This document shows, piece after piece, positions 1-64,000 of a stretch of DNA of 64,000 bases. Positions within the stretch are counted from its first letter, which is position 1, and every line of letters starts with the position of its first letter. The notes under the pieces are model-generated. The model had not been told where the DNA came from, made no database searches, and saw only the letters and a program-made list of their open reading frames with translations. Origin of the DNA: Escherichia phage RB3. Both the position numbers and the translations under genes were made by a program. Location of the stretch: the sequence record KM606994; one strand, given 5' to 3'.

Positions 1-613
1 CTTCAGCGGTAAATACTTCGCCTTTTGCTTCGGCATTCCAAACGCATTTATTTGCATCAACTAATCCAGCATGGTCTACTGTAAAATTATAATCTTGGAC
101 GACAGAATCTAAATCATTTGGCAATTTAATAAGCTCTTCAAATTTACCGCGACCTAAAAGTGGAGCCATTTTAAATTTAAATGTATTGCAGAATGATTCC
201 ATCATATAATCATCGACATAAGTCACATCACCACTTTCTGTAGTAACAATAATGTCAAATACATAAAAATCTTTATCGCCATAATCAACATTCTTCTGAA
301 TGCCAGGTCCAGCGAATTCGCCAAAGACTTGATAAGATACAACTGCTGAAGTTTCCATAATATCTTGTACTGCTTTAATGGAATCAGCGTAATTCTTTAA
401 AATAATTTCATACCCAAAGAAATCTTCAGCAGGAAGAATAGGACCAGTACGTTTAGCGCAAGTTACTTTATCACGCTCAATAATCAATGAGAAATTTGTG
501 CCGTGAATTTTTTCACGAGCTACCCATTCGCCGCCAGTCAATCCCAGGCTATAAAGTTTTTCAATAAATTTAGAGTTGTAATGATTTTCAAGACTGCTAT
601 ACTTTTTAAACAT
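1..613 (-). CDS. rnlB: RNA ligase 2 (Rnl2), N-terminal part; gene runs off the window edge
   Basis: Minus-strand ORF from ATG at 611-613 translating [20 protein letters not shown]...EKIHGTNFS (nucleotidyltransferase motif I KxHG); matches recalled T4 Rnl2 N-terminus; absent from ORF track because truncated. Confidence 0.8.
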
Positions 614-622
614 AATTAATCC

Positions 623-901
623 TCAAAATGTAATTTCTAACCAATCACCATCACGCTGATCACTATTGACTTTAAAGCTAAATCCTTCTTTTCTCAGCCA
701 ATCACCAATTTCTTCAGTAATCAATTTATCACGAGCAATACAATAATAATTAAAATGTGTTTTACCTTGTTCAGCTGCTTTATTAGCAAGTTCCGAAAAA
801 TCTTTAATAAAACACTCTAGCTTAAACTGTTTACTTTTAAATGCTTTTTCGCGTAATTGATTAGCAAAAGATTCATTTTCATAAAGATCATACTGTTCCA
901 T
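623..901 (-). CDS. hypothetical protein (T4 24.2 position)
   Basis: ORF track 92 aa, ATG start, tightly packed between rnlB and hoc. Confidence 0.5.
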   Translation of the reverse strand: MEQYDLYENESFANQLREKAFKSKQFKLECFIKDFSELANKAAEQGKTHFNYYCIARDKLITEEIGDWLRKEGFSFKVNSDQRDGDWLEITF

Positions 902-1103
902 TTTTCACCTTTTTATTGATATGTCTTTTTCTATAGACAACTTTTTCTCGAGTTTCAAATTTATTCTTAGCAGTCATAGCTCGAGCCCATAATACAGCCA
1001 CTTCTTTTGCCTGCAAGTTTAATTCACGAGCAATTTCAATGAATGACTTTCCAGACTCATGAAGAGTAAACACCACAATCTCAGTTCTCATAATCAATCT
1101 CAT
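888..1103 (-). CDS. hypothetical small basic protein (T4 24.3 position)
   Basis: ORF track 71 aa; overlaps downstream ORF by 14 nt. Confidence 0.45.
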   Translation of the reverse strand: MRLIMRTEIVVFTLHESGKSFIEIARELNLQAKEVAVLWARAMTAKNKFETREKVVYRKRHINKKVKNGTV

Positions 1104-1159
1104 GTTATCGAGTTGGTGCCATTATATACATCATTTTCTGATTGTGTTTTTGTGTGCTT

Positions 1160-1190
1160 TCAAAATGAAGAAAGGGGCCGAAGCCCCTTA
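1160..1190 (-). terminator. intrinsic terminator downstream of hoc
   Basis: Minus strand GGGGC-UUCG-GCCCC stem-loop followed by TTTCTTCATTTT. Confidence 0.6.
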
Positions 1191-1193
1191 TGA

Positions 1194-2324
1194 TTATGGA
1201 TAGGTATAGATGATACCAGTTTCTAAAGCAGTTTTGTGAATGATGTATCCATTACGCGATTCTTGGACATCAACTTCTGGATAATCTTTCATCATCTTCT
1301 GAAGAGTGTAACGATGCAGGTAGTATTTACTATCTGGATCTTCAGTTTTCCAATCTTTACCTTCTTCAGTCATTTTTTGGATTTCATCCATAACCCACCA
1401 ACCGCACCAGATGTAAGCTGAAGTACGATGTGGAAGAGGATGAACATAAGGTAATTCACCTTCTGGTTCCGGAGCAACTTTATCAGTTACCTGAACTTGA
1501 CCTTCTGCCGTAATAGTTTTGCTATCATAATCAGCAGCAGTAACAGTTGCAGTAACTTCAATAGTTTGACTTCCAATAGATGAGGTATCAACGGTATATA
1601 CATTAGTTGACCCTTCTACAGGAGAAGAATCTTTCTTCCATGAATACGCAATTTGCGCTTCTTCTGGAGCATTAGTGACATTAGCGGTAAATGTAGCCGA
1701 AGCATCTTGCTGCACGTTAATAGAAGGAGGAGTCAATGTAACCTGTGGATTCATTGTCTTCTTATTAACCGTTAATGATACTTCATTCGAAGTAACTTCC
1801 TTTTCATTGTAATTTTCAGCAGTTACTTGGGCTACGCATTTAATTCTTTTTACTCCACTTGTAGTTGGAGTATAGCTAAATGTAGAGTTAGTTTCTCCAC
1901 CAACTTGTGAATCATCTACATACCACTGATACGTAGCAGACGCTCCAACGGGTTGAGAAGCTAAGGCAGCAGTAAATTGAACTGGGGTTCCAATTACTCC
2001 AGCTGAAGGACTATCAGGAGTTACTGCCAAGGTAGTTGTCTGTGTCTTATTTTGAACTGTGATAGTTGTACTAATTTCAGCTGTTTCAGCTTCAGAATCA
2101 GGAATAGTATTTGTTGCAACTACCTTAATAGTTTTTTGACCAGCAGGTCCTTTTAATACATAATCAAAAGTTGCTGCTGATCCTTCTTGGGGAGCATTAT
2201 CTACGCTCCAAGCATAGGTAATAGTTCCACCTCCAGTTTCACCACTGGGTGTAGCAGTAAACTGCTTGGTTTCATCAATAACCCCTGTTGGTGTTTTAGG
2301 AGTTATATCAACTGTAAAAGCCAT
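1194..2324 (-). CDS. hoc: Hoc, highly immunogenic outer capsid protein with tandem Ig-like domains
   Basis: 376 aa, equal to recalled T4 Hoc length; three S/T-rich repeated Ig-like modules plus C-terminal capsid-binding region; position between rnlB and inh. Confidence 0.85.
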   Translation of the reverse strand: MAFTVDITPKTPTGVIDETKQFTATPSGETGGGTITYAWSVDNAPQEGSAATFDYVLKGPAGQKTIKVVATNTIPDSEAETAEISTTITVQNKTQTTTLAVTPDSPSAGVIGTPVQFTAALASQPVGASATYQWYVDDSQVGGETNSTFSYTPTTSGVKRIKCVAQVTAENYNEKEVTSNEVSLTVNKKTMNPQVTLTPPSINVQQDASATFTANVTNAPEEAQIAYSWKKDSSPVEGSTNVYTVDTSSIGSQTIEVTATVTAADYDSKTITAEGQVQVTDKVAPEPEGELPYVHPLPHRTSAYIWCGWWVMDEIQKMTEEGKDWKTEDPDSKYYLHRYTLQKMMKDYPEVDVQESRNGYIIHKTALETGIIYTYP

Positions 2325-2333
2325 AAGTTATCC

Positions 2334-3014
2334 TTATTTTAATGTTACGAAAGAAGAATTGCGTGTTTCACGAATTAGAACTGATCCATCACGATTAATG
2401 TAGTAAATTAAGCTAAATAAAGTTTGGTGTGCCGACGCGTGTTCAAAACTAGTTGGGTGAGATTTCCAATCCGGAGTTTCAGCAATCCACTGGTAAATCC
2501 ACCAAGGAACCGTGCAGAATCCTGGATTTTTTCCAATCAGCTGAAGATTCGGACTAAAGTTTTCCGGAAGAGTAAATACAGACGGCTTTTCAGATTCAAC
2601 AATCTCAGCTACAGCCTGTTCGAATTTTTCTTCAACAAAAGGAGTATCTTCAATCAAAACTGAGGTATTTTCAGGAATTTTATCCGTTTCTACTACTTCA
2701 ATTTTAATGTCAGATTTAACCGGAGAATCAATCAGAAGTGCTGCTTCTGGATTGACTTCTTCATCGTCATATTTTAATCCCTCTGCGGCATCAGCAGCAT
2801 CAATTAGGTCTTTAATAGATAACCCATCAGTCTCAGGCATAGGTTCACTAGCGAGCTTCTGGAGGGCTTCTTCAATATCAACAACGATATTATCAAAAGA
2901 TTTATTCTTTTTGACCTTTATACCAAACTGTTCAGCATATTCAGCTAATTTAGCTTTAGCTTCTTTATTATCATCAAGAGCCTTCAGCTCTGCAATATAA
3001 TCTTTATCTATCAT
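2334..3014 (-). CDS. inh: Inh, inhibitor of prohead protease gp21
   Basis: 226 aa acidic protein immediately upstream of hoc, as in T4. Confidence 0.75.
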   Translation of the reverse strand: MIDKDYIAELKALDDNKEAKAKLAEYAEQFGIKVKKNKSFDNIVVDIEEALQKLASEPMPETDGLSIKDLIDAADAAEGLKYDDEEVNPEAALLIDSPVKSDIKIEVVETDKIPENTSVLIEDTPFVEEKFEQAVAEIVESEKPSVFTLPENFSPNLQLIGKNPGFCTVPWWIYQWIAETPDWKSHPTSFEHASAHQTLFSLIYYINRDGSVLIRETRNSSFVTLK

Positions 3015-3027
3015 AATATTTCCTCAG

Positions 3028-3035
3028 TATAAATA
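3028..3035 (+). promoter_or_regulatory. late promoter TATAAATA upstream of segE
   Basis: Exact TATAAATA ~29 nt upstream of segE ATG. Confidence 0.5.
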
Positions 3036-3063
3036 TAGATATATTTATTACTCGGAAAATAGT

Positions 3064-3681
3064 ATGTACCACTTTGTATATGAAACAACAAATCTAATAA
3101 ATGGTAAAAAGTATATAGGAAAACACTCTACTGATGACTTGAATGATGGTTACCTTGGTTCCGGTAAGGCAATTCAGCAGGCTATAAAGAAATATGGTGA
3201 AAACAATTTCTCTAGAACAATACTAAAAGAGTTTAAAACTTCCGAAGAAGCGTACATGTATGAAGAAGAAATTATAACTCCTGAACTAATAAAAAGCAAA
3301 AATTATTATAATATGAAACCTGGTGGAATTGGTGGAATTGTTATGACTACAGAGGTTATAGCAAAGATGAAAGAATCTTCCGCTAAAAGATTTGAAAACT
3401 CACCAGGCACGGTATTAGGTAAAACTTGTTACACTAATGGAACTAAAAATATTTTTATTAAACCTGGAGAACTTGTTCCAGAAGGATTTGTAAAAGGGAT
3501 GGTTCATCCTAATAGAAAGTCCAGAAAAGGATGTAAAGTCAAACCGACTACCACAGGAACTTTTTGGGTCAATAATGGCGCAATAAATAAATTAATACAA
3601 CCAGACGGTATTATTCCCGACGGATTTATTAAAGGTCGTCTCATGAAAAGAGATTCTAAAGGCAAATTTAGTAAGGCATAA
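3064..3681 (+). CDS. segE: SegE GIY-YIG homing endonuclease
   Basis: 205 aa; N-terminal GIY-YIG-type motif (FVYETTN...KYIGK); free-standing between inh and uvsW as in T4. Confidence 0.8.
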   Translation: MYHFVYETTNLINGKKYIGKHSTDDLNDGYLGSGKAIQQAIKKYGENNFSRTILKEFKTSEEAYMYEEEIITPELIKSKNYYNMKPGGIGGIVMTTEVIAKMKESSAKRFENSPGTVLGKTCYTNGTKNIFIKPGELVPEGFVKGMVHPNRKSRKGCKVKPTTTGTFWVNNGAINKLIQPDGIIPDGFIKGRLMKRDSKGKFSKA

Positions 3682-3683
3682 TT

Positions 3684-5192
3684 ATGGATATTAAAGTACA
3701 TTTTCACGACTTCAGTCATGTACGCATCGATTGTGAAGAGAGCACGTTCCACGAATTAAGAGATTTCTTTTCGTTTGAGGCCGATGGATATAGATTTAAC
3801 CCTCGCTTCAGATATGGCAACTGGGATGGACGAATCCGTCTGTTAGATTATAATCGTCTTCTTCCATTCGGCTTAGTCGGGCAAATTAAAAAGTTCTGTG
3901 ATAACTTTGGCTATAAAGCTTGGATTGACCCGCAAATTAACGAAAAAGAAGAATTATCAAGAAAAGATTTTGATGAATGGCTTTCTAAATTAGAAATCTA
4001 TTCAGGAAATAAAAGAATTGAACCGCACTGGTATCAAAAAGATGCAGTGTTCGAAGGATTAGTTAATCGTCGTAGAATTCTTAATCTTCCAACATCTGCA
4101 GGTAAATCTTTAATTCAAGCTTTGCTTGCGCGATATTATTTGGAAAATTATGAAGGTAAAATTCTTATCATTGTTCCAACAACTGCTTTAACAACTCAGA
4201 TGGCTGATGACTTCGTTGACTATCGTTTATTCAGTCATGCAATGATAAAGAAAATCGGCGGCGGAGCATCAAAAGATGATAAATATAAAAATGATGCACC
4301 AGTCGTTGTTGGTACATGGCAAACTGTAGTAAAACAACCAAAAGAATGGTTCTCACAATTTGGAATGATGATGAATGATGAATGTCATCTTGCTACAGGA
4401 AAAAGTATTTCATCTATCATATCAGGTTTAAATAACTGCATGTTCAAATTTGGTCTATCGGGTTCATTACGTGATGGCAAAGCCAATATCATGCAGTATG
4501 TTGGAATGTTTGGTGAAATATTTAAACCAGTAACGACTTCTAAATTAATGGAAGATGGACAAGTAACTGAGCTAAAAATTAATAGTATTTTTCTTCGCTA
4601 TCCCGATGAGTTCACTACTAAATTAAAGGGAAAAACTTACCAAGAAGAAATAAAAATTATTACTGGGCTTAGTAAAAGAAATAAATGGATCGCTAAATTA
4701 GCTATTAAGCTTGCACAAAAAGATGAAAACGCTTTTGTCATGTTTAAACATGTATCGCATGGTAAAGCTATTTTCGATTTAATTAAAAATGAATACGATA
4801 AAGTTTATTACGTATCAGGGGAAGTTGATACCGAAACCCGCAACGTAATGAAAACCTTAGCTGAAAATGGTAAAGGAATAATTATAGTAGCTAGTTATGG
4901 TGTATTTTCTACTGGTATTTCAGTTAAAAATCTGCATCACGTTGTTTTAGCGCACGGTGTTAAATCTAAAATTATTGTATTGCAAACAATCGGTCGTGTA
5001 TTACGTAAGCATGGTTCTAAAACAATCGCAACAGTCTGGGACCTCATAGATGATTGTGGTGTTAAGCCAAAATCTGCTAATACTAAAAAGAAATATGTTC
5101 ATTTGAACTATCTTTTAAAACACGGCATTGATCGTATTCAGCGCTACGCAGATGAAAAATTTAATTACGTAATGAAAACAGTTAATTTATAA
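3684..5192 (+). CDS. uvsW: UvsW DNA helicase
   Basis: 502 aa; helicase motif I PTSAGKS and motif II DECH. Confidence 0.9.
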   Translation: MDIKVHFHDFSHVRIDCEESTFHELRDFFSFEADGYRFNPRFRYGNWDGRIRLLDYNRLLPFGLVGQIKKFCDNFGYKAWIDPQINEKEELSRKDFDEWLSKLEIYSGNKRIEPHWYQKDAVFEGLVNRRRILNLPTSAGKSLIQALLARYYLENYEGKILIIVPTTALTTQMADDFVDYRLFSHAMIKKIGGGASKDDKYKNDAPVVVGTWQTVVKQPKEWFSQFGMMMNDECHLATGKSISSIISGLNNCMFKFGLSGSLRDGKANIMQYVGMFGEIFKPVTTSKLMEDGQVTELKINSIFLRYPDEFTTKLKGKTYQEEIKIITGLSKRNKWIAKLAIKLAQKDENAFVMFKHVSHGKAIFDLIKNEYDKVYYVSGEVDTETRNVMKTLAENGKGIIIVASYGVFSTGISVKNLHHVVLAHGVKSKIIVLQTIGRVLRKHGSKTIATVWDLIDDCGVKPKSANTKKKYVHLNYLLKHGIDRIQRYADEKFNYVMKTVNL

Positions 5193-5207
5193 GGGCTTCG
5201 GCCCTTT
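5193..5207 (+). terminator. RNA hairpin after uvsW (weak terminator or stability element)
   Basis: AAGGGC-UUCG-GCCCUU stem-loop, short U tract. Confidence 0.35.
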
Positions 5208-5217
5208 GGAGAAAAAG

Positions 5218-5448
5218 ATGTTACTAGAATTTAAACAATTTCTTTATGAAGCTTCTATTGATGAATTTATGGGTAAAATTGCCTCTTGCCAAACATTAGA
5301 AGGTCTAGAAGAACTTGAAGCTTATTATAAGAAAAGAGTTAAAGAAACTGAATTAAAAGATACTGATGACATCTCTGTGAGAGATGCTTTGGCAGGAAAA
5401 AGAGCTGAATTAGAAGATTCAGACGATGAAGTAGAAGAAAGCTTTTAA
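5218..5448 (+). CDS. uvsW.1: UvsW.1 small acidic protein
   Basis: ORF track start at 5206 is TTG; ATG at 5218 with GGAG 6 nt upstream gives 76 aa. Confidence 0.6.
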   Translation: MLLEFKQFLYEASIDEFMGKIASCQTLEGLEELEAYYKKRVKETELKDTDDISVRDALAGKRAELEDSDDEVEESF

Positions 5449-5503
5449 ATTAAAAAAGGCCCAACCAAAAAGGAAGGGCCAAAACTATAGACTAAAGGTC
5501 ACA

Positions 5504-5671
5504 CTATAGCAAAAGTTGTGTTTCATTTAATTGTTCTTCCGAACTTTCTGAAACTGGTAGTTCTTTAATGTAATTATAGCAAGGCCCAGGATGTACAGGA
5601 CCTTTGTCTGTTTCAACAACCAATGCAGAATCGATTGGAGTTTTACAGACAACACAAATCTTATCTGACAT
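5504..5671 (-). CDS. hypothetical 55-aa protein downstream of uvsY
   Basis: Hand-translated MSDKIVVVCKTPIDSALVVETDKGPVHPGPCYNYIKELPVSESSEEQLNETQLLL; ATG preceded by GAGGAG; below ORF-track size cutoff. Confidence 0.5.
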   Translation of the reverse strand: MSDKICVVCKTPIDSALVVETDKGPVHPGPCYNYIKELPVSESSEEQLNETQLLL

Positions 5672-5696
5672 GATTGTCTCCTCTGAATTATATATC

Positions 5697-5704
5697 TATT
5701 TATA
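5697..5704 (-). promoter_or_regulatory. late promoter TATAAATA (minus strand)
   Basis: Exact TATAAATA on minus strand ~25 nt upstream of the 55-aa ORF start. Confidence 0.45.
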
Positions 5705-5924
5705 CAACTCTCATATGCATATCAATGCCCATATCTTTAGAATAAAAATATTCATCAAGATATCCGGAAAATTTTCCTTTAATATAAAGGACATCTTCAC
5801 CACACGGGTGGTCGGCCAGGATACGAATATCCTGACGCTTAAGATTATGCTTTTTCATTAAGAATTGAATTTCCGTTTCAAATTCTTCTTCATAATTAAA
5901 AGCATCATCAATGCTATATCTCAT
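5700..5924 (-). CDS. hypothetical protein directly downstream of uvsY
   Basis: ORF track 74 aa; ATG start overlapping uvsY stop. Confidence 0.55.
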   Translation of the reverse strand: MRYSIDDAFNYEEEFETEIQFLMKKHNLKRQDIRILADHPCGEDVLYIKGKFSGYLDEYFYSKDMGIDMHMRVV

Positions 5925-6337
5925 TATTTTCCAGCCTCAAATGCTCGCATGTCTTGAATATGCTTAATAGCAAATCCACGTGATTTGATAGCATCAAGAG
6001 CTCCGCTACAGAAATCTAATAAAATTCCCCAATATTGTAATGAAGTATCAACCTTTAAAACATCCTTATCAGCTGATAGAACTGTCTTCATTTCTGATTT
6101 CTCGTAACGATCCATACTAAATTCATCACCATCTCCTCGTCCCGAGTAGTAGTCTAATCTAGCTTTAAGAGCAACTTTTTTCTGTGCTTCAATTCTAAGC
6201 ATTTCCTTTTTAATACTTGAATGCTTATTAAGCCATTTACTATATAACATCACATTATTAGCTGCTTCATACTGTAATTTAGTCGAATCTATAAACACAT
6301 CTTTCTTCAATTCTTCTTGAAGATCTTCTAATCTCAT
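5924..6337 (-). CDS. uvsY: UvsY recombination mediator
   Basis: 137 aa, equal to T4 UvsY; MotA-type middle promoter upstream. Confidence 0.9.
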   Translation of the reverse strand: MRLEDLQEELKKDVFIDSTKLQYEAANNVMLYSKWLNKHSSIKKEMLRIEAQKKVALKARLDYYSGRGDGDEFSMDRYEKSEMKTVLSADKDVLKVDTSLQYWGILLDFCSGALDAIKSRGFAIKHIQDMRAFEAGK

Positions 6338-6377
6338 ATTGTTCTCTATTCAATTGTTATTGGATGGACTTAGATTC

Positions 6378-6405
6378 ATTATACCACGTTTATACGTGAA
6401 GCATT
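6378..6405 (-). promoter_or_regulatory. MotA-dependent middle promoter of uvsY
   Basis: Minus strand AATGCTTCA (MotA box), 12 nt spacer, GTATAAT. Confidence 0.6.
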
Positions 6406-6802
6406 ATACTCTATTACTAGAAGCCAATTGCAGTTTTATCTGCTCAATATCATCGGGGTTATCGATGACCGAAAAGCGTATTTCTACTATCAGAGTATAA
6501 TCATCATAAACGGGTATCACATTAACTGATAATTTATCAATACGCGGCTCATAGTTTCTTACTGCGCTTTCGATATTGCGCTCAACTGTATCAGCAGTAA
6601 GAGGAGTCATATTTTCAAAAAGCTGGTCTGATAAATCACATCCAAATTCAGGGTCAAACGGTCTTGAACCTTTTCTTGTTGTAATAATTCCCAAAAGACT
6701 GTTTTTAATTGACCTTAATCCAAGTGATCTGGAAACATCTTTGTTCCAATCCATTTTCATTTCCGGGTCAATATCAGAATAAAGCTTATTAATATTTGCC
6801 AT
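6404..6802 (-). CDS. 25: baseplate wedge protein gp25
   Basis: 132 aa, equal to T4 gp25; adjacent to 26. Confidence 0.9.
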   Translation of the reverse strand: MANINKLYSDIDPEMKMDWNKDVSRSLGLRSIKNSLLGIITTRKGSRPFDPEFGCDLSDQLFENMTPLTADTVERNIESAVRNYEPRIDKLSVNVIPVYDDYTLIVEIRFSVIDNPDDIEQIKLQLASSNRV

Positions 6803-7428
6803 TATAGTAACTCAAAGAACTCTTTGAGGCCTCTTATTACGTGAGCATGGGTTTTTCCACACTCTGGACACTTAATTGGAACAGCCAAATAAACGGTAGG
6901 CTTTAAAAGCATATCTTTTATAGCTACAATATCTGACTCTGTGATGATAGAATATAAATCTTCTAGTTCCTTTTCATTTAAGTCTTCAACTGGAATGCTT
7001 TCCCCGTTAGCATGAATCGTTTCTATACATGATACTATCATGTGGGCTATATTTTTATCATCAAAAATTTTAGGGTATCGGAATTTAATTTTAATGTCAC
7101 CCAGTGTATACCAGAGGTCTTCTGGCGCATCTATTTGTGTGTGTAATAGATTTATATGGGTTGGTATTTCAGTTCCACAGGTGCACTTCCAGGAGTTTTC
7201 GTGATTAACTTCGCCGAGAGAATGTGCCCATAAATGAATCAACAATAGTTCTGATTCTTGGCGGTTTAAATCTTTTGCATTTGTGCAGTCTTTGATTAGC
7301 TTTTTAACAATTACTTCTACAGAACCATTATTTTTGGCAGTAATAAGTTCTAGATATTCTTTAAGCGTGAATGCGCGACAATTGATTATTTTAGAACCAA
7401 CTCTCACATCAAATTTGTATTCATACAT
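6802..7428 (-). CDS. 26: baseplate hub protein gp26
   Basis: 208 aa; late promoter 22 nt upstream. Confidence 0.85.
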
Positions 7429-7449
7429 ATTTAGCTCCTTTATTTATCA

Positions 7450-7457
7450 TATTTATA
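7450..7457 (-). promoter_or_regulatory. late promoter of gene 26
   Basis: TATAAATA on minus strand 22 nt upstream of gene 26 start. Confidence 0.7.
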
Positions 7458-7461
7458 AATA
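7454..7461 (+). promoter_or_regulatory. late promoter of gene 51
   Basis: TATAAATA on plus strand 17 nt upstream of gene 51 ATG; overlaps the divergent P26. Confidence 0.7.
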
Positions 7462-7478
7462 GAATAAAAGGAGCATCT

Positions 7479-8228
7479 ATGGCAAACATTATTCGTTGTA
7501 AATTACCAGATGGTGTTCATCGTTTTAAACCATTTACGGTAGAAGATTATCGAGATTTTTTGTTAGTTCGAAACGATATAGAACATCGGTCACCACAAGA
7601 ACAAAAAGAAATAATTACTGATTTAATTGATGATTATTTTGGAGACTATCCGAAGACTTGGCAACCATTTATATTTTTGCAGGTATTTGTAGGGTCAATA
7701 GGTAAAACTAAAGTACCAGTCACATTCGTATGTCCAAAATGTAAAAAAGAAAAGACAGTTCCATTTGAAATATATCAAAAAGAATTAAAGGAACCTGTTT
7801 TTGATGTAGCTAATGTTAAAATTAAATTAAAGTTTCCTTCTGAGTTTTATGAAAATAAAGCAAAGATGATTACTGAAAATATTCATTCTGTTCAAGTAGA
7901 TGAAATATGGTATGATTGGAAGGAAATTAGCGAGTCCAGTCAAATAGAACTAGTTGACGCCATCGAGATAGAAACATTAGAAAAAATTCTCGATGCAATG
8001 AATCCTATTAATTTAACTCTACATATGTCATGCTGTAATAAGTACATTAAAAAATACACTGATATAGTAGACGTGTTTAAGCTATTAGTTAACCCAGATG
8101 AGATATTTACTTTTTATCAAATTAATCACACACTCGTAAAAAGTAATTATAGCTTAAATTCAATAATGAAAATGATTCCTGCTGAGCGCGGATTCGTATT
8201 AAAACTGATTGAGAAGGATAAACAATAA
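7479..8228 (+). CDS. 51: baseplate hub assembly protein gp51
   Basis: 249 aa; TATAAATA late promoter upstream; divergent from gene 26. Confidence 0.85.
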
Positions 8229-9403
8229 TGAGTATGTTGCAACGCCCCGGATATCCAAATCTCAGCGTTAAATTATTTGATAGCTACGACGCTTGGAGTA
8301 ATAATAGATTTGTTGAATTAGCTGCTACTATTACCACATTAACTATGCGGGATTCTCTTTATGGACGAAATGAAGGAATGCTGCAGTTTTATGATTCTAA
8401 AAACATCCATACAAAAATGGATGGAAATGAAATAATTCAGATTTCTGTAGCTAATGCAAATGATATTAATAATGTTAAAACACGAATTTATGGATGTAAG
8501 CATTTTTCCGTGTCAGTAGATTCAAAAGGTGATAACATCATTGCTATTGAATTGGGAACTATTCATTCTATAGAAAATCTTAAATTTGGTAGACCATTTT
8601 TCCCTGATGCAGGTGAATCTATAAAAGAAATGCTTGGTGTCATTTATCAGGATCGCACATTATTAACTCCAGCAATAAATGCTATAAATGCTTATGTTCC
8701 TGATATTCCATGGACTAGCACATTTGAAAACTATTTGTCATATGTAAGAGAAGTTGCTCTAGCTGTAGGAAGCGACAAATTTGTATTTGTGTGGCAAGAC
8801 ATCATGGGAGTTAACATGATGGACTATGATATGATGATAAATCAAGAACCATATCCAATGATTGTCGGTGAGCCATCTTTAATAGGTCAATTCATCCAAG
8901 AATTAAAATATCCATTAGCATATGATTTTGTTTGGTTGACTAAATCGAATCCTCACAAACGTGACCCAATGAAAAATGCTACTATCTATGCTCATTCATT
9001 TTTAGATTCTTCATTGCCAATGATTACTACAGGAAAGGGCGAAAACTCTATTGTAGTGTCAAGGTCAGGTGCTTATTCTGAAATGACTTATAGGAATGGA
9101 TATGAAGAAGCTATTCGTCTTCAAACTATGGCACAATATGACGGCTATGCTAAATGTTCTACTGTCGGTAATTTTAACTTGACTCCTGGCGTTAAAATTA
9201 TTTTTAATGATAGTAAAAACCAATTTAAAACAGAATTTTACGTTGATGAAGTTATCCATGAATTATCCAATAATAATTCAGTAACTCATCTATATATGTT
9301 CACTAATGCAACGAAACTGGAAACAATAGACCCAGTTAAGGTTAAAAATGAATTTAAATCTGATACTACCACTGAAGAAAGTAGTTCTTCCAATAAGCAA
9401 TAA
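8228..9403 (+). CDS. 27: baseplate hub protein gp27
   Basis: 391 aa, equal to T4 gp27. Confidence 0.9.
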
Positions 9404-9881
9404 AGAAGTTTCTATTCCTAAAATGGGTCTTAAACATTATAACATTTTAAAAGATGTTAAAGGTCCTGATGAAAATTTAAAACTTCTTATTGATTCTATT
9501 TGTCCGAATTTATCACCGGCAGAAGTTGATTTCGTTTCTATTCATTTATTGGAATTTAATGGAAAGATTAAATCTCGTAAAGAAATAGATGGCTATACTT
9601 ATGACATTAATGATGTTTATGTGTGCCAAAGATTAGAGTTTCAATACCAAGGAAATACATTTTATTTTAGACCTCCTGGAAAATTTGAACAATTTTTAAC
9701 AGTGAGCGATATGTTATCTAAATGCTTACTTAAGGTCAATGATGAAGTTAAAGAAATTAATTTTCTTGAGATGCCAGCATTCGTTTTAAAATGGGCAAAT
9801 GATATTTTTACAACTTTAGCAATTCCTGGCCCTAATGGTCCAATAACTGGAATTGGCAATATTATTGGATTATTTGAATGA
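9348..9881 (+). CDS. 28: baseplate hub distal subunit gp28
   Basis: 177 aa; ATG start overlapping the 3' end of 27. Confidence 0.8.
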
Positions 9882-11650
9882 AAAAGCCACAAGAAATGCA
9901 AACGATGCGTAGAAAAGTTATTTCAGATAATAAACCAACACAGGAAGCGGCTAAATCCGCTTCTAACACTTTATCTGGACTTAATGATATATCTACGAAA
10001 TTGGATGATGCTCAAGCTGCTTCTGAATTAATAGCTCAAACTGTCGAAGAAAAATCGAATGAAATAGTTGGAGCAATTGGTAACGTAGAAAGCGCAGTGA
10101 GTGATACTACTGCTGGTTCTGAGTTAATTGCTGAAACTGTCGAAATTGGCAATAATATTAATAAAGAAATCGGTGAATCGCTCGGAAGCAAATTAGATAA
10201 ATTAACAAGTTTACTAGAGCAAAAAATCCAGACAGCTGGAATTCAACAGACTGGAACTAGTTTAGCCACTGTTGAAAGCGCTATTCCTGTTAAAGTCGTT
10301 GAGGATGATACTGCTGAATCTGTGGGTCCTTTATTACCAGCTCCTGAAGCAGTTAATAATGATCCTGACGCTGATTTTTTCCCTACCCCTCAGCCAGTTG
10401 AACCCAAACAAGAATCACCAGAAGAAAAACAGAAAAAAGAAGCATTTAACTTAAAATTATCTCAAGCTTTAGATAAATTAACAAAGACTGTTGATTTTGG
10501 ATTTAAGAAATCCATTTCAATTAGTGATAAAATATCAAGCATGTTATTTAAGTACACCATCAGTGCTGCTATTGAAGCCGCTAAAATGACTGCAATGATA
10601 TTGGCTGTTGTTGTTGGAATAGACCTGTTGATGGTTCATTTTAAATACTGGTCAGATAAATTTTCAAAAGCCTGGGATTTATTTAATACTGACTTTACTA
10701 AATTCTCTAGCGAAACCGGAACATGGGGTCCTTTATTACAGAGCATCTTTGATTCTATTGATAAAATTAAACAACTTTGGGAAGCGGGAGATTGGGGTGG
10801 ATTGACAGCAGCTATTGTTGAAGGACTCGGAAGTGTTCTTTTTAATTTAGGTGAACTTATTCAATTAGGTATGGCTAAATTATCTGCAGCAATTCTTCGA
10901 GTCATTCCTGGTATGAAGGATACTGCTGATGAAGTAGAAGGAAGAGCATTAGAAAATTTCCAAAATTCTACTGGAGCATCTCTCAATAAAGAAGACCAAG
11001 AAAAAGTTGCAAATTATCAAGATAAACGAATGAACGGAGACCTTGGTCCGATAGCAAAAGGATTAGATAAAATTGCTAATTGGAAAACTCGTGCATCTAA
11101 TTGGATTCGCGGGGTTGATAATAAAGAAGCACTAACTACCGACGAAGAACGTGCAGCAGAAGAAGAAAAATTAAAGCAACTTTCACCGGAAGAAAGAAAA
11201 AATGCTTTAATGAAGGCTAATGAAGCTCGTGCTGCGATGATTCGTTTTGAAAAATATGCCGATTCAGCTGATATGAGTAAAGACTCAACAGTTAAATCAG
11301 TTGAATCTGCCTATGAAGACCTTAAAAAACGGATGGATGACCCGGATTTAAATAATTCACCGGCAGTTAAAAAAGAACTTGCTGCTAGATTTTCTAAAAT
11401 TGATGCTACTTATCAAGAGCTCAAGAAAAATCAGCCTAATGCCAAACCTGAAACTTCTGCTAAATCGCCAGAAGCGAAACAAGTCCAGGTTATTGAAAAG
11501 AACAAAGCACAGCAAGCTCCTGTTCAACAAGCATCTCCTTCAATCAATAATACTAATAATGTTATTAAGAAAAATACTGTCGTTCATAATATGACACCTG
11601 TTACGAGTACAACTGCTCCTGGTGTATTTGGCGCGACTGGAGTTAATTAA
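9878..11650 (+). CDS. 29: baseplate hub / tail length determinator gp29
   Basis: 590 aa; coiled-coil and hydrophobic central region. Confidence 0.85.
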   Translation: MKKPQEMQTMRRKVISDNKPTQEAAKSASNTLSGLNDISTKLDDAQAASELIAQTVEEKSNEIVGAIGNVESAVSDTTAGSELIAETVEIGNNINKEIGESLGSKLDKLTSLLEQKIQTAGIQQTGTSLATVESAIPVKVVEDDTAESVGPLLPAPEAVNNDPDADFFPTPQPVEPKQESPEEKQKKEAFNLKLSQALDKLTKTVDFGFKKSISISDKISSMLFKYTISAAIEAAKMTAMILAVVVGIDLLMVHFKYWSDKFSKAWDLFNTDFTKFSSETGTWGPLLQSIFDSIDKIKQLWEAGDWGGLTAAIVEGLGSVLFNLGELIQLGMAKLSAAILRVIPGMKDTADEVEGRALENFQNSTGASLNKEDQEKVANYQDKRMNGDLGPIAKGLDKIANWKTRASNWIRGVDNKEALTTDEERAAEEEKLKQLSPEERKNALMKANEARAAMIRFEKYADSADMSKDSTVKSVESAYEDLKKRMDDPDLNNSPAVKKELAARFSKIDATYQELKKNQPNAKPETSAKSPEAKQVQVIEKNKAQQAPVQQASPSINNTNNVIKKNTVVHNMTPVTSTTAPGVFGATGVN

Positions 11651-11658
11651 GGAATAAT

Positions 11659-12753
11659 ATGGCAATTGTTAAAGAAATAACTGCTGATTTAATTAAAAAG
11701 TCCGGTGAGAAAATTTCAGCCGGACAGAGCACTAAATCAGAAGTAGTAACTAAAACATACACTGCCCAGTTTCCAACTGGGCGTGCTAGTGGTAATGACA
11801 CTACAGGGGACTTCCAGGTAACAGATCTATATAAGAATGGATTATTATTTACTGCATACAATATGTCATCTAGGGATTCTGGAAGTCTTAGATCGATGAG
11901 ATCTAACTACTCTTCTTCATCTTCGAGTATTTTAAGTACAGCCAGAAACACTATTAGTAGTACAGTATCAAAACTATCAAATGGATTAATATCAAATAAT
12001 AATTCAGGAACAATAAGTAAAGCTCCTGTCGCAAACATTCTTTTACCGAGATCTAAATCTGATGTTGATACATCATCACATAGATTTAATGATGTTCAAG
12101 AAAGCCTTATCAGTAGAGGCGGAGGTACTGCTACTGGTGTGCTAAGTAATATTGCTTCAACCGCAGTATTTGGGGCACTGGAAAGTATAACACAAGGTAT
12201 AATGGCTGATAATAATGAGCAGATTTATACGACAGCCAGAAGTATGTACGGTGGCGCTGAAAATAGAACTAAAGTGTTTACATGGGATTTGACTCCACGT
12301 TCCACAGAAGATTTAATGGCTATTATTAATATCTATCAATATTTTAACTATTTTTCTTATGGTGAAACGGGTAAATCTCAATATGCTGCTGAAATAAAGG
12401 GATATTTAGATGATTGGTATCGTTCTACGTTAATTGAACCTTTATCTCCGGAAGACGCAGCTAAAAATAAAACACTATTTGAGAAAATGACATCGAGTTT
12501 AACTAACGTTCTAGTAGTTTCAAACCCGACAATTTGGATGGTGAAAAACTTTGGTGCAACATCTAAGTTTGATGGAAAAACTGAAATATTTGGTCCATGC
12601 CAAATTCAAAATATCAGATTTGATAAAACACCTAATGGTAACTTTAACGGATTAGCTATTGCTCCAAACCTCCCTAGTACATTTACTCTCGAGATTACTA
12701 TGAGAGAAATTATCACGTTAAACCGTGCTTCTTTATATGCGGGGACTTTTTAA
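11659..12753 (+). CDS. 48: baseplate tail-tube junction protein gp48
   Basis: 364 aa, equal to T4 gp48. Confidence 0.85.
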   Translation: MAIVKEITADLIKKSGEKISAGQSTKSEVVTKTYTAQFPTGRASGNDTTGDFQVTDLYKNGLLFTAYNMSSRDSGSLRSMRSNYSSSSSSILSTARNTISSTVSKLSNGLISNNNSGTISKAPVANILLPRSKSDVDTSSHRFNDVQESLISRGGGTATGVLSNIASTAVFGALESITQGIMADNNEQIYTTARSMYGGAENRTKVFTWDLTPRSTEDLMAIINIYQYFNYFSYGETGKSQYAAEIKGYLDDWYRSTLIEPLSPEDAAKNKTLFEKMTSSLTNVLVVSNPTIWMVKNFGATSKFDGKTEIFGPCQIQNIRFDKTPNGNFNGLAIAPNLPSTFTLEITMREIITLNRASLYAGTF

Positions 12754-13718
12754 TGTATTCTTTAGAGGAATTTAATAATCAAGCAATAAACGCAGATTTC
12801 CAACGTAATAATATGTTTAGCTGCGTTTTTGCAACAACTCCATCAACTAAAAGCTCTTCGTTGATAAGTTCAATTAGCAACTTTTCTTATAATAACTTGG
12901 GCCTAAATTCAGATTGGCTAGGATTAACTCAAGGTGATATTAATCAGGGAATTACCACGCTAATTACAGCTGGCACACAAAAACTGATAAGAAAATCAGG
13001 GGTTAGTAAATATCTTATTGGTGCCATGAGTCAACGTACAGTTCAAAGTTTATTAGGCTCATTCACAGTTGGTACATATTTAATTGACTTCTTTAACATG
13101 GCATATAACTCATCTGGATTGATGATATATTCTGTAAAAATGCCAGAGAACAGATTATCCTATGAAACTGACTGGAACTATAATTCTCCTAATATTCGTA
13201 TAACCGGAAGAGAATTAGACCCTTTGGTTATTTCATTTAGAATGGATTCAGAAGCTTGTAACTATCGTGCAATGCAAGACTGGGTTAACGCTGTTCAAGA
13301 CCCAGTAACTGGATTACGTGCTTTGCCACAAGATGTCGAGGCAGATATTCAGGTTAATCTTCATGCTCGTAATGGATTACCTCATACTGCGGTGATGTTC
13401 ACCGGATGCATTCCAATATCAGTGAGCGCTCCTGAGTTATCATATGATGGAGATAACCAAATAACTACATTTGACGTTACTTTTGCGTATAGAGTGATGC
13501 AGGCTGGAGCAGTTGATAGGCAAGCTGCGCTTGAATGGCTTGAATCTGCTGCTATAAATGGTATTCAAAGCGTTCTCGGAAATAGTGGAGGTGTTACTGG
13601 ACTATCTAATTCGCTTTCACGACTCAGTAGATTAGGAGGAACTGCGGGGAGCATTTCAAACATTAATACTATGACAGGAATTGTCAATTCGCAAAGTAAA
13701 ATATTAGGAGCAATATAA
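12753..13718 (+). CDS. 54: baseplate tail-tube initiator gp54
   Basis: 321 aa ORF; followed by a strong plus-strand terminator. Confidence 0.85.
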   Translation: MYSLEEFNNQAINADFQRNNMFSCVFATTPSTKSSSLISSISNFSYNNLGLNSDWLGLTQGDINQGITTLITAGTQKLIRKSGVSKYLIGAMSQRTVQSLLGSFTVGTYLIDFFNMAYNSSGLMIYSVKMPENRLSYETDWNYNSPNIRITGRELDPLVISFRMDSEACNYRAMQDWVNAVQDPVTGLRALPQDVEADIQVNLHARNGLPHTAVMFTGCIPISVSAPELSYDGDNQITTFDVTFAYRVMQAGAVDRQAALEWLESAAINGIQSVLGNSGGVTGLSNSLSRLSRLGGTAGSISNINTMTGIVNSQSKILGAI

Positions 13719-13722
13719 CAAT

Positions 13723-13752
13723 GGGGACCGAAAGGTCCCCATATTTTTATTT
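13723..13752 (+). terminator. intrinsic terminator after gene 54
   Basis: GGGGACC-GAAA-GGTCCCC followed by ATATTTTTATTT. Confidence 0.7.
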
Positions 13753-14037
13753 ACGGAATGAAATGAAAGCAGAAACTGAAGCAACTAAACTGTCTTCAAT
13801 ATAAACTTCAATTTTTACCGGAGCTTCTGACTCAAATTTACCTGTTACTACACTCTGAAAAATACTTTCAGACTGTTCTGGCTTTGAAAAATTTTCAGAA
13901 GGAAAAATTCCAAACTTTTTATCTGTTCCAAAAATTTTAATAAATTCATCGTAAACTGCTTCATTAAAAGCATTATCAGCAGGAATAACGCCTTCAACTA
14001 CAAGTTCTTGACCTAAAAAGCGCAAAGAAGATTTCAT
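13747..14037 (-). CDS. hypothetical early protein (T4 alt.-3 position)
   Basis: ORF track 96 aa; own early promoter and GAGGA SD upstream. Confidence 0.5.
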   Translation of the reverse strand: MKSSLRFLGQELVVEGVIPADNAFNEAVYDEFIKIFGTDKKFGIFPSENFSKPEQSESIFQSVVTGKFESEAPVKIEVYIEDSLVASVSAFISFRK

Positions 14038-14068
14038 TTTGTGTTCCTCATGTTATGTCAGTAAGTCT

Positions 14069-14098
14069 ACTATAACACAACACGAGGGACTTGTAAAC
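14069..14098 (-). promoter_or_regulatory. T4-type early promoter
   Basis: Minus strand GTTTAC-18 nt-TATAGT, then ACTTACTGACATAACATGAGGA leader. Confidence 0.6.
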
Positions 14099-16155
14099 TA
14101 CATTTTGAACTTTTTAGACATTCCGTTGATGTTAACCAAAGAAGCTAATATTTGAGAAACTTCGTTTTCCTCTTCTTTTGATTCTTCTACAAGGAATTGA
14201 TTAAATCCAGCCATTGGACGAACTTCACCAGTTTCCATTAAATGGTCTCCATCATATACTGATTCTTCTAATTGTTCAGAAGGAGGAACGATTGTACCTT
14301 CGATTAGATACTTGTTATAAGCAGTTTCTTTCATAAAGTACGTACTTACTTTATTAATCTTCAGTAAAATTCCGCGCGGTAGAATAACTTCAGCTTCTGA
14401 TGGAAATCCTGATAAATGACCTGGAACGATAACTTTGATTCGCTCAGCTCCTTTAATTACCATACCCACGCTAGTTTCAGCATCTTCATTAGCATATGTA
14501 GAATGACTACCCATATGCATCAAATCTTCTGCATCAACGGAACCTTCTCCTTCACCAGAAAATACTGCGCCGGAATCATCTAGAGCCATATAGTTTTTAC
14601 CATGCTCACCGAAGATATTTGGTTTAAGCGATGTGGATACGAAGTTCTTGAAATAGAACATTTTGTTTTCAATGTTATGACGCAAAGTTTTAAAGGTAAC
14701 TTCTTGTCCACGATAAAGCGTAGTTCCTGGAGGAAGAACTGAACCTTTAGCGAATGCAGAATCAAGCGTCTCAATATGTTTAATAGCTCGTTCCATATAT
14801 TCTTCACGGGTAGAATCTGGTTTACCCAAAAGGAACGAGTTCATTTCAACATATGAATCTGCACAATAATCTTCAATTACATCAGATTCAGCTTGAGTTA
14901 ATCCTTTTGGAGTTACTTCGGTGCTTGCGTATTCATATGCCTGGGCAGCAGATTCATTAATCAATTTATAAATGCCATTCATGACAAATTGAATAATAGC
15001 TGTCTTTTCATCTGGCGTAGCTTTAGAACCTTTAACTAAATCATTAATAATTTTCTTAATAACATCAAAGCTATTAGAAATATTAATGTCAGCAAGATCG
15101 CTTAAAATTTTATCAGTTTTATAATCAAAGAATTCTTTATTCTTTAAATATTCTTGAGAACCTTGATACGATATATCGCTCTGCAACTTGATAGATGGAT
15201 CACGTAAACGTGCATGGGCTAATGCAATATGATTTCGGAAACTTTCTAGTTCATAATCGTTAGATTTAAAACGAGAAGCACTTCTCATACCACCGATAGC
15301 TCCTTTGCCGAAGTTTGAACCAATCTGAATAACGCCAGAGTTCATTGGTCCTTCTGCTTTATATACCGGAACTTTAGATTCAAACTCTTGATATTTCTTG
15401 GCAGCGAAGCTATCACCCTGAAGTGAAGCATCGACAGTAGAATATTGAGCTTGTGCTGCTAATCGACGACTAATTTTAGTTTTTTGAATAACAGCTTGAT
15501 CCGTGCGCTTATCATTTTCTAAAGCAATAGAAGCAGCAACAGCGACAGCTTTAGGAACAGCATTACCTGTTTTAACATCTACATAAACATCACCGACCTT
15601 TGATTCAACTTTTGTGAATAACTCAGTTGAAATAGGAGGTACACCTGGAATGTCTTCTAAATTGGCATTTTTACGGTAAACCATAATATATGCATACTTT
15701 TTATCATAGTCCCAGATTTCCTTTAAAAGAACATATCGACCTGCTCCTTTAGTACGTACTAAACGGTCAGCAATAACTTGCATTTGACGAGCAGCGCCAT
15801 TTGTTTTACTTTTTAGTACGCGGAATAGGCATGCGTCAATTTTATACTGTTTCATTGTTTGAAGAGCAGTATCAAAAACAGCATTAATGACGCCAATTGG
15901 ATTTCCACCCAAGTTTCTAAGCTTAACCAGCGATAATTTCTCGTTGACACCTATCATTACGATATGCATCATTTTATCGCCTGGCTTAACGTTTTTATTC
16001 GTATCACCACCAGAGGTGTATGTACAAAATCTAAATCCAGGAAGCACGCTTTCTTCGCCGGCTTGAATAGCAAAAATTTGTGGTATTTTATGCTTAGGAT
16101 TTAAGTTAACAACCGGCGCCGAAGCGCCGTCAAATAATTCTGTAATAAGTTCCAT
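14098..16155 (-). CDS. Alt-family ADP-ribosyltransferase paralog (downstream copy)
   Basis: 685 aa; N-terminus MELITELFD and first ~400 aa clearly paralogous to the neighbouring alt; ART-type motifs YRGQ, FVSTS, SEAEV. Confidence 0.75.
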   Translation of the reverse strand: MELITELFDGASAPVVNLNPKHKIPQIFAIQAGEESVLPGFRFCTYTSGGDTNKNVKPGDKMMHIVMIGVNEKLSLVKLRNLGGNPIGVINAVFDTALQTMKQYKIDACLFRVLKSKTNGAARQMQVIADRLVRTKGAGRYVLLKEIWDYDKKYAYIMVYRKNANLEDIPGVPPISTELFTKVESKVGDVYVDVKTGNAVPKAVAVAASIALENDKRTDQAVIQKTKISRRLAAQAQYSTVDASLQGDSFAAKKYQEFESKVPVYKAEGPMNSGVIQIGSNFGKGAIGGMRSASRFKSNDYELESFRNHIALAHARLRDPSIKLQSDISYQGSQEYLKNKEFFDYKTDKILSDLADINISNSFDVIKKIINDLVKGSKATPDEKTAIIQFVMNGIYKLINESAAQAYEYASTEVTPKGLTQAESDVIEDYCADSYVEMNSFLLGKPDSTREEYMERAIKHIETLDSAFAKGSVLPPGTTLYRGQEVTFKTLRHNIENKMFYFKNFVSTSLKPNIFGEHGKNYMALDDSGAVFSGEGEGSVDAEDLMHMGSHSTYANEDAETSVGMVIKGAERIKVIVPGHLSGFPSEAEVILPRGILLKINKVSTYFMKETAYNKYLIEGTIVPPSEQLEESVYDGDHLMETGEVRPMAGFNQFLVEESKEEENEVSQILASLVNINGMSKKFKM

Positions 16156-16158
16156 GAT

Positions 16159-18255
16159 TTATCCTTGAACGAACTTGTAAGGCATGTTTGTAATATCTAT
16201 GCAAGACGCAATAATTCCAAGAGATGATTCTGCTTTCTGTTTAACGTTTGATGAAACAAATGATGCAAAGTCAACTCTGTCTTCTATTTCAATATCACCT
16301 GTCATTGCAACTACTTCACCGGTTTCCATTAAATGGTCTCCGTCATAGATTACCGATTCGGTGAGTTCTTCGGTGGTCATAACTTCAGCTTGAATGAGTT
16401 TTGTATTATTAGATGTTGTTCCGTCATTATTAGAAGCATCAGTTATTTTATTAACTTTGACCATCAATCCACGCGGTAGAATAACTTCAGCTTCTGTTGC
16501 TATTCCGAGACTTCCTGGATATACAACATTAACTTTATGAGCTCCATCAATTGCCCATCCTATTTGAACTTTAACGTATTCAGGATTTTCTTTATACGCT
16601 CTTATTTCGTTTGGATTAATAGTTATTCCTTCTTCATTTTTATCAACTGTTAATTCATTGCGAGCTTCTGGTTCTAAAAGACCAATACCAGCATGTGTAA
16701 TTCCAAAACGTCCAAAAATGATAGGAGTTAAAGAAGTAGATACAAAATTTCTGAAATAGAACACTTTATTTTTAACTAGTGCTTCGTATATAGGAGCAGT
16801 CATACTTTGAGCACGATAAACTGTAATGCCTTCTGGTATACGGTCACCATTTTCAAAAGCTGAATCTAAATTATTTATCGCAGATTCAATTTCTTTTTCA
16901 CTCATTACATCATATCGTTCTGGATTGTAGCGGCCTAAAAGAAGATTATTGATGTCAGTATATCCTGATCCACAATACTCTCTAATACCGCGCTTTTGCG
17001 ATGGAGTATATTTAGAACCATCACGGGCAATAGTAATATCAATCATTGGACCTGCACCAATTCCAGAAAAACTATAAATCATTCGTTTGAGGAATTTAGT
17101 TTTTGCTGAGTTCCAAGAATTTTTAGTTATTTCTTCCCAGACTTCATCTGGCTGCCCTTTACGAGTTTTATTATGTTTATCAAGCCAATTATCTTTATAT
17201 TCTTCAAAGAATTGATTAACAGCTGCTGCGTATTTCTCTAAACATTTTATTGAAGTAGTTGGTTCATTTTTAATCGCATTAAGAATTACATCTTTAATTT
17301 TTTCAGAAACTTCATTAACCTCACTTTTTGAAAAGAATTTATAGTCATAGTGAAGTTCATCTGCGGTTCCTTCGGCAATGATTTTTGCTGCCTTAGTTTT
17401 AGAAGCTAATGAATTAATTCCAAGCTTCATTTCTTCTGCTTCGGGAATTAAAGGAGCAGTAGCAGGTTTATTGAAATTAGCTGCGGTAGATTCATACTTC
17501 TGGAATAATTCACTTTCAAATCTAGAAGACTCTAACGATTGACTTTGTGCAATTGCTCTACGTGAAATTTTAACTTTAACGATTACAGCTTGGTCAGAAC
17601 GTTTATCATTTTCTTGCGCAATAGATGCTGCAATTGCCTCATTTTTAGTTACTTGGGCTCCAGTATCTTTATTGATATAAACATCACCGACCTTCGATTC
17701 AACTTTAGTAAAGAGCTCAGTACTAATTTCCGGAACTCCCGGAATGTCTTCTAGTGATACATTTTTGCGATGTATAAGAATATATGCATACTTTTTATCG
17801 TAATCCCAGAGTTCCTTAAGAAGGACGTATCTGCCACCTGAACGACTGCGGATGAGTCTATCAGCAATAAGTTGAATTTGTCGAGCTTGACCGGCGGTTT
17901 TAGACTTAAGAATACGAAGCATGCAGGCATCAATTTTATACTGACGCATTGTTTGCATTGCAACAGTAAAAACCGAATTGATATAATTAATTGGGCTTGG
18001 ACCAAGACCTTTCAATTTAGCAATTGAACCTTTAGCGGTTAATGTAAAAGGAACAATATGCATCATTTTATCGCCCATTTTTAAATCGCGATTAGTATCA
18101 CCTCCAGATGTATAGGTACATAAACGAAAGCCTGGTTGTTCAATTGCATCATCAACATGAACTGAAAAAATTTGCGGTATTTTCTTCTTTGGATTTAAGT
18201 TTGTAATCGGAAGAGTAGTATCTTCGTCAAATAATTCTGTAATAAGTTCCATCAT
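16159..18255 (-). CDS. alt: Alt ADP-ribosyltransferase, probably capsid-packaged
   Basis: 698 aa (start may be the second Met); motifs YRAQ, FVSTS, ATEAEV; late promoter ~20 nt upstream; next to DNA ligase as in T4. Confidence 0.8.
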   Translation of the reverse strand: MMELITELFDEDTTLPITNLNPKKKIPQIFSVHVDDAIEQPGFRLCTYTSGGDTNRDLKMGDKMMHIVPFTLTAKGSIAKLKGLGPSPINYINSVFTVAMQTMRQYKIDACMLRILKSKTAGQARQIQLIADRLIRSRSGGRYVLLKELWDYDKKYAYILIHRKNVSLEDIPGVPEISTELFTKVESKVGDVYINKDTGAQVTKNEAIAASIAQENDKRSDQAVIVKVKISRRAIAQSQSLESSRFESELFQKYESTAANFNKPATAPLIPEAEEMKLGINSLASKTKAAKIIAEGTADELHYDYKFFSKSEVNEVSEKIKDVILNAIKNEPTTSIKCLEKYAAAVNQFFEEYKDNWLDKHNKTRKGQPDEVWEEITKNSWNSAKTKFLKRMIYSFSGIGAGPMIDITIARDGSKYTPSQKRGIREYCGSGYTDINNLLLGRYNPERYDVMSEKEIESAINNLDSAFENGDRIPEGITVYRAQSMTAPIYEALVKNKVFYFRNFVSTSLTPIIFGRFGITHAGIGLLEPEARNELTVDKNEEGITINPNEIRAYKENPEYVKVQIGWAIDGAHKVNVVYPGSLGIATEAEVILPRGLMVKVNKITDASNNDGTTSNNTKLIQAEVMTTEELTESVIYDGDHLMETGEVVAMTGDIEIEDRVDFASFVSSNVKQKAESSLGIIASCIDITNMPYKFVQG

Positions 18256-18275
18256 AGCCTCTCTAGTGTTTATTC

Positions 18276-18283
18276 TATTTATA
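18276..18283 (-). promoter_or_regulatory. late promoter upstream of alt
   Basis: TATAAATA on minus strand ~20 nt upstream of alt start codon. Confidence 0.6.
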
Positions 18284-18285
18284 AA

Positions 18286-18306
18286 ATTAAAGGCCCGAAG
18301 GCCTTT
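18286..18306 (-). terminator. hairpin/terminator between the 62-aa ORF and alt late promoter
   Basis: AAAGGCC-UUCG-GGCCUUU on minus strand followed by T-rich tract. Confidence 0.5.
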
Positions 18307-18493
18307 AGTAATCTAGTGGTAAGAGAGTACGATATATTTCAAACTTCGGTCCTTTTTCATAGGCATCAAATGTTTCTGTAAATTTGTTATAAGCGTATGC
18401 ATCTACAAATTCGAGAATGACTTGTGATACAGAAGTAGAAACATCTCCACCTTCTTTTTGAGCAATGACAATTGTTTCTAAGTAAGCTTTCAT
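18305..18493 (-). CDS. hypothetical protein
   Basis: ORF track 62 aa between ligase and alt. Confidence 0.45.
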   Translation of the reverse strand: MKAYLETIVIAQKEGGDVSTSVSQVILEFVDAYAYNKFTETFDAYEKGPKFEIYRTLLPLDY

Positions 18494-19953
18494 AGACCAG
18501 TTACCTCATGAAAATCACCAAATACATCCTCGAATGTATTAGCTTTAGTTTTATCTTCACGTAAACGAATCGCAATCGGAAGAAATAATTTAACGTAATC
18601 AGTGCGGCCATCAGATTTTAACCAACCGTTGCATTCGCACTCTAGAATTTTTCCAATATAATAATTTTGGTTTTCCATAATGCGAGTACGGTCAAGTTCA
18701 TGCGATTTTACACCGGCTTTATCTTTTAAGCCTGAACCAGCATTTACTTTAATTTTTCCACACTCTGACTCAAGAATAAATCCACCTGCTTTAGTAGGGT
18801 CTTTACGGTGAGGATAAATTCCTACAATTTTTAAATCAACATCAATTACTTCTTTAAATTTATAGAGATTTTTTGAACGAGCATTTTCCCATAATCCATC
18901 GATATTTTTGAGAATAATACCTTCAAGACCTTGGTCAATATACTTTTTATAAATTACCTTAGCTTCATCTAAGTTATTTACTACTTGGTTTTCAATTAAA
19001 ATTACTTTATCATATCCTGATGTCATTTGTTCTAGTTTAGAAAAACGTACATCATATTTCAAACGAAATGCAGGAAGACCGTATATTTCTACCAACGGTA
19101 CATAATCCCAGACCTGAAACTTCATGCACTGTGCTTCTTTTTCAGAAATGGTTCCCTTTAAAGATTTATTGGCGATGCCATTAGATGCAGTACGTGATTC
19201 AGCTACTTCGGCGAATTCTTTAGCTTTACTAATTTCAGGATAAGCATCAAAAAGAAAATCTAGGCCTTCTGGCTCCTTTTTAACTTGCTCATGGTATACC
19301 AATTCGCCATCAATTAACACACCTTCTGGATGAATCTGGCGGGCTTCAGCGGTCATTTTGATTAACTCTTCCTTAAGAAGATCTAATCCTAGATATTCAT
19401 TACCAGCTCGTGATAAAAGACGAACATCATCTAATTCATCACCTCTAACTTCAGCAAAACACCGAGCTCCATCAGCTTTTAACTGGGCAAAAGCTGGAAA
19501 TTTGATATTCTTATTAATGCCTTTTTCATCATAAGAACTTGCAAGCATTTGAGGTTGTTCAGGAATTAAACCTGGCCAAACTTTGTTTGCAATAGATACC
19601 GAAGCACCGCATTCAAGGTCTCGCATCATCACCCGACGCAAAACTTCAACATCATCTTTTTTACCGTCAGTAATATATCCAGTTAATTCCTCAATTGCCG
19701 CATTTCCAGTCAATTTCCGAGTAGCTAACGTGAATTCAATGAAGTCAAGCATATCGGTAAGAGTCAACATTCCAAAACTCTGGGTAGCAATACCAGGTTT
19801 AGGCCATTTCTTGATATAATACTGTAACCCACGAGAATAAGTCAGACGATATACCCGTTTAAGCAATTCATTATCTTTATTCTTTTCAAGAATTGCTTGC
19901 TTCTGCTTAGTTGAACCAATAGATGCTATTTCGTTCAGAATTTTAAGAATCAT
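18490..19953 (-). CDS. 30: ATP-dependent DNA ligase gp30
   Basis: 487 aa, equal to T4 ligase; adenylation motif KADGAR. Confidence 0.9.
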   Translation of the reverse strand: MILKILNEIASIGSTKQKQAILEKNKDNELLKRVYRLTYSRGLQYYIKKWPKPGIATQSFGMLTLTDMLDFIEFTLATRKLTGNAAIEELTGYITDGKKDDVEVLRRVMMRDLECGASVSIANKVWPGLIPEQPQMLASSYDEKGINKNIKFPAFAQLKADGARCFAEVRGDELDDVRLLSRAGNEYLGLDLLKEELIKMTAEARQIHPEGVLIDGELVYHEQVKKEPEGLDFLFDAYPEISKAKEFAEVAESRTASNGIANKSLKGTISEKEAQCMKFQVWDYVPLVEIYGLPAFRLKYDVRFSKLEQMTSGYDKVILIENQVVNNLDEAKVIYKKYIDQGLEGIILKNIDGLWENARSKNLYKFKEVIDVDLKIVGIYPHRKDPTKAGGFILESECGKIKVNAGSGLKDKAGVKSHELDRTRIMENQNYYIGKILECECNGWLKSDGRTDYVKLFLPIAIRLREDKTKANTFEDVFGDFHEVTGL

Positions 19954-20219
19954 TGTTCATCCTTTAGAGTTTGGTTTACAGCTCTATTATAAATCAATTC
20001 ATCATTAAGCTCAGTCAAAGACCTGTGGTACGTGGTTCTAACTTTATTTCCTTGCATCCAGTGCTTGACGTAAATGAAACCTTGCTCTACACATTTTTTA
20101 AAAATTCGTTCGTCTTTTTGAGCTCGGAATTCTGGATTGCATCTAAAAAATTGATTTACGTGACCGTAATCACGTGTAGTATTACCTTCATTTTCATAAA
20201 TAGTATGAACAACAAACAT
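19950..20219 (-). CDS. hypothetical protein (30.1 position)
   Basis: ORF track 89 aa; ATGA-type overlap with ligase. Confidence 0.5.
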   Translation of the reverse strand: MFVVHTIYENEGNTTRDYGHVNQFFRCNPEFRAQKDERIFKKCVEQGFIYVKHWMQGNKVRTTYHRSLTELNDELIYNRAVNQTLKDEQ

Positions 20220-21058
20220 TAGAATGCTCCTTGGAAAATATTATCACCACTAGTAGGTCTATTATACAAATACCCTATGCCGCCAGGTTTAATATAGTTC
20301 CATGTCTGAAACGGATGTGTCTGATATGGATGATATAGATGATTATAAGGATTAAACCCAGGAGTTCTCCAGGTAGTGTTCCAAGGAAAAGAATCGTTTT
20401 TGATCATCTTCTCAATTACATCTTTTATAACTTTTTCACTATCAAAACTTTCTTTATTTTCCTTCGATGGAAAAAGCTTATTCTCTACATCATTCCATGT
20501 ATAAACTCGCTGTGCAGTTTTTGGAATACTGTCACGCTCCCCTCGAACCATCCAATAAACAGGAACATTTAATATTTCACTCGCGTGATCGCAATGGTGA
20601 GCGAGATCGTCAATATAACAAATTACGTTATATTTCTCTTTTGCCTTTTTGAACAACTCTTCTTTTGAAGAATCATGACTACACATCAGTACTTCTGAGA
20701 AGGCACCAGGAAAAAGAGCATTCAAATTAAATTGACGATTCAGCAGAGCGTCAATAGAATCACCCAATGCTGTAACAGCTACAAAATTATAATCTTCTTT
20801 TAATTTGTTAATTACACACAGGGCATCTTTATATGGAGACAAGTAACGAATAAAATCTGAACGATTGTATTTTTCAATTAACTTGACGCCAAGTTCTTCA
20901 TCACAATTAAAGAGTTTACCAGGAGAAATAAATTTCTCATCTTGGATCATTTTTAAAATATGTTCTAACGGAAGATTATATTTCTGAGCAAAATAAGGAA
21001 GGCCTGATTGCCAGCTTAAACATACTCCATCAATATCAGTTAAAATAGTAGGCTTCAT
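20219..21058 (-). CDS. HAD-superfamily hydrolase, 5'(3')-deoxyribonucleotidase-like (30.2 position)
   Basis: 279 aa; N-terminal DIDGV motif typical of HAD motif I. Confidence 0.55.
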   Translation of the reverse strand: MKPTILTDIDGVCLSWQSGLPYFAQKYNLPLEHILKMIQDEKFISPGKLFNCDEELGVKLIEKYNRSDFIRYLSPYKDALCVINKLKEDYNFVAVTALGDSIDALLNRQFNLNALFPGAFSEVLMCSHDSSKEELFKKAKEKYNVICYIDDLAHHCDHASEILNVPVYWMVRGERDSIPKTAQRVYTWNDVENKLFPSKENKESFDSEKVIKDVIEKMIKNDSFPWNTTWRTPGFNPYNHLYHPYQTHPFQTWNYIKPGGIGYLYNRPTSGDNIFQGAF

Positions 21059-21519
21059 AGAGAGTCTCTTAATAGGTTTAACACATCAATAAATTCAGCT
21101 TCAGTTAGTATTGTATCATCTTTTGTTAGACCACTAGCCATGCTGTGCTTCAAAACTTTTCCTTTCGAGGCTTGTAATGCATCACGAAAGCCCTTGTTTT
21201 GGATCGCTGCTTCAAAATATGCATTTGTATACAGCTCTTTCCACGCCGGGGAGTATCTTGAAAACGGAACTCCAATCCAGAAGAGGGTCCCACGGTCCTG
21301 AGCTCTAGCATAAGACCTTCCAGCTTGTTGGGCGGCAAGCCCGGATAACCCAAATATACGACGTTGTTGTTCAACATTTTTCACCTTGCATCCTTGGAGG
21401 AATCCTTCAAGACCTCCAAATTGAATACCATCCATAACGAAAGGCCATTGGGCGAAATTACTTAATGCACATGATGGCCACCTAAAATTGTTTCTAATCT
21501 CTAACTCAGACATTTTCAA
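21055..21519 (-). CDS. NADAR / YbiA-like (DUF1768) family protein (30.3 position)
   Basis: 154 aa; ALSNFAQWPF...DG...FGGLEGFLQGCK resembles the YbiA signature DFSNFAAWPI...DG...SEHYFQAQK. Confidence 0.55.
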   Translation of the reverse strand: MKMSELEIRNNFRWPSCALSNFAQWPFVMDGIQFGGLEGFLQGCKVKNVEQQRRIFGLSGLAAQQAGRSYARAQDRGTLFWIGVPFSRYSPAWKELYTNAYFEAAIQNKGFRDALQASKGKVLKHSMASGLTKDDTILTEAEFIDVLNLLRDSL

Positions 21520-21712
21520 TGCTTATAATTTCAACATCAGCCCAATGACCATAGCAAGGAAGACGAAATTCAACTGGCCAGTTAGGGTCCTTTTCTAATA
21601 TAATAGACTTAACTTGTGGTTCTTCATGTTCATCAGTATATGGATTTTTATCTGTTACTTTATATGTGACCTTAATGTACTGAATTCCAAAAATCTTATT
21701 AATTATATTCAT
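21506..21712 (-). CDS. hypothetical protein
   Basis: ORF track 68 aa in the 30.x early cluster. Confidence 0.45.
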   Translation of the reverse strand: MNIINKIFGIQYIKVTYKVTDKNPYTDEHEEPQVKSIILEKDPNWPVEFRLPCYGHWADVEIISIENV

Positions 21713-21906
21713 ACTAGTTCCTTTAATCCGTAAATAGGAGATAATTCATCACCCATACGAAGGTCTTCATTTCCATCTACCCAGGAAACAATATAAGCCT
21801 CTTTTATTTGAACACCACTCCATTTAAATGGAGGTAGAACCTTAGAAATTAATCCAGGTATACCAACTCCCTTTAATTCAACAGTTTGACCTAAAAAGAA
21901 TTTCAT
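21709..21906 (-). CDS. hypothetical protein
   Basis: ORF track 65 aa, ATG start. Confidence 0.45.
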   Translation of the reverse strand: MKFFLGQTVELKGVGIPGLISKVLPPFKWSGVQIKEAYIVSWVDGNEDLRMGDELSPIYGLKELV

Positions 21907-22193
21907 TAGAACCTCATCTGAAAACCGTGCGATTTAACATTACCGCCACCAATATCAGAGATATTAATTTCGCGCGCAATTGAAGGGTCAATGTCAATTT
22001 CGCGATTGAGTTTAGTGATAGCTAAAGTATCGCGCCCATTTACAGTACGAAACTCTAAAGGACAAACCACATCAACATAGTTTTTAATCGATTCGCTAGT
22101 AGGTTGCAAATGTGCAGGAAGGTCTTTAGGCGCCTTTGAGAAAACTACTTCGCAGAAGTTTTTACGGGTATCAAAATAAGTAGTCATAAACAT
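21906..22193 (-). CDS. hypothetical protein
   Basis: ORF track start is TTG upstream of an intercistronic hairpin; first ATG (Met18) used. Confidence 0.4.
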   Translation of the reverse strand: MFMTTYFDTRKNFCEVVFSKAPKDLPAHLQPTSESIKNYVDVVCPLEFRTVNGRDTLAITKLNREIDIDPSIAREINISDIGGGNVKSHGFQMRF

Positions 22194-22233
22194 AACATTT
22201 TCCTCAGTAAGGGGCCAAAGCCCCTCATTTATT

Positions 22234-22599
22234 TTAAATATCAAATTCGTTAAGAACTACATCAAAGATTGCTTCAAGATGCTCAGGTTTAGCTCTGTTA
22301 CTCAGAATATGACGAATCCAAGTTTTAACCAAAAGCTTGCGATTAGCACCATTCCAGCAAGGATGAGTCCCTAAATCACGTTGACGAAAATCATCATCCA
22401 GAGCGATTTTGAAGTTTGAACCTTCCATTGTGATTGAAACCGTGATGCCATTTTCAAATCGCATATAAACGTAGTTAGGAGTCATATACTGTTCAATTTC
22501 GCATACTGATCCATTTTGATGTTTCCAAAGGCAGATGGTATCAATAGAACCTGCAATACCATTAGAAACATATTTACGTTCAAAGTTGATGTAGTTCAT
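22234..22599 (-). CDS. hypothetical protein
   Basis: ORF track start is TTG; ATG at Met5 with GGAG SD and an early promoter upstream. Confidence 0.5.
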   Translation of the reverse strand: MNYINFERKYVSNGIAGSIDTICLWKHQNGSVCEIEQYMTPNYVYMRFENGITVSITMEGSNFKIALDDDFRQRDLGTHPCWNGANRKLLVKTWIRHILSNRAKPEHLEAIFDVVLNEFDI

Positions 22600-22635
22600 T
22601 TTATTCTCCAAGATGTTTAATTGCGGTACAGGTAT

Positions 22636-22664
22636 ATAATATCATATCCTGCACCAAAGTAAAC
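22636..22664 (-). promoter_or_regulatory. T4-type early promoter
   Basis: GTTTAC-17 nt-TATTAT on minus strand. Confidence 0.55.
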
Positions 22665-22666
22665 AA

Positions 22667-22999
22667 TTATTTTACTACTTTCCAATGCTGCATGTCAAGT
22701 TTACCAACTTTTTTCATCTTCTCAATTAAGCGTTCGGCACGTTGGCGAGCTGTAACATAATACCATTCACCTAATTCATTTTGTTCAATTTTTCCAACGA
22801 TTACTGTATTTAATTCATAAATCCAACCAGTAAAGAAATTATGAACTTGAATTGTAAAGGTGAAATCTGTTCCCATACCTTCTGTTGTTTCTACTTCAAT
22901 AATATCACCTTCAACTGCCATTAAGAACCACATAGTTTCATCATATTTACCATTGAAGCATTTAGTTTTAACTGCAGCGTTCAGATTAATCGTTTTCAT
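22667..22999 (-). CDS. hypothetical protein
   Basis: ORF track 110 aa; early promoter and AAGGAG SD upstream. Confidence 0.5.
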   Translation of the reverse strand: MKTINLNAAVKTKCFNGKYDETMWFLMAVEGDIIEVETTEGMGTDFTFTIQVHNFFTGWIYELNTVIVGKIEQNELGEWYYVTARQRAERLIEKMKKVGKLDMQHWKVVK

Positions 23000-23036
23000 T
23001 TTATTCTCCTTTGTTTGTGTAAGATAATACTATCAC

Positions 23037-23066
23037 AAAGGAGCTATACTGTAAACAACTTTATGC
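23037..23066 (-). promoter_or_regulatory. T4-type early promoter
   Basis: GTTTAC-18 nt-TAGTAT on minus strand, then AAGGAG SD. Confidence 0.55.
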
Positions 23067-23085
23067 AATCTTTGGAAAATAAAAA

Positions 23086-23114
23086 AGGACTCCCGAAGGA
23101 GTCCTCAACTTATG
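23086..23114 (-). terminator. intrinsic terminator downstream of the small basic protein gene
   Basis: GGACUCC-UUCG-GGAGUCC followed by TTTTTTATTTT on minus strand. Confidence 0.7.
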
Positions 23115-23286
23115 CTTTCTGCTTACCAAAACGAGAAGCATCATCTCGAAGAACCGCACGCGCTCGGCGCATGATCTTCTCAACAGTTTGATTGATACGA
23201 GAGTTCGACCCACGCTTGTAGCCAGCGCGTTTAGAATCACCAACTTTCTTTTCAACTGCTTTCTTTGCTTTAACTTGTTTTGCCAT
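23110..23286 (-). CDS. small highly basic protein (possibly nucleic-acid binding)
   Basis: MAKQVKAKKAVEKKVGDSKRAGYKRG..., 58 aa from the internal ATG; terminator immediately downstream; start uncertain (track start 23328). Confidence 0.4.
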   Translation of the reverse strand: MAKQVKAKKAVEKKVGDSKRAGYKRGSNSRINQTVEKIMRRARAVLRDDASRFGKQKA

Positions 23287-23531
23287 TATAAATTCTCTTT
23301 TAAATGAAAATGCAGGACTTATTGGCATTGCCTGCGCAAGCCCTCAAGGGGAACATAGGTTTTTGGATATTTAACGACCAGGATAACCATAAACCCGTCA
23401 TCATTCACATTCAAGAGGTACACCGTAAAACTGCCGAGGTCTTAAAACTATAATGATTCGCAAATCATTAATCAGACAGTTCGACGGCTCCTCGATTTTA
23501 GCTCACACTAAGGTAGTGAATCTCCAATAAA

Positions 23532-23780
23532 TTACTTCAATGTTACCACAAAGTGACGAACTGCTTTTCGTGCAGCAGAAGCCAGAGGCTTAGCATATTT
23601 AAGTTCATCTTTTTCCTGAAGCTCAGCAGCTAATGCAGTTTGAGCAGGATTCAGATGTTTGAAATAACGCAGGATTTCAAGAGCTTCGGCTTCAACATCA
23701 ATAGATGCGCCATAGTTTTCGTGACCATTATTCCATGCGTTTCGTTGCAGTTCAAGAGCGTGTTGTAATTGTTTAATCAT
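23532..23780 (-). CDS. rIII: rIII lysis inhibition accessory protein
   Basis: 82 aa, equal to T4 RIII; position between 31 and the 30.x cluster. Confidence 0.7.
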   Translation of the reverse strand: MIKQLQHALELQRNAWNNGHENYGASIDVEAEALEILRYFKHLNPAQTALAAELQEKDELKYAKPLASAARKAVRHFVVTLK

Positions 23781-23927
23781 TTAAAAATTCTCGTTAGAGA
23801 TTAAAACTCGGTAGTCACGTTCTTCTGAATTTCATCTTCTTTCGACAGATCTCTCAGTTGTAGACTACCACATAGAATTGTTCGGTTAACTTATTATTCC
23901 GACACCCAATTCATATTATTATTTATA

Positions 23928-24263
23928 TCACTTATAAAGACATGGAATAGCTTTATAGTGGCAAGTGACGAATTTTTGTTTAATTTCTTTTGGCTGCTTA
24001 AGACCCAGAGCTACAAAAGGATGCGGAACGTTTCGAATTTGACCAACTGGAAGAGAAGTCAAATCACCAACTTCGCAGAAACCTTCAGGAACATCAGGAC
24101 CAACAGAGTGAACTACACACAGTTCAGGAACTTCACCTTGAACACGTTTACCGATAATAAGTCCTGATTCTGTAACTTCTTCATCACCAGCTTGTGCAGG
24201 TTCAGAAACTAAAATAACATATTCACCGACAGCACGAATTGGTAGCTGTTGTACTTCAGACAT
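23928..24263 (-). CDS. 31: gp31 co-chaperonin (GroES analogue)
   Basis: 111 aa, equal to T4 gp31; MotA-type middle promoter upstream. Confidence 0.9.
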
Positions 24264-24293
24264 CGTTTTTCCTTTTTGTTAACAGATGAATTA

Positions 24294-24320
24294 ATAATAA
24301 CAAATAATTCTTAAAGCATT
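24294..24320 (-). promoter_or_regulatory. MotA-dependent middle promoter of gene 31
   Basis: Minus strand AATGCTTTA (MotA box), 12 nt, TATTAT. Confidence 0.55.
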
Positions 24321-24628
24321 TATTTACCAATAAATTGGAGTAAATGCTCAACTTTCATACCATTAACAGAAATCAATTTGTCAATAGAAAAACCTCGCCA
24401 TGCACCAAGCTCAACATCAAATACTGGAATCATGTCAGTAGATTCTTTCCGAGTAGATTCAGTCAATTTGCCAGTTTGCATGGTTGGCATAAAGTCTGCA
24501 TCACGAGTACCTTTCATAACACGAATAGTACCATCAGACTTTTCAAAAACTACGTTTGAAACACCCATGGACAATTTAGTTTTCAAAATTTCGCGAATTG
24601 CTACTTTTTGTTCAGTCGTCAGTTTCAT
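24320..24628 (-). CDS. hypothetical protein (31.1 position)
   Basis: ORF track 102 aa. Confidence 0.5.
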   Translation of the reverse strand: MKLTTEQKVAIREILKTKLSMGVSNVVFEKSDGTIRVMKGTRDADFMPTMQTGKLTESTRKESTDMIPVFDVELGAWRGFSIDKLISVNGMKVEHLLQFIGK

Positions 24629-24865
24629 TTATTTACCTATTACAGTTTTAATATGAGTTGTTCCACGTTCTTTAAGGGTGGAAAGTAATTTTTGGCATTT
24701 TTCTAAATCAGATTTCCAACTATACGGTCTATCAATACTAGTCCAATCAGTTTTATAATACTGTTTCCATTTAGAGAAAAAATATTTCTTATACTCTACA
24801 GCAAATGAGATGTTCTCGTTAGAATAAGAACTAATTGCTGTGAGCTTTACCAAACGAAATTTCAT
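24629..24865 (-). CDS. hypothetical protein (31.2 position)
   Basis: ORF track 78 aa. Confidence 0.5.
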   Translation of the reverse strand: MKFRLVKLTAISSYSNENISFAVEYKKYFFSKWKQYYKTDWTSIDRPYSWKSDLEKCQKLLSTLKERGTTHIKTVIGK

Positions 24866-25446
24866 TATTCACCACAGAATTCGTTGATATTTTCCCAGTT
24901 TAACTTATTCAAGTTTTTCTTAGGAACATTAAACACTTCAATACCTGCATTTCGCAGAATATCATCCCAACCAGGTTTATTTTTGTCGTATGTTTCGCAA
25001 TAAACCAGTTTTTTAATTCCAGATTGAGCTATCGCTTTTGCGCAATCCGGACATGGAGAAAGTGTTACATACATAGTAGCACCTTCAATAGAAGAACCAT
25101 TTCGTGCAGCAAACAAAATTGCATTTAGTTCAGCATGAATTTCATTTTTAGATGACCATTCCGAGTGAGCACTACGGTGTTCTTTCGCCAAAACAAAACG
25201 ATCAGTTGAACCAAATGATACGCATTCAGGCTTATGACCTTGAATGATAGTATGTTTAGGCTTATTCAACAACCAACCTCGCTCAGCAGCATAATCACAA
25301 CAGTTCACACCTCCTGCGGGTGAACCATTATACCCAGTAGAAATAATACGTCCATTCTTTTCAATTACTGCTCCTACCTTCCAGGAGCAACATTTTGATT
25401 CCTGTGATACTAAATATGCAATTTGAAGTACTGTACTCGCTTTCAT
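24865..25446 (-). CDS. cd: dCMP deaminase
   Basis: 193 aa; zinc-binding HAELNA and PCPDCA motifs. Confidence 0.9.
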   Translation of the reverse strand: MKASTVLQIAYLVSQESKCCSWKVGAVIEKNGRIISTGYNGSPAGGVNCCDYAAERGWLLNKPKHTIIQGHKPECVSFGSTDRFVLAKEHRSAHSEWSSKNEIHAELNAILFAARNGSSIEGATMYVTLSPCPDCAKAIAQSGIKKLVYCETYDKNKPGWDDILRNAGIEVFNVPKKNLNKLNWENINEFCGE

Positions 25447-25781
25447 TTCATAATCACCAGATAAGCAGATTTAGCAGTTTCAACACGATAAATTTCGTGA
25501 CGAAGTTTAGTTATACTTTTAATAACAGAACTAATTATATTCTGCCCATCTTTAAAGCGGTTTTTCTTATCAATAAAAACTGCGCCAGTCATCTTTTTGT
25601 GAAGCTCAACTGGATACTTCGTCACAATAATCGCATCATACACAGAAGGATGAATACTATTCACCAGAGTATCATTCATTAAAGTTATTCTAATGAACTG
25701 TGCTGTTTCAGAATCAAGCGCTCTATGATCGCCAGTATCATTTTCAAGACAATTATCAATTATATCAGTTAAATTCATCAT
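25443..25781 (-). CDS. hypothetical protein
   Basis: ORF track 112 aa. Confidence 0.5.
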   Translation of the reverse strand: MMNLTDIIDNCLENDTGDHRALDSETAQFIRITLMNDTLVNSIHPSVYDAIIVTKYPVELHKKMTGAVFIDKKNRFKDGQNIISSVIKSITKLRHEIYRVETAKSAYLVIMK

Positions 25782-26014
25782 AGTACGCCATACACCCTTT
25801 GTGCTTCAACTAATCCATCAAAATCCAGTTTAAGATGCGATATTTGATCGCCATCACCTGGATTCACAATTACTAATACTGAACGAGGAGTTTCGGTAAT
25901 AACACGAACCGATGTTTCAGGAAATCGTTCAGAAACCTTATTTACTAATTCCTGTGCAAATAGTTTAACTTTTTCTTGGAATTCTTTAACAGTAATTGGT
26001 TTTTCACTTAGCAT
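25778..26014 (-). CDS. hypothetical protein
   Basis: ORF track 78 aa. Confidence 0.5.
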   Translation of the reverse strand: MLSEKPITVKEFQEKVKLFAQELVNKVSERFPETSVRVITETPRSVLVIVNPGDGDQISHLKLDFDGLVEAQRVYGVL

Positions 26015-26535
26015 GTTGATCCCAGCTCCTTACTTTCAACGTTTTTAACTAATTTGACAGAAACTAATTCAGCATCTTGGGTAATCATTACCGGACCTTC
26101 TTCATACTCTTCAAGATATTCTAGAGCTTTCTTTTTAGCTTCTTCCTTCGTATCAGTTTGAGCATAGATATAGAACATACAACCAGTAATACCTACTACT
26201 TTCCACTTAATTTCTTTATCAGTTTTAATTTCAAATTTACTTACAGAATCATCTTTTTGAACTTCTTCGAAAAAAGAATATTCTAACATATAAGCAATTG
26301 AAAATAACGGGCTAACTTTATAGGATTCACCCATTACATCAACAGCTTTATACCAGCAGTCATCAATTTCGCGTTTAATGCTAATAACATTTTTCGCAGG
26401 ATCTATTTTTACTTTAAATGAATTTTCCCCAATAAACTGGGCAATTCGTTTATTAGCCCCGCAAGTTTCATTAAAAATATCTTTATATCCAGCTTTAAAG
26501 CGATAAACCTTATCTTCTTCAAACCATTCGCTCAT
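26008..26535 (-). CDS. hypothetical protein
   Basis: ORF track 175 aa; early promoter plus GAGGAAATTGAA-ATG upstream. Confidence 0.5.
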   Translation of the reverse strand: MSEWFEEDKVYRFKAGYKDIFNETCGANKRIAQFIGENSFKVKIDPAKNVISIKREIDDCWYKAVDVMGESYKVSPLFSIAYMLEYSFFEEVQKDDSVSKFEIKTDKEIKWKVVGITGCMFYIYAQTDTKEEAKKKALEYLEEYEEGPVMITQDAELVSVKLVKNVESKELGSTC

Positions 26536-26565
26536 TTCAATTTCCTCATTTGTTTTGGTAGAGCT

Positions 26566-26595
26566 ATAATATCACAACTCTACCGTAAAGTAAAC
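26566..26595 (-). promoter_or_regulatory. T4-type early promoter
   Basis: GTTTAC-18 nt-TATTAT on minus strand. Confidence 0.55.
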
Positions 26596-26597
26596 CA

Positions 26598-26873
26598 TTA
26601 AATCGCTTTGAATTCCGCAGTTTGAGATTCAAAACGAATGTCGCCTTTGATAACTAGCTCAGCATCAAGACCAAATACGACAATGATATGCGCGGAACCT
26701 GGATACAACGTGATGGCAACAGAATCCACCTGGTCTGGAAGCAAAGTATTCAATACATGAGTTACTTGAGCGTGGATTCGAAGCTCAGCTGCATTATCAA
26801 GTTTTTCAAACATATTATTAGCTATAATTTGGCTAAACACTACTTCTACGATTTTAGAGTAAGTCGGAAACAT
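26598..26873 (-). CDS. hypothetical protein
   Basis: ORF track 91 aa. Confidence 0.5.
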   Translation of the reverse strand: MFPTYSKIVEVVFSQIIANNMFEKLDNAAELRIHAQVTHVLNTLLPDQVDSVAITLYPGSAHIIVVFGLDAELVIKGDIRFESQTAEFKAI

Positions 26874-26937
26874 ATTTACCTCACATAATTTTCTTCAAGC
26901 CAATTAATAATATCCCAAGTTTCATGGTGCAAAGCCA

Positions 26938-28141
<1,204 letters not shown>

Positions 28142-28145
<4 letters not shown>

Positions 28146-28378
28146 TTATTTTTCTCAACCAATGATTGAATATAATCATGCAGGTCTTTAGATGCTTTAC
28201 CCCACTTATTTTGATATTCATTTTTGAGATTAGCACGTGATTGAGCTAATAAAACATCATTAGTTGGAGGTAAAGATTCTAATCGTTGAATCTGGCGACC
28301 ATAAATCATTGCAGCCATCTCGGATTCATAAATCAATTCTTTGAGATGTTCAAATTGATGCCATGAAATCATTTGCAT
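28142..28378 (-). CDS. hypothetical protein
   Basis: ORF track 78 aa. Confidence 0.45.
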
Positions 28379-28668
28379 TTATCCTCTTTTAGCTCTTGAC
28401 GATAATAACATATCATAGTTTTTTGGTCATGTACATATCGTTTTACATCATTAAGCCAAATACGAAATTCCTGGGAATCTTCAAATGGCATACCGACCCA
28501 AGCTTTACCATCAATAACTTTAACTTTCCAAGATAGTTTAGCTTCATCATATGACTTTATTTGCACAGGCCAATTAGGATGAACTGTTTCTTTCTTTACT
28601 TCTAGAGGCTTTGTCGAACAACCAACTAGAAGACCAATAGATAATATTACTGCTGATAGTTTAATCAT
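28369..28668 (-). CDS. outer-membrane lipoprotein, o-spanin candidate
   Basis: 99 aa; signal peptide with lipobox LVGC; follows and overlaps the i-spanin candidate. Confidence 0.6.
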   Translation of the reverse strand: MIKLSAVILSIGLLVGCSTKPLEVKKETVHPNWPVQIKSYDEAKLSWKVKVIDGKAWVGMPFEDSQEFRIWLNDVKRYVHDQKTMICYYRQELKEDKCK

Positions 28669-29018
28669 TTAGAAAGGTCCTGGATGTCTTCTGCGAACTT
28701 GTTGAAGGAGTTGTTGATTTGTTTTTCAACCAATCCTGGCTTATGAGCCACCACATCCGCCTTCTTTGCATCTTTGCGCAGTTTTTCATTTTCACGCTCA
28801 ATAGCAGCAATTGCCTCACGATTTTTATTATTCATCGCATCAATATAATTATACTGAATTCGCAAATTATTTAATGCTAAAGCGTTTTCATTGGCCGTTT
28901 TTGTAATTTCAGTAACTGATGTTTCTAATCTTTCTACCTTATTTTTTAAAATAATAGATGTTCCGCCAAATGCTATTACAAGTAATAGCAATCCAGCTGT
29001 AAAATTACTTACATGCAT
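28665..29018 (-). CDS. inner-membrane spanin subunit (i-spanin) candidate
   Basis: 117 aa; one N-terminal TM segment then charged coiled-coil periplasmic domain. Confidence 0.6.
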   Translation of the reverse strand: MHVSNFTAGLLLLVIAFGGTSIILKNKVERLETSVTEITKTANENALALNNLRIQYNYIDAMNNKNREAIAAIERENEKLRKDAKKADVVAHKPGLVEKQINNSFNKFAEDIQDLSK

Positions 29019-29515
29019 AAAGTTTTAATAACCTCTATAATATCGTCTTGAGAAAGACCGTTAATTAAAATATGATGTTCAGCTGGAGATTTAGAAATTT
29101 TAAAGCATGCCTCAACATCTTCTGCCATATCCGATGCACTACGATTTGGATTACTAATACCAAGGCGGTGTTTTCCCGTCAAAGGATTAACGATGATATA
29201 GCATTTGCAGTTATTGATATGAACATTGGGTTGAGTCTGATTAATGAACACTTCACAATCATACTTAGCGAGTTGATTTTCTAAAAAGACTTTCATCTCT
29301 TCAACCGCATCAGGAAGCATATCACGGGCTTGCTCAAGACGACGATTTCGATATTCTTTAATGGTCGTTTTCCGCTTGACTTGCTTAGCTAAATCTTTCT
29401 TAAGATCAGTGATATATCCAACTCGACGATTTCCTTTGAATACAGAAATCCCATCTGTAGTATCACCGTATGCTTCAACGACCATTTCAGTAGTAATAAG
29501 TTGTAAATCCATCAT
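29009..29515 (-). CDS. alc: Alc transcription terminator (host transcription shutoff)
   Basis: 168/167 aa; early promoter plus GAGGA SD upstream; between pseT cluster and rnlA as in T4. Confidence 0.8.
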   Translation of the reverse strand: MMDLQLITTEMVVEAYGDTTDGISVFKGNRRVGYITDLKKDLAKQVKRKTTIKEYRNRRLEQARDMLPDAVEEMKVFLENQLAKYDCEVFINQTQPNVHINNCKCYIIVNPLTGKHRLGISNPNRSASDMAEDVEACFKISKSPAEHHILINGLSQDDIIEVIKTLCM

Positions 29516-29543
29516 AAAGTCCTCATGTTATGTCAGTAAGACT

Positions 29544-29573
29544 ACTGTAACACAACACGAGGGACTTGTAAAC
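29544..29573 (-). promoter_or_regulatory. T4-type early promoter of alc
   Basis: GTTTAC-18 nt-TACAGT on minus strand; same ~55-bp cassette as at 14046-14100. Confidence 0.6.
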
Positions 29574-29576
29574 AGC

Positions 29577-31164
<1,588 letters not shown>

Positions 31165-31187
31165 AATAAAATGGGCCTTGCGGCCCA
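31165..31187 (-). terminator. hairpin between nrdB and denA
   Basis: GGGCC-GCAA-GGCCC followed by ATTTTATT on minus strand. Confidence 0.45.
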
Positions 31188-31191
31188 CTCC

Positions 31192-31694
31192 TTAAAAGTA
31201 TTTTTTAAAACTCATCATAACTTTATCATCAACATCATTATCAATCTGTGCAACAAGGTAAGATGACAGTTCTACTTCTTGTGGCGCGGATTGAACATTA
31301 TCAGAATTAAGATATTCACGAATCCAAGGATATGGATGTTTAACCGGAGCATCGGTAATTGGGCATGGAAGACCACACTGTTTCATACGAGATACAGTTA
31401 AGTAATCAATAAAGCTCCACATGCTATTTGTATTTAATCCAGGAACATCGCCATCTTTAAATAAATGAACTGCCCAATCTTTTTCTTGGCGGTTAACTTC
31501 CATGAAAATATCAACTGCTTCTTGTTCACACTCTTGAGCAATTTTAACCCATTCATCACCATCAGTACCGGATTGAAGTTGACGAATAATATATTGAGTG
31601 CCTTTAAGGTGAAGCTGTTCATCGCGTGCAATGAACTTCATAATCTTGGCATTACCTTCCATGATTTCCATGTTCTTATGGAAGTTAAAGGTAC
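31192..31694 (-). CDS. nrdB: ribonucleotide reductase small subunit NrdB, exon 2
   Basis: In-frame continuation ...TFNFHKNMEIMEGNAKI... of NrdB; 3' splice site placed after the intron-terminal G at 31695. Confidence 0.75.
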
Positions 31695-32785
31695 CGTTAT
31701 GTTCGATTGAGCTCGCTAATTCTCAACCCGTTCTCTTATGAACTGCTACATATTACTATGCAGACCAGACTATATCACAATCCCAGAGGGATTCTCCCCA
31801 TTTCGAGTCGCTTGACCCTACGTCCGAAGACTAGTCGTTGAACCTTGCTTTGCAATTGTCGCCGTGCCATCGTTTATATGTTGATGGTGATAAATCTTTC
31901 TTATCACAATATGGACAATTCAATTGAATTCTATTTGGATTTAATTTACATCTGTCATTATGTTTTAGATAAAATCCAGGACCTTTACCAATGTGACCGC
32001 AGAAATCACATGTGATTTCTTTTTGTGCAGGATGGGTCCCGTTCTTAACCATTTCTAATGTTTTTGCTGATGTTCTTTTCTTATGGTCTTCTGACAAGAA
32101 ATGATGTGAACCGTCATTTACCCGTTTTGATTGAGTTTCTGACTGCATTTTACCACCGCAAAATACATGAGTACCTTCTTTTATAGCTGCAATATTGCGT
32201 TCTTTAACTTTTGCAATATGCTCAGCTTGTTGAAAATTATGTATACCTAATGCAACTCTATTTAAATTAGATTTACGCTGTATTTCACCGTCTAAAAGAT
32301 GAAATGTACCATTTTCTATCTTAGATTTAATAGAGGCAATATTTTTAGCTCGTACTTCAGGGATATTAAAAATCTGGATTTCTCTAGATTTTGCGGCTTT
32401 AGAAGCTAATTCAGAAATTTCTTCAGGAGAATATTTCATTCTAAGCTTTATAGCATGACAAGCCTGGTAATCTTTTTGAGCTAAATGTATATCATAATGT
32501 TCCTGTATAGAAAGGCACATCAAATTATCTAAATCATTATTTTCACGGTTACCGTCTTTATGATGGATTTCGTCTGTTCTTCCATCAGAATCTTTAGGTA
32601 TAGGTCCGTTAGCATCTATCCAAATTTTTCTATAGTTCAATTGTGCATCCTCTTAAAAGTATAATCATATTTATATTATACTAATTAAAGGTGCAAGCAA
32701 AACCTTGGCTGCTAGTTTTCCTATAAAGGACTTTCCAGCAATTAAAGGAGTTTTCGATAAACGTTACCGTTTAAAGGCGCATTTT
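31695..32785 (-). mobile_element. group I self-splicing intron in nrdB (1091 nt) carrying I-TevIII
   Basis: Exon 1 ends in U, intron ends in G; joining exons creates codon UGU (Cys) giving ...FYVSFACTFNFHKNMEIMEGNAKI..., alignable with E. coli NrdB ...FYVSFACSFAF..ELMEGNAKI. Confidence 0.7.
31831..32640 (-). CDS. I-TevIII: HNH homing endonuclease I-TevIII, full length, inside the nrdB intron
   Basis: 269 aa; HNH motif HHKDGNRENNDLDNL...QEHYDIH and C-terminal Cys4 zinc finger; TTG start with GAGGA SD. Confidence 0.8.
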   Translation of the reverse strand: MNYRKIWIDANGPIPKDSDGRTDEIHHKDGNRENNDLDNLMCLSIQEHYDIHLAQKDYQACHAIKLRMKYSPEEISELASKAAKSREIQIFNIPEVRAKNIASIKSKIENGTFHLLDGEIQRKSNLNRVALGIHNFQQAEHIAKVKERNIAAIKEGTHVFCGGKMQSETQSKRVNDGSHHFLSEDHKKRTSAKTLEMVKNGTHPAQKEITCDFCGHIGKGPGFYLKHNDRCKLNPNRIQLNCPYCDKKDLSPSTYKRWHGDNCKARFND

Positions 32786-33461
32786 ACGCAAAAGATACAT
32801 AAAAACGAATAGCTTCTAAGGCATTAATAACGTGCAAACAGAGGTAAAGAGATTTCATTAAAGCACGTTTAGCTTCGGCTTCTTGCTTAATAGCTCGGTT
32901 TAAACGAAAGTCGGCATCAGGAGATTCTTTAGCTAGTTCTACAAATTCTTTAGCATTTTCCCATTCACGGGTTTTAATCAGAACATCATCATAATAGCGA
33001 CCGATAGATTCAGCGCGTTTCATAATAGCTTCATCTAATACAATCTCATCAAACACCTTTGACGGATCAGTATAAAGATTTCGCATGATATGTGTATATG
33101 AACGACTGTGAATAGTTTCACTAAAAGTCCATGTAGCAACCCATGTATCAAGACTTGGGTCTGAAATTAATGACATAAGTACAGCAGATGGCGCACGACC
33201 CTGAATGCTATCCAAAAGTGATTGATACTTCAGATTATTAGTAAAAATATTTTGCTGATACTGAGGAAGCTTATTAAACTGTGCAGCATCCATCATTAAG
33301 TTTACTTCTTCCGGGCGCCAGAAGAATGACAATTGCTTTTCGGTCAAATCTTCAAAAACTTTATGGCGTTGAATATCATAACGCGCAATACCAAGACCTG
33401 AACCAAAAAACATGGGTTCTTTTAAAACATCAACTGGATTTGTATTAAAAACTGTAGACAT
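32786..33461 (-). CDS. nrdB: ribonucleotide reductase small subunit NrdB, exon 1
   Basis: Starts at ATG (Met13 of track ORF) overlapping mobE stop as TAATG; ends ...AIRFYVSFA plus U of a split Cys codon. Confidence 0.75.
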
Positions 33462-34192
33462 TAATTTTTCCTCTTTAAAATTCTGCCGCGTTTCCAACCT
33501 GGCGGTATAATATCATCTTTACCTATAAGCGTGCATTCACTTCCATTATTAATCCATTTCTTACCGCGGATTCCTTTATAATCTCTTGGTTGTATTTTAT
33601 CAAACTTTGCATCAAGTTGATATGACCATCTAAATCCATAGGCATATTGAAATTTACCCTCAGCACAATATTTGATATTTGACCCGTTTCCATTAACTGA
33701 CCTGGACGCTGCCGCAATAGAGTGAAAGGTTTCTATGAAATCCCCATCTAATGAGAATTTATGTATTTCGATAGATGGGCATGCATACCTATTCACGTTT
33801 GATACATGTTGTTTAGTTTCGTTTTTATGATGCTTGCCTAACATTCCTCTAGGATGAGGATTATTTTTCCAATATTTCTTAAAGAAATCAGAATTAGCTT
33901 TAGCAAATAATTTTCTGTGCAAGCTATACAATCTGTTATTAATTCTATTACCAGCTTTATCTGTTGCCATTAACGTTAACGCAGAGGCAAGCCCAAAATG
34001 GCCTTCATTTATCTTACATAGTAATAGATGCGCTATAAAATGTTCTCTAGCTGTTAATTCAACTAAATTTTCTTTATCATCAGAACCTCCCATGCATTTA
34101 GGGACTATATGATGTGTCTCTTTATATTCAGATAAAGGTTCCCGAGCCTGAGCTCGGGAAATTAGGTCATTATAGATTTTTTGATAATTCAT
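33461..34192 (-). CDS. mobE: free-standing HNH homing endonuclease (MobE-like)
   Basis: 243 aa; HNH motif HHIVPKCMGGSDDKENLVELTAREHFIAH; between nrdA and nrdB. Confidence 0.7.
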   Translation of the reverse strand: MNYQKIYNDLISRAQAREPLSEYKETHHIVPKCMGGSDDKENLVELTAREHFIAHLLLCKINEGHFGLASALTLMATDKAGNRINNRLYSLHRKLFAKANSDFFKKYWKNNPHPRGMLGKHHKNETKQHVSNVNRYACPSIEIHKFSLDGDFIETFHSIAAASRSVNGNGSNIKYCAEGKFQYAYGFRWSYQLDAKFDKIQPRDYKGIRGKKWINNGSECTLIGKDDIIPPGWKRGRILKRKN

Positions 34193-36456
34193 TACAATTT
34201 ACACGCTGCACAATCGTCGGCTTTAGGAGTTTCTATTTCATAATCATCAGTACCAGAACCATCACGGGTATTATGATAATAGAAATTTTTAATGCCATAA
34301 TACCATCCGTATAGCATGTCATCAATCATTATTGACATTGGAACCTTTCCTTTTGGAAAAATCTGCGGGTCATAATATGTATTCGCTGAAGCTGATTGAC
34401 ATACCCATTTCAGCATAATAGCTACTTGCGTAAGATAAGGTTTATTACCTTTCTTAGCTAATTTCCATGTATAATCATAGAGGTCTATGTTATGCTCAAT
34501 ATTGGGCACGACCTGATTAAAGGAGCCCTCTTTTGATTCTTTAACAGAGACTGGTCCACGTGGAGGCTCGATACCGTTTGTACTGTTAGAAACTTGGGAA
34601 GATGACTCACATGGCATAAGTGCTGATAATGTGCTATTACGGATGCCAAAGAGCTTAAGGTCTTCCCGCAGCGCCGACCAGTCACAAACGTATTTTGGAG
34701 CTGCGATTTGGTCAATCTTTTTATTGTACCAGTCGATAGGTAATTCGCCTCGAGACCAACGAGTGTCTGAATAATATTCACAAGGTCCTTTTTCTTTGGC
34801 GAGCTTAATGGATGCTTTAATGAGTCCATACTGTAATCTCTCAAATAGTTCATGTGTTAAATCGTTAGCATCTTCATAAGAAGCAAAGTTACTTGCCAGC
34901 CAAGCTGCATAGTTGGTAACACCTACACCGAGGTTACGACGCTTTTTAGCTTTTTCTGCTTCAGGAACTGGATATCCTTGGTAATCCAAAAGATTATCAA
35001 GAGCACGAACTTGAACTTCTGCCAATTCATTAATTTTATCTTGGTCTTGCCAGTCAAAATTATCTAGTACGAATGCAGATAACGTGCACAAGCCAATTTC
35101 AGCATCAGGACTATTCACATCATTTGTTGGAATAGCAATTTCACAGCACAAGTTACTCTGACGAATAGGTGCCTTTTCACGAATAAACGGAGTATAGTTA
35201 TTCGTATTATCAATGAACTGTACATAAATCCTTGCTGTTCCTGAACGTTCAGTCATGAGCAATTCAAATAGTTCACGGGCTTTAATACGCTTTTTACGAA
35301 TATTAGGGTCTTTTTCTGCTGCTTCGTATAATTCACGGAAACGGTCTTGGTCTTTAAAATAAGAATAATAAAGCTCTCCACCCATTTCATGCGGACTGAA
35401 CAAAGTAATGTAATCGTTCTTTCCGAATCGTTCCATCATCAAATCATTCAGTTGAACACCATAATCCATATGACGAATGCGGTTTTCTTCTACGCCTTTG
35501 TTATTTTTCAAAACGAGAAGATTTTCAACTTCCAAATGCCAAATAGGATAATAAGCAGTAGCAGCGCCGCCACGAATTCCACCCTGTGAACATGATTTAA
35601 CTGCAGTCTGAAAATGTTTCCAAAAAGGAATAACACCAGTATGGCGTACTTCACCCATGCCAATCTTAGAACCTTCGGCACGAATCATACCAACGTTAAT
35701 ACCAATTCCAGCGCGTTTAGAGATATATTCTACAATCGAAGCGGAAGCCTTATTGATAGACTTCAATGAATCACCTGCCTCAATAACAACGCATGAACTA
35801 AACTGCCGAGTTGGAGTACGGCAACCAGCCATAATAGGAGTTGGTAATGAAATCTGTCGAGTAGATACTGCTTCATAAAAACGAATAACGTGTTTTAGTC
35901 TATCAACAGGTTCATCTTGATGCAATGCCATTCCAATAGTCATAAATGCAAACTGCGGAGTTTCATAAATTTGACCAGTGGTTTTATCTTTAACTAGATA
36001 TTTTTCTTTTAATTGCATCGCTCCGGAATAAGTAAATTCCATATCCCGCTCGTGCTTAATTTTTGATTCTAAAAATGTAATTTCTTCTGCAGAATATTTT
36101 GACAACAATTCAGGGTCGTATTTACCTTCATTTACACAGTAAGAAATATGGTCAATAAATGAACGTGGTTCATATTGTCCGTAAACATGCTTACGAAGAG
36201 CAAACATTAAACAGCGCGCAGCCACGTATTGATAATCAGGCTCTTCAACTGAAATAGAATTCGCAGCAGCCTTAATTACAATGGTTTGAATGTCATCAGT
36301 GGTCATTCCATCACGGAGATATGATTTAATATTTTCATATAATTCATAAGGATCTACAGATGTTCCTTCAGCTGCCCAAGATAAAACTTTAATAATTTTT
36401 TGCGGGTCAAAGCTCTGAGAAACACCACTACTTTTGATAACATTAATTAATTGCAT
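34192..36456 (-). CDS. nrdA: ribonucleotide reductase large subunit NrdA
   Basis: 754 aa, equal to T4 NrdA; class Ia RNR signatures. Confidence 0.9.
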   Translation of the reverse strand: MQLINVIKSSGVSQSFDPQKIIKVLSWAAEGTSVDPYELYENIKSYLRDGMTTDDIQTIVIKAAANSISVEEPDYQYVAARCLMFALRKHVYGQYEPRSFIDHISYCVNEGKYDPELLSKYSAEEITFLESKIKHERDMEFTYSGAMQLKEKYLVKDKTTGQIYETPQFAFMTIGMALHQDEPVDRLKHVIRFYEAVSTRQISLPTPIMAGCRTPTRQFSSCVVIEAGDSLKSINKASASIVEYISKRAGIGINVGMIRAEGSKIGMGEVRHTGVIPFWKHFQTAVKSCSQGGIRGGAATAYYPIWHLEVENLLVLKNNKGVEENRIRHMDYGVQLNDLMMERFGKNDYITLFSPHEMGGELYYSYFKDQDRFRELYEAAEKDPNIRKKRIKARELFELLMTERSGTARIYVQFIDNTNNYTPFIREKAPIRQSNLCCEIAIPTNDVNSPDAEIGLCTLSAFVLDNFDWQDQDKINELAEVQVRALDNLLDYQGYPVPEAEKAKKRRNLGVGVTNYAAWLASNFASYEDANDLTHELFERLQYGLIKASIKLAKEKGPCEYYSDTRWSRGELPIDWYNKKIDQIAAPKYVCDWSALREDLKLFGIRNSTLSALMPCESSSQVSNSTNGIEPPRGPVSVKESKEGSFNQVVPNIEHNIDLYDYTWKLAKKGNKPYLTQVAIMLKWVCQSASANTYYDPQIFPKGKVPMSIMIDDMLYGWYYGIKNFYYHNTRDGSGTDDYEIETPKADDCAACKL

Positions 36457-36773
36457 AAGTCCTCAACTTGAAAATCGTCTTTAAACAATCGGTTAACTAT
36501 ATGAGCTATTATATCACCATGACACGGCTTTGGTTTACATGTGCATCCTAGCCTCATTCCACGTAAAGGCTCTAAATGTGCTTTAGTTATTTCTCCGGAT
36601 TTAATTCGACGTATAAAATCTTTTTTGAATAATTCAATGGCAGCCTCCCGGCTGCCAGCATCTTTACCGACGTAATTTCCCCAAAATGTACCGCGGTGAA
36701 TATTAACATCAAAGTCGGATTTATATTTATTCACTACCTGGCATAGACGGCCCGCGCGGTGATAATTCGTCAT
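36447..36773 (-). CDS. DUF4326-like small protein
   Basis: 108 aa; WGN...[21 protein letters not shown] resembles the DUF4326 signature as I recall it. Confidence 0.45.
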
Positions 36774-37002
36774 ATTGTTTTTCCGTTAAAACAGTAATAT
36801 CATAGTAACAATCTGAAGAAGTTTTAACTGTAGAAATTTTATTATCAAAATACTCACGAGTCATTTTATGAGTATAATATTTTTTGCCATAAATGATAAT
36901 AGGCTGATTTGGTCCTGGAACTTCTAACTCGCTTGGATTAGGAAGTGTAAAAAGAACTACACCAGAAGTATCTTTAAATCGTAAAATCATATATCCTCGC
37001 AA
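36727..37002 (-). CDS. hypothetical protein
   Basis: ORF track 91 aa. Confidence 0.45.
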
Positions 37003-37013
37003 TTAAATTAAAA

Positions 37014-37325
37014 TTATACCGCCATTTTTCCTTTCAAGACACCGTGGGACTGATAATCTTTGAGAACGAAATCTTTAGGCCTGAGTTTAAGAATGTATTC
37101 CAATTGTTCTTTAGTAGAAAGATAGCGGAATTTATAAGGCAATCCGCCTATTACCAGTTCACAAAGCTCTTTAGGTTCACGACGCAAAATTTCTTTACAT
37201 TGTTCTACGTGATTCATATAGATATGAGTATTACCGCCAGAAAATATCAAATCTCCAGGAATAAGATTACACATCTTAGCTACAATATGAACTAACGTAG
37301 CATATGATGCAATATTAAATGGTAG
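37014..37325 (-). CDS. td: thymidylate synthase, exon 2
   Basis: Continuation LPFNIASYATLVH... after the intron-terminal G at 37326; total 286 aa as in T4. Confidence 0.9.
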   Translation of the reverse strand, partial: LPFNIASYATLVHIVAKMCNLIPGDLIFSGGNTHIYMNHVEQCKEILRREPKELCELVIGGLPYKFRYLSTKEQLEYILKLRPKDFVLKDYQSHGVLKGKMAV

Positions 37326-38341
37326 CATTATGTTCAGATAAGGTCGTTAATCTTACCCCGGAATTATATCCAGCTGCATGTCACCATGCAGATCAGACTA
37401 TATCTCCAACTTGTTAAAGCAAGTTGTCTATCGTTTCGAGTCACTTGACCCTACTCCCCAAAGGGATAGTCGTTAGGCATTTATGTAGAACCAATTCCAT
37501 TTATCAGATTTTACACGATAAGTAACTAATCCAGACGAAATTTTAAAATGTCTAGCTGCATCTGCTGCACAATCAAAAATAACCCCATCACATGAAATCT
37601 TTTTAATATTACTAGGCTTTTTACCTTTCATCTTTTCTGATATTTTAGATTTAGTTATGTCTGAATGCTTATGATTAAAGAATGAATTATTTTCACCTGA
37701 ACGATTTCTGCATTTACTACAAGTATAAGCAGAAGTTTGTATGCGAACACCGCACTTACAAAACTTATGGGTTTCTGGATTCCAACGCCCGTTTTTACTT
37801 CCGGGTTTACTGTAAAGAGCTTTCCGACCATCAGGTCCAAGTTTAAGCATCTTAGCTTTAACAGTTTCAGAACGTTTCTTAATAATTTCTTCTTTTAATG
37901 GATGCGTAGAACATGTATCACCAAACGTTGCATCAGCAATATTGTATCCATTAATTTTAGAATTAAGCTCTTTAATCCAAAAATTTTCTCGTTCAATAAT
38001 CAAATCTTTCTCATATGGAATTTCTTCCAAAATAGAACATTCAAACACATTACCATGTTTGTTAAAAGACCTCTGAAGTTTTATAGAAGAATGGCATCCT
38101 TTTTCTAAATCTTTAAAATGCCTCTTCCATCTCTTTTCAAAATCTTTAGCACTTCCTACATATACTTTATTGTTTAAAGTATTTTTAATCTGATAAATTC
38201 CGCTTTTCATAAATACCTCTTTAAATATAGAAGTATTTATTAAAGGGCAGTCCTACAATTTAGCACGGGATTGTCTACTAGAGAGGTTCCCCGTTTAGAT
38301 AGATTACAAGTATAAGTCACCTTATACTCAGGCCTCAATTA
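37326..38341 (-). mobile_element. group I self-splicing intron in td (1016 nt) carrying I-TevI
   Basis: 5' end UAAUUGAGGCCUGAGUAUAAGGUGACUUAUACUUG recalled from the T4 td intron; intron ends ...UAAUG before exon 2; length 1016 nt as in T4. Confidence 0.85.
37473..38210 (-). CDS. I-TevI: GIY-YIG homing endonuclease I-TevI, inside the td intron
   Basis: 245 aa; MKSGIYQIKN...KVYVGSAKDFEKRWKRH. Confidence 0.9.
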   Translation of the reverse strand: MKSGIYQIKNTLNNKVYVGSAKDFEKRWKRHFKDLEKGCHSSIKLQRSFNKHGNVFECSILEEIPYEKDLIIERENFWIKELNSKINGYNIADATFGDTCSTHPLKEEIIKKRSETVKAKMLKLGPDGRKALYSKPGSKNGRWNPETHKFCKCGVRIQTSAYTCSKCRNRSGENNSFFNHKHSDITKSKISEKMKGKKPSNIKKISCDGVIFDCAADAARHFKISSGLVTYRVKSDKWNWFYINA

Positions 38342-38890
38342 ACCCAAGAAAACATCTACTGATCGTTGATACCACTGCAAATCCAAATAGCCATTACGCA
38401 CATTAAACTGATAGAACATATGACAAGGCGGTAATGCCATATATTTAAGTTCAGCTGGATTCCACGCAGAAACAATTTGTCGCCTATCATTCGGCAGTTT
38501 TTTAATACGATCAATAACTTCTACAATTTGGTCTACACCGCCAAAATCACGCCATTGTTTTCCATAAATTGGACCAAGTTCACCGCTATGGTATCCTAAA
38601 TCTTTTGCTTGATTTTCGTAATTTTCATCCCAGACTGTTTTGCCTTGGATTAACGAATCATGCTGAATTAATCGTAAATCATTTACGTTAGTACTTCCTG
38701 ATAAGAACCAAAGTAGCTCAGCAATGCAAGCTTTCCAAGCGAGCTTTTTAGTTGTTACTGCAGGAAAACCTTTACTTAAATCCCAGCGTAATTTAGTACC
38801 GAACAAAGCAATTGTTCCTGTGCCCGTTCGGTCATCGGTTTCATAGCCATTTTCAAAAATGTCTTTAATTAAATCTTGGTATTGTTTCAT
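38342..38890 (-). CDS. td: thymidylate synthase, exon 1
   Basis: 183 codons ending ...VDVFLG; active-site LPPCH; followed by intron start UAAUUGAGGCCUGAGUAUAAGGUG. Confidence 0.9.
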
Positions 38891-38934
38891 TTAGTACCTT
38901 ATATAAATTATAATACATTTTATGAAGCTAATAA

Positions 38935-40131
<1,197 letters not shown>

Positions 40132-40152
40132 ATTACCTCCTATTAAAAAGGA

Positions 40153-40476
40153 TCAGGAAACATATCCACTAGATTTAATCATTTTAATTAATGTTAACAT
40201 TCCTTTATTAACTGCTCGTGAGATTTCATCAAAAACTTCATCGCTAAAAAGTTCTAACACGCCATACTGAACTTTTAATTTACAGCCAGCAATTTCGTTT
40301 TCGCCTATAGTAAATTCGTTTCCGCCAATTCCACCGAAAAACTTAATCACGCCAGTTAACTGTCTTCCACGAGAATATGGGTCGTGTGATAAAGTAATAT
40401 GAGTCACCCCAGGTACAGTTTTAAATTGGCAGCGAATGTTTACTTGGGAAATTCCAGTTACATGAATGTCAGACAT
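40153..40476 (-). CDS. hypothetical protein
   Basis: ORF track 107 aa. Confidence 0.5.
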   Translation of the reverse strand: MSDIHVTGISQVNIRCQFKTVPGVTHITLSHDPYSRGRQLTGVIKFFGGIGGNEFTIGENEIAGCKLKVQYGVLELFSDEVFDEISRAVNKGMLTLIKMIKSSGYVS

Positions 40477-40486
40477 AATATTTTCC

Positions 40487-40729
40487 TCAGACGGACTTTT
40501 TCACAATTTTCCAATCGGCTTTAAACTGTTCAACGTCAGAGTGGTAAATCCAGAATCCTGCGCTTTCTCCATCTTCATAAAGAGGACATCCATCGCATTC
40601 ATCTTCCCATCCCATATCACGCAAAAGACGTTCAGCTTTTTCAACAAGTTCAGAATCTTTACCGATGATATTAAAATACCATTTACCTCTAACTTCTGAA
40701 TCTTTGATGCTCTGGCGTTGTAATCTCAT
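40487..40729 (-). CDS. hypothetical protein
   Basis: ORF track 80 aa; early promoter and AAGGAG SD upstream. Confidence 0.5.
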   Translation of the reverse strand: MRLQRQSIKDSEVRGKWYFNIIGKDSELVEKAERLLRDMGWEDECDGCPLYEDGESAGFWIYHSDVEQFKADWKIVKKSV

Positions 40730-40754
40730 TTTATTCTCCTTAGTTGATAGGGTA

Positions 40755-40784
40755 ATAGTATCACACTACTACCCTTCTGTAAAC
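40755..40784 (-). promoter_or_regulatory. T4-type early promoter
   Basis: GTTTAC-18 nt-TACTAT on minus strand. Confidence 0.55.
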
Positions 40785-41149
40785 TACTTTTTGAAAGTTT
40801 TTCGCAAAAGTTCAATGATTTCATCTACATTGTTTTCGTCTACAATGCAGTGAATTTTTGTTACGCCAGAAATCTTGTCTTCGACTTCGTCTTCTTCAGA
40901 AGTCGGTTCTTTATACTCACGAAAACAATGAAATTCGTCTTCGCAGACGTTGAAGTAAAAATGCTTTCCATTTGCGCATTCAATGTGTTTTATTACTCTA
41001 AATCCATCAGCAGAGAAAGCTTCTTTAACTTCAAACCATCCGCCATTTTCTTGAATAATTTTAACTATTGATGAATTAGAACGTGGGCGATAATTAATAA
41101 ATGTATTAATAAGTCTTGGAACAAACTCATACTTTTTGCCAATATACAT
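40784..41149 (-). CDS. hypothetical Cys/His-rich protein
   Basis: ORF track 121 aa. Confidence 0.5.
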   Translation of the reverse strand: MYIGKKYEFVPRLINTFINYRPRSNSSIVKIIQENGGWFEVKEAFSADGFRVIKHIECANGKHFYFNVCEDEFHCFREYKEPTSEEDEVEDKISGVTKIHCIVDENNVDEIIELLRKTFKK

Positions 41150-41193
41150 TACGTTTTCCTCATTTTAACGGGGCTATTACAGCCCCTTGATAA

Positions 41194-41424
41194 TTATTGT
41201 TCGATCAGTCCCATGTAAAATTCTGTGTCTTCAGAATCCATGCCATCACAATATTCATTAGCCATAAAGCGGGTAAGGTCTTCAAGAGGACCTTCAATGA
41301 CAATAGAAAAATTGCAATAATTGGGATCATCATGAATACTTGTGATACTAAGTTCAGGATAACGATTACGAATAATTTCTTCAATATATTCAAAATCAAC
41401 GATGTCAATATCAACTTTAGCCAT
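41194..41424 (-). CDS. hypothetical acidic protein
   Basis: ATG at Met22 of track ORF (MAKVDIDIV...) with [14 protein letters not shown] and early promoter; 76 aa. Confidence 0.5.
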
Positions 41425-41467
41425 ATTATTTTCCTCTTTAATTATCAACAGTATTGCCGATAGTTGT

Positions 41468-41497
41468 ATAGTACCATGGAAGGACAAGGATGTAAAC
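41468..41497 (-). promoter_or_regulatory. T4-type early promoter with A/T-rich upstream element
   Basis: TTTTTCACAAAAC-GGTTTAC-18 nt-TACTAT on minus strand. Confidence 0.55.
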
Positions 41498-41517
41498 CGT
41501 TTTGTGAAAAAATTTTT

Positions 41518-41548
41518 GAAATAAAAAAGGGGACCTCTAGGGTCCCCA
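41518..41548 (-). terminator. intrinsic terminator downstream of gene 32
   Basis: GGGGACC-loop-GGTCCCC followed by TTTTTTATTT on minus strand. Confidence 0.75.
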
Positions 41549-41569
41549 ATTAATTAGTAATATAATCTA

Positions 41570-42475
41570 TTAAAGGTCATTCAAAAGGTCATCTAGGTCC
41601 GTGTCATCAGCACTAGATGAACTGCCAGAGCTTGAGCTCATAAAATCATCTTCAGTTTTTGTATTGAAGTCATCAACATTGAATGCATCCAAATCATCAG
41701 CAACTTTATCAGCTTTCTTAGCAGCAGTCGCTGCGGCACCACCCATTGCAGCAGTTCCCATAACTTGACTGAACTTAGTGCTCAGTTCTTCAAACGATTT
41801 GAATTTATCTTTAGAAGTCATTTCAGAAAGGTCAACCATTTGTTCGAACAGTTCTTTCTGGAAAGATTCATCGTCAATGTTTGGAATCGCAGATTGATTC
41901 AGGAATTTAGATTCGTCGTAGTTACTAAATCCAGAAACCTGTTTAACTTTCAGTACAAAGTTAGCACCTTCCCACGGACAAGTTACATCAACTGGAGTTT
42001 CACCCATTTCAACATCAACCGCAATCATCGCGTTGATTTTATCCCAGATTTTCTTACCGAAACGGTATTTAAATACTTTACCTTCATTTTCTGGAGCAGC
42101 TGGGTCTTTTACAACAAGAATGTTAGCCCAGTAAGAAGTTTTACGTTTAACAAGACTATACTCTTTATTGTCAGTGTTGTACAGATCATTTTTACTGATG
42201 TATTGACATACTGGGCAAGAATCGTAATCACCATGGGTAGATGAACATGTTTCAATATACCATTTACCATTTTTCTTGAAACCGTGATTTACAAGAATTG
42301 CGAATGGTGCTTGTTCATCATTTTTAGACGGAAGAAAACGAATTACTGCTTGACCGTTACCCGCATTATCGAGTTTCAGTTTCCACTCGCCTTTATCTTC
42401 AGAAGAAAAACCTTTATTGCCATTCAGTTTAGCCATTTGTGCAGCAAGTTCAGCAGTAGATTTACGTTTAAACAT
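41570..42475 (-). CDS. 32: single-stranded DNA-binding protein gp32
   Basis: 301 aa; zinc-binding Cys/His region and acidic C-terminus; strong terminator downstream. Confidence 0.9.
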
Positions 42476-42529
42476 TTTATTTCCTTTTTAACTTAATTTA
42501 ATTAACAGTTGGTGCTATGACACTTTACC

Positions 42530-43162
42530 TCATAGCTGGCATAATTTGCAATACTCTGGGTCTTCGAGAGGTATCCAACCTGAGTTGAAATACTTTACCA
42601 TCGATTTAGCAGTTGTATCAGTTATATTTATATTACCTTTAACTCTTCGCCATCCAGGAGTTTTACCGTACAGATTAGAGGATAATAATAACACATAATT
42701 CTCGTAAGCAATATGAGATAATTTCCAAGACTCTATATTAGCTCGTGATGTTTTCCAAGGTCTAAAATCGTCACGGTTCATATAATTAGCCAATCTCATA
42801 TGCTCTCTAACTTCCGGGTCTTTGGCTGGATGAGTTTCACCACTCACACCAAATCCACCACCAGCATATACCAGATTAAAATAGTCTGGATTATCTCTGG
42901 CATTTACTTCAAGTTGGTATTTTCGTTCTGCTTCAATAACATCCAAGTCATCATCAATTTGAATTATTTTAACGCTCGGTTTTTGAAGCATTAGCGCATT
43001 CAAAAATCTTTTTTGTTTACATGAGCTCCAGTATTCCTTTCCGGAAGAGTCATATATTATTCCATTCTCAAATGAGCAATTTAATTTACTACCGATATAG
43101 TAGTATGGCGGAGTCTTATTTTTGACACGGTCTTCAAATGTAAACCAATATACTATATTCAT
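42530..43162 (-). CDS. segG: SegG-like GIY-YIG homing endonuclease
   Basis: 210 aa; N-terminal YWFTF...YYYIGS; located between 32 and 59. Confidence 0.7.
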   Translation of the reverse strand: MNIVYWFTFEDRVKNKTPPYYYIGSKLNCSFENGIIYDSSGKEYWSSCKQKRFLNALMLQKPSVKIIQIDDDLDVIEAERKYQLEVNARDNPDYFNLVYAGGGFGVSGETHPAKDPEVREHMRLANYMNRDDFRPWKTSRANIESWKLSHIAYENYVLLLSSNLYGKTPGWRRVKGNINITDTTAKSMVKYFNSGWIPLEDPEYCKLCQL

Positions 43163-43163
43163 A

Positions 43164-43817
43164 TCAATACTTACAAGATTTCACAGTTTCAATGAAAACA
43201 TTTTTAGCTTTCTGTGAATCAATATTTAAAATTTTTCTATAAGCCTTTAACTTTATAGAATAATTATTCCAGACTAAATTATCAGTCTGTTCATCGTGTT
43301 TATCAATTATATTTAAAAACGAATCAAGCAAGATAAACGTCTCAAACGAAATTATGTTCGATTGCAGAAGTTTAAAAATATAACTTGACTGAACCTTTGG
43401 ATTATATTCAAAGATTTCTTTAAAAGCAGAAACTTCAACTTTTTTACTAAAATAATAAATGTTGCGAATATCTTCTTCAAACTTAAATTTAATTTGCTTT
43501 AAGCGTCCGATATATTCACGATAAAACACAAGCGCATCAGCGTCAGAGATGTCGCCAATCCAAGCATCTTGGTTAGCAACCAAATTACTTATAAAGATTA
43601 AAGCAAGTTCCTTTAATTTATATTTTTCTGATAACTTCTGGAAAAAATACTTATCCCTTCGCTTTTGATAAGCGGCATCAGACACCCGCATGCACCAATT
43701 ATACTTAATTACATCATACTTTCCATTCATATGCTGTTTTATCATTAAGTATAATTTATAAACTGATTTACCATCAATGTATCTTTCACCACCAGCAGGC
43801 ATGCGGAGTTTAATCAT
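43164..43817 (-). CDS. 59: helicase loader gp59
   Basis: 217 aa, equal to T4 gp59. Confidence 0.9.
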   Translation of the reverse strand: MIKLRMPAGGERYIDGKSVYKLYLMIKQHMNGKYDVIKYNWCMRVSDAAYQKRRDKYFFQKLSEKYKLKELALIFISNLVANQDAWIGDISDADALVFYREYIGRLKQIKFKFEEDIRNIYYFSKKVEVSAFKEIFEYNPKVQSSYIFKLLQSNIISFETFILLDSFLNIIDKHDEQTDNLVWNNYSIKLKAYRKILNIDSQKAKNVFIETVKSCKY

Positions 43818-44152
43818 AGCAGAAAATCTAATGTATTAGTTTTTTCACAACGAACAACAGAAGGACGTAAAAGATTTTCGTCAATAGCTTCTGACTGAAT
43901 TTTTTCAATTATACCCGAAGGAATAAATTTAGCAAATTGAGTTTCAGGAATAGAATTTTCTTCTAAGAATGCTGTTGTAGCTTCAAGATAACTCATTCCA
44001 AACTCTTCTACCATTTTTTCAATAATAAATCCATTTTCTTGACGATCAAGAAGCTTTGCTATTTCATCCTTTTCTTTCTTAATTGAAAGTTCTTTTTCTG
44101 AAAGACCGGTCTCATCGACCGGACGAATATCATTTAGAGAAAACTGTGTCAT
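43814..44152 (-). CDS. 33: late transcription co-activator gp33
   Basis: 112 aa from ATG (MTQFSLNDIRPV...); track start is TTG. Confidence 0.8.
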   Translation of the reverse strand: MTQFSLNDIRPVDETGLSEKELSIKKEKDEIAKLLDRQENGFIIEKMVEEFGMSYLEATTAFLEENSIPETQFAKFIPSGIIEKIQSEAIDENLLRPSVVRCEKTNTLDFLL

Positions 44153-44399
44153 AAAGTTCAACTACCTCTTCAGTTTCAGCTTCAAACACATCACGGTTAT
44201 CTTTATGATACAAAGCTAATAGACGATTAAACATCTTACCATCAACGCCAAGTTCATCTTTGGCACGAATTCGAATATCTTTAATCAGTTCATTATAACC
44301 GGAAATTTTCAGTTTATGATCAGATGCTTCTTTAATAAATTTAGCCAAGTCTTCGCCATGGATAGCTTCATCAAATTCAACCATTTCTTTTTTAGCCAT
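44130..44399 (-). CDS. dsbA: DsbA double-stranded DNA-binding protein
   Basis: 89 aa; position between rnh and 33. Confidence 0.75.
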   Translation of the reverse strand: MAKKEMVEFDEAIHGEDLAKFIKEASDHKLKISGYNELIKDIRIRAKDELGVDGKMFNRLLALYHKDNRDVFEAETEEVVELYDTVFSK

Positions 44400-44407
44400 T
44401 ATTCACC

Positions 44408-45325
44408 TCAAAATTCATTAATACTATTAGTTAATTTAGAAAGACCCGCTTTTACAAAATATGAATAAATTTTGCCACGCGGTGGTAATTTATATGAATT
44501 ATAGTAATTCACAATGTTTGAAGCAATATTATCAGGAATATAATCAAAATCAATTAGAACTAAATTTTCTTTATAACGATTATATTCAGATTCTGTGAGA
44601 AGCACCTTAGCTTGCTCACGGTCATTAGCAATAGCTTCAACGATTGAAGTTTTCATTGAAGGAGTCCGTTCACCTTCAACTCTGGTAAACCAAAAGTCAG
44701 AACGTACTTTAACTGAAGCAACGTTATCCTTTTTGTCACCCTTAAGAATTTTAGTCATACAATCAATTTCAGCAGAACCGCTTTTAATTTTAACCCATTT
44801 CTTGTGCATCGGTGACCATTGCTTAACATTTGGATATTTGTGAAGTTGAGTAAAGTCACCGTCCGATGAAATGATTAAAATCTTATGTCCTTCTAAAGAG
44901 AACTTTTTAACAAGAACAGCAATGTGGTCATCTGCTTCATACTTATCAATATCCATAACAATGTATGGCATATAAGCTTTCAATTCATCTATAACTTTAT
45001 GACTGGATTCAAAATAACCTTCCCAGTCCCAAGTAGATTCTTCTCGTGCTTTTCCACGGTTTTTCTTATAATAATAAGCGAAATCACGACGCCAGTATCC
45101 AGATTTCGCGTTATCAATACACAGTACAATTTTAGTGTATCCAAGCGTTTTTGCTTTTTTGACATTAAACTTAATTGAGTTCAATATCAAATGACGAACC
45201 ATTGATAAATTAATTTTTTCTTTATCTGGGAAGTTTACCAGAGCAGTTGAAAGCGCAATTTGACTAAAGTCAATAAAGCAAATTCCTTCTTTGTAATCTT
45301 CATCCAGCATCATTTCTAAATCCAT
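44408..45325 (-). CDS. rnh: RNase H / 5'-3' flap exonuclease
   Basis: 305 aa from ATG (MDLEMMLDEDY...); track start is TTG. Confidence 0.9.
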   Translation of the reverse strand: MDLEMMLDEDYKEGICFIDFSQIALSTALVNFPDKEKINLSMVRHLILNSIKFNVKKAKTLGYTKIVLCIDNAKSGYWRRDFAYYYKKNRGKAREESTWDWEGYFESSHKVIDELKAYMPYIVMDIDKYEADDHIAVLVKKFSLEGHKILIISSDGDFTQLHKYPNVKQWSPMHKKWVKIKSGSAEIDCMTKILKGDKKDNVASVKVRSDFWFTRVEGERTPSMKTSIVEAIANDREQAKVLLTESEYNRYKENLVLIDFDYIPDNIASNIVNYYNSYKLPPRGKIYSYFVKAGLSKLTNSINEF

Positions 45326-45387
45326 ATGAACCTCGTTCAATTAGTGAGATTTCTATTATATACTATCTAAATCTTAAAGTAAACAGG

Positions 45388-45395
45388 TATAAATA
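45388..45395 (+). promoter_or_regulatory. late promoter of gene 34
   Basis: TATAAATA ~35 nt upstream of gene 34 ATG. Confidence 0.7.
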
Positions 45396-45429
45396 CTTAT
45401 TATTGAAAACACAATAGGAGCCCGGGAGA

Positions 45430-48400
45430 ATGGCCGAGATTAAAAGAAAGTTCAGAGCAGAAGATGGTCTGGACGCAGGTGGCGATAAAATAATCAACGT
45501 AGCTTTAGCTGATCGTACCGTAGGAACTGACGGTGTTAACGTTGATTACTTAATTCAAGAAAACACAGTTCAGCAATATGATCCAACTCGTGGATATTTA
45601 AAAGATTTTGTAATCATTTATAATAATCGTTTTTGGGCAGCAACGGATAATATTCCAAAACCTGCTGGAAATTTTAATAGAATTCGTTGGAAAGCATTAC
45701 GTACTGATGCCGTATATACAACCGTATCATCTGGACCATATCAATTAAAATCCGGAGAAGCAATTTCAGTAGATACATCAGTTGGCAATGACATTGAGTT
45801 TACTTTACCACCTTCTCCGCTTGATGGAGAAACCGTAATAATTCAAGATATCGGTGGAAAACCTGGCATAAATCAGGTTAAAATAAATTCTTCAAATCAG
45901 AGTATTGTCAATTTTAGAGGTGAACAGGTACGTTCAGTTTTAATGACTCATCCAAAGTCACAGATGGTATTCATTTTTAATAATCGTTTGTGGCAAATGT
46001 ATATTGCTGATTATAGCAGAGAAGCTGCGATTGTTACTCCATCGACTGCATATCAAGCACAATCTAATGATTTTATCGTACGTAGATTTACTTCTGCCGC
46101 ACCGATTAATGTTAAACTTCCAAGATTTGCCAATCATGGAGATATCATTAATTTCGTTGATTTAGATAAATTAAATCCACTTTATCATACAATTGTTACG
46201 ACATATGATGAAACAACGTCAGTACAAGAAGTTGGAACTCATTCCATTGAAGGTCGTACATCGATTGACGGTTTCTTGATGTTTGATGATAATGAGAAAT
46301 TGTGGAGATTGTTTGATGGGGATAGTAAAGCACGTTTACGCATTATAACAACTAATTCTAATATTCGTCCAAATGAAGAAGTCATGGTATTTGGCGCGAA
46401 TAATGGAACAACCCAAACAATTGAACTTCAGCTTCCGACTGATATTTCTGTTGGTGATACTGTCAAAATTTCCATGAATTACATGAGAAAAGGACAAACG
46501 GTTAAAATCAAAGCTGCAGGTGAAGATAAAATTGCTTCTTCAGTTCAATTGCTGCAATTCCCAAAACGCTCAGAATATCCACCTGAAGCTGAGTGGGTTA
46601 CAGTTCAAGAATTAGTTTTTAACGGTGAAACTAATTATGTTCCAGTTTTGGAGCTTGCTTATATTGAAGATTCTGATGGAAAATATTGGGTTGTACAGCA
46701 AAACGTTCCAACTGTAGAAAGAGTAGATTCTTTAAATGATTCTACTAGAGCAAGATTAGGGGTAATTGCTTTAGCTACACAAGCTCAAGCTAATGCTGAT
46801 TTAGAAAATTCTCCACAAAAAGAATTGGCAATTACTCCAGAAACGTTAGCTAATCGTACTGCTACAGAAACTCGTAGAGGTATTGCAAGAATAGCAACTA
46901 CTGCTCAAGTTAACCAGGATACTACATTCTCTTTTGCTGATGATATTATCATCACTCCTAAAAAGCTGAATGAAAGAACAGCTACTGAAACTCGCAGAGG
47001 TGTTGCTGAAATTGCTACACAGCAAGAAACTAATACAGGAACCGATGATACTACAATCATCACTCCTAAAAAGCTTCAAGCTCGACAAGGTTCTGAATCA
47101 TTATCTGGTATTGTAACTTTTGTATCTACTGCAGGTGCTACTCCAGCTTCTAGCCGTGAATTAAATGGTACGAATGTTTATAATAAAAACACTAATAATT
47201 TAGTTGTTTCACCTAAAGCTTTGGATCAGTATAAAGCTACTCCAACACAGCAAGGTGCAGTAATTTTAGCAGTTGAAAGTGAAGTAATTGCTGGACAAAG
47301 TCAGGAAGGATGGGCAAATGCGGTTGTAACACCAGAAACGTTACATAAAAAGACATCAACTGATGGAAGAATTGGTTTAATTGAAATTGCTACGCAAAGT
47401 GAAGTTAACACAGGAACTGATTATACTCGTGCAGTCACTCCTAAAACTTTAAATGACCGTAGAGCAACTGAAAGTTTAAGTGGTATAGCTGAAATTGCTA
47501 CGCAAGTTGAATTCGACGCAGGCGTCGACGATACTCGTATCTCTACACCATTAAAAATTAAAACCAGATTTAATAGTACTGATCGTACTTCTGTTGTTGC
47601 TCTATCTGGATTAGTTGAATCAGGAACTCTCTGGGACCATTATACCCTCAATATTCTTGAAGCAAATGAGACACAACGTGGTACACTTCGTGTAGCTACA
47701 CAAGTTGAAGCTGCTGCAGGAACATTAGATAATGTTTTAATAACTCCTAAAAAGCTTTTAGGTACTAAATCTACTGAAGCGCAAGAAGGTGTTATTAAAG
47801 TTGCAACTCAGTCTGAAACTGTGACTGGAACATCAGCAAATACTGCTGTATCTCCAAAAAATTTAAAATGGATCGTGCAGAGCGAACCTACTTGGGCAGC
47901 AACTACTGCAGTAAGAGGCTTTGTTAAAACTTCATCTGGTTCAATTACATTCGTTGGTAATGATACGGTAGGTTCAACACAGCCATTAGAATCATATGAG
48001 AAAAATAGCTATGCAGTATCACCATATGAATTAAACCGTGTATTAGCAAATTATCTGCCGTTAAAAGCAAAAGCTGTAGATAGTAATTTATTGGATGGTC
48101 TAGATTCATCTCAGTTCATTCGTAGGGATATTGCGCAGACGGTTAATGGTTCACTAACCTTAACCCAACAAACGAATCTGAGTGCCCCTCTTGTATCATC
48201 TAGTACTGCTACGTTTGGTGGTTCAGTTACGGCAAATAGTGTACTAACTATTTCTAATACTGGAACAGAAACTCATCTGATTTTTGAGAAAGGACCTCAA
48301 ACTGGAACTAACCAAGCACAGACGGTGACTATTAGAGTGTGGGGTAATCAATTTAGTGGGGAATCAGATACAACACGTTCTACTGTATTTGAAGTTGGTG

Positions 48401-49299
48401 ATGAAACGTCTAATCACTTTTATTCTCAGCGCAATAAAGCTGGAAATATAACATTTAATATCAACGGTACAGTAACACCTATAAATGTTAATGCTTCAGG
48501 AACATTGAATGCAAATGGTGTAGCAACATTTGGTAATTCAGTCACTGCAACTGGTGAAATTATTTCTCGAAGCGCAAATGCTTTCCGTGCTATTAACGGA
48601 AATTATGGTTTCATTGTTCGCAATGATGGATCAGTAACGAATTTTATGCTTACTGCATCGGGTGATCAGACTGGCGGATTTAATGGATTACGTCCTTTAG
48701 CTATTAATAATGCATCTGGCCAAGTAACGATTGGTGAAAGCTTAATCATTGCAAAAGGTGCTACTATAAGTTCGGGTGGTTTGACTGTTAACTCGAGAAT
48801 TCGTTCTCAGGGTACTAAAACCTCTGATTTATATACCCGTGCGCCAACATCTGATACAGTAGGATTCTGGTCAATCGATATTAATGATTCAGCCACTTAT
48901 AACCAGTTTCCGGGTTATTTTAAAATGGTTGAAAAAACTAATGAAGTGACTGGACTTCCATACTTAGAACGTGGTGAAGAAGTTAAATCTCCTGGTACAT
49001 TGACTCAGTTTGGTAACACACTTGATTCACTTTACCAAGATTGGATTACTTATCCAACGACCCCAGAAGCACGTACCACTCGCTGGACGCGTACATGGCA
49101 GAAAACTAAAAATTCTTGGTCAAGTTTTGTTCAGGTATTTGATGGAGGTAACCCTCCTCAACCTTCGGATATAGGAGCAATCCCATCTGATAATGGAATA
49201 ATAGGTAATCTTACTATTCGTGATTTCTTACGAATTGGTAATGTTCGCATTATTCCTGACCCAGTGAATAAAACTGTTAAATTTGAATGGGTTGAATAA
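45430..49299 (+). CDS. 34: long tail fibre proximal subunit gp34
   Basis: 1289 aa; internal repeats; late promoter upstream. Confidence 0.9.
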   Translation: MAEIKRKFRAEDGLDAGGDKIINVALADRTVGTDGVNVDYLIQENTVQQYDPTRGYLKDFVIIYNNRFWAATDNIPKPAGNFNRIRWKALRTDAVYTTVSSGPYQLKSGEAISVDTSVGNDIEFTLPPSPLDGETVIIQDIGGKPGINQVKINSSNQSIVNFRGEQVRSVLMTHPKSQMVFIFNNRLWQMYIADYSREAAIVTPSTAYQAQSNDFIVRRFTSAAPINVKLPRFANHGDIINFVDLDKLNPLYHTIVTTYDETTSVQEVGTHSIEGRTSIDGFLMFDDNEKLWRLFDGDSKARLRIITTNSNIRPNEEVMVFGANNGTTQTIELQLPTDISVGDTVKISMNYMRKGQTVKIKAAGEDKIASSVQLLQFPKRSEYPPEAEWVTVQELVFNGETNYVPVLELAYIEDSDGKYWVVQQNVPTVERVDSLNDSTRARLGVIALATQAQANADLENSPQKELAITPETLANRTATETRRGIARIATTAQVNQDTTFSFADDIIITPKKLNERTATETRRGVAEIATQQETNTGTDDTTIITPKKLQARQGSESLSGIVTFVSTAGATPASSRELNGTNVYNKNTNNLVVSPKALDQYKATPTQQGAVILAVESEVIAGQSQEGWANAVVTPETLHKKTSTDGRIGLIEIATQSEVNTGTDYTRAVTPKTLNDRRATESLSGIAEIATQVEFDAGVDDTRISTPLKIKTRFNSTDRTSVVALSGLVESGTLWDHYTLNILEANETQRGTLRVATQVEAAAGTLDNVLITPKKLLGTKSTEAQEGVIKVATQSETVTGTSANTAVSPKNLKWIVQSEPTWAATTAVRGFVKTSSGSITFVGNDTVGSTQPLESYEKNSYAVSPYELNRVLANYLPLKAKAVDSNLLDGLDSSQFIRRDIAQTVNGSLTLTQQTNLSAPLVSSSTATFGGSVTANSVLTISNTGTETHLIFEKGPQTGTNQAQTVTIRVWGNQFSGESDTTRSTVFEVGDETSNHFYSQRNKAGNITFNINGTVTPINVNASGTLNANGVATFGNSVTATGEIISRSANAFRAINGNYGFIVRNDGSVTNFMLTASGDQTGGFNGLRPLAINNASGQVTIGESLIIAKGATISSGGLTVNSRIRSQGTKTSDLYTRAPTSDTVGFWSIDINDSATYNQFPGYFKMVEKTNEVTGLPYLERGEEVKSPGTLTQFGNTLDSLYQDWITYPTTPEARTTRWTRTWQKTKNSWSSFVQVFDGGNPPQPSDIGAIPSDNGIIGNLTIRDFLRIGNVRIIPDPVNKTVKFEWVE

Positions 49300-49307
49300 G
49301 AGGTATT

Positions 49308-50423
49308 ATGGAAAAATTTATGGCAGAGTTTGGACAAGGATATGTCCAAACGCCATTTTTATCGGAAAGCAATTCAGTAAGATATAAAATAAGCATAGCG
49401 GGTTCTTGCCCGCTTTCTACTGCGGGGCCATATGTTAAATTTCAGGATAATCCCGTTGGAAATCAAACATTTAGTGCAGGTCTTCATTTAAGAGTTTTTG
49501 ACCCTTCTACAGGAGCATTAGTTGATAGTAAGTCATATGCTTTTTCTGCTTCAAACAATACAACATCTACCGCTTTTGTCAGTTTCATGAATTCTTTGTC
49601 AAACAATAGACTTGTTGCTATATTAACTAGCGGAAAGGTTAATTTTCCTCCTGAAGTGGTATCTTGGTTAAGGGGAGCAGGAACTTCAGTTTTTCCATCA
49701 GATTCAGTATTGTCAAGATTTGACGTGTCATATGCTGCTTTTTACACTTCTTCTAAAAGAGCTATCGCATTAGAGCATGTTAAACTAAGTAATAGAAAAA
49801 GCACAGATGACTATCAAACTATGTTAGATGTTGTATTTGATAGTTTAGAAGACGTCGGAGCTACAGGATTTCCTAAAAGAACATACGAAAGCGTTGAGCA
49901 ATTTATGTCTGCGGTTGGTGGAACTAATAACGAAATTGCGCGATTGCCAACTTCAGCTGCTATAAGTAAACTTTCTGACTACAATTTAATTCCTGGTGAT
50001 GTTCTTTATCTTAAAGCACAACTATATGCTGATGCTGATTTACTTGATCTTGGAACTGCAAATATATCTATTCGTTTTTATGATGCATCAAATGGATATA
50101 TTTCCTCGACCCAAGCTGAGTTTACTGGGCAAGCTGGGTCTTGGGAATTAAAAGAAGATTATGTAGTTGTTCCTGAAAATGCAGTAGGATTTACGATATA
50201 TGCACAAAGAACTGCCCAAGCAGGTCAAGGCGGCATGAGAAATTTAAGCTTTTCTGAAGTATCAAGAAATGGCGGAATTTCGAAACCTGCTGAATTTGGT
50301 GTCAATGGCATTCGTGTTAATTATATCGGTGAATCCTCTTCACCTCCAGATATAATGGTACTTCCTACACAGGCATCGTCTAAAACTGGTAAAGTGTTTG
50401 GACAGGAATTTAGAGAAGTTTAA
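49308..50423 (+). CDS. 35: long tail fibre hinge protein gp35
   Basis: 371 aa; terminator downstream. Confidence 0.85.
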   Translation: MEKFMAEFGQGYVQTPFLSESNSVRYKISIAGSCPLSTAGPYVKFQDNPVGNQTFSAGLHLRVFDPSTGALVDSKSYAFSASNNTTSTAFVSFMNSLSNNRLVAILTSGKVNFPPEVVSWLRGAGTSVFPSDSVLSRFDVSYAAFYTSSKRAIALEHVKLSNRKSTDDYQTMLDVVFDSLEDVGATGFPKRTYESVEQFMSAVGGTNNEIARLPTSAAISKLSDYNLIPGDVLYLKAQLYADADLLDLGTANISIRFYDASNGYISSTQAEFTGQAGSWELKEDYVVVPENAVGFTIYAQRTAQAGQGGMRNLSFSEVSRNGGISKPAEFGVNGIRVNYIGESSSPPDIMVLPTQASSKTGKVFGQEFREV

Positions 50424-50427
50424 ACTG

Positions 50428-50456
50428 AGGGAGCCTTCGGGTTCCTTTTTTCTTTA
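50428..50456 (+). terminator. intrinsic terminator after gene 35
   Basis: GGAGCC-UUCG-GGUUCC followed by TTTTTTTCTTT. Confidence 0.7.
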
Positions 50457-50462
50457 TAAATA
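50455..50462 (+). promoter_or_regulatory. late promoter of gene 36
   Basis: TATAAATA ~24 nt upstream of gene 36 ATG, just after the gene 35 terminator. Confidence 0.7.
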
Positions 50463-50485
50463 ATATTAAAATAAAGGGGCATACA

Positions 50486-51136
50486 ATGGCTGATTTAAAA
50501 GTAGGTTCAACTGTTGGTGGATCTGTCATTTGGCATCAAGGAAATTTTCCATTGAATTCAGCCGGTGACGATGTACTCTACAAATCATTTAAAATATATT
50601 CAGAATATAATAAACCGCAGGCAGCTGATAATGATTTCGTTTCTAAAGCTAATGGTGGTACTTACACCGGTCCAATTACTATTAATTACGGGGTAAATAG
50701 TTATCTTCAATTAAGTAATAATGAAACCCCCATCCGAATTCGTTCTGGTGGCGGCACTGGTAATACTCTTGTAGTTGGTGGCTCTTCTGGCGGTATTAGT
50801 TTTAGACCAGCAGGTAGTGAAATCACTACTGGACAAATTACTATTACGCCAGAAGGTTTGACAACATTTACCAAAGCTGTAACGGCTCCATCTGTAACTG
50901 TCACATCTACTCCTTCCGCAGCATCAGATGCTACTCGTAAAGATTATGTTGATGGAGCAATAAATACTGTTACAGCAAATGCAAACTCTAGGGTATTACG
51001 CTCTGGAGACACTATGACAGGAAATTTAACTGCGCCAAACCTTTTTTCACAGAATCCTGCATCTCAACCTTCACACGTTCCACGATTTGACCAAATCGTA
51101 ATTAAGGATTCTGTTCAAGATTTCGGCTATTATTAA
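50486..51136 (+). CDS. 36: long tail fibre distal connector gp36
   Basis: 216 aa; late promoter upstream. Confidence 0.85.
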
Positions 51137-51144
51137 GAGGACTT

Positions 51145-54100
51145 ATGGCTACTTTAAAACAAATACAATTTAAAAGAAGCAAAACCGCAGGTCAACGTCC
51201 TGCTGCTTCAGTATTAGCCGAAGGTGAATTGGCTATAAACTTAAAAGATAAAACAATTTTCACAAAAGATGACTCAGGTAGTGTTATAGAATTAGGTTTA
51301 AAATATGGAGGAACAATTGATGGTTCTTTAACTGTTAATGGAAGCATAATTGGAAATTTAACAGGTAACGCTGCAACCGCAACGAAATTAAAAACAGCAC
51401 GAAAGATTAATGGTATATCTTTTGATGGGTCAAAGGACATTACCCTAACTCCATCTGACATAAATGTAAATAGTACAACATTTATAAAAAATAATGGTGA
51501 ATTACCTACTGATGCTAATTTAGATACGTATGGGCCCATTGAAGAATATCTTGGTGTTTGGTCGAAATCTACTTCAACAAATGCGCAACCAGCAAATAAA
51601 TTCCCAGAAGAAAATGCCGTAGGTGTACTAGAAGTATTTGTGGCCGGCCAATTTGCTGGCACTCAGCGTTATACTGTAAGATCTGGTAACGTCTATATTC
51701 GTTCCTTATCTGCTAAATGGAATGGCGTCGATGGTCCATGGGGTCCGTGGCGCAATATTCAAACTGGCACACGCCCACTATCAACTACGCTAGACTTGAA
51801 TACTTTAGGTGATGCTTCTCATTTTGGGTTATGGCGAAATAGTTCAAGTTCCATTGCATCATTTTCTCGAAATTACCCAGAAGAAGGTGGTCTCGCGCAA
51901 GGTCTTTTAGAAATTTATGAAGGTGGTAACTATTCTCGCACGCAACGTTATACTACCCGAATGGGTGTTGTATATGTTCGTTGTCTTGCTAGTGCATGGG
52001 ATCCAGAAGCTCCGAATTGGGGACCGTGGCAACAAGTAGGTATGGTTACTCCAAACACATTCTATGACGGGGATCTTAATAATTTTCGTTCTCCTGGCTT
52101 GTATAACATTTTAGGGACTGATGCCGTTATTAACCGTCCAGTTGCAGAAGGTGTTCCGGTTGAGATGACCGGATTGCTTGAGGTTAAACAGCGTGCTTCC
52201 GGTGGCGCTATTTTCCAACGTTTCACTACCGCAGGAACGGGTGCAACTACGCGATCTCGCGTGTTTGAACGTGCGATGACAAATAACATCTGGGGAAATT
52301 GGTACGAAGTATATACGTCCTATTCTATGCCGATCACTCTGGGTATGGGTGGTGTTAAATCTCAATTAGCGGAGCTAGACTGGCAAACCTTTGATTTTGT
52401 CCCTGGTAGTATGTTTAGTGTTCCTTTGAACAAAATAAAGAACATGCCAGCAAATATGGATTGGGGTGCGATTGACGGAAACTTGGTTATGTTTTCTGTC
52501 GGTCCTAGCGAACACACTAGCACAGGGCGTACTGTTCAGGTTTGGCGTGGTACTGTATCCCAGACAAACTACCGTTATTTTGTCGTTCGTGTGTTCGGTA
52601 ATTCTGGAAATATAACTTGTACAGTTCGACGCGTTGTTCTTGAAGATGGTAGCCACAAATGGACAGCGCAACAAGATTTTAATGGTGCAGTTAACTTCGG
52701 TGCTCCTACCAATTTTAACTCTACTGTTAACCTTAATAACACTACCACATTTAAAACAGAAGTTAAATTCCGCTCGTTGAATGCATTCCGTATGTATGGC
52801 GGAAAATTTGGTGCATTTTTACGTAATGATGGAGAGAGTCTTTATATTCTTTCCACCGACGAAAATGATCAAGATGGAAACTTTAATACAAATAGACCTT
52901 TCCGTTATGAATTAAGAACTGGTGATGTTACTTTGGGTGGTACTAGTGGTGCTAACGTTTTAAAATTAAAACGTGATTCTCTCACCGCATTTTTTGGTGG
53001 TGATATTAACATGAAAGGCTTGATGACTTTTGACGCCGGGCGTTTAGGATCACGAGATTATTTTAAATTTAACCATTGGGGTGATAGTAATAATGGTCGT
53101 GATAACATCATTCAGTTAGAAGATAGTCAAGGCGCTCATTTTTCCACTGAACGTACTTTAGCGACAGGTGCAATTAAAACTCGTTTCTTTGGCGAAACAT
53201 TCACTGATGGTACATTATACCTAAATCAGATGAATAATAGTTCTGAACGATTCTCTATTAATAATTGGGGAAATTCAGAAGTTGGTCGCCCGGCAGTGTT
53301 GGAAGTCGGTGATTCTAAAGGTTATCACTTCTATACGGAACGCAGGACAGATAACAGTTTGATGTTTGATGTTGCTGGCGATTTTACTGCGCATGGACCT
53401 TCCGGGATTACTATCAAAACCTCTACTGGTGCTCGCCATATCTGGTTTAGAGATGATAGCGATGCAGAAAAGGCTGTTATCTGGGCTACAGATGAGGGTA
53501 TTTTACATATACGAAATAATCATGGTGGTTCATTTAGTCATCACTTCCAGGGTGCAATGATTAAAGCGGGAGAGCGTGTTCCTTATGCCGGAGATCAAGG
53601 GCTTATTCGCGGTGAAGTTTCTGGTGGTGCTTATGTGAATTGGAGAGACCGCCCTGCTGGTTTGTTGCTTGACTGTCAACAAAGCGTTGATAGTGCTCAT
53701 GCTATTTGGAAAGCGGTTGATTGGGGGCGTAACTTCATCGCTGCTTTGGACGTTCATTGTCCCGGTGATAGTAATAATACTGCGGCAGCGATTCTCCATG
53801 TTCAGTCTGCTGATTATCAATTCCATGCAAGTGGAGAATTTCATGCCACTGGTAACGGAAACTTTAACGATGTTTATATTCGATCAGACCGTCGCCTCAA
53901 AGAAAACATCGAAGATTATATAGGAAATGCGTTAAGTTTGATTGGCAAACTGAAAGTGAAAACTTACGATAAAGTTAAATCTCTTAAGGACCGTGAAATT
54001 ATCGGTCATGAGATCGGCATTATCGCACAGGATTTACAGGAAATATTACCAGAAGCTGTAAAATCTTCAAAGGTTGGCAATCTTGATAATCCAGACGATG

Positions 54101-54237
54101 TTCTGACAATTTCTAACTCTGCTGTGAATGCTCTTTTAATTAAGGCTATTCAGGAAATGAGTGAAGAAATTAAAGAATTGAAAACGCCTCTCTTTACTAA
54201 AATTATTCGCAAAATTAGTAAATATTTTAAATTCTAA
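51145..54237 (+). CDS. 37: long tail fibre distal subunit gp37, T2-type with C-terminal intramolecular chaperone domain
   Basis: 1030 aa; N-terminus [13 protein letters not shown] as T4 gp37, remainder diverged; C-terminal ...[11 protein letters not shown]... auto-processing motif. Confidence 0.9.
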
Positions 54238-54271
54238 CAACAAGGGGGAAATGCCCCCTTTGGAGAAAATT

Positions 54272-55054
54272 ATGGCAGTAGTTGGTGTTCCTGGTTGGAT
54301 TGGTAGTTCATCCGTAAATGAAACAGGACAACGATGGATGAGTCAAGCAGCTGGTCAATTAAGATTAGGTGTTCCTTGCTGGATGAGTCAATTTGCAGGT
54401 CGCTCAAGAGAAATTATTCATACACTTGGAGCAGACCATAACTTCAATGGTCAATGGTTCCGAGATAGGTGTTTTGAGGCAGGTAGTGCACCTATAGTGT
54501 TTAATATCACTGGAGATTTAGTATCATATTCTAAAGATGTTCCTTTATTCTTCATGTATGGAGATACACCGAATGAATATGTTCAGTTGAATATACACGG
54601 CGTAACGATGTATGGACGTGGCGGTAATGGCGGTAGCAATAGTCCTGGTTCAGCTGGAGGTCATTGTATTCAAAACGATATTGGTGGGAGACTAAGAATT
54701 AATAATGGTGGAGCTATTGCTGGAGGTGGCGGCGGTGGCGGCGGCGGATATTATTCTCCTTTTTCACAAATGAGATTGACTTTTGGAGGTGGCGGCGGGC
54801 GTCCGTTTGGCGCACCGGGCGGATCTATTGATATGCAATCAGGAGCAACTGCTGGTACTATTTCTGCGCCTGGCGCAGGGTCTGTGAACGGTATCTATAG
54901 CGGCGGTGGCGGTGGCGAAGTTGGCTCCGCAGGAGGTAGATGTAATATTCGTGGTCAAGGATCTGAATACGATGGCGGAGCTGCTGGTTATGCCGTCATA
55001 GGGTCTACACCGACATGGCAAAACGTTGGAGCAATATATGGTCCAAGAGTATAA
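54272..55054 (+). CDS. 38: gp38 tail fibre tip adhesin, T2-type with glycine-rich motifs
   Basis: 260 aa from ATG with GGAG SD (track start 54251 lies inside a hairpin); poly-Gly tracts separated by variable segments. Confidence 0.8.
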
Positions 55055-55084
55055 TTTGAATAAATATCCTTAAAAGGAGGGTCT

Positions 55085-55741
55085 ATGGCAGCACCTAGAA
55101 TATCATTTTCGCCCTCTGATATTCTGTTGGGTGTTCTAGATCGCTTGTTCAAAGATAACGCTACCGGGAAGGTTCTTGCTTCCCGAGTAGCTGTCGTAAT
55201 TCTTTTATTTATGATGGCGATTGTTTGGTATAGGGGAGATAGTTTCTTTGAGTACTATAAGCAATCAAAGTATGAAACATACAGTGAAATTATTGAAAAG
55301 GAAAGAAATGCACGCTTTGAATCTGTCGTCCTGGAACAACTCCAGATAGTTCATATATCATCTGAGGCAGACTTTAGTGCGGTGTATTCTTTCCGCCCTA
55401 AAAACTTAAACTATTTTGTTGATATTATAGCATACGAAGGAAAATTACCTTCAACAATAAGTGAAAAATCACTTGGAGGATATCCTGTTGATAAAACTAT
55501 GGATGAATATACAGTTCATTTAAATGGACGTCATTATTATTCCAACTCAAAATTTGCTTTTTTACCAACTAAAAAGCCTACTCCCGAAATAAACTACATG
55601 TACAGTTGTCCATATTTCAATTTGGATAATATCTATGCTGGAACAATAACCATGTACTGGTATAGAAATGATCATATAAGTAATGACCGCCTTGAATCAA
55701 TATGTTCTCAGGCGGCCAGAATATTAGGAAGGGCTAAATAA
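55085..55741 (+). CDS. t: holin T
   Basis: 218 aa; single N-terminal TM segment and large periplasmic domain. Confidence 0.9.
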   Translation: MAAPRISFSPSDILLGVLDRLFKDNATGKVLASRVAVVILLFMMAIVWYRGDSFFEYYKQSKYETYSEIIEKERNARFESVVLEQLQIVHISSEADFSAVYSFRPKNLNYFVDIIAYEGKLPSTISEKSLGGYPVDKTMDEYTVHLNGRHYYSNSKFAFLPTKKPTPEINYMYSCPYFNLDNIYAGTITMYWYRNDHISNDRLESICSQAARILGRAK

Positions 55742-56014
55742 TTATTTGTTCGTATACATCTCTAGATATCGATATACACCCTCAAAACCCTCGTTGAATT
55801 CGTCGATGAGGGTTTTCTTATCTTCTTGAGTTAATTCAGAAACAATTTTACGGAATGAATTCTGATTTAATTTTCTACCTTCATGCGTTACTCCAATCTC
55901 ATTCAGAAATGCAATAAAATTAGCACGATTCTCAACAATATCTTCTCTGGAAAATTTAATCAAAATAGACGCAACAGTAATAATTTCACGAACTGTATCA
56001 ATGTTTTTATTCAT
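55742..56014 (-). CDS. asiA: anti-sigma-70 factor AsiA
   Basis: 90 aa; MNKNIDTVREIITVASILIKFSREDIV... Confidence 0.9.
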   Translation of the reverse strand: MNKNIDTVREIITVASILIKFSREDIVENRANFIAFLNEIGVTHEGRKLNQNSFRKIVSELTQEDKKTLIDEFNEGFEGVYRYLEMYTNK

Positions 56015-56026
56015 TAACTATACCAC

Positions 56027-56179
56027 TCAATTAGTTGACTTTGTTATAATATCATCAGACGCTTGATTTGTAAACTGGTCTGTGTTATTTTCTTCAAAAA
56101 TTTTTTCTACGAATTCCTTGAACGACTCGCGTTCCTGAGCTGCATTATGCTCGATTACCTTTTCAAGATTATGACTCAT
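56027..56179 (-). CDS. hypothetical 50-aa acidic protein
   Basis: Hand-translated MSHNLEKVIEHNAAQERESFKEFVEKIFEENNTDQFTNQASDDIITKSTN; ATGA overlap with arn stop; below ORF-track cutoff. Confidence 0.4.
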   Translation of the reverse strand: MSHNLEKVIEHNAAQERESFKEFVEKIFEENNTDQFTNQASDDIITKSTN

Positions 56180-56454
56180 TCGAAATAATCTTCAATTTCG
56201 TAATCATGGACGTAAATCATTATAGTTTTTAATATATCATCAATACTTTTTCCTGGAGCTGGAATTACGTAAAAATATCCTGCTTTTGAGAGGTCTTTAT
56301 AAGTTCCAACCAAGAAATCATTATTCTCGAGATGTAATTCTTCAACTAATTCATTAACAATTGAATGGTATAAATTTGGTAGAAACTTATATAGCTTTTC
56401 TAGAATATCAATTTTGATTGTATATTGAACCACAGATTGAGAATCAATAATCAT
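56176..56454 (-). CDS. arn: Arn anti-restriction protein (McrBC inhibitor)
   Basis: 92 aa acidic protein upstream of asiA. Confidence 0.8.
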   Translation of the reverse strand: MIIDSQSVVQYTIKIDILEKLYKFLPNLYHSIVNELVEELHLENNDFLVGTYKDLSKAGYFYVIPAPGKSIDDILKTIMIYVHDYEIEDYFE

Positions 56455-56537
56455 AGACCTTCCCCTTATGTTTCTGTTTGCGATTAGATTCTTTAAACGC
56501 TTTCTTCTTATCTTTATGGACAGAAGCTTTATTAAAA

Positions 56538-56756
56538 TTATGTTTTGCGACTAAATTGTTCATAATTCTGAATTACCTCTCTTAAACATTTGCATGTGAA
56601 TGAAAACTTTTTAGCTACACCACATTCAAATATATGTTCTCTTAAATCACGTGTGTCAGTATATCCCATCTCAACGATAAAATGCCGTATTAGATTTTTA
56701 TCTTTATCATTGAGAGAATTAAAATAGTCAGATTTTGAATTAATTTCCCTGGCCAA
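56538..56756 (-). CDS. hypothetical protein
   Basis: ORF track 72 aa. Confidence 0.45.
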   Translation of the reverse strand: MAREINSKSDYFNSLNDKDKNLIRHFIVEMGYTDTRDLREHIFECGVAKKFSFTCKCLREVIQNYEQFSRKT

Positions 56757-57036
56757 ATTGAATCACCTTCAGTTGACGTTTTAGCTCTTTTATCATTTCT
56801 TCGTTCATCGCAATATAAAGATCGCGTAAAGCAGGTTTTAGCATGTCATTTATTATAGAACTAAATGGGCATACATAATCTTTTCCTACAAGCTTTTTGG
56901 TGAATTCCATATCACAGAACTTAAATCCCGGCTCATTGGTATAAATTCCCCAATTAGTTGACATCATTTTATTAGCATATTCCAGTGCCTGGATTTGATT
57001 CATAATTCCATCAATTTGAAACTTTTTAATATTCAT
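56740..57036 (-). CDS. hypothetical protein
   Basis: ORF track 98 aa. Confidence 0.45.
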   Translation of the reverse strand: MNIKKFQIDGIMNQIQALEYANKMMSTNWGIYTNEPGFKFCDMEFTKKLVGKDYVCPFSSIINDMLKPALRDLYIAMNEEMIKELKRQLKVIQFGQGN

Positions 57037-57497
57037 TAGTAAAGGTCCTCAGAGTAAAGTTCTTTTTCACTACCACCACGTTCAATACGTACTTGTCCAG
57101 CGTAAGTTGCAATAATCATTGCTTCTTCACGTGTCCAATAATTACTATATTGGTCAATAAACCCCTGGTCATCATCACAAACTTGCTGAGTCGCTAATTG
57201 AGGTTTAACTATATCTAAAACTGCTGCCATATCTTTAGAATAATGACGAGCACCTGGAATAATAAGAGTTCGTCCATCTTTTAATTTAAAACGGTTGGCT
57301 GCGCAAACAATCCGTCGTTGATACTTTTGGTTTTCATCCCAGTATGCAGACTGCCAACAGATTTCAGGAACTTCTTTTAGAATATCTTCTTCTGTGCATT
57401 TATAACCATGCGCTTTAAATTTTTCAGCAAGACTTTCTGGAGTTTCACGAGATAAAGGAACATTCAGCATTTTTAAACGATTGATAAATGGGTTCAT
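57036..57497 (-). CDS. hypothetical protein
   Basis: ORF track 153 aa. Confidence 0.5.
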
Positions 57498-57823
57498 TTA
57501 AACCATCCTTTAATACGTTGCCACAAAGTTTTCTGTTGAGCTTTGTTAACACCAATTGAGTGAATAACTGGTTGAGATTCCTGGAATTCTTTATAATCAG
57601 CAAGGTAAATTTCGTAAGCTGCATTTGTAAATGAACTTATCGCTGCCATAAAATTATTGCGAATACCTACTGGAGCATCTTTACTTTCACGAATAATCAT
57701 GTATTTACCAGTCTTAATCTTTACGATAGTTCCAAGATAAGCTCCATGATACCAGATGTCCCAACCCTCTTGAGTAGGTTCTGCACAACGACGAAGTTCA
57801 TTAACAATTTCTAACTTGTTCAT
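57494..57823 (-). CDS. hypothetical protein
   Basis: ORF track 109 aa. Confidence 0.5.
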
Positions 57824-57833
57824 TATTTATTCC

Positions 57834-58469
57834 TCACAGTTCAGATGCTACAGCGATTACTGCTTCAATGTTTTCTGCCGAGCGTTTAATGTCAAGATAC
57901 ACATTACCGTTTTTAGCGATTTTACATGACATTCCGATGTCAGTAAATTTCTGAATATGATGTTCCATCATTTTGTATCCAAAAATTCGCATATTTCCAT
58001 TGTTGTTAATTTCAAAATTGCGAATTCCGTGAGTGCGTTTTTCTAAAATAGCGAGATAATTACTACGATAAGTTTCAACCTTTTTAAGAACAAATCCATT
58101 TTCATCTAAAAGTTTTAACATGAAGTCTTTATCTTCTTTCATATCAGAAGTAATCTCGCGAGCTTTACGAGTTGCTCGTTTTTTCAGCAGTTCCGGAGCA
58201 TTTTCCTGTGCATATAAAGTTGCTGCATTTGAAATAATATCCTGAGCTTCACCAGTAATGATTAATCCATCACCAGATTTCTCCACCAGGCCTTTTTTAA
58301 TCAATACCCCAATATTACTATTAACTACTGCGTTACCTAAATCTGGATGCACCTCACGAACTTCTGCAGCTGTAATGAAATCTTTCTTAGCAATAGTAAT
58401 TAAAATCGCAGCAGTTTTTTCATTCAGAACATCGTTAGAAGCTTTGATGATGTAAGTTACTTTAGACAT
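57834..58469 (-). CDS. motA: middle transcription activator MotA
   Basis: 211 aa; early promoter upstream. Confidence 0.9.
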   Translation of the reverse strand: MSKVTYIIKASNDVLNEKTAAILITIAKKDFITAAEVREVHPDLGNAVVNSNIGVLIKKGLVEKSGDGLIITGEAQDIISNAATLYAQENAPELLKKRATRKAREITSDMKEDKDFMLKLLDENGFVLKKVETYRSNYLAILEKRTHGIRNFEINNNGNMRIFGYKMMEHHIQKFTDIGMSCKIAKNGNVYLDIKRSAENIEAVIAVASEL

Positions 58470-58510
58470 TTTCTAATCTCCGTAATTCTGTATCAGTAGT
58501 TGATAGTTGT

Positions 58511-58540
58511 ATAGTACCACAGTATGCTTTGGTTGTAAAC
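58511..58540 (-). promoter_or_regulatory. T4-type early promoter of motA
   Basis: TTTTTTTCACAAAAC-GGTTTAC-18 nt-TACTAT on minus strand. Confidence 0.6.
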
Positions 58541-58561
58541 CGTTTTGTGAAAAAAATTTTT

Positions 58562-58592
58562 AAATAAAAAAGGGAGAGCCTCGGCTCTCCCT
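58562..58592 (-). terminator. intrinsic terminator downstream of the motA.1-position ORF
   Basis: GGGAGAGCC-loop-GGCUCUCCC followed by TTTTTTATTT on minus strand. Confidence 0.7.
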
Positions 58593-58596
58593 AAAA

Positions 58597-58746
58597 TTAC
58601 TGCATGACTGTGATAACTGTCATGATAACACGTTGAATTCCGAACGCAAGAAGACCTCCTGCTACAGCTGGAACAACGCCTAACCCCGCCAGTAAAATGC
58701 TACCAGATACTAATGCAGCGCTTGTAATACCAATGAATGGACTCAT
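58597..58746 (-). CDS. small hydrophobic membrane protein (motA.1 position)
   Basis: Hand-translated MSPFIGITSAALVSGSILLAGLGVVPAVAGGLLAFGIQRVIMTVITVMQ; ATGA overlap with gene 52 stop; terminator downstream. Confidence 0.45.
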   Translation of the reverse strand: MSPFIGITSAALVSGSILLAGLGVVPAVAGGLLAFGIQRVIMTVITVMQ

Positions 58747-60071
58747 TTGATTTCCTCTAAATCTTTGGTGTATTCTGTAACTACATCAGTAGTTTTCCAA
58801 TATTCGTTTTCTTCTTTTTTAGCTTTAGCTTCTTCAGCAAGTTTCTTCGCTTCATCGGAAGTCATATGAAAAATATTCATTCCAACTAGTTTATCAACAT
58901 AAGAAGAATACATATCAATTTTCGAAAGTTCTTCGGTCAGTTCTTTACGAGTTTTACCCTGTACAACAATTTCACCTGAAATTACTTTCTTAATGAAATG
59001 CGCCTTGGCAAAGGCTAAACGAAAAGCTGATTCAGTTTCTTTGATTTTGTTATCAATTCGTTTTTGGACATAAGTTTTACGAACTTCAACAAAGTCTTTA
59101 ATTAAATCAACTACGTTATCGTAAACTTGCAGTTTTCCTTTCTCATTAATAACCGTAATATTCTGAGAACGACGCTCAATCAACCCAAAGTCTTTCATAA
59201 TTTTTGCATGGCGTTCTTCTTCATTATCGCTCAAAGAATATTCTTTACGGAATTTAACTTTGAACCCAAAACCATGCTCACCACAAGCATCATCCCATGT
59301 AATGAAGCCTTTATCTTCAAGTGGGTCTAAGATTTTACTCACATAAGTTTCACGATCATACTTATACGGAATCTCAGTGATATGCATTTGAGTTCGTGAA
59401 GTAAACTTATATGTTCCACGAATTTCATATTGGCCATCAATCTCAACGACTTCACCACGAAATTCTGGGAATTCTACCTTCGGTTTAGTTACTTTCTTTC
59501 CTTGAAGAGCTTGTAATACAGCTTTCTTGACAGAAGAAACACTATGAGGAAGAATGTAAGTTGCATAACCAGTTGCAATACCGGAAACGCCATTAAGAAG
59601 AACAGTAGGAATAATAGGCAAATAGAAAGCAGGCGGAATATGTTCTTTATCTTGATGTACCGGAGCATATTCAGTATCTTTATATACGTTATAGAAATTT
59701 TTACTTACACGAGCAAAAATATAACGACTTGCCGCTGCCTTTTGGACAGTACGAGAACCAAAGTTTCCTTGACCGTCTAACAAAGGAAAGTTATTATTCC
59801 AAGTATTAGCCATCAAAGCCCCCGCATCTTGTGCAGAGTTTTCACCATGATGATATCCAAGGTCAGCTACACCACCTGCAATAGAAGCAAGTTTGTGAAA
59901 CTTATCTTTATTTCCTCGCGCCAAATCAAGAGCTCGAGCAATAACAAATCGTTGAACTGGCTTAAATCCATCAATCATATTTGGAATAGCACGATTTTCA
60001 ACCGTGTACATAGCATAAGCCAATGCTTCATTATCAATGATACTTTTTAAATCGCGATTATTCAGTTGCAT
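58743..60071 (-). CDS. 52: topoisomerase II medium subunit gp52
   Basis: 442 aa, equal to T4 gp52. Confidence 0.9.
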   Translation of the reverse strand: MQLNNRDLKSIIDNEALAYAMYTVENRAIPNMIDGFKPVQRFVIARALDLARGNKDKFHKLASIAGGVADLGYHHGENSAQDAGALMANTWNNNFPLLDGQGNFGSRTVQKAAASRYIFARVSKNFYNVYKDTEYAPVHQDKEHIPPAFYLPIIPTVLLNGVSGIATGYATYILPHSVSSVKKAVLQALQGKKVTKPKVEFPEFRGEVVEIDGQYEIRGTYKFTSRTQMHITEIPYKYDRETYVSKILDPLEDKGFITWDDACGEHGFGFKVKFRKEYSLSDNEEERHAKIMKDFGLIERRSQNITVINEKGKLQVYDNVVDLIKDFVEVRKTYVQKRIDNKIKETESAFRLAFAKAHFIKKVISGEIVVQGKTRKELTEELSKIDMYSSYVDKLVGMNIFHMTSDEAKKLAEEAKAKKEENEYWKTTDVVTEYTKDLEEIK

Positions 60072-60075
60072 AAAT

Positions 60076-60216
60076 TTACCATACTAGTGAATGTAGTGCC
60101 ATAATAACATCAGAAATGAAAAGCACGACTTGAATTAATCCGAACATTACTCCATAATATAGTGCTACTAATAAAGTAGCAAGGGCTAATGAATAGCCCA
60201 AGATTTTCTTAATCAT
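60076..60216 (-). CDS. small hydrophobic membrane protein (52.1 position)
   Basis: Hand-translated MIKKILGYSLALATLLVALYYGVMFGLIQVVLFISDVIMALHSLVW; overlaps ac end. Confidence 0.4.
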   Translation of the reverse strand: MIKKILGYSLALATLLVALYYGVMFGLIQVVLFISDVIMALHSLVW

Positions 60217-60367
60217 TAGTAGATAACAACACAAATGTTAAATATGCACACATACCCTGAGCTAAAGCTTGCGAAAACACACTGCTGGCATCAATACAGA
60301 TAGTTAAAACACATGCTACTATCCAACAAATAAATGAAATAACTCCTAATAATTTTGCAATATTCAT
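60209..60367 (-). CDS. ac: small membrane protein, Ac (acridine resistance) candidate
   Basis: Hand-translated 52 aa MNIAKLLGVISFICWIVACVLTICIDASSVFSQALAQGMCAYLTFVLLSTND; T4 Ac is ~51 aa at this position. Confidence 0.5.
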   Translation of the reverse strand: MNIAKLLGVISFICWIVACVLTICIDASSVFSQALAQGMCAYLTFVLLSTND

Positions 60368-60374
60368 ATTTTCC

Positions 60375-60455
60375 TCACTGGCGTCCGAAGACGCCTTTAG
60401 TTTTAAGATTATTACGATAGAACTGCATCACGTGTTCGTTGTGGAAATTACTCAT
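60375..60455 (-). CDS. stp: Stp peptide (anti-restriction; activator of PrrC anticodon nuclease)
   Basis: Hand-translated 26 aa [26 protein letters not shown], matching recalled T4 Stp; TAATG overlap with ndd stop. Confidence 0.8.
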
Positions 60456-60913
60456 TAATATGCCTGCAAAACGAATTTAAAATTATCAGCCAACATACGG
60501 TTCATTTCTTCAAGTGTTTGATACTCAGAATGATGATTACGAGTAAACGCTAAAGCTAACTGTCCTTTTCCAAATCCCGTCGTCAGAGGTTTCATCTTAG
60601 AAGCAGGCAGATAAAATACTGTGTATGGAACATTGGTATTTGCAATAGTACGTGCAAGCTGAGACCGACGTTGACGAATATGACTTAGAACTGCACTGAA
60701 TCCTTGCTTAGAACGCTGATTACCTACATAAAATCGTGCTGACACACATGGATTACTAAATGGACGACCATCTAATTTACTTACTAAAAAGTAAAATCCA
60801 GGTTTAGATAAAATATCTTTATGCGGAGTTCCCAAAAACCACTCACCGCCCTTGATTGTACCAATAACAGTAGCGCCTGCATTATTCAGATCAGTAACAG
60901 TCATGTATTTCAT
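60455..60913 (-). CDS. ndd: Ndd nucleoid disruption protein
   Basis: 152 aa from ATG (MKYMTVTDL...) with GAGGAAATTAAT SD; track start is further upstream. Confidence 0.7.
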
Positions 60914-60971
60914 ATTAATTTCCTCTAAATTATTTTCTACTCCAAGGCCGCATGAATACGCGGCCATTAAA

Positions 60972-61187
60972 TTAATCGTCGCAGTCGACGCTCAATTCCC
61001 AAAACTCTTCTACGGTATAAGTTTCAGTATCATTTTCAATACAGAAACGTTCATTACTGTTATTTGCTAAAGTAGCATTAACTGTCGGTTTCTCGCTAGT
61101 GCTCTTAAGAGGTGAAATACGAATTAACTGATCACCGTTATCTAAACAGAAAATTTCACCAACTTTTACATCTTTAAAACTTTTCAT
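60972..61187 (-). CDS. hypothetical protein
   Basis: ORF track 71 aa. Confidence 0.45.
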
Positions 61188-61302
61188 AATTCACCTCAAG
61201 GAGTATAAAATCCAAATGCAGTTGTTGACCATCCCATCCAATACGGAAAATTTGCACCAATGTAAAACATGAGAATATAAAACCAACCGCTCAGCAAATT
61301 CA

Positions 61303-61500
61303 TCATTTTACACCATTCCAAATTGTTTCAATCACGGATTTTAAACCATTTTGATGAATATCAATTCCGACAACTGCCATCAAATAGATTCCAACTACAA
61401 CTGAACCCAAGGCGAAAATCAGCATGAAAATGAATAAAGCCGGAAAAATATTATCGAAAAACCATTCAATAAATGTAAAAGCACTACGTTTACGCTTCAT
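61303..61500 (-). CDS. small membrane protein
   Basis: Track start is TTG; ATG with GAGGAAAAT SD gives 65 aa with a central hydrophobic segment. Confidence 0.45.
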   Translation of the reverse strand: MKRKRSAFTFIEWFFDNIFPALFIFMLIFALGSVVVGIYLMAVVGIDIHQNGLKSVIETIWNGVK

Positions 61501-61507
61501 ATTTTCC

Positions 61508-61621
61508 TCACATAAATCCAAAATAAGCGTTTAATACATCAATCATTAAAACGATTGGGAATATACTCAAAACTATTAGTATTATAACTACATTCCATAT
61601 AGCTTTAACAATCTTTTTCAT
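61508..61621 (-). CDS. small membrane protein
   Basis: 37 aa MKKIVKAIWNVVIILIVLSIFPIVLMIDVLNAYFGFM; ATG with GGAGG SD and early promoter; track ORF (TTG start) is an over-call. Confidence 0.4.
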   Translation of the reverse strand: MKKIVKAIWNVVIILIVLSIFPIVLMIDVLNAYFGFM

Positions 61622-61649
61622 TTTCTGTTCCTCCGTAGTTGATAGGGTA

Positions 61650-61679
61650 ATAATACCACAGAGGAACAGTCTTGTAAAC
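61650..61679 (-). promoter_or_regulatory. T4-type early promoter
   Basis: GTTTAC-18 nt-TATTAT on minus strand, then GGAGG SD and ATG of the 37-aa ORF. Confidence 0.5.
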
Positions 61680-61895
61680 AACTTTTTAAAAATATTCGTA
61701 ATAAATGTGAATACCAATCACCACTGCCGAAACTTGTGCAACCCACCACGCACAAGCAATAAGTACAGAATTAAAAATTTTCATAATAACCTCATCACAA
61801 AAGTAAATGTTAAACAAATTAATGGAATACTAATTAACCAAACAAAACACCACCATAATGAACTCATAGTTCAATCTCAACGATTTTCATTTTAC

Positions 61896-62114
61896 TCAAT
61901 AATCCGCTAAAAGATCGACGATTGCATCACGAAGACACTTATTCGCAATACGTTTAAGAGCAATTTCAGTTTCTGGAGCATTTTGAATAATCATTGAATT
62001 CAATTCAGCCTCAGCAAACTGAAGTTCTTTAACTAATTCAGCTTTATATTTTCCTTGCCCTTTCTTAGCTTTTGCTCGTTTTAATTCAGCTGTAGTAAAC
62101 ATTTTATTCTCCAA
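61896..62114 (-). CDS. hypothetical protein
   Basis: ORF track 72 aa; early promoter and GGAGAATAAA SD upstream. Confidence 0.5.
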   Translation of the reverse strand: MENKMFTTAELKRAKAKKGQGKYKAELVKELQFAEAELNSMIIQNAPETEIALKRIANKCLRDAIVDLLADY

Positions 62115-62135
62115 ATCCGTATCAGTTGATAGTTG

Positions 62136-62166
62136 TATATTACCACAGTCCTTGTGGTATGTAAAC
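62136..62166 (-). promoter_or_regulatory. T4-type early promoter
   Basis: TTTTTTCACAAAAC-TGTTTAC-18 nt-TAATAT on minus strand. Confidence 0.55.
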
Positions 62167-62186
62167 AGTTTTGTGAAAAAATTTTT

Positions 62187-62744
62187 TTAAATGGAAAGAT
62201 ACCATCCATTGTAGTTGCTTTTTCTTACAACCTTACGAAGGTCTTCTCTATCACCGATGAATTTCGGAGTGTACTGGATGACACCTGGATGAATTTCTTT
62301 AGTGTTGAATATAATTATACAGTCAGCGACTTGGTGATTCAGAATGGGCCCTAGATTTATTCCAGAACCGTATGGATACTCTCCGCTGCATCCGGTTGTT
62401 ACCGAAATCCATCGTGAGTCAGTTTGATGTGTTTTGACTTCTACACGAAGCCCACAGTATTTTGGATGCGCCAATACATCCCATGCATATGTATATGGGT
62501 CATTAACATCCTCTTGGCCTTTGTTAACATACCCGCTTAGCCAATCTGCTACAAAAAATTCTGCGTACACAGCGATACGGCATCTTTCGATAACTTCTGC
62601 CTTATCCTGATTTGGGTTTTGTTTTAAAGAGTATCTTGCAGTATCAGCAATTTTGACCTTCATTTCATTGGTTAAATCGCTGTTCGATAGAGTAAATGTC
62701 GGAATCTGAAATAGTCTCTGTAGCCCCGGATTCGTTTTCTGCAT
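62187..62744 (-). CDS. denB: endonuclease IV
   Basis: 185 aa, equal to T4 DenB. Confidence 0.85.
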   Translation of the reverse strand: MQKTNPGLQRLFQIPTFTLSNSDLTNEMKVKIADTARYSLKQNPNQDKAEVIERCRIAVYAEFFVADWLSGYVNKGQEDVNDPYTYAWDVLAHPKYCGLRVEVKTHQTDSRWISVTTGCSGEYPYGSGINLGPILNHQVADCIIIFNTKEIHPGVIQYTPKFIGDREDLRKVVRKSNYNGWYLSI

Positions 62745-62827
62745 TTAAACTTTCCTTTATGTCGGAATCACTGATATTCATATAATAAATCATAATTTCT
62801 CTTAAAACAAAAGGGCCGAATCCCTTA

Positions 62828-63022
62828 TTATTTGAATTGTGCAATTCTTTTCTCTAGACATTCAGCATAAGATTTCATTGAAATGAACTGTGAAAGCAGC
62901 AGTTCTTGCTCAACTGCACTAACCGTTAGAAACTTTGCGCTTTCTAAAAATTTACTAAGCGCATTAATTTTGAGCATTAATTGATCGTATTCTTCTTTTA
63001 CTCGTGCTTGATAACCTAACAT
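62828..63022 (-). CDS. hypothetical protein
   Basis: ORF track 64 aa between rIIB and denB. Confidence 0.5.
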   Translation of the reverse strand: MLGYQARVKEEYDQLMLKINALSKFLESAKFLTVSAVEQELLLSQFISMKSYAECLEKRIAQFK

Positions 63023-63050
63023 AATTTTCCTTAGTTAAGGGCCGAAGCCC

Positions 63051-63989
63051 TTATTTAAATTGTTCAGTAACGTCTTCAACTACTTCGTATTGGCAGGTAC
63101 GCATTTTAGCGTCGTTGTAATCAATCGGAATTGATACTACATCGCGAGGATGTACTTTAACTTTTACAACTCGGCTGGTTGAACTGCCAAAGTGACGAAT
63201 ATAAGATTTAGAACACACATGCAGACCGCGAGAACAAGTTTGTGTATCATCGTCATTCACACGAGTACGTGGCATTTTAACTACTTTACCCGGACTGTTA
63301 TCAAATGTGTTTGAGTGACAGTCAAAGTAATTGCTGCGAACTACTTTCCAAGCATAGAAGTAACCATCTTCTGTAATTTCAATATCGTTTGCTACCAAGA
63401 AATCAAAGAGTCGAGATACCGCTTTTTGGCTTGGGTTTTCCAGCAGATTTTCCAAGAACGGAAAATAAAATTCAAAGTTTTCGCCTTTTTCCATCGAGTC
63501 AAGAATACGATCAACTAAACCGGACCGCAATTCGATATTTTGATAGAACAAGCTTCCACCTTCAATTCGAACATCGCCGGAAATATATTTTTCAACAGCG
63601 CGACGAACATTAATTTTTTGCACAGCTTCTTCCAGCTTATCCGCTACAAGCAGATTAAGAATTTCCTGGAAGTTTGAATGAGTATTAGGAGTTGCGTTAT
63701 AAGTTACGCCATCAACAGTAATTGAAATGAATTTTTTAGATGCATTCCAAATAATGTCAGATTTAGCAACTGGAGCAATAACTGCATCGCTATTAACTTT
63801 AACTGTAATATCACCGCTAATAGTAACTTTAGGGTGTTTAGCTTCTTCAGCATTTTTCAAAACACGACGGATTGTGTCAACCGATACACCTTGCCAATCA
63901 GCCAATTCCTGTTGGGTGTAATTACCACTTGAATACAGTTTAACAATTTCAGCTTGTTCATTTTTGGTCAGGCATTTAATATTGTACAT
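63051..63989 (-). CDS. rIIB: rIIB rapid-lysis (RexAB exclusion) protein
   Basis: 312 aa, equal to T4 rIIB. Confidence 0.9.
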   Translation of the reverse strand: MYNIKCLTKNEQAEIVKLYSSGNYTQQELADWQGVSVDTIRRVLKNAEEAKHPKVTISGDITVKVNSDAVIAPVAKSDIIWNASKKFISITVDGVTYNATPNTHSNFQEILNLLVADKLEEAVQKINVRRAVEKYISGDVRIEGGSLFYQNIELRSGLVDRILDSMEKGENFEFYFPFLENLLENPSQKAVSRLFDFLVANDIEITEDGYFYAWKVVRSNYFDCHSNTFDNSPGKVVKMPRTRVNDDDTQTCSRGLHVCSKSYIRHFGSSTSRVVKVKVHPRDVVSIPIDYNDAKMRTCQYEVVEDVTEQFK

Positions 63990-64000
63990 AATTTTCCTTA

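Follow-up and report, generated by a model that had tools for sequence, protein, structure and literature searches.

Introduction

In the genome of Escherichia phage RB3, a Tequatrovirus (sequence record KM606994), the same short intergenic sequence precedes two genes, alt.-3 and alc, and is almost identical at both places. What does so long an identity do, beyond providing each gene with an early promoter, and how did it come to be present twice? A first-pass annotation of the window (the whole stretch of 64,000 nucleotides analysed here, on whose + strand all coordinates are counted) had described the two copies and ascribed to each an early promoter driving the gene downstream. It had also considered that the identity exceeds what a promoter needs, and that the copies may be recombination substrates or share a regulatory RNA leader.

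T4 is the textbook system for timed gene expression, and its known switches made of a hairpin and an internal promoter all turn late genes on. From a set of observations (the repeat itself, its match to the early-promoter consensus, its fold, stem covariation at alc and alleles shared by the two loci), we propose, with a confidence slightly above even, that the cassette is an early promoter built into a hairpin that hides the Shine-Dalgarno (SD) sequence, restricting translation to mRNA started at the cassette's own promoter, and that this module was later copied to the alt.-3 position.

Results

Two copies of a 54-nt cassette

The two copies (Table 1) are 54 nt long and differ by 2 mismatches (96% identity). 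Chance matches to the repeat numbered 0.00 in 100 dinucleotide-preserving shuffles. The near-identical cassette of the first-pass annotation is borne out; its written sequence, including the variable T/A and A/G positions, was right, and its coordinates were too high by 1 nt at the starts and by 2-3 nt at the ends. The search for further copies that it had proposed gave no third copy in the window with 3 mismatches allowed; with the cassette as BLAST query, 498 Tequatrovirus records, T4 among them, yielded 995 places, or about 2 per genome. The copies are alike from the stop codon of the gene upstream (alt.-2 or rnlA) until shortly after the SD and thereby fill the whole intergenic space: the alt.-2 stop codon TAG overlaps the first G of GTTTAC in copy A, and the rnlA stop codon TAA stands 3 nt before GTTTAC in copy B.

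Table 1. Features of the two cassette loci, in coordinates of the window.
Feature	Position	Strand	Description or basis
Cassette copy A	14045..14098	-	Entire alt.-2/alt.-3 intergenic region; 54-nt repeat
Copy A -35, GTTTAC	14093..14098 (TTTACA 14092-14097)	-	Consensus scan
Copy A -10 hexamer, TATAGT	14069..14074	-	Consensus scan; TGT before (extended -10)
Copy A predicted +1, A	14062	-	Placed at the 7th nt past the -10 box
Copy A 5' arm	14068..14087	-	Cassette positions 12-31: anti-SD CCCUC, remaining spacer, -10 box; MFE and centroid folds
Copy A 3' arm	14046..14063	-	Cassette positions 36-53: leader with SD GAGG at 14046-14049; fold
Cassette copy B	29520..29573	-	rnlA/alc intergenic region; 54-nt repeat
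Copy B -35, GTTTAC	29568..29573	-	Consensus scan
Copy B -10 hexamer, TACAGT (T4: TATAGT)	29544..29549	-	Consensus scan; TG extended -10
Copy B predicted +1, A	29537	-	Placed at the 7th nt past the -10 box
Copy B 5' arm	29543..29562	-	Fold
Copy B 3' arm	29521..29538	-	SD GAGG at 29521-29524; fold
alt.-3	13747..14037	-	96-aa protein of unknown function, downstream of copy A
alt.-2	14098..16155	-	Alt paralogue of full length (685 aa); its RNA runs on into copy A
Late-promoter motif TATAAATA	18276..18283	-	Just upstream of alt
Terminator-like hairpin	13721..13742	-	After alt.-3; bidirectional, common to gene 54
alc (inhibitor of host transcription)	29009..29512	-	Downstream of copy B; annotated start is the second ATG
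rnlA (gene 63)	29577..30701	-	Transcripts read into copy B

The genes that the copies had been said to drive do lie directly downstream, alt.-3 after copy A and alc after copy B, an arrangement compatible with that role. The two products are not paralogues (BLASTP gave no alignment at all), and the 'E-L/M-V-V-E' resemblance of their N-termini is a chance one. While copy B is flanked by the conserved genes rnlA and alc, copy A adjoins a deletion polymorphism of alt.-2, which is truncated in T4 and full length in the window phage, the junction being located 19 nt before the -35 element. Genes 30 and 31 are located between the copies. The first-pass annotation had suggested looking for deletions between the copies in related phages; neither these nor other crossover products were seen in the 14 genomes examined or in the copy counts of the 498 records (about 2 in each), and a deletion of this kind is unlikely to be viable, because it would remove genes 30 and 31, which we take to be essential.

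The early promoter in each copy

The minus-strand sequence of either copy is GTTTAC, 18 nt and TA(T/C)AGT, followed by GAGGA and the start codon, which can alternatively be counted as TTTACA-17 nt-TATAGT with a TG extended -10. In the latter form, the consensus scan gives 10/12 matches for copy A (TTTACA-17-TATAGT) and 9/12 for copy B (TTTACA-17-TACAGT), with the TG present in both; in T4 the -10 box is TATAGT at the two loci. Judged by their sequence, both copies thus fit the T4 consensus GTTTAC / TGn / TAnnnT, in agreement with the early promoters proposed for them. The T4 early-promoter motif has also been quoted as TGTG(A/G)TA(C/T)(A/T)AT, and the T4 dRNA-seq dataset is GSE255091. Where an UP element was sought (about -40 to -55), the DNA is coding sequence at both loci: CTAAAAAGTTCAAAATGTA, which is A-rich, upstream of copy A, and CCCAGAAGGATACTAAGCT, which is not, upstream of copy B.

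No terminator was called ahead of either cassette in the terminator scan (between rnlA and copy B included), and none of the 12 terminator-like sites in 13000-31000 lies at a cassette. The late promoter before alt is a likely source of late read-through RNA into copy A.

A hairpin that pairs the spacer with the Shine-Dalgarno sequence

The cassette folds into an 18-bp hairpin, in which the promoter spacer and the -10 box (5' arm) pair with the leader and the SD (3' arm). This accounts for the identity beyond promoter needs that had been remarked upon earlier, the spacer and the leader being the two arms. The same stem is found in both copies of the window phage and of T4, with energies of -23 to -29 kcal/mol and z between -3.8 and -4.6, and 0/200 shuffles fold as well as the cassette; in copy B the helix is lengthened by pairing of AAGUCC with GGACUU 3' of the SD (-28.6 kcal/mol, z -4.33). 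A nearly perfect stem of about 18-22 pairs is thereby placed at a gene boundary. As the -10 box belongs to the 5' arm, RNA started at the cassette promoter cannot contain that arm.

In read-through RNA the predicted probability that the SD is unpaired is 0.001-0.003, versus 0.12-0.50 in own-promoter RNA, the lowest predicted own-promoter value (only 0.12) belonging to alt.-3 of the window phage. For alc in 8/11 other lineages, the predicted accessibility is at most 0.001 in read-through RNA and 0.4-0.9 in own-promoter RNA. I-TevIII, used as a control within the window, gave predicted values of 0.25 (read-through) versus 0.75 (own promoter); its start region had been predicted to carry a structure sequestering the ribosome-binding site (RBS) (Uzan and Miller 2010, PMC3014915). 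The leader common to both loci is this SD-containing 3' arm, and these predictions lend support to the shared regulatory leader that had been suggested.

Comparison of the two strands shows the Tequatrovirus cassette to be 6-9 kcal/mol stabler in the mRNA sense, owing to three G.U pairs. Outside Tequatrovirus almost all pairs are Watson-Crick (Gelderlandvirus even favours the antisense strand), so that there the strand test cannot separate RNA from DNA structure and it is informative for Tequatrovirus only. Neither cassette was matched by an Rfam covariance model, even with E values up to 1 admitted.

Covariation upstream of alc

Upstream of alc, hairpins of this design are present in at least 9 T4-like lineages; their stems covary, and the stem sequences differ among Karam-, Dhaka-, Gelderland-, Roskilde-, Winkler- and Kanagawavirus and a Klebsiella phage. 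In an alignment-free permutation test the spacer pairs best with its own leader in 9/12 lineages; the mean spacer-leader energy is -17.2 kcal/mol for own pairs versus -10.7 kcal/mol for cross pairs, a value as low as the former being reached by 0/100,000 permutations. A gapless MAFFT alignment of four genera, made without structural information, has 96.2% of its cells paired, versus 33-54% when the partners are slid; 4/13 pairs changed on both sides, and the covariation score was reached by 0/500 shuffles. The architecture at alc is kept by covariation across genera whose Alc proteins are only 45-60% identical, which argues that the structure itself is under selection. Neither the hairpin nor this cross-genus covariation had been noticed in the first-pass annotation.

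The SD lies within the stem in about 9/12 lineages. Three lineages depart from the design: in Mosigvirus alc there is no pairing between spacer and SD, and in Tegunavirus and Kanagawavirus KLB31 the hairpin stops 2-5 nt short of the SD. MAFFT with RNAalifold returned no structure for 13 alc cassettes; because their 3' arms were out of register, this reflects a failure of the alignment and is not evidence against the structure. A covariance model (R1) aligned the non-Tequatrovirus genera well but was inconsistent on the Tequatrovirus rows and also hit reverse-strand echoes, and the pair counts do not draw on it; IMG/VR contributed only 5-6 relevant contigs. Within Tequatrovirus the bias towards preserving pairs is not significant (5 stem alleles retain pairing, 5 disrupt it), and 10/28 copies carry at least one broken pair.

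Distribution of the second copy and exchange between the loci

The copy of the whole cassette at alt.-3 is specific to Tequatrovirus, the alt.-3 promoter spacers of Mosig-, Dhaka-, Gelderland- and Karamvirus being unrelated to it. The alc cassette of IME08 can be aligned with that of T4. An apparent second alc cassette in Karamvirus ('2 places per record') was rejected, the palindromic arms having matched themselves on the opposite strand. As a separate observation, the annotated start of alt.-3 in IME08 is placed upstream of the gene's own promoter.

Polymorphism was compared in 28 copies from 14 'genomes', in two of which the copies come from different metagenomic contigs. Here 7/8 variant alleles of the alc locus are also found at alt.-3 (four null models give P values between 1e-7 and 1.5e-3), and the rare allele C19 occurs in both copies of a single genome only. 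No position is fixed for different bases at the two loci, even though variation in the cassette is 2-4 times higher than in the coding flanks (2.1-3.5 differences per 54 nt versus 0.6-1.3 per 60 nt). Such allele sharing suggests gene conversion, and it favours the earlier idea that the copies may act as recombination substrates; mutational hot spots or parallel selection could be behind part of it.

Similar hairpins at other early genes

Among 11 promoter-proximal early genes in the window, 4 have a hairpin between spacer and SD, namely alc, alt.-3, 30.8 and a 37-aa ORF at the ndd.3/4 position, and three further early promoters have hairpins around the -10 box. The 30.8 hairpin recurs with different stems in other genera.

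Discussion

In the mechanism that we propose, transcription from the cassette's own promoter would start between the arms, at about cassette position 37, giving an mRNA with the 3' arm alone and an open ribosome-binding site. RNA reading through from upstream (at alc, from rnlA and the genes ahead of it; at alt.-3, from alt and alt.-2, which are transcribed late) would contain both arms and form the 18-bp stem, in which the SD GAGG would be hidden by the anti-SD CCCUC and translation, we infer, blocked. With the SD buried on read-through RNA, Alc and Alt.-3 would be made only while the early promoter fires. The alc module is probably the old one, the whole of it having been copied to the alt.-3 position in the Tequatrovirus ancestor, most likely by ectopic recombination from alc, if the direction is read correctly; after this duplication, occasional gene conversion may have exchanged sequence between the copies.

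Several other explanations have to be weighed against this one. The cassette could be an ordinary PeSL (promoter-early stem-loop), that is, an attenuator or terminator of upstream transcription which also serves as a patch of homology, its pairing with the SD being incidental. The composition fits the 2010 description (upstream stop, early promoter, stem-loop over the -10, G-T pairs, SD and ATG), a reporter assay showed one PeSL stem-loop to match rrnB T1 in terminator strength (PMC2839356), and PeSL copies recombine, just as the cassette copies share polymorphisms. Nevertheless, the alt.-3 stem has no U-tract after it (GAGGAACACAAAAUG) and the alc stem is followed by CUUUAU only, neither cassette was called in the terminator scan, and termination would not call for an SD in the 3' arm, whereas about 9/12 lineages include the SD in the stem and have covarying partners for it; we consider this explanation unlikely. 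Translational coupling, in which a ribosome ending at the upstream stop would melt the base of the stem and open the SD, keeping Alc in step with RnlA, seems to us decidedly unlikely. In most lineages the upstream stop does abut or overlap GTTTAC (0-7 nt before the -35 element) and the anti-SD starts at cassette position 8, close enough for a terminating ribosome to reach, given its footprint. In Tequatrovirus, however, the anti-SD begins at position 12 and the rnlA stop lies 3 nt further upstream, so that a ribosome ending there would melt no more than a single SD pair; moreover, tight gene packing alone can explain the short distance between stop and promoter.

The extended identity might also have no function, as the remains of a duplication at the base of the genus whose copies are alike through short divergence and some gene conversion. 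The cassette is indeed not more conserved than its flanks, but the same alc architecture is held by covariation across genera, and we regard this account as very unlikely. We give barely more than slight credence to the hairpin as an element of RNA processing or stability (a nuclease site or a protective 3' stem) with no translational gate: it would suit so long and near-perfect a stem (about 18-22 pairs) at a gene boundary, as well as the three other early promoters in the window whose -10-box hairpins exclude the SD, but it leaves unexplained why the SD is a pairing partner in most lineages, and we found no RNA processing data. The least probable reading, with only a slim chance in our estimation, is that the inverted repeat acts as DNA, through a cruciform or a protein-binding dyad that tunes the promoter, for instance in early-promoter shut-off. 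That shut-off is described in the literature as not understood, and the stems outside Tequatrovirus are nearly pure Watson-Crick, with no strand asymmetry; against this, the three Tequatrovirus G.U pairs are C.A mismatches on the other strand, and the arm sequences differ among genera and promoters, arguing against a sequence-specific protein.

Returning to the promoter within an SD-hiding hairpin, this design may be general in T-even-type phages and not peculiar to alc, a generalization that we hold tentatively and that is on balance doubtful. If it is true, a set of early proteins would be translated only from mRNAs started at their own promoters, and early-promoter shut-off would end such synthesis at once, despite continuing middle and late read-through. 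The steep fall in early protein synthesis, which still lacks an explanation, would then be in part post-transcriptional, and the design possibly explains why the synthesis of some early proteins stops so sharply. It would also offer a reason for the conserved promoter spacer and for the 54-nt near-identity at two loci in about 500 genomes. The pair of copies may further be a natural case in which gene conversion keeps a short regulatory repeat of about 54 bp uniform, in a phage that recombines very actively, as the alleles of the repeat suggest. For annotation, such modules are recognisable and help to place start codons.

Comparison with known systems

The promoters resemble the T4 early promoters (Hinton 2010, PMC2988021) in GTTTAC, the 17-nt spacer counted from TTTACA, TGn, TAnnnT and a predicted +1 A. 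The spacer of T4 early promoters is normally free to vary, whereas that of the cassette is constrained by pairing, and typical early promoters in the window (families D1 and D2) are 60-77% alike over 66-98 nt, compared with the 96% of the cassette pair.

The PeSL cassettes of T4-type phages (Arbiol et al. 2010, PMC2839356; Comeau et al. 2014, PMC4122927) are likewise repeated intergenic modules with an upstream stop, a sigma-70-type early promoter, a stem-loop between or over the -35/-10, G-T pairs, an SD and a start codon, and the cassette has this composition (promoter, overlapping stem-loop, SD and start on the 3' side, stop on the 5' side). PeSLs have been proposed as substrates of homologous recombination (PMC2839356, PMC4122927). 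Those papers, however, interpret the stem-loop as terminating or attenuating transcription and count the SD as a distinct element on the 3' side (the 2010 paper, PMC2839356, never uses the word 'translation'), whereas in the cassette the 3' arm is the leader and SD. PeSLs are located in hyperplastic regions, next to indels or ORFans, and are exchanged by excision of mini-circles; copy A does adjoin the alt.-2 deletion polymorphism, but the cassettes lie between conserved genes 15.5 kb apart, without a terminator U-tract, and their exchange would be by gene conversion.

Hairpins that sequester the RBS and contain an internal promoter are known for T4 e, soc, 49 and I-TevI, with I-TevII, I-TevIII, mobE and segB also cited (PMC3014915); alc and alt.-3 are absent from the list of that review (Uzan and Miller 2010). 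In this class the long RNA hides the SD or AUG, and a promoter in the 5' part gives a translated short RNA. The cassettes share both features, the SD being paired in upstream-started RNA according to the predictions and the promoter lying within the 5' arm if the start site is as placed here. In every case on that list the internal promoter is late (TATAAATA), which turns translation on late, while neither cassette contains TATAAATA and the promoter is of the early sigma-70 type. With an early instead of a late internal promoter the logic would be reversed, translation being kept early and denied to middle and late read-through RNA, and an early-promoter version of the switch would do the opposite of those known so far, proteins like Alc being made in the first few minutes of infection alone although transcription from upstream goes on.

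Results

Two copies of an early promoter cassette

The window sequence, identical to that of phages RB5, RB6, RB7, RB9 and RB10 (Tequatrovirus; position 104395 of RB5, KM606995.1, corresponds to window position 1), contains two copies of a 54-nt cassette, with two mismatches between them. No match to this cassette is expected by chance. The search for further copies that the first-pass annotation had proposed returned none in the window (at up to three mismatches), and BLAST placed the cassette at 995 positions in 498 Tequatrovirus records (including T4), about two per genome. Both copies read, on the minus strand, GTTTAC, 18 nt and TA(T/C)AGT (that is, TTTACA-17-TATAGT with a TG extended -10), followed by the Shine-Dalgarno (SD) sequence GAGGA and then by a start codon, that of alt.-3 for copy A and that of alc for copy B. 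This is the arrangement that the first-pass annotation had described; the existence and sequence of its repeat stand, its coordinates being off by 1-3 nt. Its observation is thus confirmed, and its interpretation is supported and extended by what follows. The identity between the copies starts at the upstream stop codon (of alt.-2 or rnlA) and stops just beyond the SD, so that the entire intergenic space is covered.

The cassette is predicted to fold into a hairpin that pairs the SD

Both copies, in RB5 and in T4 alike, fold into the same long stem, a feature that had gone unnoticed earlier. Counting along the minus strand from the GTTTAC end, the stem joins positions 12-25 to 40-53 and 28-31 to 36-39, and is closed by a 4-nt loop. 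Over ~80 nt the folding energies range from -23 to -29 kcal/mol, with z between -3.8 and -4.6, and 200 dinucleotide shuffles yielded no fold as good. The 5' arm comprises the promoter spacer CCCUCGUGUUGUGUU and the -10 box, and the 3' arm the leader CUGACAUAACAU and GAGG of the SD. From the promoter sequence we infer transcription to start at the A in position 37; because the -10 hexamer belongs to the 5' arm, an RNA started there would lack this arm. In partition-function calculations, the probability of an unpaired SD is 0.001-0.003 for RNA starting 120 nt upstream, versus 0.12-0.50 from the predicted +1. The start region of I-TevIII, for which a comparable structure is predicted, its 5' part holding a late promoter (PMC3014915), served as a control from within the window and gave 0.25 for read-through RNA versus 0.75 for its own promoter (its start codon appears to be TTG).

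Read-through transcripts are expected at both loci. Upstream of copy A there is a late-promoter motif, no terminator was called between this motif and the cassette in the window scan (one is called 3' of alt.-3), and Alt, being packaged into heads, has to be synthesized late, so that late transcripts of alt and alt.-2 should continue into alt.-3. On the copy B side, the minus strand has no called terminator in rnlA or in the sequence before it, out to 31000 or more, and exact late promoters farther upstream are limited to that of I-TevIII, at 32675. The two loci thus have a common problem, namely an early gene lying right behind later-transcribed genes, with no space for a terminator.

Conservation of the pairing at alc

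We compared the rnlA-alc junctions of 12 T4-like lineages, in which Alc shares 45-60% identity with the RB5 protein. The layout (60-66 nt: GTTTACA, anti-SD arm, TGTG-TAnnAT, ~7 nt, a 3' arm with the SD at its end, ATG) is conserved in Karam-, Dhaka- (two species), Gelderland-, Roskilde-, Winkler- and Kanagawavirus (CIP9) and in a Klebsiella phage, while the arms vary by lineage (e.g., UCUCCAUUUGGUU/AACCAAAUGGAGA, UCCUCAUCAG/CUGAUGAGGA and UCCUCAUUUCGUU/AACGAAAUGAGGA). In an alignment-free test, the best partner of the spacer was its own leader in 9/12 lineages, with a mean energy of -17.2 kcal/mol versus -10.7 kcal/mol for cross pairs, a mean reached in none of 100,000 permutations. In a MAFFT alignment that spans four genera without gaps and was built without structural information, 96.2% of cells are paired (33-54% with slid partners), 4/13 pairs have changed on both sides (0-1 with slid partners) and the covariation score was reached by none of 500 shuffles. 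These comparisons support selection on the pairing at alc. An Rfam search of the cassette gave no family match. The exceptions are real: spacer-SD pairing is absent from Mosigvirus, one of the lineages compared, and the hairpins of Tegunavirus and Kanagawavirus KLB31 take in the -10 box and end 2-5 nt before the SD.

Some relatives carry unusual alc regions. VR26 (Gaprivervirus) has, between rnlA and full alc, a 77-aa ORF annotated as T4 Alc-like, an apparent partial tandem duplication with a terminator hairpin upstream and its own SD-pairing stem (GGUUCCAUCA/UGAUGAGGACC). In UPEC01 and TH57, the tblastn match to Alc falls in two pieces over ~742 nt, with two alc CDSs annotated, which suggests an insertion or duplication inside alc.

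Other early promoters with hairpins

The 11 early promoters of the window with a promoter-proximal gene fall into three groups. The SD pairs with the spacer at alc, alt.-3, 30.8 and an unannotated 37-aa ORF (z -3.4 to -5.6); the hairpin encloses the -10 box and leaves the SD free at 30.7, RB5_212 and frd.1 (z -3.4 to -4.2), where SD sequestration gives no account of it; and the remainder, including motA and rnh, have no significant structure (z ~0). Spacers pair with their own leaders beyond cross pairs in RB5 (4/11, P < 2e-4) and IME08 (2/9, P = 0.001), and marginally in Melville (2/8, P = 0.06); no excess was found in NHEP10 (0/8) or Karamvirus (2/4 pair strongly, P = 0.74). Promoters placed in SD hairpins are thus a recurrent minority class. 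A covariance model finds the 30.8 promoter also in Gelderland-, Dhaka- and Mosigvirus, where its stems differ, making it, by sequence comparison, a second conserved example of the spacer-SD design. The 37-aa ORF sits between ndd.2a and ndd.5, where T4 has ndd.3/ndd.4; this region is cited as shuffled between T4 and PST (PMC2839356; PMC4122927).

The D2 repeats have, on the minus strand of at least the first two copies, a G+C-rich terminator hairpin followed by A/T-rich sequence and an early promoter with GTTTAC, resembling the promoter-early stem-loop (PeSL) cassettes of PST and T4 in their order of terminator, then promoter. A weak Rfam match to Atu_C8 (a Rhizobiales sRNA; 31.4 bits against a gathering threshold of 50, E = 0.0066), overlapping a terminator-like hairpin, is probably due to chance.

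Features discussed in the text (window positions unless a phage locus is named)
Feature	Position	Strand	Remarks
Cassette copy A	14045-14098	-	precedes alt.-3
Cassette copy B	29520-29573	-	precedes alc
Region of right-hand alt.-2 deletion junction	14099-14120; T4 (L002) 5095-5176	-	19 nt upstream of cassette -35
Late-promoter motif	18276-18283	-	TATAAATA; just upstream of alt
I-TevIII start region, nrdB intron	32640-32695	-	late promoter TATAAATA within hairpin; SD in 3' arm
30.8 promoter	23002-23056; T4 (L002) 12257-12311	-	spacer pairs with SD, CUCCUUUGU/ACAAAGGAG in RB5
30.8 promoter, Gelderlandvirus	L005 27351-27416		different stem
30.8 promoter, Dhakavirus (IME08)	L004 27238-27305		different stem
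30.8 promoter, Mosigvirus	L003 26929-26996		different stem
Promoter of 37-aa ORF	61619-61679 (ORF ~61510-61621)	-	spacer and SD form 15-bp stem, z -5.6
30.7 promoter with hairpin	22597-22664	-	around -10, SD free
RB5_212 promoter with hairpin	26533-26595	-	around -10, SD free
frd.1 promoter with hairpin	40727-40784	-	around -10, SD free
D2 repeats	41459-41556, 58502-58599, 62128-62225		copies 62-77% alike
Atu_C8 match	23071-23154	-	
Terminator-like hairpin	23085-23106	-	
IME08 alt.-3	L004 36172-36240		annotated start 36200
VR26 77-aa ORF	L022 88-404		

Probable copying and exchange between the two loci

The alt.-3 promoters of Mosig-, Dhaka-, Gelderland- and Karamvirus representatives have a different spacer and a small internal hairpin, with no anti-SD stretch, and the IME08 alc cassette can be aligned to that of T4 over its length; the whole-cassette copy at alt.-3 is thus specific to Tequatrovirus, with alc the likelier donor, a direction inferred from these comparisons. 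Similarity of the leader halves extends more widely: over 32 nt, the alt.-3 leader of IME08 matches the alc leader of VR5 exactly, implying that parts of the cassette have been exchanged elsewhere too, or that the leader has a strong consensus there. The annotated start of IME08 alt.-3 falls within the early promoter of that gene; the ATG ~36 nt downstream, after GAGGAGAACATT, is likely the true one.

Among 14 Tequatrovirus genomes, the cassette does vary: per 54 nt, orthologous copies show 2.1 differences at alc and 3.5 at alt.-3, against 0.6-1.3 per 60 nt in the flanking coding sequence. The two loci have a common consensus and no fixed differences, and the cross-locus distance between genomes (3.0) roughly equals that within loci. 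Seven of the eight alc variant alleles (16A, 19C, 27C, 32A, 33A, 40T and 44C, two being transversions) are also present at alt.-3 (P = 1e-7 under equal substitution probabilities; 1.5e-4 with transitions and 3e-3 with transversions considered separately; 1.5e-3 when the test is confined to variable sites), and the rare, stem-breaking C19 occurs solely in phage UGKSEcP2, in both copies. Such sharing reads as a signature of occasional gene conversion, although mutational hot spots or parallel selection may play a part in it, and it supports the earlier idea that the repeats may act as recombination substrates. No crossover product was seen among the copies of these genomes; a deletion between them would take out genes 30 and 31, which are essential. 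The full-length Alt paralogue alt.-2 (685 aa), present in RB5 and most relatives, is reduced in T4 and two IMG/VR contigs, where only small alt.-1 and alt.-2 remnants are left.

Discussion

We lean slightly towards the reading in which an early promoter is embedded in a hairpin that would sequester the SD. On this reading, the ancestor of Tequatrovirus acquired the alt.-3 cassette as a copy of that at alc, and constraint together with occasional gene conversion has kept the two alike. Among its main rivals are a neutral duplication and a DNA-level dyad. On the former bears the selection that the lineage comparison supports at alc; within Tequatrovirus the evidence for structure is weak, with five stem alleles keeping the pairing (including the stepwise C15-G50 to U.G to U-A), five breaking it, and 10/28 copies having at least one broken pair. 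As to the dyad, the stem of the Tequatrovirus cassette includes three G.U pairs, and its mRNA-sense strand folds more stably than the antisense by 6-9 kcal/mol, a bias also present in the other hairpin promoters of the window. In other genera, the stems are nearly all Watson-Crick and the strand comparison is uninformative there (in Gelderlandvirus the antisense strand is even the more stable). A role at the RNA level is, by these folding energies, favoured for Tequatrovirus and elsewhere assumed only. At the RNA level, the main rivals to SD sequestration are a translational-coupling device, an RNA processing element and an attenuator of the PeSL type.

The PeSL cassettes are the closest structural family. 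They are composed of an upstream stop codon, an early promoter, a stem-loop (most often between or over -35 and -10) with G-T pairs, an SD and an ATG, and have been shown to recombine; their stem-loop was interpreted as a terminator/attenuator, translation not being discussed (PMC2839356; PMC4122927). The searchable literature covered here gave no account of an SD switch for alc or alt.-3, and priority is uncertain. The closest functional family is that of the hairpin-plus-internal-promoter switches of T4 e, soc, 49 and I-TevI, in which the internal promoter is late and translation is switched on late (PMC3014915), whereas in the alc/alt.-3 cassette the promoter is early and the logic would be reversed.

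Follow-up and report, generated by a model that had tools for sequence, protein, structure and literature searches.

The 64,000-nucleotide stretch of Escherichia phage RB3 DNA analysed here (KM606994; the window), which is 100% identical to phages RB5, RB6, RB7 and RB9, carries two adjacent genes of the Alt family on its minus strand. The upstream gene, alt (16159..18252), begins with an ATGATG pair: counted from the second, annotated ATG (18252) its product has 697 aa, and from the first, which the ORF list uses (16159..18255), 698 aa. It is followed by alt.-2 (14098..16155, minus strand; 'Alt2' in BASEL annotations), a full-length second paralog of 685 aa. Only a 3-nt spacer, ATC, separates the alt stop codon TAA (16159-16161) from the alt.-2 ATG (16155), and the ORF list confirms the preliminary description of two adjacent minus-strand reading frames of 698 and 685 aa, 3 nt apart. 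Further downstream, alt.-3 (13747..14037, minus strand; 96 aa, DUF5498) closes the minus-strand block of genes. The pair sits between DNA ligase (gene 30)/alt.1 on one side and alt.-3/baseplate gene 54 on the other, as expected of the T-even Alt family. Both copies are intact and the pair is real; judging from its sequence, it is probably functional as well. The locus has the two-gene arrangement usual in Tequatrovirus, in which the old full-length paralog alt.-2 comes after alt, and there is a good chance that late expression, packaging and injection proceed as proposed below.

A late-promoter consensus, TATAAATA, lies on the minus strand at 18276..18283, 23 nt before the annotated alt ATG (18252). 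Directly upstream of it, after alt.1, stands a terminator-like hairpin, TAAAGGCCTTCGGGCCTTTA (18288..18307, minus strand). Nolan et al. (2006, PMC1524935) report that 5 of 6 T4-like genomes have kept a terminator ahead of alt, and T4 alt is a late gene, with its transcript at t7 and its protein at t8 (PMC9697503). Within 13700-18600 there is a single exact minus-strand copy of TATAAATA and none before alt.-2, in keeping with the earlier observation that only the upstream gene has a late promoter. In the whole window the octamer is found 11 times against 9.4 expected, which is not above chance, so the late-promoter call rests on position and not on enrichment. The alt gene also contains six one-mismatch variants, all ahead of alt.-2, which could provide the second gene with weak internal promoters. 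No terminator was found between alt and alt.-2, and the AAGGA Shine-Dalgarno sequence of alt.-2 (16162..16166, minus strand) is embedded in the last alt codons, 6 nt before the alt.-2 ATG, making translational coupling possible. Late co-expression is likely on these signals: the two genes would be transcribed as one message from TATAAATA, with alt.-2 translated from its own ribosome-binding site overlapping the end of alt. A sigma-70-like promoter, TTTACA-17-TATAGT with TG (14069..14097, minus strand; a consensus match only), follows the alt.-2 stop and precedes alt.-3, and a bidirectional terminator hairpin (13721..13742), which separates alt.-3 from gene 54, appears to end the alt/alt.-2/alt.-3 transcription unit.

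Domain architecture and catalytic motifs

Compared by BLASTP, the two products share 41% identity over their full length (E 8e-159), far beyond chance, and are clear paralogs, as had been proposed; the shared MELITELFD start and the identity, in register, of the first 27 nt were likewise borne out. Conservation is very unevenly distributed. The N-terminal part (aa 1-238) retains 67% identity, the middle (aa 239-415) only 14%, the catalytic domain (aa 416-631) 35% with every motif retained, and the C-terminal tail 48%. According to the preliminary description, the first 400 or so residues of the paralogs could be aligned and the catalytic halves had diverged. This is incorrect, as the truly diverged part is the middle region. 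Within the catalytic domains, the loop between STS and ExE is unalignable.

In alt, an N-propeptide (aa 1-6) precedes the N-domain (aa 7-238; 17539-18234), the middle region (aa 239-409; 17026-17538) and the ADP-ribosyltransferase (ART) domain (aa 410-632; 16357-17025), which contains R480, S505-T-S507 and E587-A-E589 and ends in a gp21 site, LTE-632 followed by SV. A C-propeptide (aa 633-697; 16162-16356) completes the protein, all on the minus strand. The same plan recurs in alt.-2, also on the minus strand: the N-propeptide MELITE (16138..16155) with the gp21 cleavage motif ITE-6, an N-terminal alpha/beta domain (aa 7-238; 15442..16137), a helical middle region (aa 239-415; 14911..15441), the ART domain (aa 416-631; 14263..14910) with R482, S507-T-S509, E587-A-E589 and the ARTT-loop residue F584, closed by the gp21 motif LEE-631 followed by SV, and a C-terminal propeptide (aa 632-685; 14101..14262) bearing a conserved YDGDHLMETGE motif. 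The N-terminal domain of Alt.-2 is presumed to be a head-core targeting or delivery module. It falls in Pfam PF26846 (Tevenvirinae_ADPRT), an assignment taken from precomputed matches of a cluster representative (99% identical) and of hybrids; the local Pfam search reported no match to PF26846.

Assignment of both genes to the Alt-family ADP-ribosyltransferases, proposed at the outset, is upheld by Pfam PF03496 (ADPrib_exo_Tox; Alt 128.9 bits, E 1.9e-37; Alt.-2 71.8 bits, E 6e-20; gathering cut-off 23.4 bits) and by phrog_802, which covers both at full length (Alt E 5e-273; Alt.-2 E 5e-256, residues 1-685). No NCBIfam model matched, and a PDB sequence search returned no match for Alt.-2 and only weak CDTa/iota matches for Alt. 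Both predicted motif sets are present, YRAQ/STS/EAE in alt and YRGQ/STS/EAE in alt.-2. Alignment revealed no loss of catalytic residues in either copy, leaving R-S-ExE intact in both; R482, S507, S509, E587 and E589 of Alt.-2 are invariant in a 19-sequence family alignment, and in CDTa the aligned counterpart of the Alt ExE is the GEYE motif. The predicted fold of Alt.-2 is C3/VIP2-like and qualifies as an ART fold. In T4 Alt, replacing a single glutamate by alanine, published as E577A, abolishes activity (PMC11404850). The numbering in that paper does not match the 682-aa T4 Alt, whose ExE glutamates are E574 and E576, and E577 would presumably be the second of them only when counting from the upstream ATG. 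From the retained residues we infer that both window proteins are active R-S-ExE ADP-ribosyltransferases; each would be arginine-specific and mono-ADP-ribosylate host proteins. The C3-like and binary-toxin enzymes Vis, C3bot, VIP2, iota Ia and CDTa are 14-24% identical in sequence to the Alt proteins, but they are delivered by toxin secretion or through a pore rather than from a phage head, and they lack the long insertion between STS and ExE that the Alt proteins have.

T4 ModA and ModB are small, are made after infection and are not packaged. They share with Alt the R-S-E clade of ADP-ribosyltransferases and the phages of origin (PMC5512222), but have neither the N-domain nor the propeptides.

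Probable head packaging and injection

T4 Alt is the model from which the fate of the window proteins can be extrapolated. It is a late-expressed, head-packaged, gp21-processed and injected arginine ADP-ribosyltransferase, and it resembles the window pair in locus, three-part architecture, MELITE N-propeptide, LxE-SV site and R-S-ExE. Literature restricted to T4 Alt places about 40 copies in the virion, injected with the DNA, and identifies the alpha subunit of RNA polymerase as ADP-ribosylated by it. Cleavage at ITE-6 and LTE-619 yields a 68.2 kDa protein (PMC5694885); the recomputed mass of mature T4 Alt, 68.25 kDa, reproduces this value.

Both window proteins have gp21 cleavage motifs at aligned positions at both ends, and in the family alignment the glutamates at the cleavage points, E6 and E631, never vary. 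As (L/I)xE motifs are frequent, at 7-10 per protein, the motif alone is weak evidence and the argument rests on aligned position and invariance. The termini of Alt.-2 are also predicted to be disordered (pLDDT <50 at residues 1-10 and 630-685). Head packaging and injection of Alt.-2 are likely, to the extent that these motifs work as they do in T4 Alt. Alt and Alt.-2 would both enter the prohead scaffolding core, as T4 Alt does. The prohead protease gp21 would then trim the N-termini after ITE-6 and the C-terminal ends after LTE-632 (Alt) and LEE-631 (Alt.-2), giving mature proteins of about 70 kDa and about 69 kDa, respectively, that would remain in the head and be injected with the DNA.

It is improbable that Alt.-2 is instead not injected, acting late in the producing cell or serving mainly as a structural part of the head core with secondary or absent activity. 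In its favour, T4 Alt is regarded as both an enzyme and a protein of the core (PMC11404850), and a literature search found no virion proteome that resolves Alt.-2. Yet both gp21 cleavage positions and an N-terminal CTS-like peptide are conserved, and invariant catalytic residues under purifying selection are hard to explain in a purely structural protein. The same search found no functional study of Alt.-2; an earlier description is possible in Koch & Rüger 1994, Koch et al. 1995 or Miller et al. 2003.

Distribution of the pair and its decay in T4

The same tandem is found in at least 277 GenBank phage records, about 400 phage records contain an Alt.-2 ortholog at 95% amino-acid identity or more, and the 90%-identity cluster of Alt.-2 has 772 members. 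GenBank phage records were used in place of IMG/VR relatives, whose 5 loci are too few for statistics. The RB32 record (2006) already annotates 'alt.-2 ... similar to alt', RefSeq has 'Alt-like RNA polymerase ADP-ribosyltransferase (x2)', and the BASEL genomes Bas41 and Bas44 name 'Alt' and 'Alt2'. The orthologs in RB32, T2, RefSeq and Bas41/Bas44 lie in the same tandem at 96-99% amino-acid identity and show no substantive difference from the window gene. The novelty implied for the pair therefore has to be abandoned: it is the majority state in Tequatrovirus, a known and common condition of T4-like phages to which T4 is the exception.

The T4 reference has no intact second copy of Alt. A search for the same two intact Alt-like genes, whose presence there the preliminary description could not settle, found only the fragments alt.-1 and alt.-2 (NP_049810, NP_049809). 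These show 95% nucleotide identity to the first 347 nt of the window alt.-2, and the PHROG families to which they belong correspond to residues 1-56 and 62-117 of Alt.-2. Relative to the window, T4 has a 1-nt deletion, a frameshift, near position 15996, and is without 1,699 bp between two 9-nt CTAAAAAGT repeats present in the window gene, whose upstream copy (15808..15816, minus strand) starts the deleted stretch and whose downstream copy (14109..14117, minus strand) marks the deletion junction. The frameshift and the deletion indicate that the two T4 frames are remnants of a full-length gene; they contradict the note in the T4 record that calls alt.-1/alt.-2 a 'partial duplication'. T4, with its frameshifted and truncated stump, might suggest that alt.-2 is a decaying duplicate, a pseudogene in the making. 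This has hardly any probability, as hundreds of genomes retain the full-length gene, and for the window alt.-2 it is ruled out by the intact reading frame together with a dN/dS of 0.03-0.055 among five phages (dS up to 0.26; alt itself, 0.03-0.07).

The discovery value of the locus is small, given that the pair is annotated in hundreds of T-even genomes and that the family and likely chemistry of the second copy are obvious. Nearly all Alt biology, though, comes from T4, an atypical phage that has no Alt.-2 and a catalytic allele unlike that of most relatives, including T2 and T6. It follows that T4 work on host takeover, ADP-ribosyl-proteomes and anti-defence misses one putatively injected enzyme of most Tequatroviruses; for work of this kind the uncharacterised Alt.-2 offers an accessible candidate.

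Possible substrate divergence and exchange at the alt locus

In the proposed mechanism, the conserved N-domain and the two propeptides would constitute the delivery part, and the diverged middle and catalytic domain the effector part, probably giving partly different substrates. Different targets for Alt and Alt.-2 are plausible from the sequence divergence. The Alt.-2 clade also has the aromatic F584 three positions before ExE, where Alt has I or A. Alt variants cannot simply replace one another: T4 Alt, and not Bas37 Alt, partly restored plaques on cells that express Mokosh type I (bioRxiv 10.1101/2025.11.20.689424).

Some phages carry one alt/alt.-2 hybrid gene in place of the pair. Such hybrid genes are formed by unequal crossover, and in the natural, viable ones an Alt N-domain is followed by the body of Alt.-2, which shows that the N-domain of Alt.-2 can be swapped for that of Alt and counts in favour of packaging. 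On laboratory hosts, at least, a separate alt.-2 can be dispensed with, as T4 and the single-hybrid phages thrive in its absence. This apparent lack of cost in T4, the reduction of the pair to one gene in viable hybrids, and the likeness of the two proteins in architecture, propeptides and catalytic motifs would all suit a redundant dosage copy, with Alt.-2 packaged, active and directed at the same targets as Alt (RNA polymerase alpha and others). We nevertheless consider such redundancy unlikely: divergence down to 35% identity across the catalytic domain and 14% across the middle is unexpected while each copy is held at a dN/dS of about 0.05, the ARTT-loop signature differs between the clades, and Alt variants are already known to differ functionally.

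A more ambitious proposal, which we hold tentatively and at rather less than even confidence, is that Alt.-2 serves as a second effector, which is injected and acts on a substrate set of its own, for instance neutralising a host defence, and that the alt locus works as an array of exchangeable effectors in which a lineage-specific delivery module is combined with catalytic cassettes moving between T-even genera, copy number varying from 1 to 3 by unequal crossover or deletion. T4 Alt neutralises both MazF and Mokosh type I. Tandem alt arrays hold 1-3 genes, and these arrays, together with the recombinant hybrids, recall polymorphic-toxin and polyvalent-protein loci, as does the contrast between an N-domain that tracks the phage lineage and a catalytic cassette that passes from one genus to another; the alt locus, unlike polymorphic-toxin loci, has no immunity genes, and the analogy is one of organisation only. 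The ART domain of the window alt is 82-94% identical in nucleotides to ORF7 of Dhakavirus PSD9, while their N-domains are 47% identical.

The alt genes of T2, T4 and T6 were reportedly the subject of the 1994 work of Koch and Rüger. The window alt is itself a mosaic, with an allele of the RB5/T2/T6 type and not that of T4. Although it matches T4 Alt (gpAlt, NP_049811) at 99% identity in the N-domain and 94% in the C-propeptide, identity drops to 32% in the middle and 67% in the ART domain, and the upstream gene is therefore not simply 'the T4 Alt' but a different allele in its middle and catalytic part.

The alt locus and its transcription signals

On the minus strand, the locus runs from DNA ligase (gene 30, 18490-19953) through alt.1 (18305-18493; 62 aa, Pfam Phage_blade, PF24647), alt (16159-18252/18255; 697/698 aa) and alt.-2 (14098-16155; 685 aa) to alt.-3 (13747-14037; DUF5498), beyond which the baseplate genes 54 and 48 lie on the plus strand. 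At the ligase end, alt.1 overlaps the ligase stop codon by 4 nt. In a GenBank phage nucleotide comparison, the region (4,186 bp) matches RB5, RB6, RB7 and RB9 at 100% identity and T2, RB32, Sf22 and many more at 97%, identifying the window as a segment of a Tequatrovirus genome. The preliminary description of a tandem pair of full-length Alt-family genes was right, and its interpretation largely so. Indeed, the two genes are separated by only 3 nt (TAA-ATC-ATG), their products align end to end at 41% protein identity (E 8e-159), both match Pfam ADPrib_exo_Tox far over the cut-off, and PHROG 802 ('Alt-like RNA polymerase ADP-ribosyltransferase') covers each over its full length. Alignment of both ORFs likewise recovers the shared MELITELFD start, with 27 identical nucleotides.

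Downstream of alt.1, a GC-rich hairpin (18288-18307, minus) is directly followed by the late-promoter consensus TATAAATA (18276-18283, minus), which lies 23 nt ahead of the start codon annotated for alt. It is the single exact copy on the minus strand of 13700-18600, and neither a terminator-like site nor an exact late promoter is present between alt and alt.-2, in agreement with the earlier view that the upstream copy alone has a late promoter. The octamer occurs 11 times in the window versus 9.4 in shuffles, which is no excess, so the late-promoter call rests on position and on alt being a late gene in T4 (PMC9697503). Two start codons are available to alt in an ATGATG sequence at 18250-18255, with the ORF finder giving 698 aa and the database annotation 697 aa from the second ATG. 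The spacing of a putative GAGAGG Shine-Dalgarno sequence favours the second, which makes Alt begin MELITE and fits the published 'ITE-6' numbering. The AAGGA ribosome-binding site of alt.-2 (16162-16166, minus) lies within the final alt codons. Directly past the alt.-2 stop and ahead of alt.-3 is a sigma-70-like TTTACA-17-TATAGT (14069-14097, minus), which may allow early expression of alt.-3 in addition to late read-through. T4 mutants whose Alt.-3 is extended at the C-terminus evade CmdTAC defence (PMC11618068). A bidirectional hairpin (13721-13742) ends the minus-strand gene block.

The two-gene query aligns over at least 80% of its length with no fewer than 277 GenBank phage records. As for Alt.-2, 400 GenBank phage records encode its middle and catalytic part at 95% amino-acid identity or more, and the 90%-identity protein cluster counts 772 members. 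The RB32 record of 2006 labels the gene 'alt.-2 ... similar to alt', RefSeq names both genes Alt-like ADP-ribosyltransferases, the BASEL genomes carry the labels 'Alt' and 'Alt2', and alt paralogs in T4-like phages were already listed by Nolan et al. 2006 (PMC1524935). The pair is thus a standard annotated T-even feature, already known at the annotation level. Our literature search turned up no functional study of the second copy; what gives the pair its remaining value is that Alt.-2 still awaits biochemical characterisation, since T4, the model phage, does not have it.

A remnant of alt.-2 in T4

Whether T4 carries an intact second Alt-like gene had been left uncertain in the preliminary description; the T4 reference holds only a stump. 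Downstream of its alt (682 aa) come a pair of small ORFs named alt.-1 and alt.-2, of which the latter shares its name with the full-length gene of the window. This T4 stretch (L002 5066-5451, in our T4 sequence) aligns at 95% identity with the opening 347 nt of alt.-2 in the window, has lost 1 nt near position 15996, and skips 1,699 bp precisely from one copy of the 9-nt repeat CTAAAAAGT to the other (15808-15816 and 14109-14117, both within alt.-2). The PHROG families of the two T4 fragments also fit Alt.-2 residues 1-56 and 62-117 better than Alt. These observations indicate that what T4 retains of its full-length paralog is a stump. The T4 record's own note takes alt.-1 and alt.-2 for an old duplicate of the beginning of alt, but they are not a partial duplication: a frameshift and the 1,699-bp deletion reduced a full-length alt.-2 to these ORFs. 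In the window, alt.-2 is intact.

Exchange and recombination among alt genes

The upstream alt gene of the window is a mosaic and not the T4 allele. Compared with T4 alt (L002 5455-7503), nucleotide identity is 95-98% over codons 1-240 and 94% over codons 639-678, where it rises from about codon 600, versus 42-70% between those ends; at the amino-acid level the N-domain is 99%, the C-propeptide 94% and the catalytic cassette 67% identical. The differing middle and ADP-ribosyltransferase (ART) part lies at 16357-17538 (minus); the catalytic part is 82-94% identical in nucleotides to the middle alt of the Dhakavirus PSD9, a Shigella phage (L009 3148-5229), whereas the N-domain of that gene is only about 47% identical. 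This difference suggests that catalytic cassettes have been exchanged between genera. Among GenBank records, the RB5/T2/T6-type cassette is found in 313 and the T4-type in 170. PSD9 carries three tandem alt genes (L009 1244-7356) compared with two in the window, and the Salmonella phage KM16, a Moonvirus, carries two (L010 3140-7392); the ART domains of these phages are 35-58% identical among themselves and to those of the window. The alt locus is an array of variable copy number.

Several proteins that are 89-96% identical to Alt.-2 bear Alt-type N-termini that differ in length. For instance, a single hybrid gene with an Alt N-terminus and an Alt.-2 body lies between alt.1 and alt.-3 in the isolated phage ECML-134 (L016 1742-3802) and in two further contigs (L014 5001-7055; L015 5001-7061). 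The crossovers fall at about nt 160-196, 421-480 and about 540-575, representing at least three independent breakpoints, and every one of these intervals overlaps an exact 18-21-nt identity run common to the window's alt and alt.-2 (nt 177-196, 453-473 and 558-575 of the genes). This coincidence indicates that the tandem pair recombines by unequal crossover. The hybrid genes also show that the N-domains of Alt and Alt.-2 are functionally exchangeable.

Probable packaging, possible substrate differences and catalytic residues

In T4 heads, mass spectrometry showed Alt to be cut at ITE-6, removing 6 N-terminal residues, and at LTE-619, removing 63 C-terminal residues, to yield a 68.2-kDa protein (Ali et al. 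2017, PMC5694885); the mass that we compute for mature T4 Alt, 68.25 kDa, matches. ITE-6 is kept in both window proteins. At the aligned C-terminal site, (L/I/M)-x-E precedes S or A, as LTE-632|SV (Alt) and LEE-631|SV (Alt.-2); a YDGDHLMETGE motif comes after it, and both cleaved glutamates are invariant throughout the 19-sequence family alignment. Residues 1-10 and 630-685 of Alt.-2 are predicted to be disordered. On the strength of these features, we infer that Alt.-2 would take the Alt route of entry into the prohead core, trimming by the prohead protease gp21 and injection, its mature form being about 69 kDa. A search of the literature returned no virion proteome resolving Alt.-2.

The two proteins differ most in the middle (aa 239-415, 14% identity), less in the ART domain (aa 416-631, 35%) and the C-propeptide (48%), and least in the N-domain (aa 1-238, 67%). 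Within the ART domains, the stretch between STS and ExE is unalignable. Three residues ahead of ExE, F or Y is present in proteins of the Alt.-2 clade and in related ones (G-F-P-S-E-A-E), as opposed to I, A or Q in the Alt clade; this ARTT-loop signature spans aa 583-589 (14389-14409 in alt.-2 and 16486-16506 in alt, both minus). The ARTT-loop turn of C3/iota-like toxins helps substrate recognition, and this residue is a candidate determinant of substrate choice. The unalignable stretch and the differing loop residue make different substrates for Alt and Alt.-2 plausible. Indirect support comes from Mokosh type I cells, where ectopic T4 Alt partially restored plaque formation but Bas37 Alt did not (bioRxiv 10.1101/2025.11.20.689424), so that Alt variants cannot stand in for one another.

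Among the window, T2, RB32, NBG2 and UFV11, dN/dS is 0.03-0.055 for alt.-2, at dS up to 0.26, and 0.03-0.07 for alt, a matching range. Loss of catalytic residues, for which the preliminary description had left room, is seen in neither copy; R482, S507, S509, E587 and E589 of Alt.-2 are invariant in the same 19-sequence alignment. In C3-like and VIP2-like toxins, the E-x-E motif, unlike Q-x-E, marks arginine specificity. Exchange of one glutamate of T4 Alt for alanine, reported under the name E577A, abolishes catalysis (PMC11404850). This number does not fit the 682-aa protein, which has its ExE glutamates at E574 and E576; it would correspond to the second of them, E576, only if counted from the upstream ATG. 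Residue numbers of T4 Alt are off by one between papers.

Follow-up and report, generated by a model that had tools for sequence, protein, structure and literature searches.

The closest described relative of the protein considered here is gp30.3 of phage T4. With recombinant phages, Johannesman et al. (2025, PMC11825919) mapped the resistance of T2 and T4 to DarTG1 onto gene 30.3, which they renamed adfN; once the gene was deleted, neither phage formed plaques on cells carrying DarTG1. The same report describes adfN as necessary and sufficient against DarTG1 (Johannesman et al. 2025, PMC11825919). Expression of adfN rescued phage RB69, in which a frameshift has cost the native protein its final 15 residues (PMC11825919). 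Purified T4 AdfN removed ADP-ribose from DarT1-modified DNA while its E36A variant did not, and rescue was weakened alike by E36A, K43A and C-terminal truncation (PMC11825919). An earlier study describes hydrolysis of guanosine-ADP-ribose on DNA by T4 gp30.3, with no hydrolysis of thymidine-ADP-ribose, and reports that the protein did not rescue E. coli from DarT1 toxicity when no phage was present (Cihlova et al. 2024, PMC11125620). Later work adds guanosine-ADP-ribose on RNA as an in vitro substrate and excludes cytidine-ADP-ribose. The T4-type AdfN is fully effective only during T-even infection and gives only weak help to non-T-even phages. In the published phylogeny the gp30.3 clade is closest to DarG1 and not to YbiA.

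The gene analyzed here lies in a 64-kb window, by which we mean the whole stretch of phage RB3 DNA under study. The 2.5 kb of this window that was tested is 100% identical in the T4-like phages RB5, RB6, RB7, RB9 and RB10 (genus Tequatrovirus), and the whole window, judged by coordinates, corresponds to the final 64 kb of these five genomes. Synteny is as in T4 (alt.-3, alt.-2, alt, alt.1, 30, which encodes DNA ligase, 30.1, 30.2, 30.3, 30.4, 30.5 onward), and the gene order 30.4, 30.3, 30.2, 30.1, 30 is identical in RB5 and T4. The gene and its immediate surroundings are as follows.

21055..21513, minus strand: gene 30.3 (adfN) coding sequence, 152 aa, start codon ATG at 21513..21511 and stop codon TGA at 21057..21055
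21506..21513, minus strand: 8-nt overlap ATGTCTGA joining the stop of 30.4 (upstream, 21506..21712) to the start of 30.3
21055..21058, minus strand: 4-nt overlap ATGA joining the stop of 30.3 to the start of 30.2, the next gene downstream
20219..21058, minus strand: gene 30.2, 279 aa, with the N-terminal HAD-phosphatase-like motif I LTDIDGV
18490..19953: gene 30, DNA ligase, 1.1 kb from 30.3

An ORF finder had listed this reading frame as 21055..21519 (minus strand), 154 aa from a TTG codon, and a 154-aa product was claimed in the original prediction. The ORF exists, but the claimed length depended on the TTG, and the ATG start gives 152 aa. The TTG at 21519, two codons upstream of the ATG at 21513, was rejected in favor of the start that agrees with the T4 annotation and with the published residue numbering, and it is probably not used. 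The ATG at 21513 was chosen because it is the only start that places the published E36 and K43 on Glu and Lys codons. The resulting product is identical to T4 gp30.3 (NP_049816) at 149/152 positions (98%) over its full length and without gaps, with three conservative substitutions (N8S, I80L and M125I). By sequence, the ORF at 21055..21513 is gene 30.3, the RB5-group allele of T4 30.3, now named adfN for anti-DarT factor NADAR. Its product matches phrog_652 in PHROGs, where the function is given as unknown.

Annotation of this gene varies among records. RB5-group GenBank records annotate 30.3 as a 126-aa CDS starting from an internal ATG (Met27), where T4 annotates 152 aa. The shorter CDS corresponds to window positions 21055..21435 and to 125449..125829 of the RB5 record, and it lacks residues 1-26 and with them the invariant ALSNF...F portion of the NADAR motif. 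The same start miscall probably lies behind several 126-aa database clusters (P0004-P0006). In many sequenced T4-like coliphages (for example SV76, NR1, UGJNEcP4 and RPN226) the gp30.3 product is only 86-109 aa long or is fused to a neighbouring Pfam family, and short or fused entries are present in our homologue list (P0007, P0011, P0013, P0015 and P0043). These entries suggest that frameshifted or truncated adfN alleles resembling that of RB69 are common in nature, some of them perhaps being annotation artefacts. A further reading frame inside 30.3, the 75-codon ORF 30.3' in the +1 frame (21150..21377, minus strand), is intact here. The T4 annotation describes it as 'internal translation in a different reading frame'. 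Among 8 relatives at about 80% nucleotide identity, 7 keep the frame open as far as the same stop, most of them having the ATG displaced by one codon, and the other has an internal stop.

Assignment of the 30.3 product to a protein family required more than a routine domain scan. The Pfam scan gave a match to PF08010 'Phage_30_3' (E=4.5e-70, 234.3 bits against a gathering cut-off of 36, model positions 1-138 of 138) and no match to PF08719 (NADAR) at E<=1. A single-sequence phmmer search of the product against PDB sequences likewise returned no NADAR, the only match being a meaningless one to an ATP pyrophosphatase at E=1. We therefore gathered 102 homologues and aligned the 67 that were full-length. 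PF08010 was matched by 67/67 of these and PF08719 by 23/67 (best E 1.5e-7), and several JGI homologues bear the source name YbiA/DUF1768. When the profile of the 67 homologues was compared with PDB sequences, the sole match, at E=0.011, was E. coli YbiA (2b3w), with the alignment falling exactly on the motif. An AlphaFold2 model built from the family alignment (pLDDT 92.2, pTM 0.88) has the alpha+beta fold of YbiA, with a helical core flanked by small beta-hairpins. Foldseek with this model gave three NADARs as its top matches and nothing further below E=2, with E. coli YbiA among the top structures, although the sequence identity of the 30.3 product to solved NADARs is only 14-20%. The PF08719 miss is a false negative that arises from Pfam keeping the gp30.3 clade in a family of its own, PF08010, and it does not refute the assignment, since homologues, family profile and fold all tie the product to NADAR. 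The original prediction had named the lack of a significant NADAR/DUF1768 profile match as a refutation; taken at its word, this applies to the direct PF08719 scan, whereas the match is present by way of the 23 homologues and the family profile. On the strength of the transitive Pfam matches, the family profile, the fold and the conserved residues, the 30.3 product is a NADAR superfamily member, as had been predicted.

The residues and structural parts on which this family resemblance turns can be located precisely.

21385..21468, minus strand: NADAR signature block ALSNFAQWPFVMDGIQFGGLEGFLQGCK, residues 16-43, aligned to YbiA FSNFAAWPIKVDGKTWPTSEHYFQAQKF by the family profile
21406..21408, minus strand: codon GAA of catalytic Glu36, within the signature block
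21385..21387, minus strand: codon AAG of phosphate-binding Lys43, within the signature block
21145..21147, minus strand: codon CAC of His123, in the last strand and invariant among the 67 homologues
21061..21102, minus strand: C-terminal alpha-helix, residues 138-151 of the AlphaFold2 model (pLDDT 90-96 over blocks of residues 131-150)

The motif comprises S18-N19-F20, W23-P24, D28-G29 and E36-G-F-L-Q40-G-C-K43. The predicted elements SNF, WP, DG, E, Q and K are all present, but the last part had been worded as E..FQ..K and the real string is E.F.Q..K. The spacing from E to Q (+4) and from E to K (+7) equals that of YbiA E-H-Y-F-Q-A-Q-K, the sole shift being that of the Phe by one position. 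Comparison at the family level indicates that this likeness to YbiA is not chance, because the 67-homologue profile aligns the stretch to YbiA and 23/67 homologues reach Pfam NADAR. Residues A16, L17, S18, N19, F20, F25, E36, G37, F38, L39 and Q40 are invariant among the 67 homologues, while D28, G29 and K43 are conserved in at least 90% of them. E36 and K43 align by the family profile to the E and K of YbiA SEHYFQAQK, so that the catalytic residues expected by the original prediction are indeed in place. The Glu and Lys of the same E...Q..K helix are E43/K50 in PnNADAR and E88/K95 in E. coli C7. As for the last strand, the literature places a Glu there in the YbiA family and an Asp in DarG1/BC4488 NADARs, while His at this position sets the phage gp30.3 clade apart. 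The alignment of one homologue (P0082) with YbiA stops one residue short of this His, and the YbiA Glu follows 'KLV'. Extending the alignment by one residue would set His123 opposite the YbiA last-strand Glu. The C-terminal helix, lost in the frameshifted and inactive RB69 allele, is intact here.

Taken together, we consider it about 93% probable that RB3 30.3 encodes a minimal single-domain NADAR-fold glycohydrolase with the anti-DarTG1 role of T4 AdfN. Identity to T4 gp30.3, the NADAR fold, conservation of residues and full length were observed directly for this allele, and by analogy with the T4 enzyme it should behave as the T4 allele does. The same mechanism can be assigned with high confidence because the allele retains each feature that the published studies found to be required, namely E36, K43, H123 and a complete C-terminal helix. 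According to this mechanism, infection of a DarTG1-bearing host would lead the DarT1 toxin to add ADP-ribose to guanine in phage DNA, blocking replication. AdfN would then cut the guanine-ribose N-glycosidic bond and return the DNA to its unmodified form, whereupon replication would go on. Catalysis would involve Glu36, Lys43 (in contact with the ADP-ribose phosphate) and the clade-specific His123. The original prediction had raised a counter-defence role against DarT-type DNA ADP-ribosylation, and this role has been experimentally demonstrated for the T4 allele.

Expression of adfN would probably occur within an early block running from 30.7 to 30, with translational coupling to 30.4 and 30.2; the 30.4/30.3 overlap ATGTCTGA suggests coupling at the upstream junction. 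A promoter and terminator scan of the region returned the following sites.

22698..22669, minus strand: near-consensus sigma-70 site TTGACA-18-TAAAAT (11/12), at the 3' end of 30.8 and just upstream of 30.7
23106..23085, minus strand: strong terminator-like hairpin with T-run, after 30.9
18307..18288, minus strand: strong terminator-like hairpin with T-run, after alt.1 and between the ligase block and alt

The sigma-70 site and the two hairpins would bound a 30.7-to-alt.1 early transcription unit that includes adfN. This unit is merely suggestive because overall site counts in the scan were at chance level, which makes the individual sites hints only.

The alternative that survives best extends the anti-DarTG1 explanation and does not contradict it. 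The enzyme may be a broader nucleic-acid de-ADP-ribosylase whose main substrates are other guanine-linked ADP-ribose adducts (on RNA or tRNA, or made by other DarT1 variants or further guanine-targeting toxins), DarTG1 being just one of the systems countered. In vitro, T4 NADAR strips such adducts from RNA as well as DNA, and the authors of the work on AdfN propose a versatility that comes from acting on the adduct rather than on the toxin. The family is also widespread in large phages, with 227 confirmed IMG/VR loci and variable neighbours. No defence based on guanosine-ADP-ribose on RNA has been demonstrated to be countered by AdfN, however, and we regard this broader role as possible but rather unlikely.

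To return to the anti-DarTG1 reading, stand-alone hydrolysis is an incomplete account of it because the T4 protein fails in uninfected E. coli and helps non-T-even phages weakly. One candidate for the T-even potentiating factor is the product of a neighbouring gene, either the HAD-like 30.2 product or the 68-aa 30.4 product, in which case AdfN would act as one partner in a repair module of two components. The positional support for such a module consists of the ATGA and ATGTCTGA overlaps. The 30.2 product has a weak PNKP-phosphatase HAD match (E=0.2, Pfam) and corresponds to phrog_420, with phrog_415, a polynucleotide kinase, matched at E=0.0033. Conservation of these neighbours was examined at gp30.3-family loci from IMG/VR. 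Eighty such loci were fetched with up to 10 kb on each side, made up of 14 close loci (>=80% identity) and 66 distant loci (36-45% identity), and tblastn queries with 19 window neighbours plus T4 ModA and ModB were run against them. At 6/66 distant loci a 30.2 homologue accompanies the gp30.3 homologue, in every case with ligase synteny, while homologues of 30.4 were found in 0/66. These counts disfavor an obligatory family-wide partnership and do not disfavor one specific to Tequatrovirus. We consider the two-component module improbable.

The same loci bear on the suggestion that 30.3 is paired with the ADP-ribosyltransferases encoded nearby.

16159..18252, minus strand: alt, PF03496 E=1.9e-37, 2.8 kb from 30.3
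14098..16155, minus strand: alt.-2, a full-length 685-aa Alt paralogue, PF03496 E=6e-20, 4.9 kb from 30.3

Two such genes had been placed within about 3 kb of 30.3, which is true of alt and not of alt.-2. As an observation in its own right, RB3 has a tandem pair of intact Alt-type transferases, where T4 retains at the alt.-2 position just two short pieces, alt.-1 and alt.-2, which its annotation describes as a duplication that has decayed. A writer/eraser pairing would have the NADAR reverse ADP-ribosylation by the phage Alt and Alt.-2 (or by ModA and ModB), either tuning host-protein modification or clearing off-target marks. Both transferase genes are on the same strand as 30.3, and some T4-like phages encode NADARs together with ARTs among their early genes (Iyer et al. 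2022). Nevertheless, an Alt-type gene is found within 10 kb at 12/14 close loci and at only 2/66 distant loci, and a ModA or ModB homologue within 10 kb at 0/14 close and 0/66 distant loci by tblastn. When ORFs lying up to 4 kb from the distant homologues were clustered de novo, no family of true neighbours was shared by more than 7 of the 66 loci, the larger clusters there being overlapping alternative-frame ORFs inside the gp30.3 gene itself, and a conserved toxin-like neighbour was found at neither close nor distant loci. Because no neighbour is conserved in the distant loci, the writer/eraser and operon-partner ideas are unsupported, and the Alt neighbourhood is lineage-specific synteny. 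The residue that Alt modifies is arginine. Its target is a protein, RNA polymerase, according to the T4 record annotation, whereas the T4 NADAR activities reported in the accessible literature are on guanine-linked ADP-ribose in DNA or RNA alone, with none on T- or C-linked adducts, and we found there no report of a protein ADP-ribosylation test. In addition, the phenotype of the adfN deletion is wholly accounted for by DarTG1, the hairpin at 18307..18288 parts the gene 30 block from alt, and Alt, by the record annotations, travels inside the capsid and enters the host together with the DNA, unlike the products of that block. The pairing with Alt is therefore very improbable, and this part of the original prediction is not supported.

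Equally little weight falls on a YbiA-like metabolic N-glycosidase whose substrates would be reactive intermediates of the riboflavin pathway or soluble signals derived from ADP-ribose rather than macromolecular adducts. In its favor, E. coli YbiA is among the top structural matches and is reported active on riboflavin intermediates. Against it, the YbiA-family last-strand Glu is an invariant His in the gp30.3 family, the T4 allele has been shown to remove ADP-ribose directly from DNA and to have a phage phenotype specific to DarTG1, and the published phylogeny sets the clade nearest DarG1.

The anti-DarTG1 reading concerns a gene that is already known. T4 gp30.3 was characterized in 2024-2025, and the RB3 gene adds no new biology. 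AdfN is nonetheless a textbook-grade case of a lytic phage using an orphan antitoxin-like enzyme to erase chemically the DNA mark of a defence. A short motif alone revealed a function that was established by experiment only in 2024-2025, and the Pfam split between PF08010 and PF08719 conceals the NADAR kinship from a routine domain scan.

Comparison with the known NADAR systems places the RB3 protein among them. E. coli YbiA (2b3w, PF08719) shares 20% identity with the 30.3 product and differs from it by the last-strand Glu that is His here, by its housekeeping or SOS-operon context and by its activity on riboflavin intermediates. DarG1, the DarT1-linked NADAR antitoxin (G. lovleyi 8bat and the E. 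coli C7 NADAR), carries an N-terminal extension and a DNA-binding channel, whereas the phage protein lacks both and consists of the core domain only (152 aa). DarG1 also has a catalytic Asp where gp30.3 has His, and it is encoded beside DarT1 while gp30.3 has no DarT neighbour. Furthermore, DarG1 acts as an antitoxin, which the T4-type protein does not do in uninfected cells. The 30.3 product thus works like DarG1 but is outside the DarG1 clade. AdfN-Bas32 (T5-like) and AdfN-Bas60 (Vequintavirinae) are, like 30.3, orphan phage NADARs that act specifically on guanine adducts and protect against DarTG1. They belong to other, independently acquired NADAR clades and, unlike the T4-type protein, neutralise DarT1 without phage infection. 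T4 gp30.3, AdfN itself, occupies the same place between 30.4 and 30.2 by the DNA ligase gene 30, has the same length of 152 aa, and has E36, K43, H123 and the C-terminal helix in common with the RB3 protein.

Follow-up and report, generated by a model that had tools for sequence, protein, structure and literature searches.

The nrdB locus and its splice junction

Within the window, the whole 64,000-nt stretch of DNA analysed here, the nrdB gene lies on the minus strand and is interrupted at 32786|32785 and 31695|31694 by a 1091-nt insert. Exon 1 (32786..33461, −) was delimited by its reading frame and by the annotation of phage RB5; the frame opens with ATG at 33461, encodes the N-terminal 225 residues of the β subunit of class Ia ribonucleotide reductase, and reads up to …GCG T at 32786 (…AIRFYVSFA plus one codon base), after which it stops. 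The NrdB frame is picked up again at 31694 by exon 2 (31192..31694, −), which starts GU ACC UUU AAC… and runs to a stop codon at 31192-31194. Joining 32786 to 31694 restores a T|GT or UGU cysteine codon and yields an unbroken ORF of 1179 nt encoding 392 aa, with the in-silico spliced junction reading …UUUGCGU|GUACCUUU… (5' part GUACC). The excised segment (31695..32785, −) is 35% G+C, begins with AAAAUGCGCC and ends with …CAUAACG; the terminal base of the 5' exon is U, and that of the intron is G (G31695). In what follows, intron position i corresponds to window position 32786 − i.

The junction was compared with reference proteins and with intronless alleles. The spliced NrdB aligns with the R2 protein of E. 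coli (1piy_A and others) over residues 3-388 with E ≈ 1e-126, and the alignment is ungapped at the junction, where AIRFYVSFAC|TFNF stands against AIRFYVSFACSFAF (PDB sequence 1piy_A). Additionally, a 300-nt query spanning the in-silico spliced junction gives a single ungapped 300-nt match of 97.3% identity to intronless nrdB (RB32, RB33, FJ1, JK1 and others), and the same query splits into two pieces on intron-bearing phages. The nrdB gene of RB32 is also 1179 nt long, and a base-by-base comparison with it reveals no indel at the junction. The sole difference near the site is at exon position −2, where intron-bearing alleles have a G, which pairs in P1, and RB32 has an A; the codon specifies Ala in either case. 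The first-pass annotation, made from the letters of the window, had placed a break after …AIRFYVSFA with resumption past 1091 nt, and these coordinates are exact to the base; likewise, the splice sites that it set after U(32786) and G(31695), recreating a Cys codon, agree with the intronless alleles and with E. coli R2.

The insert folds as a group I intron

When the whole 64-kb window and 4 kb around the locus were searched against Rfam, no group I match was returned, because the 810-nt ORF in P6a splits the model. Searched alone, the 3' part of the insert (31746-31870) matches positions 120-253 of RF00028 'Group I catalytic intron' with 28.5 bits (E 8e-6). For the 5' part (32640-32802), the match covers positions 1-143 at 17.4 bits (E 0.015), and each half stays under the gathering score of 50. 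The natural ORF-less intron of PD112 (304 nt), with a core identical to that of the window, reaches 68.6 bits against the same model (E 2e-16), above the gathering score. For practical purposes this is a blind spot: the Rfam group I model misses ORF-bearing introns in scans of long sequences.

We drew the structure by hand as P1-P9.2 (85 pairs, 594 pair cells) over an alignment of seven variants, comprising the window, T4, S16, HY03 and SG1, each with its ORF removed in silico, and the ORF-less PD112 and DCP80. Standard pairing is found in 99.3% of the 594 cells, and nine pairs are changed on both sides, namely three of the five in P2, two in P9.2, and one each in P5, the loop hairpin, P7.2 and P9. 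In six slid controls, pairing falls to 38-43% and compensatory pairs to 0. The helices P3, P4, P6, P7 and P8 are invariant in this close set, where covariation is uninformative, and their assignment follows the Rfam alignment.

Specifically, P1 (32777..32789, −) pairs exon GCGU (32789-32786) with intron GCGC (32780-32777); it is invariant and 100% paired, and places a U32786•G32780 wobble at the 5' splice site. P2 is the hairpin AAACG-GUAA-CGUUU (32759..32772, −). The next segment (32708..32750, −), placed by the Rfam alignment and the fold, holds the 5' strand of P3 (32750-32745), P4/P5 (32740-32710), with a P5 closing pair that covaries UA/AU/GC, and the 5' strand of P6 (32709-32708). The 5' strand of P6a (32693..32700, −) is partnered in the fold by the 3' strand at 31853-31845, which together with the 3' strand of P6 (31843-31842) lies within the last ORF codons (31842..31853, −). 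The 3' half of the catalytic core (31768..31836, −), supported by the RF00028 match and the fold, contains the 5' strand of P7 (GACUA, 31836-31832), P7.1 (GUC-UUCG-GAC, 31831-31822), P7.2 (GGGUC-AAGC-GACUC, 31818-31805), the 3' strand of P3 (31799-31794), P8 (31793-31779) and the 3' strand of P7 (UAGUC, 31772-31768), the last preceded by J8/7; all are on the minus strand, and P3 and P7 form a pseudoknot. P9 (31763-31746), P9.1 (31743-31730) and P9.2 (31728-31705) fill the 3' end (31705..31763, −). Hairpins P7.1 and P7.2 between P7 and P3' are the hallmark of subgroup IA2. On the basis of the two Rfam halves, the PD112 score and the covariation, we identify the insert as a group I intron of IA2 type. 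The earlier call of a group I intron was right in this respect, and P1-P9 modelling, which had been suggested as a check on it, speaks in its favour.

A degenerate insertion that does not splice, leaving nrdB as a pseudogene or as two separate polypeptides, would fit the blank whole-window Rfam scan and the many GenBank records that list two separate 'NrdB' CDSs and a hypothetical protein for this locus. We give this reading a negligible probability, since the core helices are all intact and the fold covaries, the core is nearly identical to that of the T4 nrdB intron, for which self-splicing is established (PMC1865063, PMC2988022), and the exons joined in frame give a protein collinear with R2. 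The split NrdB entries are pipeline artefacts, which many automatic phage annotations still carry.

The intron-encoded protein I-TevIII

An uninterrupted ORF of 810 nt, encoding the 269-aa I-TevIII (31831..32640, −), sits in the loop of P6a. Its start codon is TTG (UUG), 8 nt after the Shine-Dalgarno sequence AAGAGG (32654-32649); an AUG abutting the Shine-Dalgarno sequence opens a three-codon frame only. The final nine codons are also part of the ribozyme, where they form P6a', P6' and P7 (5' strand); the P7 strand consists of GAC, with which the coding sequence ends, followed by UA from the stop codon.

The protein matches Pfam HNH_3 at residues 4-48 (E 1.9e-11, 43.9 bits, cutoff 24.8) and PHROG 12324 'intron-like DNA endonuclease' over its full length (1-269/269, E 1e-192), and PHROG 27406, the 97-aa T4 remnant, matches residues 173-269. 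It carries the HNH motif H26/H27/N39/H48 and two CX2CX12-13HX3C zinc fingers (C211-C231 and C242-C263) with the ligands C211, C214, C242 and C245, as expected from the 269-aa HNH/zinc-finger protein described at first pass. In published work on I-TevIII, the H26A, H27A, N39A and H48A substitutions abolish cleavage and leave binding, the zinc fingers with C211/C214 and C242/C245 are required for DNA binding as judged by alanine substitution, and the protein, of 30.8 kDa, dimerises through its C-terminal ~75 residues (PMC1865063). All eight mutation-sensitive residues are kept in the window, and the predicted mass equals the published value.

A search of PDB sequences with I-TevIII found no solved relative, and with Pfam (E ≤ 10) its central region gave neither NUMOD nor any other DNA-binding module. 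A FlgM match at residues 74-114 (26.2 bits, cutoff 25) was rejected as a compositional artefact of a Lys/Ser/Ala-rich segment. Between the HNH domain and the zinc fingers, the linker contains a tandem duplication of 45 aa that had not been reported before and might represent repeated DNA-contact modules.

Identity to the characterised RB3 element

The nrdB locus is 100% identical to that of phages RB5, RB6, RB7, RB9 and RB10. At either end of the window, 25 kb match RB5 (KM606995.1; 104395-129394 for the first and 143395-168394 for the last 25 kb) with 100% identity, and the same holds for RB7, both phages being classified as Tequatrovirus RB3; a window coordinate is the RB5 coordinate minus 104394, and the window makes up the final 64 kb of the RB5 genome. 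In the GenBank record of RB5, nrdB is a two-piece CDS (join 135586..137855, window 31192..33461) and I-TevIII is a 'homing endonuclease' (136225..137034, window 31831..32640), and the agreement of our nrdB boundaries and ORF with this annotation is far beyond chance.

Translation of positions 191-1000 of X59078, the 1991 RB3 record, gives a protein identical to that of the window ORF at 269/269 residues (reference I-TevIII CAA41802.1). The intron matches X59078 at 1090/1091 nt, with one extra C in the P8 stem of the window (CCC vs CC); CCC is common to all modern genomes, and the missing C of X59078 is probably an old sequencing compression. Eddy and Gold reportedly sequenced the RB3 nrdB intron and I-TevIII in 1991. 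Together, these data identify the feature, almost certainly, as the RB3-type nrdB group I intron with an intact I-TevIII gene, in a phage identical to RB5 and RB7. No finding of the analysis speaks against this identification. The element itself is known: its sequence dates from 1991, its biochemical characterisation from 2007, and GenBank carries its annotation; it is a textbook mobile group I intron that offers nothing new and leaves existing knowledge unchanged. The view that this phage has the undeleted form of wild relatives is thereby upheld, given the 100% identity to RB5/RB7 and the match to the I-TevIII of X59078.

Variants of the intron among related phages

The T4 intron (598 nt) equals the window intron minus 491 nt (about 32086..32576), a segment flanked by the short repeat GAAGA. 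Residues ~22-185 are thereby lost, the HNH motif among them, and the reading frame is shifted, so that the T4 ORF is truncated as had been stated; the 97-aa 'defective I-TevIII' annotated in T4 starts at an out-of-frame ATG. SG1 has an independent, larger ORF deletion. In PD112 and DCP80 the whole ORF is absent, with two ACAATTG repeats (intron 142-148 and 927-933) exactly delimiting the deletion. The intron is present in 127 phage records, about 83 of which hold at least 80% of the full-length form, and an nrdB exon query matched 736 phage records; by these counts, the intact form is common and most relatives are intronless.

The ORF-less forms of PD112 and DCP80 could conversely be ancestral instead of deletion derivatives, with the ORF a recent invader. 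The ORF-less introns score best against RF00028, a 7-nt direct repeat (ACAATTG) bounds the ORF, and an independent origin of introns and endonuclease genes is a general model (PMC2988022). However, the end of the ORF doubles as ribozyme helices; the ORF-less forms keep the ORF promoter, the Shine-Dalgarno hairpin and the last codons, which are sensible only as remnants; and a deletion between 7-nt repeats is a simpler event than invasion by an ORF. We therefore consider recent invasion improbable and PD112 and DCP80 to be deletion derivatives. The choice bears on the history of the element and not on its present function.

Expression control and a candidate operator

Upstream of the I-TevIII start, a hairpin that sequesters the ribosome-binding site (32645..32694, −) has a predicted stability of −14.3 kcal/mol (z = −4.4; 0/200 shuffles as stable). 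The loop holds TATAAATA (32675-32668), the T4 late-promoter consensus, and the Shine-Dalgarno sequence sits in the 3' strand; in SG1, an A-U pair of the inner stem is replaced by G-C, a compensatory change. Such a late promoter combined with an RBS-sequestering hairpin has been described for the intron ORFs of T4, including I-TevIII (PMC2988022). With 11 occurrences against an expected 9.4, TATAAATA shows no enrichment in the window, and since this count is not significant, the promoter role rests on published T4 primer-extension data and not on the sequence.

Next to this promoter, intron positions 84-103 (32702-32683), TTTTGCTTGCACCTTTAATT, are identical at 17/20 positions to the spliced homing site TTTTGCGT|GTACCTTTAACT, a level reached by 0/200 shuffles. 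The 20-mer overlaps the 5' strand of P6a and abuts the late promoter, and a 2010 review proposes a homing-site-like operator upstream of I-TevIII (PMC2988022). From this likeness, 32702-32683 may be a real I-TevIII operator through which the endonuclease would repress its own synthesis, a reading that we hold to be plausible, with the balance somewhat against it. If true, this one stretch would take part in ribozyme folding, in the occlusion of the promoter and in the binding of the endonuclease. The putative autorepression would resemble that of I-TevI, where autorepression has been shown.

A model of splicing and homing, and the place of MobE

In the model that follows, what was observed for the window is the intron boundaries, the fold, the ORF and its motifs, and the identity to a characterised element; self-splicing, cleavage chemistry, dimerisation, homing and late expression are taken from publications on T4 or on the RB3 element, which is identical. 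The nrdB transcript would run through the intron, and the RNA would fold into a group I ribozyme (P1-P9.2, with P7.1/P7.2, IA2). Two guanosine-initiated transesterifications, after U32786 and after G31695, would then excise the intron, and the joined exons would form the mRNA for the normal 392-aa R2 subunit. The ORF would occupy a dispensable loop, that of P6a, yet its last codons would contribute P6a' and P6' as well as the 5' side of P7. In long early transcripts the Shine-Dalgarno sequence of I-TevIII would be locked in the hairpin. Late transcripts are expected to begin at TATAAATA inside the hairpin, without its 5' arm, and would thus be translatable. I-TevIII would accordingly be made only late, with ribosomes kept off the intron core and splicing protected.

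The I-TevIII dimer, each subunit having an N-terminal HNH domain and a C-terminal domain of two zinc fingers, is predicted to bind intronless nrdB across the insertion site and to make a double-strand break 14/16 bp upstream with 2-nt 3' overhangs. Counted from 32786 with the published mapping (PMC1865063), the I-TevIII site in the exon would fall at 32799..32802 (no strand assigned). In the window, whose nrdB carries the intron, the recognition site is interrupted by it. Recombinational repair from an intron-bearing genome would then transfer the intron, together with flanking exon, to the allele that was cut. Homing of the RB3 intron was 4.3% per recipient in a plasmid-to-phage cross, against <0.1% for the T4 intron, and the purified RB3 I-TevIII was weak and labile (PMC1865063). 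The form had been presumed homing-competent, and homing is indeed demonstrated for the identical element; given the low activity and the 4.3% figure, the term means modest efficiency.

The intron could also be inherited mainly through the free-standing endonuclease MobE by trans-homing, as in T4, with I-TevIII a minor and decaying contributor. The mobE gene lies directly upstream of nrdB (33461..34192), the MobE of T4 acts in trans to mobilise the defunct nrdB intron (PMC2790892), the specific activity of I-TevIII is low (PMC1865063), and there are at least three natural, independent ORF deletions (T4, SG1 and PD112/DCP80). On the other side, the ORF of the window is intact and identical to the protein that raises homing >40-fold over the deleted T4 version (PMC1865063), the full-length ORF is kept in about 83 phage records, and the MobE of the window matches T4 MobE over the first ~57 aa only. 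We regard inheritance mainly through MobE as unlikely and favour homing by I-TevIII itself, although trans-homing by MobE and homing by I-TevIII are not mutually exclusive. As for the MobE of the window, a fusion of T4 mobE to nrdB.1 was considered and rejected, as its C-terminal two-thirds resembles neither of the two T4 proteins.

Comparison with known systems

The closest system is the RB3 nrdB intron with I-TevIII (X59078; PMC1865063), with which the window shares the host gene, the insertion site, an identical 269-aa protein and the phage species group. The T4 nrdB intron shares the insertion site, the ribozyme core, ~98% identity outside the deletion, the hairpin of promoter and Shine-Dalgarno sequence, and the region coding for the C-terminal zinc fingers; it differs by the 491 nt that are absent and by compensatory differences in P9. 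The T4 td/I-TevI and nrdD/I-TevII pairs resemble the window element in that each is a phage group IA2 intron in a gene of nucleotide metabolism, with an ORF looped from a peripheral helix, a late promoter, an RBS hairpin and cleavage distant from the insertion site (PMC2988022). However, I-TevI and I-TevII are GIY-YIG enzymes, I-TevI being a monomer, whereas I-TevIII belongs to the HNH enzymes and cleaves as a dimer (PMC1865063). I-HmuI, from the DNA polymerase intron of SPO1, is likewise an intron-encoded phage HNH enzyme with an extended, modular DNA-binding region (PMC1865063); unlike I-TevIII, it nicks a single strand as a monomer, and DNA that already carries the intron is cut as well. 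The window also contains the td/I-TevI pair, at 37014..38890.

Repeat architecture and a candidate operator of I-TevIII

Within the 269-aa HNH endonuclease I-TevIII, encoded by the ORF in the P6a loop of the nrdB intron, residues ~93–182 (window about 32364–32095) form a tandem duplication whose repeat period is 45 aa. This region separates the HNH domain from the zinc fingers, and it has a diagonal score of 77; the highest value among 300 shuffles is 45. Each 45-aa unit is comprised of two ~22-aa sub-repeats, in which a basic stretch is followed by G-T/S-H-x-F. The duplication matches no family in Pfam and goes unmentioned in the biochemical study of I-TevIII by Robbins et al. 2007 (PMC1865063). 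Separately, residues 74–114 match the Pfam family FlgM (anti-sigma-28) at 26.2 bits, barely over the cutoff of 25; the stretch is rich in Lys, Ser and Ala, and the FlgM assignment is in all likelihood a false positive caused by composition.

An intron 20-mer at 32702–32683 matches the spliced nrdB homing site, spanning the insertion point, at 17 of 20 positions, a level reached by none of 200 shuffles. The segment lies directly upstream of the late promoter and doubles as the 5' strand of P6a. An I-TevIII operator is mentioned in a 2010 review (PMC2988022), and this segment is probably that putative operator.

Direct repeats at the borders of the natural ORF-less deletion

Two direct copies of the 7-nt motif ACAATTG (32644–32638 and 31859–31853) flank the I-TevIII ORF, and the TTG start codon of the ORF is located within the first copy. 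In phages PD112 and DCP80 the nrdB intron has no ORF, equivalent to a deletion of 785 nt running precisely from one copy to the other. What remains is a mini-ORF of 10 codons (MHNCKARFND), which shares its reading frame with the ATG adjoining the Shine-Dalgarno sequence.

Allelic differences in P8 and at the 5' exon

In the P8 stem (31793–31779), the window and all modern genomes carry CCC, whereas the 1991 RB3 intron record X59078 carries CC. Since CC would cost the helix one pair, the shorter reading is probably an old gel-compression error in X59078 rather than a genuine polymorphism. At exon position −2 (window 32787), intron-bearing alleles carry G, while the intronless nrdB of RB32 carries A. 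The difference is synonymous, and in P1 the G forms a pair with the internal guide sequence; its presence in intron-bearing alleles is consistent with either co-conversion or selection for P1 stability.

Neighboring mobile elements

Between nrdA and nrdB, the minus strand encodes a 243-aa variant of the free-standing HNH endonuclease MobE (33461–34192). The gene overlaps both neighbors, its start with the nrdA stop and its stop with the nrdB start, and it alone occupies the interval that in T4 holds a 141-aa MobE together with nrdB.1. At their 5' ends, the two mobE genes share ~97% identity over ~175 nt that encode the HNH module (57 aa), but are wholly divergent beyond it. The variant in the window carries a NUMOD1 motif. 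From this comparison, the DNA-binding module looks to have been swapped relative to that of T4.

A second ORF-bearing group I intron of the window splits the thymidylate synthase gene td (37014–38890, minus strand) and bears the ORF of the 245-aa GIY-YIG endonuclease I-TevI (37473–38210), both annotated in the identical sequence of phage RB5. Like the nrdB intron, the td intron gave no match in a whole-window Rfam search at the gathering cutoff.

Related introns and their annotation in other phages

The 3' core of the nrdB intron, from P7' to P9.2 (31705–31772), shows 75–92% identity over 50–150 nt to sequences in unrelated phages, including Staphylococcus Twort-like, Pectobacterium, Vibrio, Klebsiella and Acinetobacter phages, Pseudoalteromonas pYD6-A, and others. 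These matches often fall inside polymerase, RNR or ATPase genes, without any annotation there, and probably mark many unannotated IA2 introns.

Many deposited T4-like genomes break the nrdB locus up into two distinct NrdB fragments and a "hypothetical protein", or even label it "major capsid protein" or "subunit alpha", rather than annotating a spliced nrdB and I-TevIII. Such mislabelling is a systematic pipeline error affecting intron-bearing phage genes.

Follow-up and report, generated by a model that had tools for sequence, protein, structure and literature searches.

The mobE gene of RB3-type phages has a catalytic head in common with T4 mobE and a different, presumably DNA-binding, C-terminal part

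Results

An annotated gene in the nrdA-nrdB gap

The ORF that separates nrdA from nrdB in Escherichia phage RB3 was known and named beforehand, being annotated as mobE, and in RB3-type Tequatrovirus phages it is in all likelihood a free-standing, selfish HNH homing endonuclease gene which replaces the 51-nt spacer between nrdA and nrdB. Judged by alignment, mobE is a name for at least two alleles, which have the catalytic head and the left flank in common but differ in their presumed DNA-binding halves, these being unrelated to each other. The stretch analyzed here (64,000 nucleotides of sequence record KM606994; referred to as the window) carries the RB3-type allele.

ORF listing and reading of the bases located the gene as an ATG-started ORF of 243 codons plus stop on the minus strand (33461..34192), between nrdA (34192..36456, minus strand, an ORF of 754 aa) and nrdB. 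At each junction, the pentanucleotide TAATG was read. Upstream (34190..34194, minus strand; UAAUGA as RNA), the last A of the nrdA stop codon TAA is the first base of the mobE ATG; downstream (33463..33459, minus strand), the last A of the mobE TAA is the first base of the nrdB ATG. An earlier note on this DNA had described a 243-aa HNH protein lying between nrdA and nrdB with single-nucleotide overlaps at both ends, and both statements agree with the ORF, its HNH residues and I-HmuI-like fold (see below), and the two junctions. The true start of nrdB is the ATG at 33461..33459 (MSTVFNTNP...), as opposed to the upstream TTG given in the automatic ORF list. The Shine-Dalgarno sequence of nrdB, AGAGGA (33469..33474), sits within the final codons of mobE, and this 3′ junction, comprising AGAGGA and TAATG (33459..33474, minus strand; read from the sequence), is identical in all 10 RB3-type loci compared, as is the overall geometry, with a distance of 730 nt between the nrdA and nrdB anchors.

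Over its 732 nt, the gene is 100% identical to the annotated mobE of RB3 (AY262130.2), RB5, RB6, RB7, RB9, and RB10, the deposited product name of the identical sequence being MobE, putative homing endonuclease. The window and the RB3 record AY262130.2 differ at two of 2860 nt. It is virtually certain that the ORF is the RB3 mobE allele, and RB3 MobE (ABI48926.1) and its counterparts in RB5, RB6, RB7, RB9, and RB10 (KM606995-KM606999) represent the same gene with the same flanks, without any difference. To this extent, an annotated gene was re-discovered in a classic model system, which changes little; Sandegren and colleagues are said to have been the first to report mobE in RB3, in 2005.

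The earlier note had also raised the possibility that alignment might reveal a degenerate remnant. This candidate is ruled out: the 243-codon ORF is intact in all 10 RB3-type alleles, the catalytic residues are invariant (see below), and the gene is under purifying selection, with a mean pN/pS among the 10 alleles of 0.10 over the whole ORF (0.14 in aa 1-58 and 0.09 in aa 59-243). By analogy, RB3-type MobE is likely to be an active homing nuclease.

Distribution and the flank of the cassette

The nrdA-nrdB region was matched at ≥90% identity by ∼510 records. The full RB3-type gene was present in ∼55 phage records, and the C-terminus of the T4/LZ7 type, at ≥80% identity, in ∼60. In the Tequatrovirus loci that were fetched, the gap existed in three states, containing either a 51-nt spacer (11 mobE-less loci), RB3-type mobE, or T4-type mobE. 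Such polymorphism for presence and absence among close relatives is expected of a mobile element. Homologues of the RB3-type gene also lie directly upstream of nrdB in Citrobacter phage CF1, Salmonella phage CGG4-1, and Erwinia phage Cronus. As a separate observation, the nrdA/nrdB gap of LH2 and of one IMG/VR contig holds an ORF of 522 aa.

The last ∼28 nt of nrdA carry substitutions (encoding the tail ADDCAACKL vs AEDCSSCKL) which, in Tequatrovirus, are perfectly linked to the presence of mobE. We considered whether the CSSC to CAAC change proves that MobE targets the nrdA tail and rejected this, because ADDCAACKL also occurs natively in mobE-less phages whose NrdB has a lower identity to that of the window and which probably belong to other genera. 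The CAAC tail would thus be explained most simply as co-converted donor flank that was brought in with the cassette.

Two types of MobE

Aligned with T4 over the nrdA-nrdB interval, the window is near-identical along the nrdA end and into mobE for ∼165 nt (97%), and homology is then lost until the nrdB start codon. These first 165 nt (34028..34192, minus strand; aa 1-55, with the HH...N...H core) are the sole part that is common to T4-type mobE by DNA alignment; they are 97-98% identical to those of T4, ECO4, and a48, and 87% to those of LZ7. At the protein level, aa 1-58 of window MobE are 93% identical to the T4 type, and BLASTP similarity to T4 MobE ends at ∼aa 105. No match to the LZ7 C-terminus was found in RB3-type loci, nor any match to the RB3-type C-terminus in T4-type loci. 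Simple orthology with T4 MobE is therefore ruled out for the C-terminal three quarters, where the DNA cannot be aligned past nt ∼165 and BLASTP is silent past aa ∼105. The T4-type protein itself comprises 213 aa in LZ7 and a48 and 232 aa in ECO4; it is intact in these phages and also in T6. In the T4 reference AF158101.6, the T4-type gene is split into mobE and nrdB.1, whereas it is a single ORF in other T4 records and in ECO4, so the split appears to stem from a frameshift that only this record has.

The two types also differ in their modules and in the way they end. Those of T4 and LZ7 contain NUMOD3 repeats and a CPHC...WHYDKC zinc finger, those of the RB3 type a NUMOD1 module and a WINNG...IPPGWKRGR motif; T4-type mobE overlaps nrdB by 4 nt (ATGA), RB3-type mobE by 1 nt (TAATG). 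Common to both are the location in the nrdA-nrdB gap, the UAAUGA stop/start overlap at the nrdA end, an intragenic hairpin, a distance of ∼700 nt to the intron site in nrdB, and the substitutions in the nrdA tail. The arrangement had been likened to that of T4 mobE before, and the likeness holds for position, the N-terminal ∼58 aa, the nrdA overlap, the hairpin, and the distance to the intron, but not for the C-terminal three quarters, which are unrelated.

Architecture of RB3-type MobE

The Pfam HNH model matched aa 21-44 with 19.3 bits, slightly below its gathering cut-off of 21.4 bits. In an alignment of 34 sequences of the family, E25, H27, H28, P31, C33, G36, N42, E50, H51, H55, and W189 were invariant, the catalytic residues being so down to 33% identity; the HNH residues among them are H27, H28, N42, H51, and H55. 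The full-length family (P0001-P0020), which was 47-96% identical in the database search, contains NUMOD1 in most of its members. In window MobE, this module spans aa 147-177 (33662..33754, minus strand; 25.9 bits in Pfam, above cut-off) and is absent from MobE of the T4/LZ7 type. It is followed by the C-terminal motif GKKWINNG...IIPPGWKRGRILKR at aa 210-241 (33470..33565, minus strand), which emerged from tblastn against the window and from the family alignment. The latter motif appears twice in SegE, a GIY-YIG endonuclease encoded at 3064..3681 of the window (tblastn), and BLASTP of MobE against SegE gave 50% identity over 32 aa (E = 7e-8). Despite this likeness, which is confined to modules, SegE has a GIY-YIG instead of an HNH catalytic domain and a different insertion site. 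The T4 protein nearest to the C-terminal 181 aa of the RB3 type is MobB (28.8%, aa 6-129 of the fragment), rather than T4 MobE; again, the insertion site of MobB is a different one, and the similarity exists at the level of modules only. One homologue from a Salmonella phage carries the name "MobB-like".

The AF2 model of MobE (pLDDT 88.8) has strands at aa 25-28 and 43-46 and a helix at aa 48-61, in the β-β-α order of the HNH (His-Me finger) fold. Its best structural match was I-HmuI (PDB 1U3E), the intron-encoded HNH nicking homing endonuclease of Bacillus phage SPO1, with a sequence identity of 13% and a relative domain orientation that is unreliable in the MobE model (pTM 0.49); unlike I-HmuI, MobE is encoded by a free-standing gene. 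A sequence search of the PDB returned only weak matches to the HNH motif (group II intron maturase, McrA, and Cas8-HNH). Together, the domain matches show MobE to be modular, with a predicted N-terminal HNH domain, a NUMOD3-like stretch, NUMOD1, and a C-terminal WxNNG...GWxxGR motif, a layout resembling an extended I-HmuI.

Signals for expression

In T4, mobE lacks a dedicated promoter and is expressed from transcripts shared with nrdA, and its expression is attenuated by an intrinsic terminator hairpin located 27 nt past the AUG (PMC2790892). The UAAUGA overlap with nrdA exists in T4 as well, where translational coupling was proposed (PMC2988022). In the window, a terminator scan revealed a hairpin ∼30 nt into mobE (34139..34160, minus strand), with a 9-bp stem and a 4-nt loop and followed by CCUUUAUCU; the predicted RNA fold amounts to -17.9 kcal/mol (z = -3.5). 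The hairpin is kept in 14 of 14 mobE alleles, of which that of LZ7 has substitutions in it, and is the same as the weak intrinsic terminator sequence of T4 mobE. Inspection by eye of the sequence upstream of the mobE ATG revealed no Shine-Dalgarno element, which, together with the overlap with nrdA, suggests translational coupling. A scan for a mobE promoter yielded only a weak consensus match that spans the nrdA/mobE junction and is within chance expectation. When a middle (MotA-dependent) promoter for nrdB was sought inside mobE with a simple scan for MotA boxes with a -10 element, TGCTTAA-12-TACAAT was found in the 3′ part of the T4 and LZ7 genes and none here at ≤2 mismatches; the scan also missed mobE-less T2 and is thus unreliable.

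The neighboring intron

nrdB of the window is interrupted by a group I intron of ∼1.09 kb after ∼nt 675 of the gene. Alignment to the intronless nrdB of T2 placed exon 1 at 32787..33461 (approximate boundary) and exon 2 at 31192..31694, both on the minus strand; the intron (31695..32786, minus strand) has approximate boundaries, since they were drawn from alignment to intronless nrdB, and agrees with the joined nrdB CDS in the RB5 annotation. An Rfam search for a group I intron gave no match at gathering threshold. Within the intron lies the gene for full-length I-TevIII, an HNH endonuclease of 269 aa (31831..32640, minus strand), as judged from the ORF, Pfam HNH_3 (E = 1.9e-11), and the RB5 annotation. 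From the end of mobE, it is ∼675 nt to the intron site and 821 nt to the I-TevIII start codon (32640), which accords with the ∼700 bp between the two endonuclease genes that had been noted before.

I-TevIII of T4 is a defective enzyme that relies on MobE, whereas that of RB3 is active (PMC2790892, the latter in its introduction). Only a 97-aa, defective version is present in T4. There, one element rescues its defunct neighbor, whereas here I-TevIII is intact. mobE and I-TevIII thus represent two potentially autonomous HNH elements inside one co-conversion tract because I-TevIII is full length in the window, as it is in RB3, where it is active. Among the eight annotated RB3-type phages that were fetched, seven have an intronless nrdB of 1179 nt, and one phage contains the intron with its 269-aa ORF without mobE; mobE and the intron therefore assort independently.

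Where RB3-type MobE may cut

T4 MobE nicks the non-coding strand of nrdB at nt 122-126 (PMC2790892), and the self-immunity of T4 was explained by substitutions at nrdB nt 114-131 (Wilson & Edgell, 2009; PMC2790892). T4 mobE shows super-Mendelian inheritance and supports trans-homing of the defective I-TevIII (PMC2790892), with the authors' reservation that action via another nuclease could not be excluded (discussion of PMC2790892). The equivalent of the mapped nick site in the window (33336..33340, minus strand) is T2-like (GAA AAG). nrdB and nrdA were compared in a small sample of 10 RB3-type, 4 T4-type, and 11 mobE-less genomes, without phylogenetic correction. In all four T4-type phages, nrdB is densely substituted at nt 38-135, and RB3-type genomes are free of these substitutions. 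Around the nick site, nt 117 and nt 129 are the only positions at which the window departs from T2. Four RB3-type loci (L089, L090, L092, and L094) are identical to sensitive T2 over nt 85-179, and the changes nt 117 A>G and/or nt 129 G>A occur in the window and five other RB3-type loci, but also in mobE-less KIT03 (L099).

A position-by-position association scan that covered nt 1-650 of nrdB and the 790 nt at the 3′ end of nrdA, comparing the 10 RB3-type with the 11 mobE-less genomes, revealed perfect linkage to the RB3-type allele at nrdA positions -28, -18, -15, -13, -4, and -2 and at nrdB nt 4-6. Within nrdB, only codon 2 (AGC>TCT) was linked to RB3-type mobE, and the state of the nrdA tail in RB3-type alleles was common to T4-type alleles. 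Between the same 10 and 11 genomes, no SNP linked to the RB3 type was found in nrdB nt 7-650 or in nrdA -29 to -790.

On balance, these comparisons lean toward a target of RB3-type MobE that differs from the T4 MobE site, because the region past aa ∼55 is unrelated and because nrdB nt 114-131 have been kept in the T2-like state. This argument assumes that a homing endonuclease spares its own genome. SegH and Hef, as Sandegren and colleagues reportedly described in 2005, do cut their own DNA, so self-sensitivity of MobE is not impossible. As all perfectly linked differences fall within 28 nt of the insertion, the best guess for the target, if a tentative one, would be the junction formed by the nrdA end, the spacer, and the nrdB start, which the insertion destroys. 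Plain linkage to the insertion explains the junction-linked SNPs equally well. The earlier note had stated that both HNH genes target the same locus; for RB3-type MobE, this is something we infer for the allele itself and do not transfer from T4, because its C-terminal three quarters are unrelated to those of T4/LZ7 MobE.

Discussion

If RB3-type MobE behaves by analogy to T4 MobE, its gene would lack an own promoter and be transcribed from the nrdA promoters; it would be attenuated by the internal terminator and translated at a low level through coupling to nrdA termination. nrdB itself starts at the second TAATG overlap, and its Shine-Dalgarno sequence lies within the end of mobE. During co-infection with a relative devoid of mobE, MobE would, again as in T4, nick or cut the naive nrdA/nrdB region, and recombinational repair from mobE-containing genomes would copy mobE and flanking DNA into the recipient. 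The copied flank could include the nearby nrdB intron, which itself contains an intact endonuclease gene.

Other explanations have to be weighed against homing by an enzyme with a target of its own. RB3-type MobE could be a functional equivalent of T4 MobE, placing the same nick at nrdB nt 122-126 in a genome that escapes harm because expression is low, because self-nicking is tolerated, or because of the silent changes at nt 117 and 129. Wilson & Edgell pooled RB3 with other mobE phages in their nick-site analysis (PMC2790892), and the common insertion site, the near-identical catalytic N-terminus, and the identical terminator fit such equivalence, as do the nt 117/129 changes, which adjoin the nick site in the window and five RB3-type loci. 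We nevertheless regard it as unlikely: the C-terminal region, which sets the site in modular HNH and GIY-YIG homing enzymes, is unrelated, the same two variants are present in a phage without mobE (KIT03), and four RB3-type loci equal T2 throughout nt 85-179.

It is improbable, on the other hand, that the gene is kept for functions in cis, i.e., for the nrdB ribosome-binding site, the coupling junctions, and an attenuator that balances NrdA and NrdB, such that deletion is harmful and the protein perhaps inactive or only regulatory. Constraint would then be expected at the two ends only, where the terminator (5′) and the nrdB Shine-Dalgarno sequence and start (3′) reside, yet pN/pS is 0.09-0.14 across the whole ORF, and the catalytic residues are invariant even among homologues with 33% identity. 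Despite the fact that selection against deletion has also been argued for T4 (discussion of PMC2790892), and that enzymatic activity of purified protein has been shown for no MobE, deletion of aa 33-62 from the T4 protein abolished nicking and lowered inheritance (PMC2790892), and 23 of these 30 residues are identical here. The pattern of presence and absence and the foreign nrdA flank indicate, in addition, repeated lateral spread. Finally, MobE might mainly back the neighboring intron by trans-homing, as T4 MobE does for defunct I-TevIII, instead of serving its own spread. Apart from the T4 precedent (PMC2790892), this notion could draw on the intron site being ∼675 nt from mobE and, thus, inside the ∼2-kb range of co-conversion in T4 (PMC2790892); with I-TevIII of full length (269 aa), with nrdB lacking the intron in seven of eight RB3-type phages, and with intron and 269-aa ORF occurring in a phage without mobE, indicating independent assortment, it is very improbable.

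Returning to homing by two differently targeted enzymes, one possible, if speculative, reading of the nrdA/nrdB gap is that it accommodates two specificity alleles with swapped DNA-binding modules, the RB3 type directed at the junction and the T4 type at nrdB nt ∼114-156. RB3-type genomes retain the T2-like T4 site, so nicking of these genomes by T4-type MobE would be expected, with conversion of the 3′ module from the RB3 type to the T4 type. If this reading is true, the exchange would be resolved within the 165 nt that both alleles share at the start of mobE, and the gap would be a place of direct allelic competition between homing endonucleases and of natural retargeting by domain swap.

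To the ∼55 records with the RB3-type gene, findings made on T4 MobE, among them its nick site and the proposed immunity substitutions, should not be carried over. Should the targets of the two types indeed differ at this one locus, RB3-type and T4-type mobE would constitute a natural pair for studying how modular HNH endonucleases are retargeted and how selfish elements mutually replace one another.

Results and Discussion

Four nuclease genes are found within ~8 kb of the window: I-TevI, mobE, I-TevIII and denA. I-TevI (37473..38210, minus strand), which resides in the td intron, combines a GIY-YIG domain with the I-TevI zinc finger and DNA-binding domains, and denA (30754..31188, minus strand), the gene for the GIY-YIG enzyme endonuclease II, is located directly downstream of nrdB. 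Elsewhere in the window, the GIY-YIG protein SegE (3064..3681, plus strand; Pfam SegE_GIY-YIG) contains two copies (WVNNG...IIPDGFIKGRLMKR) of the C-terminal motif of RB3-type MobE (50% identity, 32 aa). Pfam gave no family for this motif, neither in SegE nor in RB3-type MobE. Its occurrence in both proteins means that GIY-YIG and HNH endonucleases of one genome have a presumptive DNA-binding module in common.

In mobE-less phages, the 51-nt spacer between nrdA and nrdB (for example, 4115..4165 of the T2H comparison locus) harbors the inverted repeat GACTCAyGGACGAGTC, which is wholly deleted in both mobE alleles. Around the site nicked by T4 MobE (nrdB nt 96-135), substitutions resembling those of the T4 type occur in some mobE-less phages, namely RB32 (locus L004), BCPShso_001 (L102) and LH2 (L106). 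Such substitutions could represent resistant alleles lacking the endonuclease, or they could be traces of past co-conversion or of mobE loss.

In Escherichia phage LH2, the gap between nrdA and nrdB has a third kind of occupant, an ORF of 522 aa (2314..3882 of its locus); the sole Pfam match of this ORF, REase_MTES_1575, is weak (22 bits) and below threshold. The ORF may correspond to "hef", a gene that has been reported from phage U5. Locus L011, the gap of which spans 1609 nt, likewise has this third occupant. In Yersinia phage fPS-90 (Tequatrovirus), a homing endonuclease gene (1524..2234 of locus L105) interrupts nrdA, leaving it in two ORFs, an arrangement resembling that of Aeromonas phage Aeh1, where mobE lies inside nrdA.

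In the T4 reference record AF158101.6 (2809..3509 of locus L003), mobE is in two pieces, a 141-aa mobE and an 83-aa nrdB.1. However, the same sequence in ECO4 forms a single 232-aa ORF, and the tblastn match is in one piece in the T4 records KJ477686, HM137666 and OZ209023. The split therefore looks like a frameshift peculiar to AF158101.6, which would reflect an error in sequencing or a difference between strains.

I-TevIII (31831..32640, minus strand; HNH_3, E = 1.9e-11) lies inside the nrdB intron (~31695..32786). The T4 protein is defective, comprising only 97 aa, whereas that encoded in the window comprises 269 aa; like the window copy, I-TevIII of RB3 is full length. Because full-length I-TevIII is situated beside mobE, the locus carries two intact HNH elements, and the T4 scenario, trans-homing of a defunct neighbor, is therefore not applicable as such.
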